A DNA stretch of 64,000 nucleotides from Macrostomum hystrix (Eukaryota > Animalia > Platyhelminthes): NCBI GenBank assembly GCA_950097015.1, contig CATNEN010000001.1, forward strand, positions 21,762,001 through 21,826,000, read 5' to 3'. Positions 1 through 64,000 of the stretch are shown here, piece after piece; the stretch's first letter is position 1, and each line of letters opens with the position of its first letter. A program made the translations under genes and the position numbers. The notes under the pieces are model-generated. The model saw nothing but the letters and a program-made list of their open reading frames with translations, was not told where the DNA came from and searched no databases.

Positions 1-1442
1 ACAACAATAACATGTTAAAGTTGCTTCAGGGAGAAAATGACAGTTGGCCCTAAGCCTTGTGTTTGAAGCCCAAATTACAGGGCGCCTATAACAGGTTTGC
101 TTCAAAACCTTTTTGTCCTGCCCGCTCTGCCCTGCCAGTCAAGTTTTCCTGAGAACAGGAGGCAAGGAAGGCATTGTCTTAGGTTTATATTGTTCAGTCA
201 CACACCCGAGGCAACCGAGGTGAATTCGTTCAAAGGGTCAATTTTGAGTAGGACCACCTACTGTCAGGCTGTCTGCTTTCGTACGGGGCGTGCAAAACTG
301 AAAAAATCTGTCAAGAGTAGCCGGAGGAGGAGGGGCTCGCCAACGGCTTCCGGCCAAGTGAAAGTGGAGAATCGGTTGAGCACAGAATGTAGGCTTTTTT
401 GGGTCAATATATGTCGTTTATTATAGTGTCTGCTGTGCCCAGTGCAGGGGTATGGGGGTGTGCAGCTATATTTAATTTGGCAGAGACCAATGCTGAGAAC
501 GAGTCAGCAATTTCGGATGCCCATTTTGTAGTCTCCTCTTTCTTCGAGTCGAGTGTTTAAAAGCTGAGCTTACTCAAGTCTCATTAATTCTTAGACTTTT
601 TGGCTGTGTCTGTCTAAAATCGTTATTTTAATTAACTTGCTTTCACAGTTTAGGCGAGGCTATAACAAAAACGATAGTGAATTTCAGAAAGTGCGAAATT
701 TCCTAGAAAATAAGCTGTTTTACTGAATCAAAAATCACATTTTCAAATTTCGCCGAATAGATATTTTTTCTTGGAATGATAAATTTAAAATACTTTCTTA
801 GAATAGTTTTCTAAGAAACGACACGTTGCTTAATTTGGCCAGACGTACATCCACAAGCAGGTATTGCCCAGCGCTTTCAACGGTTCTGTACAGCTGTTCA
901 GTCCATGGACACGGAATGTAGACTCGTATTGTTATTATTCTTACGCAGATTTTTTTCTTGGAAAAATTCCAAATCTGGACAAGTGGAAGATTTTTCGCAC
1001 GAGTTTAAAAGCAAGTTGAGCACTTCTACGAAATTTGTCTATCAATTAACAATCGCCAAATCTTTTCCACTGGAGTTAAAAAGCTGTTGTAGGCATACCG
1101 ATCTAACTTAGTCCTTCATTTTTTCTACCTTAATGATACGGAATTCATATTTCGCTGTTTGCCTGCTGCTTGGGGAAGGCAGTGTATTTTGGGGCAGAGA
1201 AGGGTCCAGTCTCAATGACTTACAGGCTGAAATTGTTGCTACAAAAACTAATTGCGCGCAAACAGGTGTGTGTGGGTTCACGGTCTTGTTTGATCTAGAC
1301 AAGACCAAAATCAAAGCCAATAAATGCCTCTAGGAGATTAGCTCGGCCTCCTTATTCAGCAAATATTCGTTGCTTTGCAAGTATAACTGCATGGGGAGGT
1401 GATTTAACGTTACCCAAAATTATTTGAATCCAGTATCTATAA

Positions 1443-3236
1443 TCCTGAAGTGTGCCTGAAGTTCATAGAATCCTACATCCTGAAGTGTCTGAAGTTTATA
1501 AAATCATACATCCTGGAGTGTCTCTGAAGTTCTTAGAACCCTACATCCTGAATTGTGCCTGAAGTTGATAGAACCCTACATCCTGAATTGTGCCTGAAGT
1601 TCCTAGAATCCTACATCCTGAAGTGCGTCTGAAGTTCCTAGAATCCTACATCCTGAAGTGTGTCTGAAGTTCCTAGAATCCTACATCCTGAAGTGTGTCT
1701 GAAGTTCCTAGAATCTTGCATCCTGAAGTGTGTCTGAAGTTTATAAAATCCTACATCCTGGAGTGTCTGAAGTTCCTAGAATCCTACATCCTGAAGTGTG
1801 CCTGAAGTTCCTAGAATCCTACATCCTGAAGTGTGTCTGAAGTTTCTAGAATCCTACATCCTGAAGTGTCTCTGAAGTTTCTAGAATCCTACATCCTGAA
1901 GTGTGTCTGAAGTTTATAAAATCCTACATCCTGGAGTGTCTGAAGTTCCTAGAATCCTACATCCTGAAGTGTGCCTGAAGTTCCTAGAATCCTACATCCT
2001 GAAGTGTGTCTGAAGTTTCTAGAATCCTACATCCTGAAGTGTGCCTGAAGTTGATAGAATCCTACATCCTGAAGTGTGTCTGAAGTTTCTAGAATCCTAC
2101 ATCCTGAAGTGTGTCTGAAGTTTCTAGAATCCTACATCCTGAAGTGTGTCTGAAGTTTCTAGAATCCTACATCCTGAAGTGTCTCTGAAATTTATAGAAT
2201 CCTACATCCTGAAGTGTCTCTGAAGTTTCTAGAATCCTACATCCTGAAGTGTGTCTGAAGTTTCTAGAATCCTACATCCTGAAGTGTCTCTGAAATTTAT
2301 AGAATCCTACATCCTGAAGTGTCTCTGAAGTTTCTAGAATCCTACATCCTGAAGTGTCTCTGAAATTTATAGAATCCTACATCCTGAAGTGTGCCTGAAG
2401 TTGATAGAATCCTACATCCTGAAGTGTGTCTGAAGTTTCTAGAATCCTACATCCTGAAGTGTCTCTGAAGTTTCTAGAATCCTACATCCTGAAGTGTGTC
2501 TGAAGTTTATAAAATCCTACATCCTGGAGTGTCTGAAGTTCCTAGAATCCTACATCCTGAAGTGTGCCTGAAGTTGATAGAATCCTACATCCTGGAGTGT
2601 CTGAAGTTCCTAGAATCCTACATCCTGAAGTGTGCCTGAAGTTCCTAGAATCCTACATCCTGAAGTGTGTCTGAAGTTTCTAGAATCCTACATCCTGAAG
2701 TGTGCCTGAAGTTGATAGAATCCTACATCCTGAAGTGTGTCTGAAGTTTCTAGAATCCTACATCCTGAAGTGTGTCTGAAGTTTATAGAATCCTACATCC
2801 TGAAGTGCCTCTGAAATTTATAGAATCCTACATCCTGAAGTGTCTCTGAAATTTATAGAATCCTACATCCTGAAGTGTGCCTGAAGTTGATAGAATCCTA
2901 CATCCTGAAGTGTGTCTGAAGTTTCTAGAATCCTACATCCTGAAGTGTGTCTGAAGTTTCTAGAATCCTACATCCTGAAGTGTGTCTGAAGTTCCTAGAA
3001 TCCTACATCCTGAAGTGTGCCTGAAGTTCCTAGAATCCTACATCCTGAAGTGTGTCTGAAGTTTCTAGAATCCTACATCCTGAAGTGTGCCTGAAGTTCC
3101 TGGAATCCTACATCCTGAAGTGTGTCTGAAGTTTCTAGAATCCTACATCCTGAAGTGTGTCTGAAGTTTCTAGAATCCTACATCCTGAAGTGTGCCTGAA
3201 GTTCCTGGAATCCTACATCCTGAAGTCTTTCTGAAG
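1443..3236. repeat. 35-bp minisatellite (TCCTACATCCTGAAGTGTGTCTGAAGTTTCTAGAA)n, about 50 copies
   Basis: Directly visible tandem array, downstream of the exon donor at 3389 on the minus strand. Confidence 0.97.
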
Positions 3237-3389
3237 TCTCACCAATCCTTCATCCTTAATATTTTCAACTGAGAAATATTTAGGCAAAAATTGAATGACT
3301 ATATATAATTAAACTCAAGAAAATTTCTGCTTTTTAAGCACAGCCTCAGAGAAGGAAGGTATGCTCAGCCTCAGAGTGAGCATACTCAC

Positions 3390-4158
3390 CTGAGAACTTG
3401 TTCCCAATGCGCTCTAGCAGGATTTTTGTGTACAATCCGTCAGTGTTGTTCATCTTCAGATCCTCGGCTACCTGCGAGTCCAGCGTGGTCGCCTCAAAGT
3501 GGTAGGAGAAGTTGGACTTGAAGTAGTGCTGGAAGGCCCGGTCTACAAACTGGCACTGGAACATGTCCACGTAGTAGCTCGGACCCGAGTCGCTGGGCAC
3601 CGCTTTGCCCTTGTTGATGAAGAACAGTCGATTCCAGTTGCGGCCAAGGTTGGACATCACCCAGGTCAGCGCCTTATAGAGGCCCTGGCCAGTGGCGCCA
3701 ACTCTGATCATGTCGTCGTATCGTTTCAACGAGTCCGACAGTGCGCCCGCCGAGATGAAAGCGTCGCTGTCGTGCTTGTAGTACAGGAACACATTGTTGA
3801 TGGGGTAGGAGCAGAGAAGGCCGGTGATCAGGCGCAGCTGGTTGCTCTTTGCCGCGCTGTGCTGCTTGCACTTCAGCGACATCAGCTCGCGAACGGACAG
3901 CACGTGGTCGCAGGGAAAGTCCTCAGGCTCCGGCACCAGCTGAATGGTATCGCCCAGTGCTGTCAGCAGCAGGGGATGCTTCATAGCGACGTCAAACGCG
4001 GCCTGGACGAGCTCCAGCGGGCTGACAACCTCGTGATTCTCCGGCCCGTACTTTGGAGCCAGCAGCAACACGGTGACGTTCTTTTTCGGCGAAGCGATGG
4101 CGACGATTGACGAGACAGTCAGGAGGGCGAGGGAAATTCGCCATGGCAGGGCGATCAT
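3390..4158 (-). CDS. First coding exon (unit B) of an ANF-receptor / receptor guanylyl cyclase-type extracellular Venus-flytrap domain
   Basis: ATG at 4158, then a hydrophobic signal peptide (MIALPWRISLALLTVSSIVAIA). Family-typical elements: NVTVLLLAP, AAFDVAM, ITGLLCSY, FISAGA, MIRVG, NWNR. Ends at IGNKFS-G with a phase-1 donor CAG|gtgagt at 3389. No downstream exons recognised in the window. Confidence 0.75.
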
Positions 4159-4396
4159 GATTTGATCATAAACGAACGGAACTGTTTTCAATATCACTTC
4201 ATTGGATCGATGGAAATAGAAACTTTTTATCTTGCGTGTAAAGTTTGCGTATCGTTTTCTGAAGATTTCTTCTTCTCCTTCGTTCTTAGAGTTCTGTTCT
4301 TTGTTTTTTTATACTTCAGGCTAAAACAAATGTGCAGCTAGCTGCTTGAGAGGCAAGTGTTGTGCTTGTCTCTGTGTGTGCAATCACTAGAAGTGC

Positions 4397-4402
4397 TTTA
4401 TA
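4397..4402 (-). promoter_or_regulatory. TATA box (TATAAA) upstream of receptor unit B
   Basis: Minus strand reads GGTCTATAAAGCAC, about 240 bp upstream of ATG 4158. Confidence 0.45.
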
Positions 4403-4938
4403 GACCGGGGCGTTGGTAATATTGCGAGGCCGGGCCAGTTCTGGTTGGCTAATAGCAGAAGAACAGACAGAAGACAAGTCTGTTCAGTCTTGAATGACTG
4501 CATAAAATTTTGCAACCCCAGAAAAGCCACTGAGGGAGGGTTGGGGGCGGTTTGTGAGGAGGAAAATGTTTTTAGGCTGACGGGGTTTAAAAGGAGGCCG
4601 ATCTCTTGTCTGTTGCATTGTGGGACTGGGGAGGGGAAGGCTTATTGTACAAGGATAGATAAACGCATGGGAGAGATGAGAGAACTAAAAAGCTTCGTGG
4701 GAGAATCAATGCATATTCTCATGTCCTTTGACGATTGTTCGGATAATTTGGCTCAGATTAGTAACTAAGAGCGACTATAATTATAGAAATGATCAATAAG
4801 ATTAGGATTCGACTGTGCTCGGGCGTCTGAGTTATAGATTTTCATATCTGCACAAAAGATACGAGTACAAGGCAATCAAATAATATAAAGCATTAATCTT
4901 TAGAAAAATGACCCTGTCTTGAAAGGCGTTTTCTGGAG

Positions 4939-5330
4939 CCCGCAGCCAGCGACGAGGCAATTCTGCTCATTCCGCTGACTCCTGAGCACACACGCCACAC
5001 AGGTGTGTACATCTGCCCTGACTTTCTCATCTACAGGCAGTGTACACTCTCACTGCCTCTCAGAGGTTGGCCCTCAAGGGCGGGGGTCGGTGGCAGAGCG
5101 TTTCGATTCCGCGGAGAGGCCACATTTATTTGGGGCGCAGCCGCGGAGAGAAGGCTTGGGGGCTTGTCGTGCAAGACGATGAGAAAGTCAGGGCAGATGT
5201 ACACACCTGTGTGAGTGTGTGCTCAGGAGTCAGCGGAATGAGCAGAATTGCCTCGTCGCTGGCTGCGGGTCTAGTGTCACGAAATGATGCGCCATTGCAT
5301 GGAGACCTACCGCAGTTATTTATAATATTA
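4939..5330. mobile_element. Two divergent partial copies of tRNA-derived SINE family A forming an inverted repeat
   Basis: 4939-5081 matches the 10579-10933 copy (minus orientation). 5083-5330 is a plus-orientation, internally deleted copy starting GGGGTCGGTGGCAGAGCG...TTCGATTCC. Confidence 0.8.
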
Positions 5331-6562
5331 TTCCATTATTTTTTCCCTGTAGGGTGTGAATTAAACGACAACCCTATCAAATTTAGAAATTTTCACATTT
5401 TGAAACCAACAAAGCAGTTGAATTAAATAAATAGAATTATAAATTCCATATCTTCCTTGAAAATAATCAACCTGACAAAGGATAAATAAACAAAATATGG
5501 TAATTAAATCTGTGAAATATGGCACTAACGGGCATGACAAAGGATAATTTCTGCAATCGTTGACGACACAGCAGACACGCCAGCCACAACCCATTCACCG
5601 TTGTTGTGTTCTGTATAAATTAAAAAATTATGAAAAAGTAGACAATGACTCTGCGAGCTTAAAGGGTAGACAAACACAGTTGAGACCATACTCAACCATT
5701 GACTCCTGCCCTACAGCGCGTAACTCGTTTCGTTAATAAAAAAAGAGAGCTGACAGAAACCTCTTAGCTTCTTGAAGCTCTATGATAAAAAATGTTTGAG
5801 TCAGAGAGATGGGTTGATAATTTATTAGATGCTATAATCTTCACTGGTTTCGTATGAGTTTCGAATTCGAATTTCGAATAATTTATATTAACCGCAAAAA
5901 CGATTATAACAGCGTACTGAACGGCCTACTAACAAGCTCAACAGTAGGCAGAGAAGCTTTCATTCGGAATTTTTTGCTATTTCTCGAAAATTTTCTTAGA
6001 AACATTGCCTCAGAATCTTAGTCAAAGGGAAACGATTTGTATTTGTTCAAGCAAGGCCTTGTTTTAGTTAACCCAGGGTAGAAATTAATTTGGGCATTCA
6101 CAGTCCGCGGACTGAACAACTGTACATGGACTTTGGAAGCGAAGCATTGCTCAACAGCTGCGGCTGTGCAATTACTATAAATGCATCAACAGCTGAGCGA
6201 TAATCTATCTAGCCTACTCACAAGTAGAACGAATAGTAAGCAGTACCATTTTATAAGTAGTTAATCAGTTATCTGATTTTCGGCAAAGATTGTACATATA
6301 ACTAATCTAAGGCCACGGTGAGTTCATGTTTTTAATTAAATGAGTTCTTGTCACGTGAGTTTGGATCAATTTTCTGAGATCAAAGTAGTACACAAGAAGA
6401 TAGAAAACATGAATTACAAATATTTTTTTACCTATCAAAGGATTAGTTAGAGATACACTCACTAGAAAGAGATTTTTTCAGTTTCATTAAATTACTTGAA
6501 AACTATCAGATGCTTGATATCCCAAAAATGCTATCTAGGTTACATATGTTAGATAGAGAAGC

Positions 6563-6960
6563 AGCTGTTAGACAGGGCACCAGCTGTTAGATATAGTAAC
6601 AACTGTTAGACAGGGCACTAGCTCTTACACAAAGTGTTCAGCTGTTAGACAATGTGTTCAGGTGTTAGACAATGTATTCAGCTGTTAAACAACCTATTCA
6701 GCTGTTAGACAATGTGTTCAGCTGTTAAACAACCTATTCAGCTGTTAGACAATGTATTCAGCTGTTAAACAACCTATTCAGCTGTTAGACAATGTGTTCA
6801 GCTGTTAGACAACCTATTCAGCTGTTAGACAATGTGTTCAGCTGTTAGACAATGTGTTCAGCTGTTAGACAACCTATTCAGCTGTTAGACAATGTGTTCA
6901 GCTGTTAGACAACCTATTCAGCTGTTAGACAATGTGTTCAACTGTTAGACAATGTGTTCA
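6563..6960. repeat. 20-bp minisatellite (GCTGTTAGACAATGTGTTCA)n
   Basis: Tandem array beginning about 10 nt after the donor at 6972. Confidence 0.95.
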
Positions 6961-6972
6961 CAGCGGACTCAC

Positions 6973-7391
6973 AAGCCTTTCCAACTCCGACCCGTCGAGT
7001 GAGCACATCCTCCCAGCTCAGCGAGCCGGCCAGCTCGAAGATGCAGTCGATGCCGTACAGCTGGCCGGAGATCCTCGTGCACCACTGCATGAGGTTCTGA
7101 GCCAGGCCCTGCAGCCGTGGCAAATCATCAAACGGCGAGTGCTTGACTTCGCTGAACACGAAGGTGGCCCGTTTCCAGTTGTTCTCCTCCATGAAGATGC
7201 GGATGATGTCGGGCAGAACCTCCATGCGGAATGGCGTCACCCGGATCATGTTGGTGCCGTTTCGATTGCCGAATTCGTCCCTGACAGCAGCCGGTGTCAC
7301 CGACGGGATGCCGTTGAGAAACGTGAAGGGAATGAACTGCGTGATGGCGTAGTCAGTCATTGGGCCGAAGAAGGCGTGGATGCACAGCTTG
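6973..7391 (-). CDS. Second coding exon of ANF-receptor-type unit A
   Basis: Acceptor ccccgtag|C at 7392; its phase 2 matches the donor at 22325. Encodes KLCIHAFFGPMTDYAI..GIPSVTPAA..MIRVTP..ENNWKRATFVF. Ends at RRVGVGKA with a phase-1 donor T|gtgagt at 6972. Confidence 0.75.
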
Positions 7392-7477
7392 CTACGGGGT
7401 CGGCGAAATCGGGTTGGGGTGTGTACGAAGGTTATTTGATAATATCGCTTCAATTCGAGTCTAACTGGTGTCTTAGG

Positions 7478-8492
7478 GGTGTCAGTAGGTGGGTGTCAGA
7501 CTGAGTGGTGTCAGTATGAGGGGGTCAGACTGAGTGGTGTCAATAAGAGGGTGTCAGACTGAGTGGTGTCAATATGAGAGTGTCAGACTGAGTGGTGTCA
7601 ATAAGAGGGTGTCAGACTGAGTGGTGTCAATAAGAGGGTGTCAGACTGAGTGGTGTCAGTATGAGGGTGTCAGACTGAGTGGTGTCAATATGAGAGTGTC
7701 AGACTGAGTGGTGTCAATATGAGAGTGTCAGACTGAGTGGTGTCGGTATGAGGGTGTCAGACTGAGTGGTGTCAATATGAGGGTGTCAGTAAGAGGTTGT
7801 CAGTATGAGGGTGTCAGACTGAGTGGTGTCAGTAAGAGGGTGTCAGTAAGAGGGTGTCAGTAAGAGGGTGTCAGTAAGAGGTTGTCAGTATGAGGGTGTC
7901 AGTATGAGGGTGTCAGTATGAGGGTGTCAGACTGAGTGGTGTCAATAAGAGGGTGTCAGACTGAGTGGTGTCAATATGAGGGTGTCAGACTGAGTGGTGT
8001 CAATATGAGAGTGTCAGACTGAGTGGTGTCAGTATGAGGGTGTCAGACTGAGTGGTGTCAATATGAGGGTGTCAGACTGAGTGGTGTCAGTATGAGGGTG
8101 TCAGACTGAGTGGTGTCAGTATGAGGGTGTCAGTAAGAGGGTGTCAGTAAGAGGGTGTCAGTAAGAGGTTGTCAGTATGAGGGTGTCAGTATGAGGGTAT
8201 CAGTATGAGGGTGTCAGTATGAGGGTGTCAGACTGAGTGGTGTCAGTAAGAGGGTGTCAGTAAGAGGGTGTCAGTAAGAGGGTGTCAGTAAGAGGTTGTC
8301 AGTATGAGGGTGTCAGTATGAGGGTATCAGTATGAGGGTGTCAGTATGAGGGTGTCAGACTGAGTGGTGTCAGTAAGAGGGTGTCAGTATGAGGGTGTCA
8401 GAATGAGTGGTGTCAGTAGGTGGGTGTCAGACTGAGTGGTGTCAGTAAGAGGTTGTCAGACTGAGTGGTGTCAGCAGTTGGGTGTCAGAGGG
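7478..8492. repeat. 14/15-bp subunit (29-bp) minisatellite GTGTCAGACTGAGTG-GTGTCAGTATGAGG
   Basis: Directly visible tandem array. Confidence 0.95.
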
Positions 8493-8979
8493 TGTTTGAC
8501 ATAATAAAGTCTTCAAATAAAATATGGTTAAATCGGTTTTGTGTTTCCTTCAAACTTCAGCAATGCGAATAGCAAAAAAATAACTGTCTAACTATAGTTT
8601 AATTATATTCATTCCGATCTCGAAATATAAATCAAATAATCTAATAAATTATCTTTGCCAAAGCTACTCCTCATTTGTTGTACTGTCATCTCATGTTCTG
8701 AATTAACTCCAAGGCATTTATTCGAATGATCAATACAGCTTGTTGCCCAATGCAAAAATATCACGCAGTCTAGAATTAGCAAATGCACGACCCAATGCAC
8801 AATCTAATAGATAATAATATCTGTTTGTGTTATTTTTAGGAATTGATCAGTGAGAACAATATTTCTTAGTCTGTGCTTCCCTGTGAGTTACATCCCGATC
8901 ATGGCATATCAGGTATGCCATTGGAGAAATCTTAACATGACAACCACATAATAATTAATATGATGAGCTCCAAAGAGAA

Positions 8980-9480
8980 AATAATGATGACATGAAGGAC
9001 TGAGAATGATGACATGAAGGAATGAGAATGATGACATGAAGGAATGAGAATGATGAGATGAAGGACTGAGAATGATGACATGAAGGACTGAGAATGATGA
9101 CATGAAGGAATGAGAATGATGACATGAAGGAATGAGAATGATGAGATGAAGGACTGAGAATGATGACATGAAGCACTGAGAATGATAAGATGAAGGACTG
9201 AGAATGATGACATGAAGGGCTGAGAATGATGATGAGATGAAGGACTGAGAATGATGAGATGAAGGACTGAGAATGATGAGGTGAAGGGCTGAGAATGATG
9301 ATGAAATGTAGGACTGAGAATGATGATGAGATGAAGGACTGAGAATGATGATGAGATGAAGGACTGAGAATGATGATGAGATGAAGGACTGAGAATGATG
9401 ATGAGATGAAGGACTGAAAATGATAAGATGAAGGACTGAGAATGATGATGAGTTGAAGGACTGAGAATGATGACATGAGG
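8980..9480. repeat. 22-25-bp minisatellite (GAAGGACTGAGAATGATGACAT)n
   Basis: Directly visible; explains the overlapping low-complexity ORFs. Confidence 0.95.
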
Positions 9481-10578
9481 GAATAATATAAACTTAGAAA
9501 TTGCAGACAAAGGTATCTAAGTTTTAACTGCTAGCATTAAACTAGCAATAAGTTTTTGGGACGAATACTTTTGAATTTAGGGATTTACTGTTACCCTAAT
9601 GCGATCCTAAGTAATTTATTTGAAAGAGGATTTCCTATTACTAACCAGCAGTTATCCGCTAGTCATAAATGTCAAAAGTCACCCACCCTCTGTCTGTCTG
9701 TGTCTCATGAGACAGCTGTTCCGCCGAGAGCCGAGGCAAGCATGTCAAGAATCCCCAGGTCGATATTTAGGGGATTATAACTGGATGGGGATCCGAGGGG
9801 AAGTCACAGATGGGGGAGAGAGAGAGTGGACAGACAAAAGCCGCAATCTCACTGGGATTAAAGCTCAAGGATGGACTGAGGATAAAAGAATATGGAATGC
9901 CTACCTCAGGGGAATGTACATGGACATTGTCTTTCAATTCTAGCCGTAGCAGCAGCAGCAGCAAATCCAGTTCCTTTTGTTTTTCTTGTTTTCCATTCAA
10001 TTCTCAGTTATAGAATTTCTGATCAGTCTCTTCTACATTTGCAGTATCGAAAATGGGCAAATGTAACACAAACACATGCAACACGGCGGAGACAGGAGCA
10101 AGCGAAAGCATGATGTCACAGAAAAAAACAACTATCTGAGTACAGTCGCTGAGTACTTTGCGCCAAAGAAGACAGGGCGAGAGAAAAAAGAGGCAGATGA
10201 GAAAAAAGTATCACCATCTTTTGTCTGACGCGACTTTTTGTTCTTTGCCTCCATTGTTCTCGAGGCCATCAAAGTGTGGACACTTTTGCGTCATTCCGTT
10301 ATATCTGGCCAAGGAATTTGAGATTCCATTTAAATTTTCAACAGATTCTCTGTAACTAAGTGAATTTCGAGTTCACAGTTTCGTGCTATATATAATTATT
10401 CTCGTGAGCGTAATTCTAAATTCACGTCCTTCATTTTAATTTATCAATCTCAGCTTTTGCTGTTAATCAATCAATGCAAACCTATCAGTCACTACGTGCC
10501 AAATAATCAACTTATCTATAGCACCAAAAAATCTAAGTCTCGATTTTAAGCAATCAATCCCACTTATCAATCTCACAA

Positions 10579-10933
10579 TAATAATTTCAGGAGGGTTGCG
10601 GGCAATGGCATTTCAATTGGTGACACCAGACCCGCAACCAGCGAGGAGGCAATTCTGAACATTTCGCTGACTCCTGAGCACACACCCACACAGATACTGT
10701 ACGCAGGCACACACTCACACAGGTGTGTACATCTGCACTGACTTTTTCGTCGTCAGGGAGTGTACACTCTCACTGTGCCTTGGAGGTTGGCCCTCAAGGG
10801 CGTAAATTGCACGACAAGTCCCCAAGCCTTCTCTCCGCGGCTGCGCCCCAAATAAATATGGCCTCGCTGCGGAATCGAGCTCAGGGACCTTGGTGCGAGA
10901 GGAAAACGCGTTAACCGCTCTGCCACCGACCCT
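10579..10933 (-). mobile_element. tRNA-derived SINE, family A, full length
   Basis: Minus strand starts GGGTCGGTGGCAGAGCGG (A box)...GCTCGATTCC (B box) and ends in a short (ATT)n tail. TSD TTATCAA(T/A)CTCACAA at 10564-10578 and 10934-10948. Further copies at 43180-43538 and 4939-5330. Confidence 0.85.
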
Positions 10934-11790
10934 TTATCAAACTCACAACATAAATCTCCATATTTTTATTAAATATCCCTAATAGTCTCACCCTATCAAT
11001 ATATGTTTCTACTTATTAATTTCGTCATATCAATCTCGATGTCAATCTAATAAATCAATCCTACCTCATCAATCTCGAGTTTAGCTCAGCCAGCAGCAGC
11101 AAATCCTACCTGTCCGCTGACTAGCGGTATGCAAAGTTAAATTGCGCAAAATATAAAGCTAATTTCCCGATTTCGCTCTGCAGCCAATTCATTTGCACTT
11201 CCCGATTCAGATGAATTCGACCTTTGGCCAACACAAGCAGCCGGGCAGGGCTACTTCCCCCTTTAGGAATCGGTCAAGCGGGTTATAGATTCTACGACGT
11301 AGATGGGAAGTACGAGTATATTCTAGGCAATCAGTGGCTGCCGGGCCCCATTTTCTAGGCGGACAGAAAACATTGCCTAGACATGAATAATACATGCTAA
11401 TAATGTTTTCTAAGAAAGCTAATCTGGACTCACAGACACACACACTCACACACACTCACACACTCTCTGCCGTGCGTGTTTAGTTTATGTGTGTATCCAC
11501 GCAGCTACCAAGCGTGTTTTACTTCTCGCAAGATGTTGAGCAGTGTGCTGAGCTCAGTCGGGACCCGCAACCAGCTGTCTGCTTTCATTGTTTAAACAGG
11601 GAAAGCTTCTTTTCTTTGGTAGCTGCGGGCTTGTTTTTATAGTAGATTCGGTTCACGAGCTGTGACCAAAGTTTTAGGCACTTTTTCTTTCTAAAGTGCA
11701 AACACATTTCTGGCGCTATATCTAGATCAAAGTCACACAATGGCTCCTTTGTGCAATACTCTTCTTATCTTCTTCTTTTCTCGACATTTC

Positions 11791-12656
11791 TCACGTTATT
11801 TACCCATTGGTCACGTTATTTACCCATTGGTCACGTTATTTACTCATTGGTCACGTTATTTACCCATTGGTCACGTTATTTACCCATTGGTCACGTTATT
11901 TACTCATTGGTCACGTTATTTACCCATTGGTCACGTTATTTACCCATTGGTCACGTTATTTACCCATTGGTCACGTTATTTACCCATTGGTCACGTTATT
12001 TACCCATTGGTCACGTTATTTACCCATTGGTCACGTTATTTACCCATTGGTCACGTTATTTACTCATTGGTCACGTTATTTACCCATTGGTCACGTTATT
12101 TACCCATTGGTCCCGTTATTTACCCATTGGTCCCGTTATTTACCCATTGGTCACGTTATTTACCCATTGGTCACGTTATTTACCCATTGGTCCCGTTATT
12201 TACCCATTGGTCACGTTATTTACCCATTGGTCCCGTTATTTACCCATTGGTCCCGTTATTTACACATTGGTCCCGTTATTTACCCATTGGTCACGTTATT
12301 TACTCATTGGTCACGTTATTTACCCATTGGTCACGTTATTTACCCATTGGTCACGTTATTTACCCATTGGTCACGTTATTTACCCATTGGTCACGTTATT
12401 TACCCATTGGTCACGTTATTTACCCATTGGTCACGTTATTTACCCATTGGTCACGTTATTTACCCATTGGTCACGTTATTTACCCATTGGTCACGTTATT
12501 TACCCATTGGTCACGTTATTTACCCATTGGTCACGTTATTTACCCATTGGTCCCGTTATTTACCCATTGGTCACGTTATTTACCCATTGGTCACGTTATT
12601 TACCCATTGGTCACGTTATTTACCCATTGGTCACGTTATTTACTCATTGGTCACGT
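11791..12656. repeat. 20-bp minisatellite (TCACGTTATTTACCCATTGG)n, about 43 highly homogeneous copies
   Basis: Directly visible; followed by degenerate pyrimidine-rich repeats to about 13080. Confidence 0.98.
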
Positions 12657-13684
12657 TTCTTCCCCTCATTTCTCCCGTTTGTTACCCCTATTTCTCCCGT
12701 TTCTTCCCCCCCCCCAATTTCTCCCGTTTGTTCCCCCAATTTCTCCCATTTGTTCCCCTTAGTTCTCACATTTCTGCCCCCTCATTTCTCCCGTTTCTTC
12801 CCCCCCCCCCAATTTCTCCCGTTTGTTCCCCCAATTTCTCCCATTTGTTCCCCTTAGTTCTCACATTTCTGCCCCCTCATTTCTCCCGTTTTTCCCCTTA
12901 GTTCTCACATTTCTGCCCCCTCATTTCTCCCGTTTCTTCCCCTCATTTCTCATATTCTTCCCCTCATTTTTAATGTTTCTTACCATCGGTTCTCACCTTT
13001 CTTCCCCTCATTTCTCACGTTCTTTCCCTCCATTTCTCCCGTTCTTCCCCTCGTTTCTCACGTTTCTTCCCTCCATTCTCGGCTTCCCAGTCCATTTTCA
13101 ATAAGCTTTCACGTAGCGAATTCGTGACTTTGCCGCGCATATTTCTCGCGCAGTATATTTTTCAGAATTTTTTCCGCATTTCAAGACCCCGCCGATCAAC
13201 AGACAGACTAACAGGCCCACTGCGCAATTTCGAAAACTTTTGGACTCATAAAAACTTATTGTCTAACAAAATAGTGCTATTTTTTCCCCACCTATGCTCG
13301 CGATTCTTGCCCATCAACAATTTCTAACTGGCACAGCAACCCTAGCCACCAACCCCAACTCCACAGCCACTGCACAGCCATTCACTCGGAATTACTTCAA
13401 GCCGCCGCGTGCATATGTATGTTACTCAAACCTCGCACCGCACTGCCTTGAGCACTTGGCTCCTCAACATACCTATACTCACCCCGTTTTGGCCCAGCAG
13501 ATTCTCCATCGTTCACTGTGAGAAATAAGTGCCCACCCCACTCTACTCTGAATCTGATTCCAGCTAACACACTCGAGTCTGTGTATCCAGAATAGAATTC
13601 GCTTATAACTTATTCTCATTAGTAATCGACCGCTATTTTGCTCTAAACAATCTGTACACTGCTATACAATCTGCACACTGCTAT

Positions 13685-16276
13685 GTGCAGAGGCGCAGGA
13701 ATTCTTCGAGTTCCTGTCGGAGCAGCTCGAGATGGTGGCGCATCGCGACACTGTGGTGATGCTTGGTGATCTCAACGCTGTAGCGCCGCGGTCCCAGCGC
13801 TGCCCGTTTGTGTCGCCACGCCAGAACGCCAACACCGCCGCGCTTGCGGACCTGATGGCGAGGCTCGACCTGGTGTCAGCCAACACGCGCTTCCGCAAAC
13901 CGCCCAACCGGCTGGCGACCTTCGCCGGCTGCAAGCGAAGGAGGCGGAACGCGCGAGGCCGATTCGCTACGACCCGCTTGGCGCAGCTCGACCACGTGCT
14001 GATTCGCCATCGCGAACGCAGCCGGCTGCAGAACTGCGACACAATGGAACCCCTGGCTGTCCGGTCCGACCATCGCCTGCTCTACTGCGACCTGAGGCTC
14101 TCTGATCCGCTGTACCGACCACCAAAACGCCCTAGAAGAAGGTACTTCCGCGCCTTGCAAGACCCAGGCACCCGCAGCAGGTTTGCGTACGCCTTCGCGA
14201 CCGCCCTGGGATCAGCGCAGGCGCCGGACTACAGCACAATTAGCTCAGCCATCGCCACTGCCGCTGCCAAGACTCTGCCGCTTATGGAACCCGCGTCACG
14301 GCAACTTCCAGTTTGGGCGAGCGACCCGGAGGTACGTGAGGCCCGCCGCACTGTCGAGCAGCTGCGGCGAGCCAGGCGACCGACATCCGATGCCGAGAAA
14401 GCCCTGGCAGACGCCTACGCAAGTCGACAGAAAGCCGCTGTTGACGACGCGATCCGGGCTGTCACCTCTGTCGGGCCTGAACGGCAGAACAGGGTCGTCT
14501 GGCCCGTTGTGAACGCCCTCACCGGTCGCAAAACGAAAGCGGCGCTCAACCTGGCTGGCGATACTGCCGAGGAGCGCAGAAACGAGCTGCGCACCTTCTT
14601 CGCCGCCATTGTCAACGCGCCGCCGCCGACTCTGCCGAACGAGATGCCGCTGCCCCCCGAGGTGGCGCTACCGCGGCAGGAGGACTTCGACACCAGTCCA
14701 GTGACCAGCACCGACATCGTGGAATTCGCCCGCAGGGCACCGGGAGGCCGCGCCCCCGGTCCGGATGAGGTCCCCGTAGAGGCACTGCGAGTCACAAGGG
14801 TTGCCACCGAGGTGGCCCGCGTGATGAACGGCGTCCTGGCGGGAGGCCCTGCGCCCCGCGAGTGGACCCAGGCCACCATCGTCGGCATCCCGAAGAAGCC
14901 GGGCACTACAAAGAAGGAGGAGCATCGCGGGATCTCGCTCATGTCCTGTGCCGCGAAGCTGTTCAACCGGGTGCTGTTAGCACGGTTACAGCCTGTGCTG
15001 GACTCGTTTCTGCGGTACGAGCAGAATGGGTTCCGGCCCCGTCGCGGCACGGTGACTCAGATCCTGGCCCTCCGTCGCATCATCGAGGAGGCGCGCATCC
15101 ACCAGTCAAGCCTTGTCGTCATCTTTGTTGACTTTCTCAAAGCTTTCGACTCGGTGGCCCGCGGCGCGCTGCCTCACGTGCTCCGTGCCTACAACATACC
15201 GCAGCAGCTGATCTCCGCCATCATGGCACTGTATCAGGACACCACCGCTGTGGTAGCGACGCCAGACGGACCGTCGGACCTGTTCAGCACTACCTCCGGA
15301 GTGCTGCAGGGTGACACCCTGGCGCCTTTTCTTTTCGTGCTGGTGATGGACTGGGTGCTCAGGACCGGCCTGCCGACTGCAGAGGACGGTTTTCTGCTTC
15401 AAAGACGCACTAGTCGACGGCACCCGGAGAAGAAGTTGTCTGTCCTCGGCTACGCGGACGACCTTGCCCTGCTGTCTACGACGGCCGAAGGCGCCCAACG
15501 GCTGCTGGATGGCCTGACTGCGGCGGCGGCGAGGGTCGGCCTCGCTATCAACGCCATGAAGACCGAGGTGCTGACGGTGCCGCAAAACCTACCTGCCGAG
15601 ATTCGACTAAGAGACGGTGACGGCCCCGGGACCGTGCTCCCGAAGTGCCGTCAGTTCGTCTACCTCGGCGGACTGGTGCCTGACGTGGGCGACGACCTGG
15701 CGAGACGACGCGGCAAGGCCTGGGCCGCCTACCGTTCTGTGCGGGCGGTGCTACTCTCCGAGGCCCTGTCGAACGGCGCCAGGTCCCAGCTTTTCCAGGC
15801 GGTTGTCGAGACCGCCCTCTTGTACAATGCTGAGACCTGGACGATGACCGGGGCGCTCGAGGCGCAGCTCGACGCGGCGCATGCGGCCCTAGTTCGCGCC
15901 GCTTTCGGCGCCCGCCGCAGCCCTGGCAGCGAGACAACCGAGTCCCTGTACCAGCGTGCGCGCCTAACGCGGCCTTCTGTCCTGCTGAGTCAGCGGCGAC
16001 TGCGGCTGGCCGGGCATGTCATCCGCGCGGAAACCTACTGCCCAGAGCCGCTGCAGGATGTCCTGCTGTGGACCTCGCAGGGACCGCGCAGGCGCGGCCA
16101 GGGACGTACAGCCCGCTATATTGACCGCCTTTTTGAAGACGCCCGAGCACCCAGCCAGGCGGCAGGCGTGAAGCACGTCAGAGACCTGGCACTGAAACGC
16201 GCGTTTTGACGCTCCCCCCTCTTGGCCACTTCTGTGGTCGGCGTGGAGTGTAACTATTATTATTATTATTATTATT
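13685..16276 (+). mobile_element. 5'-truncated RTE-like non-LTR retrotransposon
   Basis: Single GC-rich ORF, very short 3' UTR, (TAT)n tail at 16255-16276, and TSD-like ACACTGCTAT at 13675-13684 and 16277-16286. Confidence 0.9.
13732..16209 (+). CDS. LINE ORF: C-terminal part of APE endonuclease + reverse transcriptase
   Basis: APE motifs GDLNA, LDHVL, SDH. RT motifs APGPDEV, HRGISL, QNGFRP, DFLKAFDSV, GVLQGDTLAPFLF, YADD, YLG. RTE-type C-terminus LLYNAETW...RLRLAGHVIR. Confidence 0.95.
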   Translation: MVAHRDTVVMLGDLNAVAPRSQRCPFVSPRQNANTAALADLMARLDLVSANTRFRKPPNRLATFAGCKRRRRNARGRFATTRLAQLDHVLIRHRERSRLQNCDTMEPLAVRSDHRLLYCDLRLSDPLYRPPKRPRRRYFRALQDPGTRSRFAYAFATALGSAQAPDYSTISSAIATAAAKTLPLMEPASRQLPVWASDPEVREARRTVEQLRRARRPTSDAEKALADAYASRQKAAVDDAIRAVTSVGPERQNRVVWPVVNALTGRKTKAALNLAGDTAEERRNELRTFFAAIVNAPPPTLPNEMPLPPEVALPRQEDFDTSPVTSTDIVEFARRAPGGRAPGPDEVPVEALRVTRVATEVARVMNGVLAGGPAPREWTQATIVGIPKKPGTTKKEEHRGISLMSCAAKLFNRVLLARLQPVLDSFLRYEQNGFRPRRGTVTQILALRRIIEEARIHQSSLVVIFVDFLKAFDSVARGALPHVLRAYNIPQQLISAIMALYQDTTAVVATPDGPSDLFSTTSGVLQGDTLAPFLFVLVMDWVLRTGLPTAEDGFLLQRRTSRRHPEKKLSVLGYADDLALLSTTAEGAQRLLDGLTAAAARVGLAINAMKTEVLTVPQNLPAEIRLRDGDGPGTVLPKCRQFVYLGGLVPDVGDDLARRRGKAWAAYRSVRAVLLSEALSNGARSQLFQAVVETALLYNAETWTMTGALEAQLDAAHAALVRAAFGARRSPGSETTESLYQRARLTRPSVLLSQRRLRLAGHVIRAETYCPEPLQDVLLWTSQGPRRRGQGRTARYIDRLFEDARAPSQAAGVKHVRDLALKRAF

Positions 16277-17089
16277 ACACTGCTATACAATCTGTACACT
16301 GCTATACAACCTGTACACTGCTATACAATCTGTACACTGCTATACAATCTGTACACTGCTATACAATCTGTACACTGCTATACAATCTGTACACTGCTAT
16401 ACAATCTGTACACTGCTATACAATCTGTACACTGCTATACAATCTGTACACTGCTATACAATCTGTACACTGCTATACAACCTGTACACTGCTATACAAT
16501 CTGTACACTGCTATACAATCTGTACACTGCTAAACAATCTGTACACTGCTATACAATCTGTACACTGCTATACAACCTGTACACTGCTATACAATCTGTA
16601 CACTGCTATACAACCTGTACACTGCTATACAATCTGTACACTGCTATACAACCTGTACACTGCTATACAATCTGTGCACTGCTATACAACCTGTACACTG
16701 CTATACAATCTGTACACTGCTATACAATCTGTACACTGCTATACAACCTGTACACTGCTATACAATCTGTGCACTGCTATACAACCTGTACACTGCTATA
16801 CAATCTGTACACTGCTATACAATCTGTACACTGCTATACAACCTGTACACTGCTATACAACCTGTACACTGCTATACAATCTGTACACTGCTATACAATC
16901 TGTACACTGCTATACAACCTGTACACTGCTATACAATCTGTGCACTGCTATACAACCTGTACACTGCTATACAATCTGTACACTGCTATACAATCTGTAC
17001 ACTGCTATACAACCTGTACACTGCTATACAACCTGTACACTGCTATACAATCTGTACACTGCTATACAACCTGTACACTGCTATACAAT
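16277..17089. repeat. 19-bp minisatellite (ACACTGCTATACAATCTGT)n
   Basis: Directly visible; about two further units lie 5' of the LINE at 13648-13684. Confidence 0.97.
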
Positions 17090-17123
17090 CAGACAGACAG
17101 ACAGACAGACAGACAGAGTGACT

Positions 17124-17218
<95 letters not shown>

Positions 17219-17234
17219 TGACTGACTGACTGAC
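17090..17234. repeat. (AGAC)n / (TGAC)n microsatellite
   Basis: Directly visible. Confidence 0.97.
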
Positions 17235-18124
17235 AGGCAGAGAAAGATTAGGCAAATATCCTATACTAGGCATTCCATGTCTTCAGTGCTGCCAATCTAT
17301 CCCTACTCAACCCTCCTTCTGTCTTCCCATTCGACTCAGCAGCCCTTAGTTAGACTTATTTTTAAGTCTGCTCCACCCACTAATTTCCCTCATCGTCACT
17401 AAGATCCCCCTTGCTCCCTGCATCCCGCAGGAGTCCCAGAGTCATATTTATCCCCATCATCGCAACCCCATGGCAATCGCATAGGCATTTGCAATCTGGC
17501 CATTTGCCCAGCCCTCATTATTCTCGTCCTTTCGTTTTCGTCTTTGATACAATGTCGACAAGCGGAAATCCCCGACCTGTGGACAAGCCGGAGTTTGTTT
17601 TTCAATTTCTTGTTTAATATTTTCATCAGACATTTTTCTGAGTAGACCTGTTCGCCCATTAGGAATGACGTCACGCTTTGGTAATGTTGAGCAGCGAGGG
17701 AAATAGACTCCACTCTGAGAACAGAGGATCTGTTTGATTAACTGAGCAAGCAGCTCACAATTACACAATTACTCATTTCCCCACTAGTGAGACAGCTCTC
17801 TAAAATGGTATAGAGACTGCTGCTGCTCCTGCTGTTGCTTCTACCGAAGAATTTTCCTTGATTAAACCTCTAACGGCCCGTATACCACCTCACATGATCT
17901 CATCAAGTTACTTTCTGCACATCAGCATGTCTCCAGTGTCTTTCATTATTTGACCAAATATTTATAATCCCCAGTTTTCGAGCAATCGTACGACTGGTTG
18001 ATCCTATCAAATTCACTCATGTACACAGCGGGTCGGCTTTTAAGCTAAACTCTGTTTGAATTCCATTTGTATCTTCACCGCCTTCTCTTCTCATACTGTC
18101 ATTTCTCCACTACCTCTCCACAGT

Positions 18125-18825
18125 CACTTTCTTCCCCCCTCTCTCCCCTTTCTTCGCCTCTTTCCCCCTTTCTTCCCTCCTCTCTCCCCTTTCTTCTCCC
18201 CTTTCTTCCCTCTTCTCTCCCCTTTCTTCCCTCCTCTCTCTCCTTTCCTTCCCCTCTCTCCCCTTTCTCCCCCTCTCCCCTTTCTTTCACCTCTCTCCCC
18301 TTTCTTTCCCCTCTCTCCCCTTTCTTTCCCATCTCCCTTTTCCTTCCCCTCTCTCCCCTTTCTTCCCTCCTCTCTCTCCTTTCCTTCCCCTCTCTCCCCT
18401 TTCTTTCCCCTCTCTCCCCTTTCTTTCCCATCTCCCCTTTCCTTCCCCTCTCTCACCTTTCTTCCCTCCTCTCTCTACTTTCCTTCCCTTCTCTCCCCTT
18501 TCTCCCCTCTCTTCCCTTTCTCCCCTCTCTTCCATTTCTTCTCTCCTCTCTCTCCTTTCCTTCCCCTCTCTCCCCTTTCTCCCCTCTCTCCCCTTTCTTC
18601 CCTCCTCTCTCCCCTTTCTTCCCTCTTCTCTCTCCTTTCCTTCCCCTCTCTCCCCTTTCTTTCCCCTCTCTCCCCTTTCTCCCCCTCTATCCCCTTTCTT
18701 CCCTCCTCTCTCCCCTTTCTTTCCCCTCTCTCCCCTTTCTCCCCCCTCTATCCCCATTCTTCCACCGCTATCCTCTTCCTCCCTTCCTTTCTTCCTCTAA
18801 CCTCTTCCCCTCTCTCCTCTCTCAA
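18125..18825. repeat. Polypyrimidine (CT-rich) low-complexity tract
   Basis: Almost purine-free plus strand over about 700 bp. Confidence 0.95.
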
Positions 18826-19516
18826 TCTAATTCTCCCCTGTCTGTTACCCTCTCACCCTAATCCCTTTCCCTTTCCAACTTGAGAAATCGTTGAAAATAG
18901 CATTGGTAATCACCAGATCACGTTCGCCAACCACAAACTAGAAGAAAAAATCTGTTTCTTTTTCCCACAGAACCTTTTAACAGAAAATTAAAAACAAGAA
19001 ATTTTCCTTCATGCTTTCAGAGTTATAAGAAGCCTTACTTCCGCTAACAATACTGACAAAAACTTGTTAGAGAGATGAGAACAGATACACGCGGTACAGA
19101 GAATCAGACAGAAATAAGGTTCTTTTGCTGTCGCAACTTTTTCTAGCAACTCCCGAATCGACGATGCTCTGTCCTTACTGACATCACGGCATCCGTCAGC
19201 AACGGGGAAGTCTTTACACCCCATTACATTTCGGCTCTTCCTTGTGAATAGCCGAGGACCCTTCGGAAAACCTGCGGCAACAGCAGCGGTTGATTTTAAT
19301 TAGTTCTGCCCCAGTGTTTTCGTGACTAGAGCAGCACCCGTACTGCTCAGCAATATGGTGTGCTCAAATTCTTACTTAGATATAAATATCCCTCCCTATA
19401 TATATATATATAGACGTGTGCGACTGAAACACATTAATAGGTTCCTAAATATGCGCTATAGAATACTCTACGACTGGATAGATACTATTATATGCGCTAA
19501 ACACTAGGAATGCAAA

Positions 19517-20380
19517 GCGGACAGGTGGAATAGTGGACAGGTAGATCAATGGACAGGTAGATTAGTGGACAGGTAGATCAATGGACAGGTAGATTAGTGG
19601 ACAGGTAGATCAATGGACAGGTAGATTAGTTCACAGGTAAATCAGTGGACAGTTAGATCAATGGATAGGTAGATCAGTGTCTAAAAGTAGACAGGTGGAC
19701 AAGTAATTAGGTGGACAAGTAATTAGGTGGACAAGTAATTAGGTGGACAAGTAATTAGGTGGACAAGTAATTAGGTGGACAAGTAATTAGGTGGACAAGT
19801 AATTAGGTGGACAAGTAATTAGGTGGACAAGTAATTAGGTGGACAAGTAATTAGGTGGACAAGTAATTAAGTGGACAAGTAATTAGGTGGACAAGTAAAT
19901 AGGTGGACAAGTAATTAGGTGGACAAGTAATTAGGTGGACAAGTAATTAAGTGGACAAGTAAATAGGTGGACAAGTAATTAGGTGGACAAGTAAATAGGT
20001 GGACAAGTAATTAAGTGGGCAAGTAATTAGGTGGACAAGTAATTAGGTGGACAAGTAATTAGGTGGACAAGTAATTAGGTGGACAAGTAATTAGGTGGAC
20101 AAGTAATTAAGTGGACAAGTAATTAGGTGGACAATTAATTAGGTGGACAAGTAATTAGGTGGACAAGTAATTAGGTGGACAAGTAATTAGGTGGACGAGT
20201 AATTAGGTGGACAAGTAATTAGGTGGACGAGTAATTAGGTGGACAAGTCATTAAGTGGACAAGTAGACAGGTGGACAGACTCGACAGGTGGACAGACTCG
20301 ACAGGTGGACAGACTCGACAGGTGGACAGAGTAGACAAGTGGACAATTTGACAGGTGGACAAGTGGACAGGTGGACAAAT
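19517..20380. repeat. 16-bp minisatellite (GGTGGACAAGTAATTA)n with related flanking units
   Basis: Directly visible. Confidence 0.95.
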
Positions 20381-21224
20381 TCAGATGCAGATAAGAAACA
20401 AAAGTACAAAAAAGTACAAAACGGTAGCCAGCGATTCAGTTAATATAAATCAGTTTATAATTTAAACGGGCATCAATTTAAACAGCCAAACTGTAAAAGT
20501 CTCAAGTAAAATGGCTATCAATCAGGGAAGCTACTAATTAATAATTGTCTAACCGAACGGTATCAGCCTAAGCCATATGCGTAGCACAAGCCGCTCTGGT
20601 ATTACACTGCTCAGAGCATCGCATGAAAACAAGCGCGGGATTGCTATAAGTTTTTAGCCAGCAAGGCCAACAGGAATACAAGAAGGCTAGTTAGGCTCGA
20701 GAAATCAATGCAATCTCCCTAACTCCCCAGAGGATAATTAGTTTGACGGTGGGGCGCAGTTTTCAAAAGAAGATTCCATGTCCCGAAATCTCATCAGGAA
20801 GATCAGACAGACAGTCAGAGGAGGAAGCGATCGATCTTTCAGACAAAAACTGGAGATTGGGGCAGTCAGGACAAGATGGTAAAAATGTAGGGAAAATATG
20901 GAGACTAGCCGGCAGAGCATCGTGGTTGCGAACGGGTCACCCATATAGATGACATCGGCTTGATGTAAGCCATTTTCTTATCTGAACTGTTGGGTTCAAC
21001 AGTTTTTCTGTTTGAAATGGGAGATGCCGCACTGCGCTGCGCAATGTCTTTTCGATCGCTGTGCCGGAAAAAAGAACTATTGATTTTGGAGCTTAGATTT
21101 CCTTTCTCCGATGCCCCTCAAGGCTATGCAAAGCTGAATTCGAAATAAGCGAAACAATTTTCACGGAGCCAAACGACATCACTTGCTTGCTGAGAGAGAA
21201 TACTGAAAAGTGCAAACAGGGGCT

Positions 21225-22257
21225 GAGATAAGGATTGGATAAGGGTGAGATAAGAATTGGAGAAGGGTGAGATAAGGATTGGAGAAGGGTGAGATAAGGA
21301 TTGGAGAAGGGTGAGATAAGGATTGGAGAAGGGTGAGATAACGATTGGAGAAGAGTGAGATAAGGGTTGGAGAAGGGTGAGATAAAGGTTGGATAAGGGT
21401 GGGTTAAGGGTTAGATAAGGGTGAGATAAGGATTGGAGAAGGGTGAGATAAGGGTTGGAGAAGGGTGAGATAAGGGTTGGAGAAGGGTGAGATAAGAATT
21501 GGAAAAGGGTGAGATAAAATTGGAGAAGGGTGAGATAAGGATTGGAGAAGAGTGAGATAAGGGTTGGAGAACAGTGAGATAAGGATTGGATAAGGGTGAG
21601 ATAAGAATTGGAGAAGGGTGAGATAAGGGTTGGAGAAGGGTGAGATAAGGGTTGGATAAGGGTGAGATAAGGGTTGGAGAACAGTGAGATAAGGGTTGGA
21701 TAAGGGTGAGTTTAGGATTGGAAAAGGGTGAGATAAGGGTTGGAAAAGGGTGAGATAAGAATAGGAGAAGGGTGAGATAAGGATTGGAGAAGAGTGAGAT
21801 AAGGGTTGGAGAAGGGTGAGATAAGAATTGGAGAAGGATGAAATAAGGGTTGGGTAAGGGTGAGTTTAGGATTGGAAAAGGGTGAGATAAGGGTTGGATA
21901 AGGGTGAGATAAGGGTTGGATAAGGGTGAGTTAAGGATTGGATAAGGGTGAGTTAAGGATTGGATAAGGGTGAGATAAGGATTGGAGAAGTGTGAGATAA
22001 GGGTTGGAAAAGGGTGAGATAAGGGTTGGATAAGGGTGAGATAAGGGTTGGAAAAGGGTGAGATAAGGGTTGGATAAGGGTGAGATAAGGGTTGGATAAG
22101 GGTGAGATAAGGGTTGGAAAAGGGTGAGATAAGGGTTGGATAAGGGTGAGATAAGGGTTGGATAAGGGTGAGATAAGGATTGGATAAGGGTGAGATAAGG
22201 GTTGGATAAGGGTGAGATAAGGGTTGGAAAAGGGTGAGATAAGGGTTGGATAAGGGT
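21225..22257. repeat. 22-bp G-rich minisatellite (GGGTGAGATAAGGGTTGGATAA)n
   Basis: Directly visible; starts about 70 nt into the first intron of receptor unit A. Confidence 0.95.
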
Positions 22258-22325
22258 TCGCGAAATCTAGCTCTAGCGTTATCAGTTAAAACTATAGAGT
22301 TTAAATGACTAATTGAAGCACTTAC

Positions 22326-22702
22326 CCCACTGACAGCTGATAGAAGTACGGGTTCATGTGATAGTTCAGGTAGTAAGGATCCACAGTAGACATGCCGGCA
22401 ATGCCATTGTGCAGTCGAGGGTTCTTCTCAACAGTCTGGAACCATTTGATGTCCTCGAAAAGCACCTCCTTGGTGACGCTACTGAGCAGCGAGTGAAAGC
22501 GGCTGTTGCTCTGCACCTCATCCCAGGCCAAGTCGAACACTGTGGCGAGTGTCGGCGCATTCAGGTAATAGGCCGTCGACCTGGGCGCAACCAGGTAGAC
22601 TCTGAGATGCCTGGTGCAATTATAATTCACTACCGCTTGGCTGCGTTGCCATGGAAACAGCAACGCGGCCGTTAATAGTAGCAAAATATTGCTGCGTCTC
22701 AT
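22326..22702 (-). CDS. First coding exon of ANF-receptor-type unit A
   Basis: ATG at 22702, signal peptide MRRSNILLLLTAALLFPWQRSQA, then LRVYLVAP and ATVFDLAW (parallel to VTVLLLAP and AAFDVAM of unit B). Donor GG|gtaag at 22325 (phase 2) joins exon 7391-6973 in frame across a 15-kb intron. Confidence 0.65.
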
Positions 22703-22788
22703 TGCATTGAAACCCAAAGTCTAATGAAGATTAGACTAACTAAATTTGTTATCTATAATATTTTTATAGAACTCAACAAATGGAAGGC

Positions 22789-22902
22789 TTATATGGAGAA
22801 AAAGGTGTGAAATCCCAGAATCCCAGGTTCAGAACAGCTATAAGTGTGCCGGGTTGTTGGGGAATCAAGAACTTCCCTACTCAGGAACTCTGATCTGATT
22901 GG
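22789..22902 (-). promoter_or_regulatory. TATA-like (CATATAAG) and CCAAT (AGCCAATCAG) elements upstream of receptor unit A
   Basis: Minus-strand motifs about 90 and 195 bp upstream of ATG 22702. Confidence 0.35.
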
Positions 22903-23496
22903 CTGTCCACTAGGCTGCCGAACCAAAGATGAGAAAAAAGGATTTTTAACGTAGGGCAGTGGGAGAATGATCATCACTTTGGGATGCCATATTGAGAATG
23001 ATCCTCATTGATAATATTCCATTGTGAGAATGAATTATCCTCACTAAAAATATCATTCTATGGATAGAATTATCCTAACTGTTGAGATCCTTTAGAGAGC
23101 TTAATTCTCTCCAATGAGATCGCAAAATATCCCATAAGGAGAATTACACTAACAAATGAGATGCCGCTAAGATACTGCTCCACATGTCAGATCCCAATGG
23201 GAGAATGATGTTTGAGCTCTAAAAGATTAGCCCACGAGACTAAATATGTTGGAATTTTTTTGAATTAAAAAAGGTGTTAGACAAACAGAGTCACTCAGGT
23301 TTCAAATGTCAAAGACAAACATGTCTAGTCTTCTCAAAGCTGGCTAGCAGCTGCTCAAAAGGCTACATAAGAAGGTAAGATCTATAAATGGATTAAGCTT
23401 AGCAAGCTTAAGGTAGTCCAAGCCATGACTATTTTGGATTCTGTACAAAAAAAGCATGCTCAAATGGGCGTAACATGTGGGAAAAGTGACCTAAAG

Positions 23497-24757
23497 TCTA
23501 ACACAACCGTTCATCTGTCTAACACACCGGTTCAACTGTCTAACACACTGGTTAATGTGTCTAACACACTGGTTCATCTGTCTAACACACTGATTTATCT
23601 GTCTAACACACTGGTTCATCTGTCTAACACACTGGTTCATCTGTCTAGCACACTGATTTATCTGTCTAACACACTGGTTCATCTGTCTAACACACTGGTT
23701 CATCTGTCTAACACACTGGTTCATCTGTCTAACACACTGGTTCATCTGTCTAGCACACTGATTTATCTGTCTAACACACTGGTTCATCTGTCTAACACAC
23801 TGGTTCATCTGTCTAACACACTGGTTCATCTGTCTAACACACTGGTTCATCTGTCTAACACACTGGTTCATCTGTCTAGCACACTGATTTATCTGTCTAA
23901 CACACTGGTTCATCTGTCTAACACACTGGTTCATCTGTCTAACACACTGGTTCATCTGTCTAACACACTGGTTCATCTGTCTAACACACTGGTTCATCTG
24001 TCTAGCACACTGATTTATCTGTCTAACACACTGGTTCATCTGTCTAACACACTGGTTCATCTGTCTAACACACTGGTTCATCTGTCTAACACACTGGTTC
24101 ATCTGTCTAACACACTGGTTCATCTGTCTAGCACACTGATTTATCTGTCTAACACACTGGTTCATCTGTCTAACACACTGGTTCATCTGTCTAACACACT
24201 GGTTCATCTGTCTAACACACTGGTTCATCTGTCTAACACACTGGTTCATCTGTCTAACACACTGGTTCATCTGTCTAACACACTGGTTCATCTGTCTAAC
24301 ACACTGGTTCATCTGTCTAACACACTGGTTCATCTGTCTAACACACTGGTTCATCTGTCTAGCAAACTGATTTATCTGTCTAACACACTGGTTCATCTGT
24401 CTAACACACTGGTTCATCTGTCTAACACACTGGTTCATCTGTCTAACACACTGGTTCATCTGTCTAACACACTGGTTCATCTGTCTAACACACTGGTTCA
24501 TCTGTCTAACACACTGGTTCATCTGTCTAACACACTGGTTCATCTGTCTAACACACTGATTTATCTGTCTAACACACTGGTTCATCTGTCTAACACACTG
24601 GTTCATCTGTCTAACACACTGGTTCATCTGTCTAACACACTGGTTCATCTGTCTAACACACTGGTTCATCTGTCTAACACACTGGTTCATCTGTCTAACA
24701 CACTGGTTCATCTGTCTAACACACTGGTTCATCTGTCTAACACACTGGTTCATCTGT
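23497..24757. repeat. 21-bp minisatellite (TCTAACACACTGGTTCATCTG)n, about 60 copies
   Basis: Directly visible, with higher-order periodic variant units. Confidence 0.98.
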
Positions 24758-26319
24758 CCTGACCCCCTCCCAAGCATTCTTGACCTCCTGCAGGGAGTCA
24801 AAACGGGCGCCAGCGATCGCGGCTTTGACTTTGGGAAATAGTCATTGTTGCTATAGTCAGCGCTATAGTTGTGCTATCAGTCATGCTATAGTTGTTAATA
24901 GTCAGCGAATATCGCCACATTCGCTGGCATCCTAACAGTTGGATCACGATGGTGACCTCTGCCATCAGAGCCATCGTGACCTTCACGAAGCTGTTCAAAT
25001 ATGTGATATACTTGGCTCTGTGACAAGGCTTCGCTGCCGTAGATGGCCTGCAGGTGCTGCATGCACTCCTTGGCCGATCTCCCGGCCTAGAAGCAGTCAA
25101 CAACGATTTCGCGCTGTTTGACCATCATAAGAGGCAAGATAAGTGCTAGGAAATGCCGCAGGGTGGCAAAAGCTTCAGCAGTGACAAGAAACCATAAATA
25201 AGCTGCTGTTTCAGGAGTTATGTCCATAGACATTGAAAAATACTATTATAGATTTTCAGATTCATAGCTCACATCACAGATTCTACGAGTATATTACCTA
25301 TATAGAATAGGTACCTATATAGAATAGGTAATATAGAATCTGTGGCTCACATAGCTGATCTAATATTTGAGCAGTCCTATTTTTGGCCGGACAACCCTCC
25401 GTAAAATGCGATTCGTTCACGGCTTGGGGTGAATTTTAAATTAGAATTTTCGCGGCACAAGAAACTGATAAAGCCATTTTATCAAAACAACAGCACCAGC
25501 CGACTACGAGCTCAGCTTTGAGAAATTTAATTATTCACTTTAACTTCAGCTTTTTTAATTTAACCCCCAGTGAGACACATTAGATTGAGCACTTTATAAT
25601 TATTTTGAGTGTAGTTCACAAGCTTGCAATTACTATTTTATAATTTCCGCGCTTAAAATTATTCACTCGTATATTATTGCAACTTAATCCTTTTTTAATC
25701 TCCTAATTCTTCTCGATCCTCAAAATCTTCGCTTCCAAATCCACAAAATCTTCTCTTCCCATTCTCCCAAATATTCTGTTCTCAATCCCTAAATTTTTCT
25801 GTTCAAAATCTCCCATTCCTATTCTCCTAATTGTCTGTTCCCAATCTCCCAAGTATTCTCTTCCCAGTATCTAAACAGTTCCCAAATGATGAATCACTTT
25901 TCCAGCTAGCCTAAAGTTCATTGCAGAAATAAACAGCTACCATAAAGTGGTCTAAGTCCCGCAAAAAACTGGCGGGATCTTGGGAATCAATTTTCCACTC
26001 CAATTTCAATGACGCCTCACGTCTAGGATTTCTCTGTTTAAGCAAAACGCGGGCGGCAACTCCGGAAGTCCAGACTTCGATTAGATTTTTCGTATAGGCA
26101 GCTTCTCGTCTGCGTTTCGTATTTTATTTTATTCGATTTCTAAATCTGATACTAAAAATACGCCGACAAAGAAGTAGCGAGTGTGAAATTCCTCTAGGAG
26201 ACAGACAGATCGTGCGTGGTACAATGAGCCACTTCGTGACCAGCAATTTGCTAATCGATTCTTGCTTGTACTTGTTGCAGATTTGCAAGAAAATTGGCTC
26301 CATTTTTGGCTTTCAAGAC

Positions 26320-26797
26320 ACAGTGGACCTGACCTGCCCAACCACACTGATAACAGTGGACCTGACCTCCCCAACCTCCCCAACACTGATAACAGTGGAC
26401 CTGACCTGCCCAACCACACTGATAACAGTGGACCTGACCTGCCCAACCACACTGATAACAGTGGACCTGACCTGCCCAACCACACTGATAACAGTGGACC
26501 TGACCTCCCAACCACACTGATAACAGTGGACCTGACTCCCCAACCACACTGATAACAGTGGACCTGACCTGCCCAACCACACTGATAACAGTGGACCTGA
26601 CCTGCCCAACCACACTGATAACAGTGGACCTGACCTCCCAACCACACTGATAACAGTGGACCTGACTCCCCAACCACACTGATAACAGTGGACCTGACCT
26701 GCCCAACCACACTGATAACAGTGGACCTGACCGCCCAACCACACTGATAACAGTGGACCTGACTCCCCAATCACACTGAGAACAGTGGACCTGACCT
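26320..26797. repeat. 32-33-bp minisatellite (CAGTGGACCTGACCTGCCCAACCACACTGATAA)n
   Basis: Directly visible. Confidence 0.95.
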
Positions 26798-28302
26798 TTC
26801 ATGAACTGAGCTCTCAAAAACCTATGAAATCAGATTTACTTACACACTGATAATTAACTTCTGAAAATTTACCATTTTTTAGAAAGTAAGCATAATTGTA
26901 TGTATTTATTTAATTTATATCAAAAACTTTATAAGTGTACACGAATTCTTTCTCACTTACACATACATATTATTTACTGATCTTATTTTTTGTAACAATA
27001 TATCTTCCAGTGTTGCTGGCATAACTTACTGAATTGTTCTCACCTTGAAAAAAATTTGTGGGTAACAATAGCGATGATCTGCTTAGGGACATAATCTTGT
27101 GGCAAGTGTTAAACATTTTTTTCGCATGGTTGCAAAGGAAAACATCTCGAAAAAAACGATTAATTCATTCTGCATGGAAATCGATTTCTATAGTCTACTT
27201 AACGGGAAATAAAAAACATAGAGATGGAATATTTTTAAGCTTCATTAGGCGACTGAAAAATGAACGACTGGTCATAACCAATTTACCTTTAAATAAGTCA
27301 TTCGACCACGTTAATGACTATTTAATAGTCATCAGACCATATTAATGATAGTTTTGACGAATAAAAACATTAATTAAAAAAAATGATCCGATTTTTTTAA
27401 CGAAAGCGTAAATATCCGACTGTGCAAACGAAACACAATAGAAAGATTTAACGCTATTGAAAACTCTTATACATGCATGCAGATTAATAAAGAAATATGT
27501 TATTTTAACAGAAAACGATTGCAGACAATACCTACACTTGCAAATCAAGGGGGAAATGAATGATAAAATTATGCATCTTATGATTTTCTATTGTTTTTTA
27601 TAACGCAAAAAACAACGACGAAATAATCACAATTGAAAGAAAAATCGACACACAAGAGTCGACCACGTGTTCAAGAATAGTGTGAACTGTATATCATTTT
27701 GTTTATTATCGACAAGGTCTGAATCTAAAAAAATCGATTTGCTTCCGTATGACACTACCGGCAGTAGGTAAGCTAAGCAAAATAGCATTCTTTTATGTAT
27801 TGTAGAATAAGAATTAAAAAACAGATTTTTTATCGTCGAATAAACTGAAATTTGTAAAAAAATCTCAAGTGAAAGATTTATACAAGCGCATAGATTTGTA
27901 ATGAACAGAAAAATAACACAGTAAACAGTGTCTAACGTAACGCATACTAAAAGTTAGTAGCACATAGAAATAATATTATAATAATTAAAAGACAATGGAG
28001 GCGCATGAAAAGAAGCAGTTCAGAACAGACAGACAGTGAGACACGCTGAGAAATCCACGCTAGACACTACTTACACAGTAGTGTATTTTAATATTTTAAA
28101 TAACGTTGAAATTGTCGTTGTTATTATGATAGCCGACCAACAATCTTTGGCCTGAGTTAACGCACTTAAAAACAAACGATTTATTTTCAATTAGTTAGTT
28201 GCAAAACTTGACAGACAGTCTAGTTATATAATAAAAACACCGATGAATTAACAGATGACAAAAAACTACCATAGTTTCCATAAAAAACTACACTCCGAGG
28301 CC

Positions 28303-31175
28303 TTACTTGCAGCAGCCGCCACCGCCGCGGGCGCCGGGGTCGTTAGCGCCACCTCCGCCTTGAAGTCGCTGGCCTCCGACGCCGGGACCCGCGCCAACGT
28401 CGCCAAGCTGGGTTAGCCGCTTAGCAACGGATAAAAACAAATCGTTCACATTCATGGCTGTCTTGGCGCTGGCTTCCATGAAGATCAGGCCTTTGTCTTC
28501 GGCGAATTGCTGAGCTTCGGACAAGTCGACAAGTCGCTGCTGCTGCAGGTCGACTTTGTTGCCAGCCAGTGCCACAACTTTAACGGCCGTGGCTTTTTCG
28601 TTTAGTTCGCGAATCCACGACTTGGCTCGCTGGAAACTGTCCGCGCTGGTAATGTCGTAGACTACAATGGCCGCCTGAGCACCGCGATAGTACATTGGAG
28701 CTAGCGAGTTGTAACGCTCCTGCCCAGCAGTTTGAGTACAGGTTGAGTGAGTCATTATTTTTGGCTATTCTAGCACAGGTTGGGGTCCATTCTATTAGGA
28801 CAGGTTAGGGTCCATTCTATTAGGGCAGGTTGGGGTCTATTCTATTAGGACAAGTTGGGGTCTATTATACTAGGACAGGTTGACGTCTATTCTATTAGGA
28901 CAGGTTGGGGTCTATACCTCAACCTGTCTATACCTCAACAGGTTGGGGTTGGAAAATTCACCCGATCATTTTTGGTCAAATGCGATAACGTTGGCGTATT
29001 TCGACCATGTATTCGATAACAAAAATCGATTCAATTCCGATTCAGACTCGTTTTTCGATACTACATGTACAATCGCCCAATTATCGTATTTGTTATCGGG
29101 CGAGTTTTAATGACAGAAAAATTGGATTACAGAATCGATTCACTTCTGATTCAAATTCGATTTTTTTCACGCGATTATGACCCAGTTATCGGATTTATTA
29201 TTGGGTGAGATGCACTAGCTTCTGATTCAAACGCGATTTTCACGCGATGATGGCCCAGTTATTGAGTGACATGAACCCATTTTCTTATAATTCCTAATTG
29301 CAGACTCGCCTCGACTTAATTTCCAAATGAAAAAATGCACCTTGATCGCAACTATCTCTATAAACATACAGTTTAAATGTTCAGCGTAACGTGATACAGT
29401 AACAGCGATTATAAGTCACAATATAAATGCTGAGATGCATGTCTTAGTAGCATGGATGCTAATGCACAGAGTACATTAAGTAACCCTAAGCGTAGCTACC
29501 AACTGCAAAAAGTGTGACTAGACCAATTCTCTTGAACTGCAGCCAGCAAACCAAGAAAGTAAAACTTTGTAAAGCATAACACTGTCCTTTTATTGTTTAC
29601 AAATTCGGCCAAATGAATTACGCAGAATACGCAACACACATACTTAGTTCAAATTTTTATTACTATTATTAAGATGCGTTAGTATGTGTAATTCAATTCT
29701 TGATAAAATTCGCCAGCCCAAAAACACCAGTACACTTTTTTAGCGCTTATTTGACCAAATGCCGCATTCTATAATAACCAGCGGATTTTCTTTTCAGACA
29801 GCCTGAGCTGGCCCATGTCTTTAAGAAAATCAATAAGAACAGAATACTATTCTTTAACAACAGAGCCGATTTAATTCAGCCAATGGACTTTTGTCAGTTT
29901 CAGTTTCTAATGAAGTGTCTGTCTTTTTTCAATGTTCAGTATTTTTCGATTTTCCGCAGACGACTTTTGTAGCCACAGACTACTGTGAATTTGGTCTTAA
30001 AGTGCTAAAAAGTGTAGACACTGTGCTGTAACTGCTGTTGCTTCTTAATCAGCCATTAAAATTGAAAATCTGAAAAGGTTCTTAGATTTGTACACACGAT
30101 TTGCTATTCACCGAAAAGCTGTTTTACTTTTAAGCCTCATTAAACAAGTCCTAACAGGCTTGAAGCGACTTTGCCAATCAGTGATGATACAGTGTGAGTT
30201 GATCACTCCTCCACAGGTGCGAGGCTGTATTGCCCCCTCGCTGATTCAGACCCAGTAAAAGTTTATCAGTCCTTAACACCACTCCTTAACGGGTGCTTTA
30301 ATTAACCAAAAAGATCTGGGTAAATTTAATAGATAGAAAACTGAAGACACTCCGAGTGAAGTGATATATACAGGCAAGTATAAAGAGAAAATACAGAAGG
30401 CATAAATGCTTGATTCAGACCAAGTTATCGTGCAAGTGTCCAGTTCAAATGCGATTTGGGAAAACACGTTTAATTAAAAATATTGTGTTTTTTTGTCGGG
30501 TCTGTTTATCGGTTTTTTTGAATCGATTCACTCAAAAGTATCGGGTAAGAATCTGAATATTCACCCGACTCTTGCAAACCCACAAAACACAAGGTATCGG
30601 AATGTTATCGTCTTTGCAAACATGATTCACGCATAATTATCGAGATAAAATCGGAAATTTAGCTCGGTAATTTTCAAATCTGATAACGCAACAAGTTATT
30701 GCGTCTGTTATCGGGTGTCTCACCCCATTCTCCAAGTCAACATGATAATTGCACCCAATTTGCAAGTTATCGTGTGAAGTTATTTGGTGAATTTCCTAGA
30801 GGGATTCTATTAGTTCAGGTTGGGGTCTATTTACGAGTAACTTGGACTGGTTGAGCAAAAGTTAGAGCAAAGTAAAATTCTATAGATTGAGGAAGCCATT
30901 TCTTGTTGACTGTGCAAGCCTCTAAAAACTGTTATGTAAGTGAATTATTGGTAAATTATTTTATTTTTACTTACCTGTCCAGCAGTATCCCAGATCTCAA
31001 ACTTGACTGTGACATCATCCACAACCACAGTTTGAGTTAAAAAGGCTGCACCAATTGTTGATTCCTGATATTCATGAAATTGGCCCTTGACAAATCTTAG
31101 AACCAAAGAGGACTTGCCAACAGCAGATTCACCTAGGAGGACCAGCTTGAACTGGCACTGCCGACCAGACTGCAT
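28303..31175 (-). CDS. RAB5: Rab5 small GTPase; exons 31175-30975 and 28719-28303 (205 aa)
   Basis: [37 protein letters not shown]|[23 protein letters not shown] and C-terminal CCK prenylation signal. Phase-0 GT-AG intron. Confidence 0.96.
28951..30797. mobile_element. Putative non-autonomous TIR element inside the Rab5 intron
   Basis: Imperfect inverted ends GGAAAATTCACC / GGTGAATTTCC and subterminal TTATCG / CGATAA motifs. It interrupts a 25-bp repeat (TTCTATTAGGACAGGTTGGGGTCTA) present on both sides. No TSD identified. Confidence 0.4.
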
Positions 31176-32249
31176 AGTTAAGAACTTAATAATATAAAAC
31201 TGGAAAATATATATGCTAGCAAATCTGACTTGTGAAATGGATCTGTAGATTTGGCTTTAGCTTTTGTGAGCTTCTTGCTGAAAATTAAGGAAATTTAAGT
31301 GCAAGTAGATTTTTATTTAAAAAGTGCACAATATATATTTTTTCTTTTGCTACCTTACTTGTGTTACAAAGAGCAAATATAAAAGATATTTCTGTTTGCA
31401 AAAATGAAACTCTTAGTTACATTTTAAATTGAATATACTGAGGTAGATACAAATTGATATATCCCATTCAATATGTATCTATAGACAAGTATGTAAATAT
31501 GTATGATCAAAAACAATCACTCATTGATTTTAGAATTAAAAATTAAGAATTAAATGTAAATAAACAAACAAAATTACATTAAATTGGTAAAATTCTGTAG
31601 TTTGCTAAATTATGACAGGGTCCATTTATGCTGGTGAGACAAATATAGAGTTTGCAATAACACTTTTACACATATATTTTGTCTACAACATGTTACAGAG
31701 CATTATCTACAACATACTATACATTTGTGTTGTATTTTATGTATGTTATTATTGTATTGAGGCTTTTTTTGCCAAGTGCTCCCACCTCAAGTGGCAATTT
31801 GTTGATTCTTAAACACTAAAATAGTAAATTAGTACTTCAACAAACGTAAAGGATATTAATAAAAAAATATTTAAATTTCAGCATTCTGCATGACATAAGA
31901 GTAAAAGACACAAGCTACAAGTCTGTATAAAGACCAAAAGAAACCACTAAAGTATTGGGGGGGCAAGATAATTTAATAACAAACAATTGGTAACAGACAC
32001 TTAGTAACAAGAACATACATGTGCAACCTCCCAAATCTTAGGTAGAGTAGCTCGCTTGACAACAATTAAATAGAGAAAACTCAGAATCAACATTTAAATT
32101 TTCTTAGAATTTTGCCAATGCATTTCGACCACAATTATTTAGAAGTCACAAGTTGATTCCCAGCTCCGGGTTTTGTTCCGCATGGAAAAGATTGCTCAGT
32201 TTGTCTGCAGGATGAAGTCCCATGTTCCTAGACCACTTGTCTAGGTGTC

Positions 32250-32546
32250 GTGTATAAATTTCATTGTTCTGTGGATCAGAACATCTCCTACATAGGTAAA
32301 ACTAAGCGACACTTGTACACAAGGGTTAAGGAGCATTGGATTAGAAATTCTGCCATCAATGAGCACTTTCTCTTGTGTAACTCCTGTTGCAATAAGAACT
32401 TTTGTGATATGTTTAAAGTGATTGATTCCTGTAGCCAAGAAAACAAATTGAAAATTCTCAAGGCTATGTACATTAAGGCTCAGAAACCATATTTGAACAG
32501 TCAGTTAGCTATGGGGGGTGCAAGCTGCCAACTCAATGTGTTTTAG
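32250..32546 (+). pseudogene. GIY-YIG endonuclease domain remnant of a Penelope-like element
   Basis: VYKFHC..SYIGKTKRHLYTRVKEH..SAINEH..FKVID..LKILKAMYIKAQKPYLN. The conserved Glu of the usual LEA motif reads Lys, and the frame is broken upstream. Confidence 0.85.
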
Positions 32547-32697
32547 CTATGGTAGAAGCGTTGTTGAACTTTATTTGGTTGTTGTTTTTTTCTCTTGTTA
32601 ACTGGACTGGACCGAAATTGATTCGCACTTTGCAATGTACAGTTTTCATTTCTTAAAAATATATATAACTTGGTTCTGTGTGTTTAATTGATGTGTC

Positions 32698-32737
32698 TGC
32701 CCTGAAGATGACCGATTGTGGTCAAAATGCATTGGCA
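32698..32737 (+). ncRNA. Minimal type I hammerhead ribozyme of the Penelope-like element (GAAA box mutated to AAAA in this copy)
   Basis: Stem I TGCC/GGCA, core CTGAAGA, stem II GACC-gattgt-GGTC, (G>A)AAA, palindromic AATGCATT stem III. The inverted copy at 32123-32130 retains GGTCGAAA. Confidence 0.75.
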
Positions 32738-33444
32738 AAATTCTAAGAAAATTTAAATGTTGATTCTGAGTTTTCTCCCAAATCTTAGCCAGCCGTGCGA
32801 CTTAGTTTTTGCTCTATTTACGACTTGATTTGCTCTCATTTGCTCCTTTCCTCTCCCCTTTTTCCTCTTTTTCACGCCTTCCTTATTTCTCCCTTGGTCC
32901 CCCCTTTGTGCTTGGTGGATTGGTTTTTACGACTTAACTTGCTTGGCCCTTGTTTCACCTGGCCAGGTGTTGCGCATGTATGAACAAGAAACCTGGAAAC
33001 TTTTAGTAACACTCAGTACATTTTGTAAGATACTGAGACATTTTGGAAACACACATAGTTCAACCTATCTGATACATTCAGCATTGCCATATTAAATTTG
33101 AAATATGCCTTTACATACCCAAACTATGGTTGTCTCATACATTACATATTAAAGGTCTAATTCAAAGATCAATGTGCTTGTAATCTTAGGTACTCCTAAA
33201 GATAAATCATATTTTGATTTTAATTCTTGAAATTTTGATTAAAAATTAGATTTGAACTTTGAAACAGTTTTATCAAACTAGATTTAGAAAAACTTTGGTG
33301 CAAGTTAACAAAACAAGTTAGTTTCTCTCTAGCACAATACAGAAGTAAGAATCAAAACCACAAACTAGAGCTGAAAAAATAGCACATGGCTGGTGACAAA
33401 AATCAATATATATTAATAATAATAATTCATAATTAATAACAATA

Positions 33445-33728
33445 CTTGCCCCAATTGGGTCACATGTGCAGCCGACAGCACAGCCACAGCTAATGCGCTG
33501 CGCATCTGAAGGCTGTGTACAGCTGTTCAGTCCATGGACTGGGGGGACGCCACACCTACCTTCAATTATCCCAGCTGATGCTGGTACCCATTAAATAGCT
33601 GGGTGAACTGAAGCAATGCAGAGTTAAGTGTCTTGCTAAAGGACACAAATTGTTCAGGGGAGTCGGAAATTGAACCCCGACATTCAAGTTGTGAGTCCGA
33701 TGCCCTAACCACTAAGCTACAACCTCTC
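33445..33728 (-). mobile_element. tRNA-derived SINE, family B, with CORE-like central block
   Basis: Minus strand TAGCTTAGTGG (A box), GGTTCAATTTCC (B box), then GCAAGACACTTAAC...CACCCAGCT...AATGGGTACC. Related fragments at about 885-910, 6043-6140, 42676-42705 and 54040-54217. Confidence 0.75.
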
Positions 33729-34160
33729 CTAGGCTATCCTATTTTAATACACTTGCTAATATATTAATACTTGCTAATACAAAAACCAAACTGGACAATC
33801 ATAAAAACTAGGCCCAAATTTAACTTATTTAGTATTAGTACTAGGCCTAATTATACAGACTTTTGCCCTCCTTTTTAAGGTACAAAACCAATAGCCAAGG
33901 AGCAAGAGTAACCACAGGATATGTTGAATTGAAAATGTAACAAAATGTGTTTACTGTCCACTGTGATAATGTCAGAATAGTATATCATATATGAAGCCTT
34001 GTTCCTATATAGATGAGATAGGAGTTTTACATAGCAACTAGCATACTCAATTCTCACTTGACCAACATTGGTTTACTCATTGCGAATTTGTTGATATCCA
34101 ATATCCAATCAAACATGCATGTAATTTGGCCACATACTAGATTAGTATGTTGTTCAGCCT

Positions 34161-34854
34161 GGAAACAGTCCATTTCGGCGACAAGTCATTTCGGCGACAA
34201 CCATTTCGGCGACAAGTCATTTCGGCGACAACCATTTCGGCGACAATACTTTTGAAGCCGTGGAACAAATTTATTTTATTTATTTATTTTTTACTTTTAT
34301 TTAAATCAAATAAAAGAAGCCACAAATCGGCAGAAGCGCGGAACTGAGGGTAGGAGAGGAATTTAGAATGTGAGCAGTGGACCAATCAGAAGGGAGGAAA
34401 GAACGAAAGGATAGAGAATGAGAGATCAGCCGCAGAGATAACGAGAGAGAAAGAACTAGACTGAACTGGACGATGTAAACAAGAAAAGTGCAGAGAACGA
34501 AAGAGTGAATAGAGGACAGAAGGCAGAGACGAAAGTCGCGACAGCACTTCTACCTGTGTAGAATAATGAAGTCAATAACAAACATGTTAGTTATAAAATA
34601 TTGGTGACGGCAAACGATGCTACTTATAAGTTAGACAGGTGAGGTTGACGCACATAGAGTGCGGACCAAACTGATCCAAACTCGCTATTTATATTACATG
34701 TTAAAACAAATACTATAACAGGAATACATTAACAAGTAGAAGAATCAAATACACAACATACTCAATAAGCAAACACTAGGCCTATCAGATCCATTATTAC
34801 TGCGGTTTCGATGTTTGTCGCCGAAATGACTTGTCGCCGAAATGGACCGGATTC
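34161..34854. mobile_element. MULE/Mutator-type MITE with subterminal tandem repeats
   Basis: TIRs built from (CATTTCGGCGACAA) repeats (five left, two right) and a 9-bp TSD GTTCAGCCT at 34152-34160 and 34855-34863. Confidence 0.88.
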
Positions 34855-35733
34855 GTTCAGCCTCACTGCCTCAGTCTAAATCAGACAGAAATCCCATAAT
34901 TTTGGCATTGATGAAATACAAGAGATTTTAAATCTGACTACTGCTTTAGTTTTAGAAAGAAATGGATTTAAATTTCGAAACAGAAAAGCAAAATTCCGAT
35001 TTTGATTCGAAATTTCAGTTTCGATCCATCTTTCAGTGCGCCCCAAAGCATATGCCTCCTTAAAAACAAGTATTTACTATTGCCTTCCTTGCCTAAGCTA
35101 GACCACGACTTGGTAAGACTATGCCAAGGAATATAAAGTGCAATATCTTAACTTTTGGCAAAAATGTAAATAATTCGACTGCGATTTTACGATTTACAGC
35201 TCGTTTGCAATTCTTTTACAGTTCTAATTCTCTGCGCGGTTCGAATATATATTATGATATATTATACAATACACCCAATTTTTACTATAGGAGTATATAT
35301 TTTAGATAGTATATTATCCTAGCGTAAATAGTCTAAATACATACCACTGTAAGGCAAGTGTTGAATCCAATTTTAAGAGAACTGAATTTTAAAAAGAACC
35401 AAACCATTTAATATAATTCGAATAAGTGTAATTTTAATTTTAAGAAAGCAAATATTACTGACTTTAACAAATATAACAAGGCAAATTAATAAATAAGCAT
35501 TAAAAAAGAGCAAACTAGCTTGTTTTTTCTAAAAAATATAAGCAAAAACTTTTTTCCTTGGTAATATAATGTTAGTGATTTATATTTTAAGACTCCCGAT
35601 TTCTGAGATTTTGGGTAACACTATTTATTTCTTTTGAATACACTTTTAATCTGGACAAGTTTTGCCTTTATCAACTTTAAAATAATCTCAATAAGTTGTA
35701 TTGTAAGTTACGAACTGTAGCTTGTAATAGGAT

Positions 35734-38700
35734 ATGAATCGACTGTTTGCACTACGCGCTTATGTTCGTGGCTTGGATGATGTCGCTGGACCACTGCTTT
35801 TTGTAAGTACTTAGATAATTAGCTTCAGTTTACTACTACCTAAAGATTAAAAGTAGCTAAGATCTAAGAGAATCTAAATATCTGGCGGAATCTGATTTCG
35901 TTTGTTCTGCATGAGAAAACACTTTATATGCATTTTTTCACAAACCTGCATATTAAATTTGCTAGCTAAATTCTTAGTTAATGTAGAGCTCTAGGCTATT
36001 AATTAAGCAACAGCCTGCAAAATTTTCTGGCTAATGGATAGGTATGTTGTAAAGTGTAAACTCACATCAAGATACCATATTGTATAATATTAGTTTGATA
36101 AGATTTCTAAATCCTTGAATTTATATTTTCTACTAAAACTATTTAATACTATATTTTTTGTAATCAATAACATTGTTATTACCTCTTTTGCTTTTTAAAT
36201 GATTAATGTTAGGGCCTATTTTTAAACATAAGGGCACTAAAGTTGATCTTCCTAAATGGACTGTTTAAACTTAAATCCTATATCTTTGAGTAAAATATAT
36301 CTTACAAGTTTTCTGAATTAATTCTTAGACAATTCTCAGCATGTTTTATAACTTGTAGGCCTAAAGAAGAAGAACCATAGATTTCTACATTTAATGGCCC
36401 CATAGTTGCCTTATCTGCTCTATTTTAGTGCTAGGCCTATTGCATTATTTTGATTCAACTGAACTACTGCGTTATTATTGAAACACATTTAGATTTAATT
36501 CTGCACTAAATAAGGTAATAAGTCAACATTGTTTGCCATCCTATAAGTCTAAGCCAAAACTTTATACTTTCCATAATTTTGTTGTTTAATTTTATAATCT
36601 TGCTAACTTAAGTTGTTATCAAAGTAACAACTGATTAACTAAGCTGGTTAAGCTAAATCTTAAAATAATTGTGATAGTATAATGTAAATGTCAAAGTATT
36701 GCTAATTATACTTAAGCTTAAAAATGTATTGTTTTTTCTTTATTAGTATTTGGCCAACTGAGTGCTAAGTCTAGAGTAATGAGGCAAACCCTTAACTTAA
36801 GGCACAATCATTTAGACAACAAGTTCTGGGACAATAAGAGGTTGTAGTGTCTAAAAATCATAAAGTCATTCACAATAGTTTTAGCGTGCATAGGAAGGAG
36901 TCTTGCTAGCTTTGGTTCTATTGTTATCATTTTCTCAAGCCCAACAGCAGTTTTTATTCTAAATACAAAAAAACTAATTTCAGTAAACAAGTGCAGTGAT
37001 GAAGGCTTGATTTTTAGGTTGCTGAGAGGTCAAAAGTATAAGTAAGCAATTAGAAAGTTAATTACAGCATCAAACATACATCTAACTGTCTTGATAGTGT
37101 TGCTATTACTTCCCCTTTCACTGTGTGCTTGTATGTGCCCTTGTATTGTTCCTTGTACATCTTTTCGCCTTCTATCTGTTCAACTTATTATCTAACCTTC
37201 ACTTATCTTCACTATCTTTCCTTTCCCCTGCCTCTGATTGGCTAGCTATCTAACCTTCACTTATCTTCACTGTCTTTCCTTTCCCCTGCCTCTGATTGGC
37301 TAGCTACTTGTCTCTCCTAGCACCCCCCTTTTTAGCTCTTACCCTCTAGCCTGCCATTTTCGATTCGTTCAGTGCTGTAAATAGTGGCTCTTAAGACTCA
37401 TTTAAATTAAAAAAGTTGCTACAAGTTTGAATGCAAAGCTGTCAATCATGCACCAAACCTGGCGATGCAAATAGGTGGTTTAGCTGCTGTTGTAAAATTT
37501 TTACGTAAAGAAAGCCATTGCTTTCTGGCCCGAACTCTTCACCTAAGGATCAGCTGAGCATGCTCAAATAATCAACAACTACCTGTTCACCCCCACCTCA
37601 ATGTGCAAGGGTATTGTCCAGCTACTGAGCTGTGCTAACATTTTACATTACTTTTGTTAATTTGATGCAATAAAATGAATAAAAAATGTCACTTTCGCGC
37701 AGTGCCGCCGCTTAGCCCAGACGGACTCGGCGGTGACGCTGAAGTCGCCAGAGCATCAAAAGTTCAGCCGCATGGCCGAGGTTGATCCCGAGGCGGAGTT
37801 CTCGCCGGATCATTCGCCATCGGCCAAGGCTGTGGCCAGAGCCAATCGGGTGCATCTGAGCCTAGACCACAAGCCCGGCGTGCCGCTAGGCGAAGTGGAA
37901 GTCGAGCGCCTCGTCAACGGCATGATTGTGGCCTCCATTCCCACCGAGTTTCCGGCCTATCACGTGCAGCTAGCTGTGAAAGCTGGACCCCGCTATGAGG
38001 AGCCCTGGAGCATCGGCGCCAGTCACGTGACCAGGCGAATGCTCGGCTTAGCCTCCAAGCCTTTTCGATTCGCCGTCAATCAGAACCGAACCCTCCAGCA
38101 GGTTTGTCTCATTTCAGCTTTCTTTAAAAACTCGCGAAACTATCAGGCCCTGATTCCTCGTGTGCTGTCAATAGAATCATCAGGTTAGACTTACAATCCC
38201 TTCAGATCCTCAGGTAAGACAGTCACTCCCTTCAGATCCTTAGGTAAGACAGTCAATCCCTTCAGATACTCAGGTAAGACAGTCAGTCCCTTCAGATCCT
38301 CAGGTAAGACAGTCACTCTCTTCAGATCCTTAGGTAAGACAGTCAATCCCTTCAGATCCTCAGGTAAGACAGTCAATCCCTTCAGATCCTTAGGTAAGAC
38401 AGTCAATCCCTTCAGATCCTCAGGTAAGACAGTCACTCCCTTCAGATACTCAGGTAAGACAGTCACTCCCTTCAGATACTCAGGTAAGACAGTCACTCCC
38501 TTCAGATACTCAGGTAAGACAGTCAGTCCCTTCAGATACTCAGGTAAGACAGTCACTCCCTTCAGATACTCAGGTAACACAGTCACTCCCTTCAGATACT
38601 CAGGTAACAGTCACTCCCTTCAGATCCTCAGGTTCTTGCACTGTCCATCACAGATCCCTAGTAACCTAAAATTATTCTCCCTGATTCTCCCATTCCCAGG

Positions 38701-39962
38701 TTGGCGCTAACGTGGAGTTTCGTGGCCTTCGCGAGGTCAACGCCTACACCCTGTCGCACTACAAATTTCGAGACGACGCAGTTGACATCGCCGCTACGGC
38801 GTTCGCCTTCGCCAGCACGCAGCCGGCCTTCTATCCGTGGGAGATCAAGCGCAACGCTGAGCTTGTCAGGTCTGATCTCGCCAACATTCGCGGCAGCACG
38901 GCCTACTTGACCGAACGCTTCCACACTGCGGCCTACAAAACTGGCCTGGCGAATTCTTTGTTCTGCCCGGAGCACCGCATCGGCGAAGTCAACGCTGACG
39001 TCCTGGAAGAGTACTTTGCCCAGTTCTACACACCGGACCGGTTCGCTCTAGTTGGAGTTGGCCTGCCACTGGCCACCATGAAGGATCTGGCTCACAAGCT
39101 GTGCTTCCTGGAGCCCAGGCAGCTGCCGCAGGCCCCGGCGTCGCAGTGGCGCGGCGGCGAGTGCCGATACGACAACGGCAACCCGACTGTGCAGGTGGGA
39201 AGGCCCTTCACACACCTGTCCCCAGGTGTCCCTTCACACACCTGTCCCCAGGTGTCCCTTCACACACCTGTTCCATGGTGACCCTTCACACGCCTGTCCC
39301 CAGGTGACTCTTCACACACCTGTCCCCAGGTGACCTATTACACACACCTCAGACAACCTCCTGCTGTCATCTCCATCCTCCAGATGATCATCGGCGTTGA
39401 AGGTCGCGCGCTCGGCCACGCCGACTCGGCCGCCCAGTCGGTGCTTGCCGCGCTCCTGTGCGGCGGTCCCGGTCTCGACTGGGACTCTGGCCGGCTGTCT
39501 CCGGCTGGCGCAGCCGCCGCAGCCGCCGTGAAGTCGGCTGCACCCAGCCACGTTGGCGCTGTTAACCTTCAGTACTCGGACTCTGGCGCATTCGGCTTTC
39601 ACATTGTCTGCGGCTATGAAGACGCCGGCTCTGTTTCGAAGGCTGTCACCGGCACCTTCCGTCAGCTCGCCAGATCTGGCGTCTCCGATGCCGACGTTAA
39701 CGCCGCCAAGGCCGTTGTCGGCCGACAAGCCGCCGAGGCCAAGCTGCAACCTCAGGACCGCCTGACCAGCTTGGCCAGCCGACTGCTGCAGGCGCCGGCC
39801 TCCGGCCTGCCGGCTGTTGACGACGCCTCCGACGAAGCCGCCATAGCCAAGGTGAACGCCGAGCAGGTCAATCAACTGTTGAAGTCGCTGCTGAAGTCAC
39901 CGATAGCCATGGCTAGCATGGGCCGCCTGGACAATGTGCCCTTCAAGGATGACCTGGTCTGA
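35734..39962 (+). CDS. UQCRC2: Cytochrome bc1 complex core protein 2 (inactive M16 peptidase family); exons 35734-35802, 37703-38101, 38700-39194, 39384-39962 (about 513 aa)
   Basis: LVNGMIVAS, VKAGPRYE, GASHV, FYPWE, HTAAYKTGLANSLFCPEHRIG, WRGGECR, YSDSGAFG, GRLDNVPFKDDL. All introns are phase-0 GT-AG. Exon 1 gives a presequence-like MNRLFALRAYVRG (exon 1 is less certain). Confidence 0.85.
37191..37306. repeat. Tandem duplication of about 58 bp
   Basis: TCTAACCTTCACTTATCTTCACT(A/G)TCTTTCC...GATTGGCTAGCTA twice in direct orientation. Confidence 0.9.
38197..38632. repeat. 30-bp minisatellite (TCCCTTCAGATCCTCAGGTAAGACAGTCAC)n in UQCRC2 intron 2
   Basis: Directly visible, about 14 copies. Confidence 0.96.
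39195..39336. repeat. 26-bp minisatellite (CTTCACACACCTGTCCCCAGGTGTCC)n in UQCRC2 intron 3
   Basis: About five copies starting at the splice donor. Confidence 0.9.
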
Positions 39963-40679
39963 GCTGTCAATCACCTGAGAGTGTTTTCCCCACGACTTTC
40001 TTTGAACTGGTTAAAATATGAATTAATACTAAATACTGAATAGCTTTTTCTTGTGAAGTTTTCTGTCGCTTCAGACTCCATAGTTTCTACTACAATTTAT
40101 TGTACGGCTAAACTAAATATATTCGCGAAGCACTTTTTGTCATAGCTACCGTTTTATCTTAACACCATCCGGAAAATATTATATTAGAAAAAATTGTTTC
40201 TCTGCTCTAGCTAGCAATGCCAGTTTCGTCTCCGAGGAAAAAACCTCCTAATAATAGAATGAATACAAACATAAACTAAATGAGATTTTAATATAGTTGT
40301 CTGGTCTACATCAGAACCTGCAATTGCCGTATAATTGGTTCCCAGATTTGTTTGTCTTCTTTTGCAATTTAACGCACAAGGAAAATTTGATATTAGAGAA
40401 AGACATTGTGCCTAAACGACCAACTCGCACTTCTATGTAATATTTAAGGTCATGACATTATTTTATAAAAAGCAAACGAGTCATCATGACTATTTCCTAA
40501 AAAAGAACAAGTTTTTGCTTGAATTCCCTGTAATATTACTTTGAGTAATATTATAAGGGACTAACGCTTATAATGAACGAATTCGTAAATAAAAGCTTGA
40601 ATACTGGCTCTATTGCATTTCAAATAAAAGCTTCTTGCCTAATAAATAAACTCGAGTACTTGTCTATTAGAAGTCGAGT

Positions 40680-43600
40680 TTACGGACTATTGCTGTCAGA
40701 ATCATCCAATTCAGCTTCCTCTAGGCCTGACTTCGCCGCTTCAATGGTGCTCTGCCAGTACTGCAGCCGGCGCGTGTCGCGTAGAAATGCCTCGGCTATG
40801 AACCGCTTTAACAGCCTGTCAGACATGTCCCGCCTAGCCTTGTATTGCAGAATCGTGATTAGCCTATGCACCTGCCAGTACAGGCTGTACACGCTGATCA
40901 TCACGTACACCATCAGTACGAAGGCTGGGGTGCCCGGCTTGTTGCCGTTGGCCACATTCTCGATCTCCGTCCAGGCAAGCCGCAGCACTTCCACCACCAG
41001 AAACTCCAGCAGCGTGCCGTTGAATGTGCAATCTGCCAGTCACCAGTGTGGAATTGCAGGCTGGCCACTCTCTTGAATCTCAGCACCTCCCTGAATCTCA
41101 GCACCTCCCCTGAATCTCAGCATGTCACCTGAATCTCAGCATCTCCCTGAATCTCAGCATCTCCCTGAACTCAGCATCTCCCCTGAATCTCAGCATGTCA
41201 CCTGAATCTCAGCATCTCCCTGAATCTCAGCATCTCCCTGAATCTCAGCATCTCCCCTGAATCTCAGCATCTCCCCTGAATGACAGCATCTCCCCTGAAT
41301 GACAGCATCTCCCCTGAATCTCAGCATCTCCCTGAATCTCAGCATCTCCCCTGAATCTCAGCACCTCCCTGAATCTCAGCACCTCCCCTGAATCTCAGCA
41401 TGTCACCTGAATCTCAGCATCTCCCTGAATCTCAGCATCTCCCTGAATCTCAGCATCTCCCTAAACTCAGCATCTCCCCTGAATCTCAGCATGTCACCTG
41501 AATCTCAGCATCTCCCTGAATCTCAGCATCTCCCTGAATCTCAGCATCTCCCCTGAATCTCAGCATCTCCCCTGAATGACAGCATCTCCCCTGAATGACA
41601 GCATCTCCCCTGAATCTCAGCATCTCCCTGAATCTCAGCATCTCCCCTGAATCTCAGCATCTCCCTTGAATGACAGCATCTCCCCTGAATGGCAGCATCT
41701 CCCCTGAATCTCAGCATCTCCCCTGAATCTCAGCATCTCCCTGAACTCAGCATCTCCCCTGAATCTCAGCATGTCACCTGAATCTCAGCATCTACCTGAA
41801 TCTCAGCATCTCCCTGAACTCAGCATCTCCCTGAATCTCAGCATCTCCCTGAATCTCAGCATCTCCCTGAATCTCAGCATCTCCCTGAATCTCAGCATCT
41901 CCCCTGAATCTCAGCATCTCCCCTGAATGACAGCATCTCCCCTGAATGGCAGCATCTCCCCTGAATCTCGGCATCTCCCCTGAATCTCGGCATCTCCCCT
42001 GAATGACAGCATCTCGCACTCACTGTCTTTGCTGAATGATCCGGCTCTGTGTGTCACAAATAGGTCCGGACAAGGTGTCGGCTTGACCTGGCCCCATGCC
42101 ACGGTGTAGTGATCGTTCGGCACATCAAAGCAGTTCAACCCGTTGGTGCCGACTGTGCCAGGTGGGCAGGCGAGACAGACCACAGCGCTGCCATTGTGCT
42201 CGTATGACTGCTGCAGGCGCATGTCGGTGAGATTGGCGGGCCCGTAACCGCGGGGACAGATGCTGGCAGAGTAGATTCTCAAGGAGTAGTTCAATGCGTC
42301 AATCGGGGAGTCAGCTAGGTTCTGTTTTGGCATCCGAAGCTTCCTGGAAAAATTTTCGGCCAGCGGGTAAGTCTAAAATTAATGCGAATAAAAGAACGCA
42401 CCAGGTGCTAATGGACGAGCTGCAGGGAGTTCACTTTTGTTAGCTTCATTCGATAGGCATGAGTTGGACCGTTCCGACCGTAAAAACAACTACGCCAAGG
42501 ACAATGTCATTGTCACCAAGGTCTTTGACAAGAACCGTTGAATTATCTCGACGATGTCGTGAAGTAGCTCCGGGGGTATCTGAAAAACTCCCGTGTTCTT
42601 TCTATAGGGGAAAAATAGTGTAGTCTTTCTACTGTTAAGGACCTTTGGCTGTATCCATGGCAACTGTGGTATAGTTAGCTGTTCAGTCCATGGACTGGTG
42701 GGGGAGTGGCGCCAATCCCCCTCTGTACTGCCAACCGGGCAAAGTTCATTCAGCTGAAGCACTCTAAAAGATGCCCAAAACGAGACTACACCTGACTGTC
42801 GCTCTGTCCTCGGCGAAATTATCCAAGGTCTCAACGGAGGCCTCGCCAAACTGCAGCAGCGCCATCCGACGACCTTCTAGTAATCGCTGGGCGCACAGCG
42901 TCGATCTCGGATCGCACAGATCAGGCAACTCGTTGGATAAGCTCATTCTGAGCACAAAGTTCACGTGAAACAGATAGTATGGCGCCTTGCCAGTCTTCGC
43001 TGCGGTCTTCAGGTCTTTTTGCAGATCTGTTAGGGGAGTCTTTTTGAAAGCTGCTGCCAATTCGAATAGGTGAGGATACTCGAGCTCCGGACTGCGAACT
43101 GGAGACACGACCGCCTGGTAATTTTTAGGTGGTTGATGTTGCTGAAGGGGCTGATTAAGGATCAATAATATTACGAGCTAATAATAATTGTAGGAGGGCT
43201 GCAGGCAATGGCACATCACTTGGTGAACCTAGACCCGCAGCCAGCTAGGAGGCTAAATTTGTCCATTTCGCTGACTCTTTAGCACACACACACAGATACC
43301 GTACCCAGGCACTCGCTCACACAGGTGTGTACAACTGCCCTGACTTTATCATCGTCAGGCACTGTACACTCTCACTGTGTCTTGGAGGTTGGCCCCTCAA
43401 GGGCGTAAATTGCCACGACAAGCCCCAAATTCTTCTCTCCGTGGCTGCGCCCAAAATGAATGTGGCCTCACTGCGGAATCGAGCTCAGGGACCTTGGTGC
43501 GAGAGGCAAACGTGCTAGAACGCTCTGCCCCTCACCCCAAGGTATACGGCTTTCGTGACAACTAAAACGTTTTCTATGTATCATTCAATGATCTATATAG

Positions 43601-44659
43601 TCAAGATCTATATTTTGTCCTACAGCTAGTATTGAGCAGCGAATTCAGTAGTGGGCCAAGATTGATGAGAACTTTCATTAAAAAACTCACCTCGATGCAG
43701 CGCGGATGTTTGATGCACCAGTCTCGCACAAAGTCGACGCGGCCCAGGTATTCAACGAACTCGGTGAAGTTTTTGCCGTATATGAAGCCCAGACTGACTG
43801 TGGAGGTGAGGGTTGGACCCTCGTAGAAGCTAATGTCGTGCACGGATGTCACGGTGGAATCCGAGTTCCAGTCAAACAGAAGGCACTCAAGCCGAATCTT
43901 GTAGAAGGCCTGCCGATTTGGAATTCGTCTGCGCGTTAAAACTGACTTGCCAACTTACCAAGACAATCGTCTCATGCCCATTCGGTCATGGATCTTTGCA
44001 ATCTCTTGGTTCAACAAAACATGAGATATTCCACGTCACATCTGACAATACCTCCTGACACCTCATTATCTGACACTCTCCGCAGTCTCTTCTGACACCT
44101 CACTATCTGACACTCTCCGCATTCTCTCCTGACACTTCACTATCTGACACTCTCCGCAGTCTCTCCTGACACCTCACTATCTGACACTCTCCGCATTCTC
44201 TCTTGACACCTCACTATCTGACACTCCGCAGTCTCTTCTGACACCTCACTATCTGACACTCTCCGCATTCTCTCCTGACACCTCACTATCTGACACTCTC
44301 CACAGCCTCTCCTGACACTCTCCCTGTGCCTAGCAGTTACAGTCGCCAAGGCGCAATGGTACCTCGCTATGATTGGCCGGCATCCGAAGCAGGCGCAGAG
44401 TCTGGAAGAAGCCGGACCCGACGATACTGCCATCTGGTTGGACCCAGCGGTACAGGGCGGTGCCGCTGTGCATCTGTTCCATGGAACGGCCCGGCCGCAG
44501 TTTGCTCTTATCAAGGCACGGAATGCGCGCTGTCAACCGTGTTGGTATGAACCATGCCTGGCTAAGTAGTTCAGAGCTACTGGAAAATGGCAAGCGAAGT
44601 ATGCCACCAATCAGGATTGGAAATAACGTCAGCCACCGATTGAGAGACACTGTCCGCAT
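40680..44659 (-). CDS. ZPBP/Sp38-like secretory-pathway protein: signal peptide, Ig-like domain, Cys-rich (ephrin-receptor-like) region, one TM segment. Exons about 44659-44341, about 43930-43691, 43114-42792, 42343-42024, 41032-40680; 5' part apparently disrupted
   Basis: Ig-like IPC..YRWVQPDG..(frameshift)RYHCAL; CDPRSTLCAQRL; CPRGYG..CLACPPGTVGTNGLNC..PTPCP; hydrophobic AFVLMVYVMISVYSLYW. The last four exons join in frame at GT-AG sites. Confidence 0.55.
41074..42015. repeat. 19-20-bp minisatellite (CTGAATCTCAGCATCTCCC)n filling an intron
   Basis: Directly visible between exons 42024 and 41032. Confidence 0.96.
43180..43538 (-). mobile_element. tRNA-derived SINE, family A (intronic copy)
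   Basis: Collinear similarity to 10579-10933, including the B box and (ATT)n tail. Confidence 0.85.
44054..44322. repeat. 37-bp minisatellite (CTGACACCTCACTATCTGACACTCTCCGCATTCTCTC)n
   Basis: Directly visible. Confidence 0.93.
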
Positions 44660-44813
44660 AGCTGTGTATCAACGTATTTGAGAGATCTGATCGCCTTTCT
44701 TGCAAAAGTAACAGAACGGCTACGATTTTCGATTGCGACTTTGTCTGTTTTTGTCTGTGGCCCAAGTTTGTGGATACGCAAAATCTCAGGTAAGCGTTAA
44801 TGCCATGGTCATC

Positions 44814-44821
44814 TATTTATA
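44814..44821 (-). promoter_or_regulatory. TATA box (TATAAATA) upstream of the ZPBP-like gene
   Basis: Minus strand GCTATAAATAG, about 155 bp upstream of ATG 44659. Confidence 0.5.
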
Positions 44822-45388
44822 GCACTCAAGTCCAGATCACAGAAAATCCAAACAATGTTTTTGTGTCGGGTCAAAAAAATCATTTTTCTGGATGAAAAAT
44901 AACGTTTCGAGTCTGAGACAAAGAGTATCGAGAGCACATAGCAGTGTTTTTTCTTAGCAATGTCATACCCGAAATGGGGTATCAACCTTTAAAGTAGTAC
45001 CCCCCATTTTCATGAACTTGTACCCATCCAGCAGTTTAAAAAATAACGCAATTTATTTACGCATTTCTATAAACTAAACAATAATCTTGTAAATATTAGT
45101 TTTCACTTACTGAGTTACCACAGCCTTGCAAGGCCTTCAATATTTATCAGCATGTCACCAAATGGGCCTGTCATTGCCGTCTCCGGTATAGTCACCTACT
45201 TTTATCTAGACGGACTGCTGGACCTTCAAGTGCCACAGTACTATAGGCAACTATGGACACCCTGACGAAAATTTCTCAAATTTTACTGATCAAGCCTAAA
45301 AATAGGCGCGCTCAACCTAGTACACCATCGCCTAGTCTGTCAACCAATCAGTCAGTCACAAACGACTCAAAGGTTAGCTTCCAATGAC

Positions 45389-45966
45389 GGGGGCGAGTGG
45401 GTCAGCGGCTAACGTCGCTGCCTCGCACTCCAAAGGACGCTAGTTCGATTCACCCTTCAAGTCACGATTAATTTCGGGACTTGTTGGGGGGTTTGGACAG
45501 TAGCGACCGGCGGAGGTGCACCATTTTTCGTGCAATCAAAACTTGAAATAATAGCTTCGCTCCTACCTTCTGTGTGCCTGTTCTGCGTTGTGTGAGTTGT
45601 GTGCGTTGGCGCTGGGGCGTGAGGCCTTGCGGGGGGTGGCTGGAGGGCGGGTGTACACCGCCGCACGCTTTCTGGACTTCCGTCAGCGCGATTGGATAAG
45701 TGTACACTCATCACCCGCCCCCCCTGAGGACTGATTTCTTATCAGCCTTCCGCCCCGGCTTGGTCTGCTATGTGCGTGTGGGGCTGGGGTGGGGGACACT
45801 GCTGCCTATTCTGGGTGCCTCCTGCCCTCCCCGGCTGGTCTGTGCTGCTGTGTGTGGTGCCTGCTGGGCGCAAAAGCGCCTAGTTCGCCGGTCTGGGGGC
45901 GTGCCGCTCCGTCGCTTGTGCGACAAGGGCCCCGCCCCCCTGCAGATAGATAGATAGAGATAGAGA
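45389..45966 (+). mobile_element. Long (about 580 bp) tRNA-derived SINE, family C
   Basis: tRNA-like head GGGGGCGAGTGGGTCAGCGG...GTTCGATTC, GC-rich body, (GATA)n tail and perfect 14-bp TSD TAGCTTCCAATGAC (45375-45388, 45967-45980). Confidence 0.85.
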
Positions 45967-46857
45967 TAGCTTCCAATGACCAATGACCAATTTGGACCAT
46001 AGACAGCCGGAAGAAAATAGAAAGAAGCAAATTATACGAGTGAATTAGACAAAATAACTATTGCCGTAGTTAAAGGAAGTTCAACACCTTACTGGATGAC
46101 CATTCTTATAGGTTAGCAAATACCAAAAAATCAAAATTAATCAAGTTGTTTTACAGACCCAAAACATCTTGAATACAAAGAGAATAGTGCAAAACGGAAA
46201 ATAACTCAAATTACTGAGTAGGCGAGTTACTAGGAGAAAGTTATTGGGTCAAACGGTCAATAATTAGGCGTTTATGTATTGATAAACGAACAAAATATAT
46301 GCGCCACGCAAGCCACGCGGAAATATTGACGTTCCAATTAAAAAGCACTCACAAAAATAATATTAAACTAGCGAACTAATTTAAAAAACTTCAGTTAGAA
46401 TTTTTAAGCACAGCCACGCATGTACGATCCTAGTTCGTAGAACACTATTAGTCGATTGAAAGCTAAAATTATATAATTATGTAACGTTAAAAGTATAAAT
46501 GAAAATATTTAAAGAAGCATTAACAAACACCTAAGAACCCATAATTGATAAGGAGCTCACTTGATGGCTACGTTAATAATGTCTGGAAAGTTTTTTATCG
46601 AACATAAATTTAGTAATAACATCTATTTCAACATGTTGATAAATAGTGGCTTTTAAAATAACGGCTTGGATAACAAAAATAAAACGGATTTGATAGTAAT
46701 TGCTTACTTCCTCCTTGTCGCTTTTTTTGGGGATGTCGATCTAAGAGACATTTTGTAACAGCCATGGTCTGAACATGGTATAGACTATTGAAAAATCGGC
46801 AATATAAAAAACAATCAGTCTAAAAGTTCACTTCGAAACTACCAATAATTCTTCCCT

Positions 46858-49734
46858 TTAATCCCTCGGGAAAAAGTATAGCTTCTTGCGCAGGTGGTTG
46901 GTTGGCGCGGGCATCTGGAAACGTTGGTTCTGACCGAAGGCTTCGCTAATCAGATTGTTGACCTGCACCATCATGTCAGCCACGTGCTCAGTGGTGAATT
47001 TCTCGGAGAAGATCTCCACAATGGCCTGCACAAACCAGCTGCCGCAATTCTTGTTCCGCCAGCTGACATAGCCGGGCAGAGTCGAGTGGGCGATCAGCAA
47101 ATCGGCAAAGTCTGACGGGATTCGGTTCTCCATGGACCGGGCATCTCCATAATTCAGCCGCTGCAGATGCTCGACCAAGTTTACCTCGTCGTCCTCACGG
47201 TTCGAGCCCGGGCCGTCAACCACCTCGTAGCTTGGCTGTTCTGTCTGCGTCTCCTCGCTCTTTTTGGTCAGCTCGATACGGCAGGCCTAGGGCGCAGGGA
47301 AAACGTAGTGTTATTTCTCCAAAAATAATAATTCTTGGTCTGAACTGCAGGGACTGGTTTTCTTGTGGGGCCGTTTTAGTTTGGGGCGCTGGGCTAGACG
47401 TACAGCCAATGCCACAGCCGCAGCTACTGCCACGTGCATCCAAAGGCGTTACGTTCAGATCATTGACCGGCGCAAGCACTGAGGTGGTGACATGGGAAAC
47501 TGAAATCGCATCCGAATAAATATTCTATTTGTAAATAAATAAAAACCGTAGACTTTTGAATCAAAACCGCGCGAAAAATAAACAATTTGTTTTACTTACC
47601 GTTATGCTGCAAATTTTTTACCGTATAAATGCGTTTGTTTTAATACTTACAGTATATGAGATATTTTGTAAAATTAGCCATTTTAAACAGTGTTTTTCCT
47701 GCTAGTATAAATGGACGACGTCTTGCAAACCAAAAAAGGAAGACTTGTTGTTGAGTGTGCGTGTGTGAAAGAGAATCAAAGAGTTGAGAATAGTCAAGAG
47801 TTTAAGGATCAAGAAGTGTGTTCAGAAATAAAAAGAAGTGCCATTTTAAAGGAATACATTGTACTATTTATTTTATAAGTGTGTAAAATAAAATATTAAG
47901 AAAGATAATACCAAGAAGCATGATAAAATTAATACTCAGATTTATACCAAGAGTTTTACTAAGAGGGAGCTGCTAAACTCTAAATCTCGGGGACGCCTAA
48001 TTTGACTGGGAAAACATACTCAGTTGCCTATAGCTACCGCTCGTGCAATCTAGACGCTACCAAATCGTGTACGTCGTAAAGTTAACGCTACCATTATAGT
48101 GTTAGATCCGCGAAAGATAAGTATCACGGAGTATCAAGAGTTAAACGGCCCTATTCAGGACCACCAGCCTAAAGCATAAGGAAATACATACAGAACTAAG
48201 AGAGAAATAAGAAGTAAGATCGGCCTGAGTAATACGCTACCAAGAGAGAGAAAGAGTGTTAAGCCCTATTACTAAACTTTGATAACAGCATTGGGATTTT
48301 ATCTATTGATAGGGTAACCCTACAACAACCTTGGTGTCAGCGATGGGATAATAGTTAAATCTAATTAGCCCTGTTACATTGGTATTATCAGTATTATTTT
48401 TACTATTAAAAGTAGTCAGTGTTATTTATTACAAAATATTCAACTAATCACCATGAAAGCCTGATGATTTTCATGCGACAGTTTCAGCTAAGGTTTTCTG
48501 ATGAAGCAACTTCTAGAATCACAAAATCTCGACGTCGTCGAGATACATTCAACGATCTCGTCGGGGTGTCTGGTGGCGATAAATTTTTATGCTTATACAG
48601 TGGCATCATCTAATCTTGCCGGCCATATCGTATTGAGGTACATAGTTGTTAGATTATTACACCAATATGGATTCACCAAAGAGGTTATGTAGAGCAATGT
48701 TAGGTGTCCTTGTCACTAGGGTCATCGACAAGAACCGCTGAATATCTCGACGATGCTGACTTAGACCGCTTTAAAAGTTAGCTTACCGTCAAGGGCGGAA
48801 AGTTTTGATTAATATGGTGGACTTTCACGAAAATCGATCATTCGCGGTTTGGGAGGTATCGTGAAGTTGGCAAGGGGTACTTGAAACCCTTTTGTGATTT
48901 CGCCAGGGGGGAGAAAATAGCGTGATCTTTTTTATACTTAAAAATTTCCTAACGGACAATAGTTCTCGGCAAATCCCAAATAAGTCCTTTACTGATCCGA
49001 GTGGGACAACGAATTCGGCTTGCATGCAGCACTCACTTGCTACTACTTAATCAAGGGCGATGGCAAGTATTTATAATTGCATACACAAATCTAACGTAAC
49101 AAACCGCGGTATCCCACTAGCCGTAGGCACCAGTTTGACTCACCTGGATAAAGACCAGCTTGGGTTTACCAATCAGTTTGCACTCTGGTTTATTGAAAAG
49201 TGCCAGGATGTCATTGTACTCGTCCACTGGCTTACTGTCCGAGCCGATGATTTTGCCTTTAGTGCCGTGCGAGAGAATGACCAGCAAACACGAGCTGTAG
49301 TTCTCGTGCTCAGAATTCAGGATGAAACTCTCGCACTCCGTTTTTATGTTATCAGCTGTCTGGTCCTCGAGCACTGTGACTCTGTACTGCAATGCAGTAA
49401 ACAAGCTGTTCAGATTTCCGCGGTCAATGTCCGTCCCAACGCGTTCTTCATGGCTGTAGAAATGTTTGTTATTAATGATGAGGCACAGGCCTCTTGGCTT
49501 GCTCGTAGGAGGCCTGTTGTCGTAGGCCTCCTTAAATTGCTGACGTTTGTGCTCCTCAAGTATTTCTCGATTGAACTTGTCAAAGTCAATCTCCACGCGC
49601 AGATTTCCCCGGGTCTGTTTGAGACCTCCGATTTCCGGGAAATTCCCAGAGAGGTCATCGTAGGTAACGCTGGTCTCAGTTAGAGGCAGCTCAAGAGTTA
49701 CCGGTAGGCTTTGCTCTCTACCGTGGCTAGACAT
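46858..49734 (-). CDS. Caspase (peptidase C14A), short prodomain; exons 49734-49144 and 47286-46858 (about 339 aa)
   Basis: PRGLCLIINN, RVGTDID, ILSHG, GKPKLVFIQ|ACRI, DLLIAHST, SWRN..GSWFVQ, QMP..LRKKLYF. Confidence 0.92.
47667..48378 (+). mobile_element. Possible LTR remnant with tRNA-Leu-like primer binding site in the caspase intron
   Basis: TGTAA...TTACA ends, TATAAA and AATAAA motifs, TGGTGTCAGCGATGGGAT at 48332-48349. No TSD found and the boundaries are uncertain. Confidence 0.35.
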
Positions 49735-50064
49735 GGCTAAACTGCTATTAGACTGCGGTGCGTTGTCTGCAGGACCGTATTCGAATTCATATAGAAGTTC
49801 TTTTTTGGTGAAGAAAAAATGTACATCCATGCAGATTGTACTGCAGTAAACCATGGAAAGAAAGTAATATTGTTGTGCATTGTGCTGCACCCGTGAAGCA
49901 TTTGAAAAATGATAATCATCTAATACTATTGAGAGCCTGCGGCGGATGGCAGTTTAGTTCAAACCCTGAAATTCTTACCAATCAATTTTAGACAGAACAC
50001 ACAGAATATCAAAGCTCCCACTTGGATACGGTAGAAAGCACAGATTCTATATTATAGATAATAC

Positions 50065-50260
50065 AAGCTGCAGTGTGGATAAGCAGAAAATTATTGGCAT
50101 GGCTCCGTGTGGATAAAATTGAAATTAACAGCATGGCATATATAAAGAGTTGTAGACCTATTCATATAAGCTGCCGTGTGGATAAGCAGAAAATTATTGG
50201 CATGTATGGATCTGTGTGGATAAAATTGAAATTATCGACATGGGACCGTGGGAATAAGCT
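50065..50260. repeat. Dispersed repeat (GTGGATAAGCAGAAAATT / GTGGATAAAATTGAAATT...GTGGGAATAAGC)
   Basis: Near-collinear match to 61130-61283 and inverted match to 60399-60468. Confidence 0.85.
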
Positions 50261-51279
50261 CTGCCTTTCGCAATATGTATAGAGTATGCCTTGAATCAAT
50301 TTTGATGTGATTATATGTGATATTTAAAGGCTTTTTTAGTTTATTTCATATTAGGCCTAGTTGTCTACAATAAACTATGATCGCATATCCTAAATTCCAA
50401 ATTACTTTATTTTGGAGTTGGAACAATTTAGTTTACTTTTAGTTTACACAGGGCTATATTATTTTTGTTTTCTTCTTAACTAAGTAAAAATGGAAGAAAA
50501 AAAGCAATAGTGAGATGGAATGATTATAAATTATGATTTTACTTTTTAATTTATAAATTTGCAAATAAGACCAATAAAATGCACTGATTTCCTTTAATCA
50601 GTTGGCTATACAGGTAATACCAAACTGTGTGCATTAAATAATATATAGCCATAATGTACTCTCATTATAATTTGTCAAGCCTGAAATTCAATCTTTGTCA
50701 AGTGCTCCACATGTAGGCCCTAGTGTTGCTAACTAGTAACAATGGTGTGCCAAGTGCACCTTACATTTCATGGTCAAAAAAGCATTATGTGCACCAAAAT
50801 ATTTGATAATATTATCTGGTAATAAGCTGGTAATATAGAATCTGTGGTAGAAAGAGCTACATTTTATCTAAGTTTCAAAACTCTCTATATATTTTTTCAA
50901 TGCAACCACAGCAATGAAAAGATTGCAACCACGACTTGAATGTATATTTTCCATGCTTCCAGCATTACTAAAAGTAGATTAAGCGATTAGAAATACCACA
51001 CTACGAGAACGCCAAAATTTCAAAAAAGAAATGCTCTAGAATTCATGCAGCTTCGTCTTACTATTCGTCTTAGTTCGTCTTACTATTTAGGACAGATGAT
51101 GTTAATCCACTTCAGCGGAACCTACCTCCAGTTATGACAGAATCCATCTGCAGGTATGGCGTGATCCACCTACAGGTATGACGGAATCCATCTAAAGGTA
51201 TGACGGGATTCACTTCAAGGTATTAATGCACTAATCAGTTAAAGCCTGATTTGTCGGATTCAAGAGAAGATAGCGCATA

Positions 51280-53948
<2,669 letters not shown>

Positions 53949-54039
53949 TCTTAATTAGCTCCCAAGTTTATGTCCTGGAATCAAAGCACATAAGAGAGAA
54001 ATTGTTACTAATTACACCTATACCCGATGCCCGGAGCTT

Positions 54040-54217
54040 CCAAAGGCTGTAGAGCTGTTCAGACTGAGGACTGGAGAGGCTGCCACACCAACTCAAACTT
54101 TTACCCTAGCTGATGATGATGCTCTTTATCAAGGACACGTATTGCTTCCCTTGGGCTGGGATTCGAACTCACGACCTGAAGTACATAAGTCAAAAGCTCT
54201 AATCACTGAGTTACAGC
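54040..54217 (-). mobile_element. Degenerate SINE family B copy
   Basis: AAGGCTGTAGAGCTGTTCAG..AGGACAC..GATTCGAACTC..CTAATCACTGAG, matching 33505-33725. Confidence 0.65.
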
Positions 54218-54764
54218 ATTCCTTGCTAGCTCAGTTTGCACATAAGCTTCAGTTTTCGCAGATTCGCAGAAGCGATCTACCCTACTAAATAGAAGTAGCC
54301 AATCAAGGCTTCTCGTGAATTAAAAAGTGTTTTGGCCCTACTGACTGTATGATTGTTATTTTCAGATTAAAAATGATAAGAGTCAAGAGACAAAGCAGAT
54401 TTGTGATTAATTGGTAGAATACTCGTATACTCGCATAGGAAAGCAAGTTTATTTCAGTTGATTATCAGTTTATTATGCACCGTCGGCGAGCTAATTACGA
54501 GTAAGAATATAAATAAACAAGACAGGTAACACAATATGAAAGATGGAGTTACAACAAATGCATTTATGTCACAGAGGCCATGCAAAGTCAGCGACAATGA
54601 AAGATTCTGTAGTAATTTGAAAATTGTACAAAGCAAATAAATAAAGTAATCTACTAGAATGTCAATGTTTTTTAACTTAATATACCGATGAGAAGTGAAA
54701 AACGCATACTGTTAATTGCAGACCTGCAGGAAATAATAGCCTAAAAATGCATGAGAAGACAGGT

Positions 54765-55570
54765 AGAAAAGGCAGAAGGACAGGTAGAACAGACAGACAG
54801 GTAGAGCAGACAGACAGACAGGTAGGCAGAGCAGATAGACAGGTAGGTAGTAGAGCAGACAGAGAGGTAGAGCAGACAGACAGGTAGAGCAGACAGACAG
54901 ACAGGTAGAGCAGACAGACAGACAGGTAGAGCAGACAGACAGGTAGAGCAGACAGACAGACAGGTAGAGCAGACAGACAGACAGGTAGAGCAGACAGACA
55001 GGTAGAGCAGACAGACAGACAGGTAGAGCAGACAGACAGACAGGTAGGCAGAGCAGATAGACAGGTAGGTAGTAGAGCAGACAGAGAGGTAGAGCAGACA
55101 GACAGGTAGAGCAGACAGACAGACAGGTAGAGCAGACAGACAGACAGGTAGGCAGAGCAGATAGACAGGTAGGTAGTAGAGCAGACAGAGAGGTAGAGCA
55201 GACAGACAGACAGGTAGACAGACAGACAGACAGGTAGAGCAGACAGACAGACAGGTAGGCAGAGCAGATAGACAGGTAGGTAGTAGAGCAGACAGAGAGG
55301 TAGAGCAGACAGACAGACAGGTAGAGCAGACAGACAGGTAGAGAAGACAGACAGACAGGTAGAGAAGACAGACAGACAGGTAGAGCAGACAGACAGGTAG
55401 AGAAGACAGACAGACAGGTAGAGCAGACAGACAGGTAGAGAAGACAGACAGACAGGTAGAGCAGACAGACAGGTAGAGAAGACAGACAGACAGGTAGAGC
55501 AGACAGACAGGTAGAGAAGACAGACAGACAGGTACAGCAGACAGACAGGTAGAGCAGACAGACAAGTAGG
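54765..55570. repeat. Complex (AGAC)n / GGTAGAGC satellite
   Basis: Directly visible. Confidence 0.95.
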
Positions 55571-55616
55571 CTGGAGAGACAGTTGGAAGACAGATACATA
55601 GAACACAGAGGCTAGC

Positions 55617-56486
55617 CTAAACCCTGTCCAAGGCCTCATAAACTAGCAGGGAGGCGATGGCGTCCAGAGCAGCGTAGCGCCGTCTCTCGGCAGTCAGCGG
55701 AGCGGCGGCCCAGTCGCAGCAGCGCACGCGGGTGTCCTTGTCCAGGCGCTGATTGAGAAGATGCTGCACAAGGCCATTTAAGCTCCACTGGCTCGACAGT
55801 TTCAATCGGCTCTTAGCCAAGTCGTTGAGTTCAATCCAGCCAGCCCTGTTGAGCAGTTTCTCAGATGGCAGCTGTTTGGGAAAGTCGCGGCTGAGTTTCT
55901 TTAAATCGCCGGCAATGGACAGGCCGACTTTCACCAGACGCTGATGAAGCAGAAGGCTGGCTAACGCTGGCGTCGGCTCAGTCAGAGTGCCGTCGCGAGC
56001 GAAATGAATGAGCGCGACACCCTTGGTCTCCATGATCGCCGGACAGAGCTGAAGCAGGGCGGTTCTGGGCAGCGAGTCGCCCGAATTCTGGCTCCATCCG
56101 GCAACGACGGGCCATTCTATGTCAAGGCCGCAGGCTACAATGGGACCGGTGGGGTCTTTATCCAACTGACTAAGTAACCGGCCACACCAAGAGTCCAACT
56201 GTTGCGGCCCGTCGATGTACACCAAAGGCCGGTCTGGTTCCAGAAACGGCAATCGCTCTTCCATGCGATCGTCGAAGCTCTGATGATTGCCGCGCTTGCC
56301 TCCGGTACCGGCATCGTCACAGTCCAGCATCCAGTCGGGCAGTTTGCGAATTCGCCGATTAGCAATGGCCTTGGCTGGTTCTGACGAGTTCGCCTGAAGT
56401 TGATAATCGATTTGACAGCACATCATATTGCAGCTGCTGATGAGGGCACTCAAAAGCCTGGGACAGCGGTACAAGAGCAGGCTCAT
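55617..56486 (-). CDS. WRN-type DEDDy 3'-5' exonuclease, stand-alone (no RecQ helicase)
   Basis: ExoI GLDIEWP, ALLQLC, ExoII KVGLSIAGDLKKL, SLNGLV, ExoIII DW..PLT..RYAALDA, and N-terminal RKLPDWM. The exact start is uncertain, and there may be a tiny last exon (VCN-stop) at 54723-54712. Confidence 0.88.
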   Translation of the reverse strand: MSLLLYRCPRLLSALISSCNMMCCQIDYQLQANSSEPAKAIANRRIRKLPDWMLDCDDAGTGGKRGNHQSFDDRMEERLPFLEPDRPLVYIDGPQQLDSWCGRLLSQLDKDPTGPIVACGLDIEWPVVAGWSQNSGDSLPRTALLQLCPAIMETKGVALIHFARDGTLTEPTPALASLLLHQRLVKVGLSIAGDLKKLSRDFPKQLPSEKLLNRAGWIELNDLAKSRLKLSSQWSLNGLVQHLLNQRLDKDTRVRCCDWAAAPLTAERRRYAALDAIASLLVYEALDRV

Positions 56487-56604
56487 CCAATGTCTGGCGG
56501 GTTTGGAGGCATTGAAATAAAAGGAATCAAATTCTGCTCAGATAAGCTGCGTAATGGTTAGCTAAATAGGCCTAAACCTGACAACCCACGTAGACTCACT
56601 TTAA

Positions 56605-57720
56605 GATGACATGCGTTGTGATAGGAGATATGAGATGCAGTGTGTTAGGAGAGATGACAGGCAGTGTGATAGGAGATATGACATACAGTGTGTTAGGAGA
56701 CATGACATACAGTGTGTTAGGAGACATGACTTACAGTGTGTTAGGAGAGATGACATACAGTGTGTTAGGAGACATGACTTACAGTGTGTTAGGAGAGATG
56801 ACAGGCAGTGTGATAGGAGATATGACATGCAGTGTGTTAGGAGAGATGACATGCAATGTGTTAGGAGAGATGACATGCAATGTGTTAGGAGAGATGACAG
56901 GCAGTGTGATAGGAGACATGACATACAGTGTGTTAGGATATATGACATACAGTGTAGAGAGTGGAGAGTAGAGATGGGAGACAGTGTGAGAGTAGAGATG
57001 GAAGGCAGTGTGAGAGTAGACATGAGAGGCAGTACGAGAGTAGAGATGGGAGGCAGTGTGAGAGTAGAGATGGGAGGCAGTGTGAGAGTAGAGATGGAAG
57101 GCAGTGTGTGAGTAGAGATGGGAGGCAGTGTGAGAGTAGAGATGGGAGGCAGTGTGAGAGTAGAGATGGGAGGCAGTGTGAGAGTAGAGATGGGAGGCAG
57201 TGTGAGAGTAGAGATGGGAGGCAGTGTGTGAGTAGAGATGGGAGGCAGTGTGAGAGTAGAGATGGGAGGCAGTGTGAGAGTAGAGATGGGAGGCAGTATG
57301 AGAGTAGAGATGGGAGGCAGTGTGAGAGTAGAGATGGGAGGCTGTATGAGAGTAGAGATGGGAGGCAGTGTGTGAGTAGAGATGGGAGGCAGTGTGTGAG
57401 TAGAGATGGGAGGCAGTGTGTGAGTAGAGATGGGAGGCAGTGTGTGAGTAGAGATGGGAGGCAGTGTGTGAGTAGAGATGGGAGGCTGTATGAGAGTAGA
57501 GATGGGAGGCAGTGTGTGAGTAGAGATGGGAGGCAGTGTGTGAGTAGAGATGGGAGGCAGTACGAGAGTAGAGATGGGAGGCAGTGTGTGAGTAGAGATG
57601 GGAGGCAGTACGAGAGTAGAGATGGGAGGCAGTGTGAGAGTAGAGATGGGAGGCAGTGTGAGAGTAGAGATGGGAGGCAGTATGAGAGTAGAGATGTGAG
57701 GCAGTGATAGTAGAGATAAG
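56605..57720. repeat. Two adjacent 24-bp minisatellites (GACATACAGTGTGTTAGGAGACAT)n and (GAGTAGAGATGGGAGGCAGTGTGA)n
   Basis: Directly visible; the switch lies near 56955. Confidence 0.95.
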
Positions 57721-58464
57721 AGAGTGAGACAGAGACAGGGAGCTAAATACATTGTGTTTTCATTCTTAGTTTAATTGTATTATAACAGATTGGGAATTCA
57801 TAAAAGAAGAAGAGCAAGAGTCCAGTCACGAGTAGTTAATAAGTACATCTGAAAGTTTCGACCATACACCGAGTGCTTAAAACTTCCAAGCAGAGACCGA
57901 AGTGAGTTTTGTGCCAGTTGGAAAAAATAAAATTCTATTTATTTTGTTTCCGGTCAGTTTAATTTGCAAACAATTGAGGTCTCAACTTCGTTATTTTCCA
58001 GGCATGTACTGTACACAAAAAGACAGCTTGACTCAAATAATTAGGCTCAACATAATATAATAAAACTAAATTGTCGCTGTCGCAATCAAAAAGGTATAAC
58101 ACGGCCGCGCCAGTTACAATCTTTGTGTTTTCGAGTCGGCAAATAAGACAATTAAATGTCGAAAAATAATATTCTTAACTAGCCCATCTCAGTGCGCAGC
58201 GAAATAAATAACTAAAAGTTACTCGCAAAGCTATACGAATTCAGGAAATCTAACAAAAGTAGCAATGCGCCATTTTCTATAACAAAAAAATGGTTTTGTA
58301 CCTTCTCTGAATATGTAGGCAAATATTGAGGACAGCACATATTCATATTATCTTTAGAATATAAGCCGTTTTGTCTATATTTTAGTTCGCTTTTTTAGAA
58401 CAAACTATGAATTGAAGCATAATTAATTACTGGCTTGAAAAATTCATTACTGAGTAAGAAAAGA

Positions 58465-58918
58465 AAAGGACCAATGAGAGGAAGAGAAAAAGAAGAACCA
58501 ATGAGAGAGGAGAGAAGGGCCGATGAGAGAGGAGAGAATGACCAATAAGAGAGGAGAGAATGACCAATAAGAGAGGAGAGAATGACCAATGAGAGAGGAG
58601 GAGGAGTGAAGGACAAATGAGAGAGGAGGAGGAGTGAAGGACAAATGAGAGAGGAGGAGAGAAGGACCAATGAGAGAGGAGGAGGAGAGAATGACCAATG
58701 AGAGAGGAGGATGAGAGAATGACCAATGAGAGAGGAGGAGGAGAGAAGGACCAATGAGAGAGGAGGAGGAGTGAAGGACCAATGAGAGAGGAGGAGGAGA
58801 GAATGACCAATGAGAGAGGATGAGGAGAGAATGACCAATGAGAGAGGAGGAGGAGAGAATGACCAATGAGAGAGGAGGAGGAGAGAAGGACCAATGAGAG
58901 AGTAGAAGAGAGGGAGAC
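58465..58918. repeat. About 28-bp purine-rich minisatellite (GACCAATGAGAGAGGAGGAGGAGAGAAT)n
   Basis: Directly visible; degenerate related units at 60187-60285. Confidence 0.93.
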
Positions 58919-59165
58919 AAAAAGGATATACTCGTAAAAAGACTACTTTAATGTCCCCAAAAATAAGAAGCTAAAGTGCCCCGTAGTGACCGAACAGAAA
59001 AGCAAACCAACAGAGTACACAGAGTTACATTCGGAGGGGGGCACTCGACTCAACCAGCATCGGGACTCTAACTTCACAGTCTCAAGAAAAAAGGAGGAGC
59101 ATAAAGTAGAACAACAAAATAGTATTAAACATAACGCATTGGATACAAGGCGCAGAAAACACATG

Positions 59166-60115
59166 TCAGGCATTCATACTGGTAACCACAGATCTAGCCA
59201 CATAGCATAGAACAGCTACGCAGGCGATTAGAAGCATATTGGACAGGCTTATAAAGTTATGCTGCTGACCGCCAACAATGTTCTCATCGTTGGCGCCTGT
59301 GTTCTTTGCCTGACCAGCTGAATTAGGTGGGCAGGATGAGTTAGCCTGCTGCTGCTGCTTACGTTTGATTTCTTGGCGTAATCGGTCAGCAAGTTCAGGA
59401 AATAGTTCGCAGAAGCGATCGTCGCGAAGATTGAACTCTGCGCTCTGAGCTGCCAGCGTCTGCTTCTGTTTAATTGTTGTTTTGAAGGAGAAATCCATCA
59501 TAGTTAATAGCTTTCGGCAATGATCAAATCTAAATGAAACATTTTTAGCAACCAGCAAATCTAAGTAAAACACCTAGGCAATGACAAAATCTAATTTATC
59601 TAGTGGTCGTAGACAATTCTAACAAAAAACTAATAATAAAACTATGTAATACGGTAAATTCCCCACAATAATGTTAACGCATGCATTGAACTCACCACAG
59701 AATCATAAGTCTGAACGCTGCCAAATGTTGGTGTATTCTCAAGCATAAAGCTGAGCAATCCGGTGAGTATAGTGCTCACGCACCAGGCCGGATTCCAAGT
59801 GTCAGGATGGAAATCTGAGATACTCAGACACAGCCGAGAATTGACCTTGAACCTGCCGCTGGGTGTGATCATGTAGATGCTTGGCGGCCTGAACGGGAAT
59901 TCCCTGGGAAATACCAGCTTGCCATGATAAAATCCTCCGCGATATGGCGAATCAGGCGGGCCCTCAACAACATAGTGCCACTCGAGGATGTTGCTAGGCA
60001 ACGGCTCGGCACTGATAAACGGCACCGGATCTCGCTTTAGCCGGGCATAGTCCTGCTTTAGGCGGGCTGTGGCAGTTGGTGACACGCCAGAGGAAGCTTT
60101 GGAAGATGGAGACAT
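59166..60115 (-). CDS. UBE2J2: Ubiquitin-conjugating enzyme E2 J2 (Ubc6), tail-anchored; exons 60115-59696 and 59465-59166
   Basis: ARLKQDY..DPVP..AEPLPSNILEWHYV, YHGKLVFPREFPFRPPSIYMITPSGRF, RLCLSISDFHPDTWNPAW, FCELFPEL and a C-terminal TM segment. Confidence 0.95.
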
Positions 60116-60396
60116 AGATAATAGATGACCTGAAACTTTGGGTGGGTTTTCATATTCATATAAAACTAACGCCATGCTTTTGTATAGGAGAAGAGAAGGA
60201 CCAATGTTAGAGGAGAGATGGACTGATGAGAGAGGAGGGGAGAAGGGCCAATAAGAGACGAGGAAAGAAGGACCAGTGAGAGAGCAAAACACTTTATTGT
60301 CATAAAAAAGAAGTGCATAGAGCTTTTCAAAAGTAATGAAATCATTGATTTACTTTTTGTTTCAATGTATATATATTTTTTATAATTGTAATGGAA

Positions 60397-61284
60397 GTGC
60401 TTATTCCCACAGTCCCATGCCGATAATTTTCTGCTTATCCACACGGCAGCTTGTATGAATAGGTCTACTTTCAAGTCCCTACCTATTCTTCTCTGAGCAT
60501 AAGGCTTTTGCTTCAGAGTATAGTGTATAGTGTACACTAGATCAATGCATAGTGTAAAAGAATAACAATGATGTATAATATGTGTGACAAGTTTGGTGCT
60601 GACTAGAATTCTGCTGGTTGACTCGTATGATTTTCTTTGATAGACTTCTTACTTTGTTGTAAATCAATACAATTTGAATGAAAACACGTAACAATTACAA
60701 AAGATTTAGTAAGTTGTTATTACAATAATTAAAAAGGATGACATTAATGTTGGTTAATGAATGTGTAGGTTGAAATGTAGAACACTGTCGTAACACACTG
60801 GCAACTTTGTTGATCTATTGGCTCGAGGGTTCAACAAAACGTTTAAACCCGAAAGGGCCTTGTTTCATAGAACAGAACTGTGTGGATCATACATGCGCAA
60901 CACCCGGCCAACCTGGCCGGGTGAAATGAGGGCCAAGCAAGGTCAGTCGCAAAAACCAATCAACCAAGCGCAAAACAATCAAAGGGGGGACCAAGGGACA
61001 AAAAAGGAAGGCATGAAGAAAAGGAAAAAGGGGAGAGAAAAAGAGAGCAAATGAGAGCAAACTAAGTTGTAAATAGAGCAAAAACTAAGTCGCACGGCTG
61101 GCTAAGATTTGGGAGGTTGCGCATGTATGGTGTGGATAAAATTGAAATTAATGGCATGGCATATTTATATAAAGAGTTTTAGACCTATTCATACAAGCTG
61201 CCGTGTGGATAAGCAGAAAATTATCGGCACGGATCCATGTGGATAAAATTGAAATTATCGGCACGGGACCGTGGGAATAAGCCC
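60397..61284. mobile_element. Putative TIR element hosting the hAT MITE
   Basis: Inverted termini GCTTATTCCCAC..GTCCC..GCCGATAATTT and AAATTATCGGC..GGGAC..GTGGGAATAAGC; TSD not resolved. Confidence 0.55.
60888..61129. mobile_element. hAT-type MITE, intact copy
   Basis: 14-bp TIRs CATACATGCGCAAC / GTTGCGCATGTATG and 8-bp TSD GTGTGGAT; inverse orientation to the 32014-32982 copy. Confidence 0.92.
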
Positions 61285-62869
61285 TACCTATATTTTATCT
61301 TTATGTGCCATATATACTATAGGCCTAATGCAGCATATCCCAGGGCACCATATTGCACTGAAATGACATTTGTCAATAACATGTCTTAACAATGCAGAGC
61401 TGCAGTGCAGCACAAAAACTGTTAAACTGTGCAGTGTAGTTGCTGCATAAATTTGAAATGCCACAACGGCACAACTTACAACTAGCAAGCTGTACCAAAC
61501 AAAAGACTACACCACACCTATTGACATAGCCTATTTATAAGGGTGTGCATCCATGTAATCAGGAGATTCATTCTAATCAGAAAATAATTATTAAATTACT
61601 AAATAGGCCTACAAAACACTCTCTTTGTATTTGTAGGCCTATAACTAAATATTAACTGGTTATAACACACTGACACTGTTATTTATTTAATCTGAAAATT
61701 AAATTTACGCTCCTATTAAAAAAACAACTTAAAACAGTTAGATTGCCTTGGCTGAGGCTAAGCTACAGCTATCAGTATAATTTCTAATTATAGTTACAAA
61801 GTATAAATGCAGATGTATCCATTGACATTGACATTGTATCTGATAAAATATTAAAAAGCTGTCGTCGTTCGTTAAACCATTTACTTTTAAGTCAAATGCC
61901 AACAAACATTGAAATTAGAATTTTTAGAAACTAAGGCTTATCTAACCAGCACTGCAGCTTGAGAAATTAAAAGAACGAAAAGGCTGTAAAGAAATTTTGC
62001 AGTAAAAAAGTAAAACATGACAGTTTTTGATTTAGTAAGCACTTTTTTCGTTTTCGTGCAGGTTTAAAGTAAAAGTTGAGGGTGGCGCAGACTTTACGAA
62101 TTCTGCGTGGTAGGCCTATGTCAAAAAGTTATGAACAGAGCACGCGGTGTTAACCATAAAATCCTCCTGAGCCAAATAAGCATCAAGTAATGAATCCTGT
62201 TAATTTTTTACTTTGTATGAAAACAATCACCACCCAAAGTGTTATATATGATGAAGTAATATTACAGTCATATTTTTATGCTTGTCAAGTTTCGAATATA
62301 CTTTACTCTATTGCACCATTTTATTGTCATTTGTGAACCAGTAGGCCCTTAGTAGAGGACTTATTAGCTATTTTTCAATACCTGTGGTCTATAACCAATC
62401 TATGGATTTTGTCAGTTTTTAAGAATCACCCTTACAAAAAAAAGAACGTTGTAAGTTTCTACTATTGTCATGCTTGCCAAGTTACAAAATATTTATAATG
62501 TTTTTACAATTTTATCGACTTGACTAATTCTGCATGAATTTCCCTTTGTGGCTTATATTTATTTATACTATACCTATTAGTGGCCTGAAAACGCCCATTT
62601 TACCTACTAATTTACTCTTAGTGGTAGCATCTCATTCTCTGACACAAGCTGTTTCTCTCTAAAGGCTTTCTTCTGGTATTGAATGAAATCTAAAATCCCC
62701 AGGGCATTGGAGAGTCCCCTGAATTGGAGAGTCAGCATAAACCTAGTGAGATAGGCCTTGTTTCCTAGAAATATTTTCCCGCGAAAATTAGTATTTTTGT
62801 TTAAATGCACCAACTTTTGTTTTAATGCACCGATTTTGTTTAAATTCACCGTGCATAAAATTTAAGAAG

Positions 62870-63528
62870 TTATAATGAAGTGAGGAGGAAGAAATTTGCT
62901 ATAAATACACGAGCAGAATCAGGGAGAAAAATAACGTTTTGTCTGCACATACGTTCTGATAAAGAAAGCTTGAATCTTTAAGTGTTCATGTTAAAGATTT
63001 ATTTGAAAGAGACATTGCGAAAGAAAAGTAACCAGAGTGGAGAATAGCTGTAACTCTAGATCCACTGGAAAGCCCAAGACGGACTGAAAGACTGAACTGA
63101 AGATTGAATTGAAGACTGAATGAAAGACTGAATGAAAGACTGAGTTGAAGACTGAATGAAAGACTGAATTAAAGACTGAATTAAAGATTGAATTTAAGAC
63201 TGAAATTGAAGAGTAATTGAAGAGTGATACAAACAGATAAAGACGAATAAAGACTGATATAGAAAAAGTTATAAGTAAACAAATAGAGGAGATAATACCG
63301 GCCATATTGTAAACGCTACCAGATTGAATACATAACGCTACCAATTTGAATTGAAATAAGAAGTATATAAAGTGAACAAAATTAAGAAACATAGTAAAAG
63401 GACAGTATTTTGAATAAAAGGAACTTTGGATAAACAACAGTACAAGATTATAATTGAAAAGACCTAGAACAACTTTGGTGTCAGCAGTGAGATCGTTAAT
63501 ATTAGCCCTGTAACAACTTTGGTGGCAG
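62870..63528 (+). mobile_element. Possible LTR 3' part with primer-binding-site-like sequences
   Basis: TATAAATA near 62901, 12-bp internal repeats (GAAAGACTGAAT), AATAAA, TGGTGTCAGCAGTGAGAT at 63476-63493 and TGGTGGCAG at 63520. 5' boundary unknown. Confidence 0.35.
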
Positions 63529-64000
63529 TTTTAGAATTAATAATCCAGTAAGAAGATAGCCCTACGACACTAGTCTTAGCCTACACTTAGACACAAATTC
63601 CTAAGTTTGTCTTTTTACACTATTGGCTAAATGCTTTCTCAGTTCTTGGTTGGTACACATTGATTTTATTTCAATACTGTCATCCTTATTTATAGTAAGA
63701 GCAAGCAGTTTTTTATATCTATAGCAATAAGAAATTATGGCATTCTAACTTTTTAATATATAAAATTATTGTAACACTTTTATATCATTGAGTTACAGAA
63801 ATATTTAAAATATTTATAACATTTATAGACCACTACATATATCACAGAACAAGCCTTGTAAGCAACAGTTTGCTTCATGTTACACTTTTCATATAGATAG
63901 ATAAGTATTTTTCTTAAAAAACTCTAAAATTTAATTTGTTTAAATTCAGACTCCAATTTATTAGCCAATCAGATCCCAGCCTTTCAAAAGGCCAAAAAAG

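What the first reader, a model, noticed from the sequence alone, without database searches (positions are those of the whole stretch)
3390..22702. Candidate 'variable N-terminus / shared constant region' receptor locus (protocadherin/UGT1-like logic in an ANF-receptor / guanylyl cyclase-type gene)
Seen: two very divergent but homologous N-termini on the same strand, unit A (22702-22326 spliced to 7391-6973) and unit B (4158-3390). Each has its own ATG, signal peptide and TATA-like element. Both stop at the equivalent position (EDVLTRRVGVGKA| versus KILLERIGNKFS|) on a phase-1 gtgagt donor. The 2.8 kb between unit A's donor and unit B's start holds only a minisatellite, SINEs and AT-rich DNA, with no recognisable rest of the ectodomain, TM, kinase-homology or cyclase exons; none is evident in 1-3389 either. 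Known: in receptor guanylyl cyclases this helix is followed by a hydrophobic V-I-I-L-C-type strand. Inference: A must skip over B, so both may be alternative-promoter 5' modules spliced to one constant exon set beyond the left edge, giving different ligand-binding lobes on one signalling body. The split codons (G.. in B, T.. in A) would both be hydrophobic (Val versus Phe/Leu) if the shared exon starts with T.
Basis: partly seen in the sequence, partly recalled or inferred. Interest (0 to 1): 0.85.

Follow-up and report, generated by a model that had tools for sequence, protein, structure and literature searches.

The report
Receptor gene with four swappable fronts
A flatworm hormone-receptor-type guanylyl cyclase gene carries four very different alternative front pieces for its ligand-binding domain (two of them in this window) ahead of one shared signalling body, so one gene probably makes several receptors; public gene models show the same layout in molluscs and a ribbon worm, but I found no paper that describes it.

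Summary
Units A (22702-22326 + 7391-6973) and B (4158-3390) are intact minus-strand N-terminal modules. Each has its own ATG and hydrophobic leader and ends on a phase-1 GT donor.

The predicted shared exon set exists, with its first exon (K1) 33.7 kb left of B's donor. K1 has a phase-1 acceptor and starts with TC, giving Phe (A) or Val (B) before VVLCADPD. After it come the rest of the ANF domain, the TM segment, the kinase-homology domain and the cyclase. Two more modules (C, D) lie between B and K1, so there are four N-termini and one constant set. Two paralogous loci keep the same order; a third keeps A (decayed) and D.

RNA-like contigs from four runs cover only the exons and leave B exactly at 3390. 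Transcript-derived proteins of related flatworms join B-type modules directly to K1. A's join to K1 is inferred, not seen.

RefSeq isoforms in molluscs and a nemertean have the same design, and C. elegans gcy-28.c/.d is a described relative. This scan had already found the same gene from the neighbouring window (s1-849033) and a four-cassette paralog (s1-306090). Verdict: real, a new variant of a known kind.

The parts
22326..22702 (-). Module A, exon 1: ATG, hydrophobic leader and the start of the ANF N-terminal lobe. It ends in phase 2 (GG|gtaagt).
   Evidence: Conserved with its ATG, leader and a phase-2 GG|gt donor in the paralogs on C38, C8 and C12.
6973..7391 (-). Module A, exon 2: ANF_receptor positions about 52-128 and onward. 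It ends in phase 1 (T|gtgagt).
   Evidence: RNA-like contigs cover 7053-7392, and one carries 70 extra letters beyond the acceptor. The phase-1 T|gt donor is conserved on C38 and C8.
3390..4158 (-). Module B: a single coding exon with ATG, leader and the whole N-terminal half of the ANF domain. It ends in phase 1 (G|gtgagt).
   Evidence: In all four runs the contigs end their fit exactly at 3390 and run on for 29 letters that are unlike the genome. Orthologous B-type modules are joined to K1 in P0001, P0165 and P0166.
4159..4362 (-). 5' untranslated part of module B's transcript, with its likely transcription start region.
   Evidence: Contigs of four runs run colinear with the genome from inside B to 4348, 4348, 4357 and 4362 and stop there without extra letters (records 4, 12, 20, 27). 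This fits a transcript start and not a splice, but contigs cannot prove a start.
4363..6972 (.). Spacer that module A's transcript must skip. It holds no exon, a foldback-type dispersed repeat (4941-5411) and a 20-nt minisatellite (6620-6960).
7392..22325 (-). Intron of module A (14.9 kb). It is full of minisatellites and holds a non-LTR retrotransposon ORF on the opposite strand (13732-16209, +).
   Evidence: The 825-aa ORF looks like the reverse-transcriptase protein of a non-LTR retrotransposon by eye; no domain search was run on it.
1..3389 (-). Start of the 33.7-kb intron from B's donor to the first constant exon K1 (C1:21731620-21731731, window -30269 to -30380). It holds a 35-nt minisatellite at 1442-3256. 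Left of the window lie module C (L011:6359-6733 and L011:3181-3534), module D (L011:111-401 and L010:7584-8003) and the constant exons K1 to K10 (L009 and L008).

Best explanation
Units A and B are the two upstream members of an array of four alternative 5' modules (A, B, C, D) of one receptor guanylyl cyclase gene. The gene belongs to the NPR1 / gcy-28 / Gyc32E-like group, lies on the minus strand and spans about 66 kb.

Each module has its own start codon and signal peptide. Each codes the N-terminal half or so (about 230 mature residues) of the ANF-type hormone-binding domain. Each ends in phase 1.

A transcript that starts at a given module is spliced from that module's donor straight to the first constant exon K1. 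It skips every module downstream, because those modules offer no conserved in-frame acceptor. K1 and the following exons supply the second half of the binding domain, the transmembrane helix, the kinase-homology domain, the dimerisation helix and the cyclase.

The result is up to four receptors with different ligand-binding surfaces on one signalling body.

Shown:
- the anatomy and the matching phases;
- the single constant set;
- expression and exact donor use of B;
- direct B-to-K1 joins in transcripts of relatives;
- an intact NPR-type fold for a B+K protein.

Inferred:
- the direct A-to-K1 join;
- separate promoters (partly supported for B);
- different ligand specificity.
For: Anatomy
- there are four N-terminal modules and one set of ANF-C-terminal, TM, kinase and cyclase exons in 114 kb. 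No fifth module was found.
- the K1 acceptor is ...catccag|TC GTG GTC CTC TGC, in phase 1.
- the split codons give Phe (A), Val (B), Val (C) and Ile (D) here, and Phe, Val, Val and Leu in the paralogs on C38 and C8.
- all four modules keep their ATG, leader, open frame and phased donors in the C38 and C8 paralogs. Each module is only 33-59% identical to its counterpart in those loci, while the constant exons are 54-94% identical across the loci.
- Pfam places C1, D1, D2 and A2 at ANF positions 2-128 and K2 at 216-352. The kinase and cyclase follow.

RNA
- contigs of four runs cover only the exons. Their fit ends exactly at 3390 and they carry 29 more letters.
- That 29 is the number expected for k=31 unitigs if B-to-K1 and C-to-K1 transcripts coexist. 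An unspliced K1 intron boundary predicts 27, and a join into C's first exon predicts 26. This is my inference.
- There is no cover in 4470-6981 outside a repeat, and the B contigs stop near 4350 without overhang.

Relatives
- P0001 comes from a 1677-nt Logan contig, which is too short to hold any intron. It reads B-type ...ERIGNKLS|VVVLCADPD... and continues through K2.
- in Macrostomum lignano, the ortholog of this gene exists as a B-type model (P0166) and a D-type model (P0170). Their constant parts are 98% identical.
- Likewise P0165 (B-type) and P0171 (D-type) share a 100% identical constant part.

Fold
- the AlphaFold model of P0001 has mean pLDDT 86.9. It matches the NPR-A and NPR-C ectodomains over 465 alignment columns (TM 0.75/0.86). 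The exon junction sits at the start of a strand.
Against: - The A2 donor-to-K1 junction was not seen. The listed contig pieces over A2 reach only down to 7053, and no public model I retrieved joins an A-type module directly to K1.
- The 29 loose letters at 3390 were not printed, so in this genome the partner of B's donor is inferred.
- The four runs belong to one study and are not on record as RNA.
- Two M. lignano models chain modules in series: P0002 (B to C exon 1 without its leader) and P0008 (A to part of D). On this locus a phase-1 AG does exist in C exon 1, at the leader cleavage site.
- On C12 the A exon 2 has lost its donor, so modules can decay.
- Promoters were not mapped.
Confidence: 0.8

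Rival explanations
1. Unit A (or A and B) is transcribed but not joined to the constant exons. It would be a decaying duplicate or a stand-alone secreted half-domain whose transcript ends in the downstream intron.
For: - The A2-to-K1 junction was not observed, and the listed contig pieces over A2 are short and few.
- The A module of the C12 paralog has lost its exon-2 donor.
- Reading through B's donor meets a stop after 14 codons.
Against: - A keeps its ATG, leader, open frame, the phase-2 internal intron and the phase-1 T|gt donor in three paralogs, at only 40-46% identity. That would not be expected of a dead exon.
- B's contigs leave the genome exactly at the donor.
- Half of a two-lobed binding domain is unlikely to fold alone.
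- B-type modules are joined to K1 in relatives.
Confidence: 0.1
2. The modules are spliced in series. This would give one long ectodomain with several tandem N-lobes, as in some automatic gene models, rather than being alternatives.
For: - M. lignano models P0002 (B followed by C exon 1 without its leader) and P0008 (A followed by part of D) chain modules, as does the amphioxus model P0004 (three N-lobe modules in a row).
- A phase-1 AG with a pyrimidine tract lies in C exon 1 of this locus.
Against: - B has no in-frame phase-1 AG in its first 60 codons here or on C8.
- The candidate AGs in the other first exons sit at different places in each paralog.
- Every module carries its own ATG and leader.
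- The contigs over B run unbroken into its own 5' UTR.
- P0001, P0165 and P0166 join B directly to K1.
- P0002 also reads through C's donor, and P0008 cuts exons at odd places, which is what one expects of predictor artefacts.
- A join into C exon 1 predicts a 26-letter overhang, not 29.
Confidence: 0.06
3. The architecture is the same but the choice mechanism differs. One upstream promoter makes a long primary transcript, and the modules are chosen by splicing or by spliced-leader trans-splicing rather than by separate promoters.
For: - No promoter was mapped.
- From my own knowledge, macrostomid flatworms use spliced-leader trans-splicing.
- Contigs cannot show true 5' ends.
Against: - B's contigs end at 4348-4362 in four runs with no foreign letters. 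A shared spliced leader would leave a short overhang there.
- There is no contig cover between A2 and B.
- In C. elegans, gcy-28.c and gcy-28.d have separate promoters with different expression (PMC9249223, PMC3842693).
- CCAAT-type motifs lie 120-290 nt upstream of several module ATGs, including A's, but the enrichment is weak.
Confidence: 0.12

Closest known systems
C. elegans gcy-28 isoforms (gcy-28.c and gcy-28.d)
   Same: - It is a receptor guanylyl cyclase of the same subfamily; nematode relatives appear among the hits to the constant part.
- The isoforms use different start codons, as the different forward primers show.
- They share one 3' end.
- They have separate promoters with different expression: broad for .c and AIA neurons for .d (PMC9249223, PMC3842693).
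   Different: - I could not read how much of the ectodomain differs between the worm isoforms, because the primary papers are not held.
- Only two promoter-specific forms are discussed in the papers I read.
- No paper treats it as a variable-constant array.
- Here there are four modules. Each replaces about half of the ligand-binding domain, and the layout is repeated in three to four paralogous genes.
Clustered protocadherin alpha/gamma and UGT1A loci (also chelicerate sDscam)
   Same: - There is a tandem array of variable 5' units, each with its own start codon and leader.
- Each unit is spliced directly to one shared set of constant exons.
- The downstream variable units are skipped because they lack a usable acceptor.
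   Different: - Three of the four modules here are split by an internal intron, at different places (phase 2 in A and C, phase 1 in D, none in B).
- The cut falls inside one folded domain, not between domains.
- The array is small (four modules).
- Nothing is known about stochastic choice, insulators or promoter elements.
RefSeq isoform sets of 'atrial natriuretic peptide receptor 1-like' genes in molluscs and a nemertean
   Same: - The junction is the same: an N-terminal part of 223-266 residues followed by a constant part that starts at the (V/I)(V/I)(V/I)LCA strand.
- The constant parts are 100% identical and the N-terminal parts are 21-38% identical. This holds in Mercenaria (4 forms), Mytilus, Argopecten, Haliotis, Biomphalaria, oysters and Lineus.
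   Different: - These are automatic models that no paper I could find describes.
- The mollusc module types form cross-species clades, and a single clade of the four Mercenaria modules is rejected (p-AU 1.7e-47).
- Whether the flatworm types A-D are orthologous to them is open: a single flatworm clade is not rejected (p 0.36).
Vertebrate NPR-A / NPR-C hormone-binding domains (PDB 1dp4, 1t34, 1jdn, 1yk0)
   Same: - The B+K protein P0001 is predicted to adopt this two-lobed fold over its whole length.
- It matches NPR-C by sequence from module residue 117 onward.
   Different: From my own knowledge, vertebrate genes code the domain with one fixed N-terminus. Ligands of the flatworm forms are unknown.

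Membership tests
Receptor (membrane) guanylyl cyclase, NPR/gcy-28-like | Extracellular ANF_receptor (type I periplasmic-binding-protein) domain | tested here: met
   - K2 matches ANF positions 216-352 (E 3.6e-22).
- Modules A2, C1, D1 and D2 match weakly at positions 2-128.
- The P0001 model matches the NPR-A/C ectodomains with TM 0.75/0.86.
Receptor (membrane) guanylyl cyclase, NPR/gcy-28-like | Single transmembrane helix, then a kinase-homology domain | tested here: met
   - The open frame at L009:6238-7053 holds a hydrophobic stretch followed by a PK_Tyr_Ser-Thr match (E 4e-10).
- The next exon continues the kinase match (translation).
Receptor (membrane) guanylyl cyclase, NPR/gcy-28-like | C-terminal class III cyclase catalytic domain | tested here: met
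   Guanylate_cyc is matched in three exons (E 2.6e-5, 2.6e-25 and 1.8e-22). I did not inspect the catalytic residues.
Variable-constant gene cluster (protocadherin / UGT1A logic) | Tandem variable 5' units, each with its own start codon and leader, in one orientation upstream of the constant exons | tested here: met
   There are four modules: A and B in the window, C and D to its left. All are on the minus strand. The leader is judged from hydrophobicity only.
Variable-constant gene cluster (protocadherin / UGT1A logic) | One constant exon set shared by all variable units | tested here: met
   There is a single set of K exons within 114 kb, and the numbers are 4 to 1.
Variable-constant gene cluster (protocadherin / UGT1A logic) | Each variable unit is spliced directly to the first constant exon, skipping the downstream units | tested here: inconclusive
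   - The phases all match.
- B leaves the genome at its donor.
- B-type modules are joined directly to K1 in relatives' transcripts and models.
- The junction letters in this genome were not seen for B, and there is no junction evidence for A.
Variable-constant gene cluster (protocadherin / UGT1A logic) | A promoter of its own in front of each variable unit | tested here: inconclusive
   - B's contigs stop at 4348-4362 without overhang in four runs.
- Nothing comparable is available for A.
- The CCAAT motifs are only weakly enriched.

The most novel reading that the evidence does not exclude
The array of modules is an old and general device of this receptor subfamily. It would be present in the lophotrochozoan ancestor and perhaps earlier, with gcy-28 in nematodes and gene models that begin exactly at the constant strand in hemichordates. 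Each module type would confer a different peptide-ligand specificity and be chosen cell type by cell type through its own promoter. With dimerisation, four modules in each of three to four paralogs would then give a combinatorial hormone-receptor code from a handful of genes.
Probability: 0.3. Interest if true: 0.8.

Novelty: new variant of a known kind. Interest (0 to 1): 0.62.

Why it matters
Receptor guanylyl cyclases are usually thought of as one gene, one ligand-binding domain. Here half of the binding domain is exchangeable by choice of the 5' module.

This explains how an animal can widen its repertoire of peptide or hormone receptors without duplicating the 40-kb signalling body.

It also explains a class of annotation errors for these loci: chained, truncated or 'isoform X' models in flatworms, molluscs and amphioxus.

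It offers a tractable test. Macrostomum is transgenic-ready, so module-specific reporters and knock-downs, and cGMP assays of each isoform against peptide libraries, could deorphanise four receptors at once.

It further suggests re-reading C. elegans gcy-28.c/.d as a remnant of the same design.

Tried and rejected
**Searches that gave little or nothing**
- Pfam on A exon 1 and on B gave nothing.
- A word-index search with the second half of B (131 aa) found nothing. The length filter hides longer proteins, so this says little.
- In the profile search with three B modules, P0003 and P0005 are low-complexity repeat proteins, not relatives.
- Searches for papers on alternative first exons or variable-constant layouts of guanylyl cyclases found nothing relevant.
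- The two primary gcy-28 papers are not held.

I could not fetch the DNA of P0001's contig.
- Read laying printed only the best-supported loose ends, all of them in the repeat.
- No run on record as RNA was found. The four runs are treated as RNA because their contigs cover the exons only.
I redid the step from coordinates only.

- I gave no joined (spliced) model to any search or folding tool. Exons were searched one by one by reference, and natural database proteins (P0001, P0165 and others) stood in for joined forms. In the tree, A, C and D are represented by their second exons only.

**Ideas that did not hold**
- A shared promoter motif: the 9-mer count was inflated by double counting and does not exceed the controls. 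The CCAAT enrichment is modest.
- Orthology of flatworm module types with mollusc types: not resolved.
- Separate genes each with their own constant exons: rejected.

Full report
**What is in the window**

On the minus strand, unit A exon 1 runs from 22702 to 22326. It has an ATG and a hydrophobic leader, and it codes 125 codons plus GG before donor gtaagt. Exon 2 runs from 7391 to 6973. Its acceptor is cccgtag|C, and it ends ...RRVGVGKA plus T before donor gtgagt. Unit B is one exon, 4158 to 3390. It has an ATG and leader, codes 256 codons, and ends ...ERIGNKFS plus G before donor gtgagt.

Pfam alone sees only A exon 2 (ANF_receptor 52-128, E 0.0014) and nothing in B.

**Where the rest of the gene is**

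The window is C1:21762001-21826000 of a 220-Mb genome. Whole-genome scans with Guanylate_cyc and ANF_receptor place ANF positions 180-352 on the same strand at C1:21729762-21731732. They place three cyclase exons at C1:21718878-21720169. These lie 33 to 46 kb left of B's donor.

I fetched the 50 kb left of the window and the three paralogous loci, then compared them by translated search after masking tandem repeats. Colinear conserved blocks on C1 are, in order:
- A1, A2 and B;
- a module C of two exons (L011:6359-6733 and L011:3181-3534);
- a module D of two exons (L011:111-401 and L010:7584-8003);
- the constant exons K1 to K10.

Open frames and Pfam show what the constant exons code:
- K1 and K2 code the second half of the ANF domain (K2: positions 216-352, E 3.6e-22).
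- The next exon codes a transmembrane stretch and the start of a kinase-homology domain.
- The last exons code the cyclase.

C and D each start with an ATG and a hydrophobic leader. HMMs built from each exon type find no fifth module anywhere in the 114 kb, including 22703-64000. So there are four N-termini and one constant set.

**Splice logic**

K1's acceptor reads ...cctcatccag|TC GTG GTC CTC TGC GCT GAC, in phase 1. All four modules end in phase 1. The split codons are T|TC Phe (A), G|TC Val (B), G|TC Val (C) and A|TC Ile (D), each followed by VVLCADPDTVREIM.

Internal introns differ between modules. A and C have one in phase 2 at different places, D has one in phase 1 before the GPxC motif, and B has none.

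B has no in-frame phase-1 AG in its first 60 codons, so A cannot be read into B. Candidate AGs in the other first exons are not conserved in position among the paralogs.

**Conservation**

The loci on C38 and C8 keep A, B, C, D and K in the same order. Each module there keeps its ATG, leader, open frame and phased donor. K1 starts TT in those loci, giving Phe, Val, Val and Leu. The locus on C12 keeps A and D, but its A exon 2 has lost the donor.

Each module is only 33-59% identical to its counterpart in the C38 and C8 loci, while the constant exons are 54-94% identical across the loci. The modules have therefore been kept as working units through the gene duplications.

Homology among the four types is weak but consistent and colinear:
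- hhalign gives P 1e-5 to 8e-4 for cognate pairs (B-D2, A2-D2, A2-C2, A2-B, A1-C1, B-D1) and 0.15-0.8 for non-cognate pairs.
- hmmsearch cross-hits occur only at cognate exons.
- The A2, B and D2 HMMs hit the same stretch of NPR-type receptors of molluscs, arthropods and fish.

**RNA evidence in this organism**

No run on record as RNA holds the B exon. Four runs of one study hold 70-97% of its words, in contig sets of about 47 Mb. Laid on window:2900-7600, their contigs cover only 3390 to about 4360 and parts of 7053-7392, plus a very deep dispersed repeat at 4941-5411. That pattern is RNA-like.

In every run a contig ends its fit exactly at 3390 and carries 29 further letters (records 2, 11, 18, 25). 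B's donor is therefore used.

Contigs over B's ATG run unbroken to 4348-4362 and stop without extra letters. This fits a transcript start of B's own and argues against a splice from A into B.

One contig fits 7259-7392 and carries 70 more letters. This fits the A1-A2 splice.

An inference of mine concerns the number 29. Logan contigs come from k=31 unitigs, which break where the next word is shared with another context.
- B ends ...CAG and C ends ...CGG, so coexisting B-to-K1 and C-to-K1 transcripts predict a 29-letter overhang.
- An unspliced K1 boundary (...CCAG) predicts 27.
- A join into C exon 1 predicts 26.
- Sharing K1 only with A or D predicts 30.

The observed 29 in all four runs fits the first case.

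**Evidence from relatives**

A profile of the three B modules, searched against 1.8 billion representatives, gave two strong hits.

P0001 (489 aa) comes from a Logan contig of 1677 nt. That is too short to hold any intron, so it derives from RNA. It reads a B-type module (73% identical to ours) followed directly by ...ERIGNKLS|VVVLCADPDTVREIM... and continues through K2.

The closest named relatives are Macrostomum lignano proteins, so the genome is a macrostomid flatworm but not M. lignano itself (64-86% identity). In M. lignano:
- The ortholog of this gene exists as P0166 (a B-type module plus the full constant part, 1172 aa) and as P0170 (a D-type module on a 98% identical constant part).
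- The C38 ortholog exists as P0165 (B-type) and P0171 (D-type), with 100% identical constant parts.

Two other M. lignano models chain modules: P0002 (B then C exon 1 without its leader, then read-through of C's donor) and P0008 (A then part of D). I take these for predictor artefacts but list the serial reading as a rival.

**Fold**

An AlphaFold model of P0001 with 48 aligned sequences has mean pLDDT 86.9 and pTM 0.86, and a strand begins at the exon junction. Foldseek's best matches are the NPR-A and NPR-C hormone-binding domains, over 435-466 alignment columns (TM 0.71-0.77 by query length and 0.85-0.90 by target length). By sequence, NPR-C aligns from module residue 117 onward. A B-type module plus K1 and K2 thus makes one complete two-lobed binding domain. 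The module supplies roughly its first half.

**How general it is**

Many mollusc, scorpion and hemichordate models begin exactly at, or just inside, the K1 strand.

A search with the constant part of a Haliotis protein lists RefSeq isoform sets. Within a species the constant parts are 100% identical and the 223-266 residues before them are 21-38% identical. This holds for four forms in Mercenaria, three in Mytilus edulis and Argopecten, and two in Haliotis, Biomphalaria, Mya, oysters and the nemertean Lineus.

In a tree of modules, the mollusc types form cross-species clades. Holding the four Mercenaria modules together is rejected (p-AU 1.7e-47; I named that group after seeing the tree). Holding all flatworm modules together is not rejected (p 0.36). 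Whether A-D are orthologs of the mollusc types therefore stays open.

**Literature**

I found no paper on a variable-constant receptor guanylyl cyclase.

The nearest described case is C. elegans gcy-28. Isoforms .c and .d are cloned with different forward primers and one reverse primer. They have separate promoters, and they are expressed broadly versus in AIA neurons (PMC9249223, PMC3842693). The primary papers are not held.

**Earlier notes of this scan**

The scan had already noted the same gene from the neighbouring window (two cassettes plus a third beyond, s1-849033), their different intron positions (s1-849158) and a four-cassette paralog (s1-306090). I re-derived these points here from the sequence. 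This report adds modules A and B of this gene, the count of four, and the RNA and ortholog evidence.

**Limits**

- The A-to-K1 join, the promoters and any difference in ligand are inferred.
- No joined exon model was given to any search or folding tool.

**Verdict**

The feature is real. It is visible in public gene models, but I found it described in no paper.

Noticed in passing
window 4941-5411: A dispersed repeat whose first 142 bases are the reverse complement of bases 235-374, so it is foldback or MITE-like. The first look found over 3000 candidate copies in the genome. The RNA-like contigs cover it at very high depth.
   Followed up: partly
window 13732-16209 (+): An 825-aa open frame that by eye looks like the reverse-transcriptase protein of a non-LTR retrotransposon. 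It lies antisense inside module A's intron. No domain search was run.
   Followed up: no
window 1442-3256, 6620-6960, 7478-7600, 11740-12900, 16220-17230, 23425-24800: Long minisatellites (35-nt and 20-nt units and others) fill the introns and sit directly against the donors of A2 and B. About 31% of the 114-kb region is tandem repeat.
   Followed up: partly
L025:7038-7298 (C12:3492038-3492298): In the C12 paralog, exon 2 of the A-type module stops early and has no phase-1 donor. That gene seems to have lost module A, and it has no B or C.
   Followed up: partly
window about 22895-22910, and upstream of other module ATGs in L015, L016, L018, L020-L022: CCAAT-box-like motifs (consensus core GCCAATCAG) lie 120-290 nt upstream of several module start codons. 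I counted 8 sites where about 1.6 are expected, but a k-mer control does not single them out.
   Followed up: partly
protein P0004 (Branchiostoma lanceolatum 'NPR3', CAH1254748.1): This amphioxus gene model holds three N-lobe modules in a row and no constant part. That looks like a chained array of alternative modules in a chordate.
   Followed up: no
L009:6238-7053 (C1:21728238-21729053): The juxtamembrane region of the constant part carries a Gln/His-rich low-complexity insert between the transmembrane helix and the kinase-homology domain.
   Followed up: no
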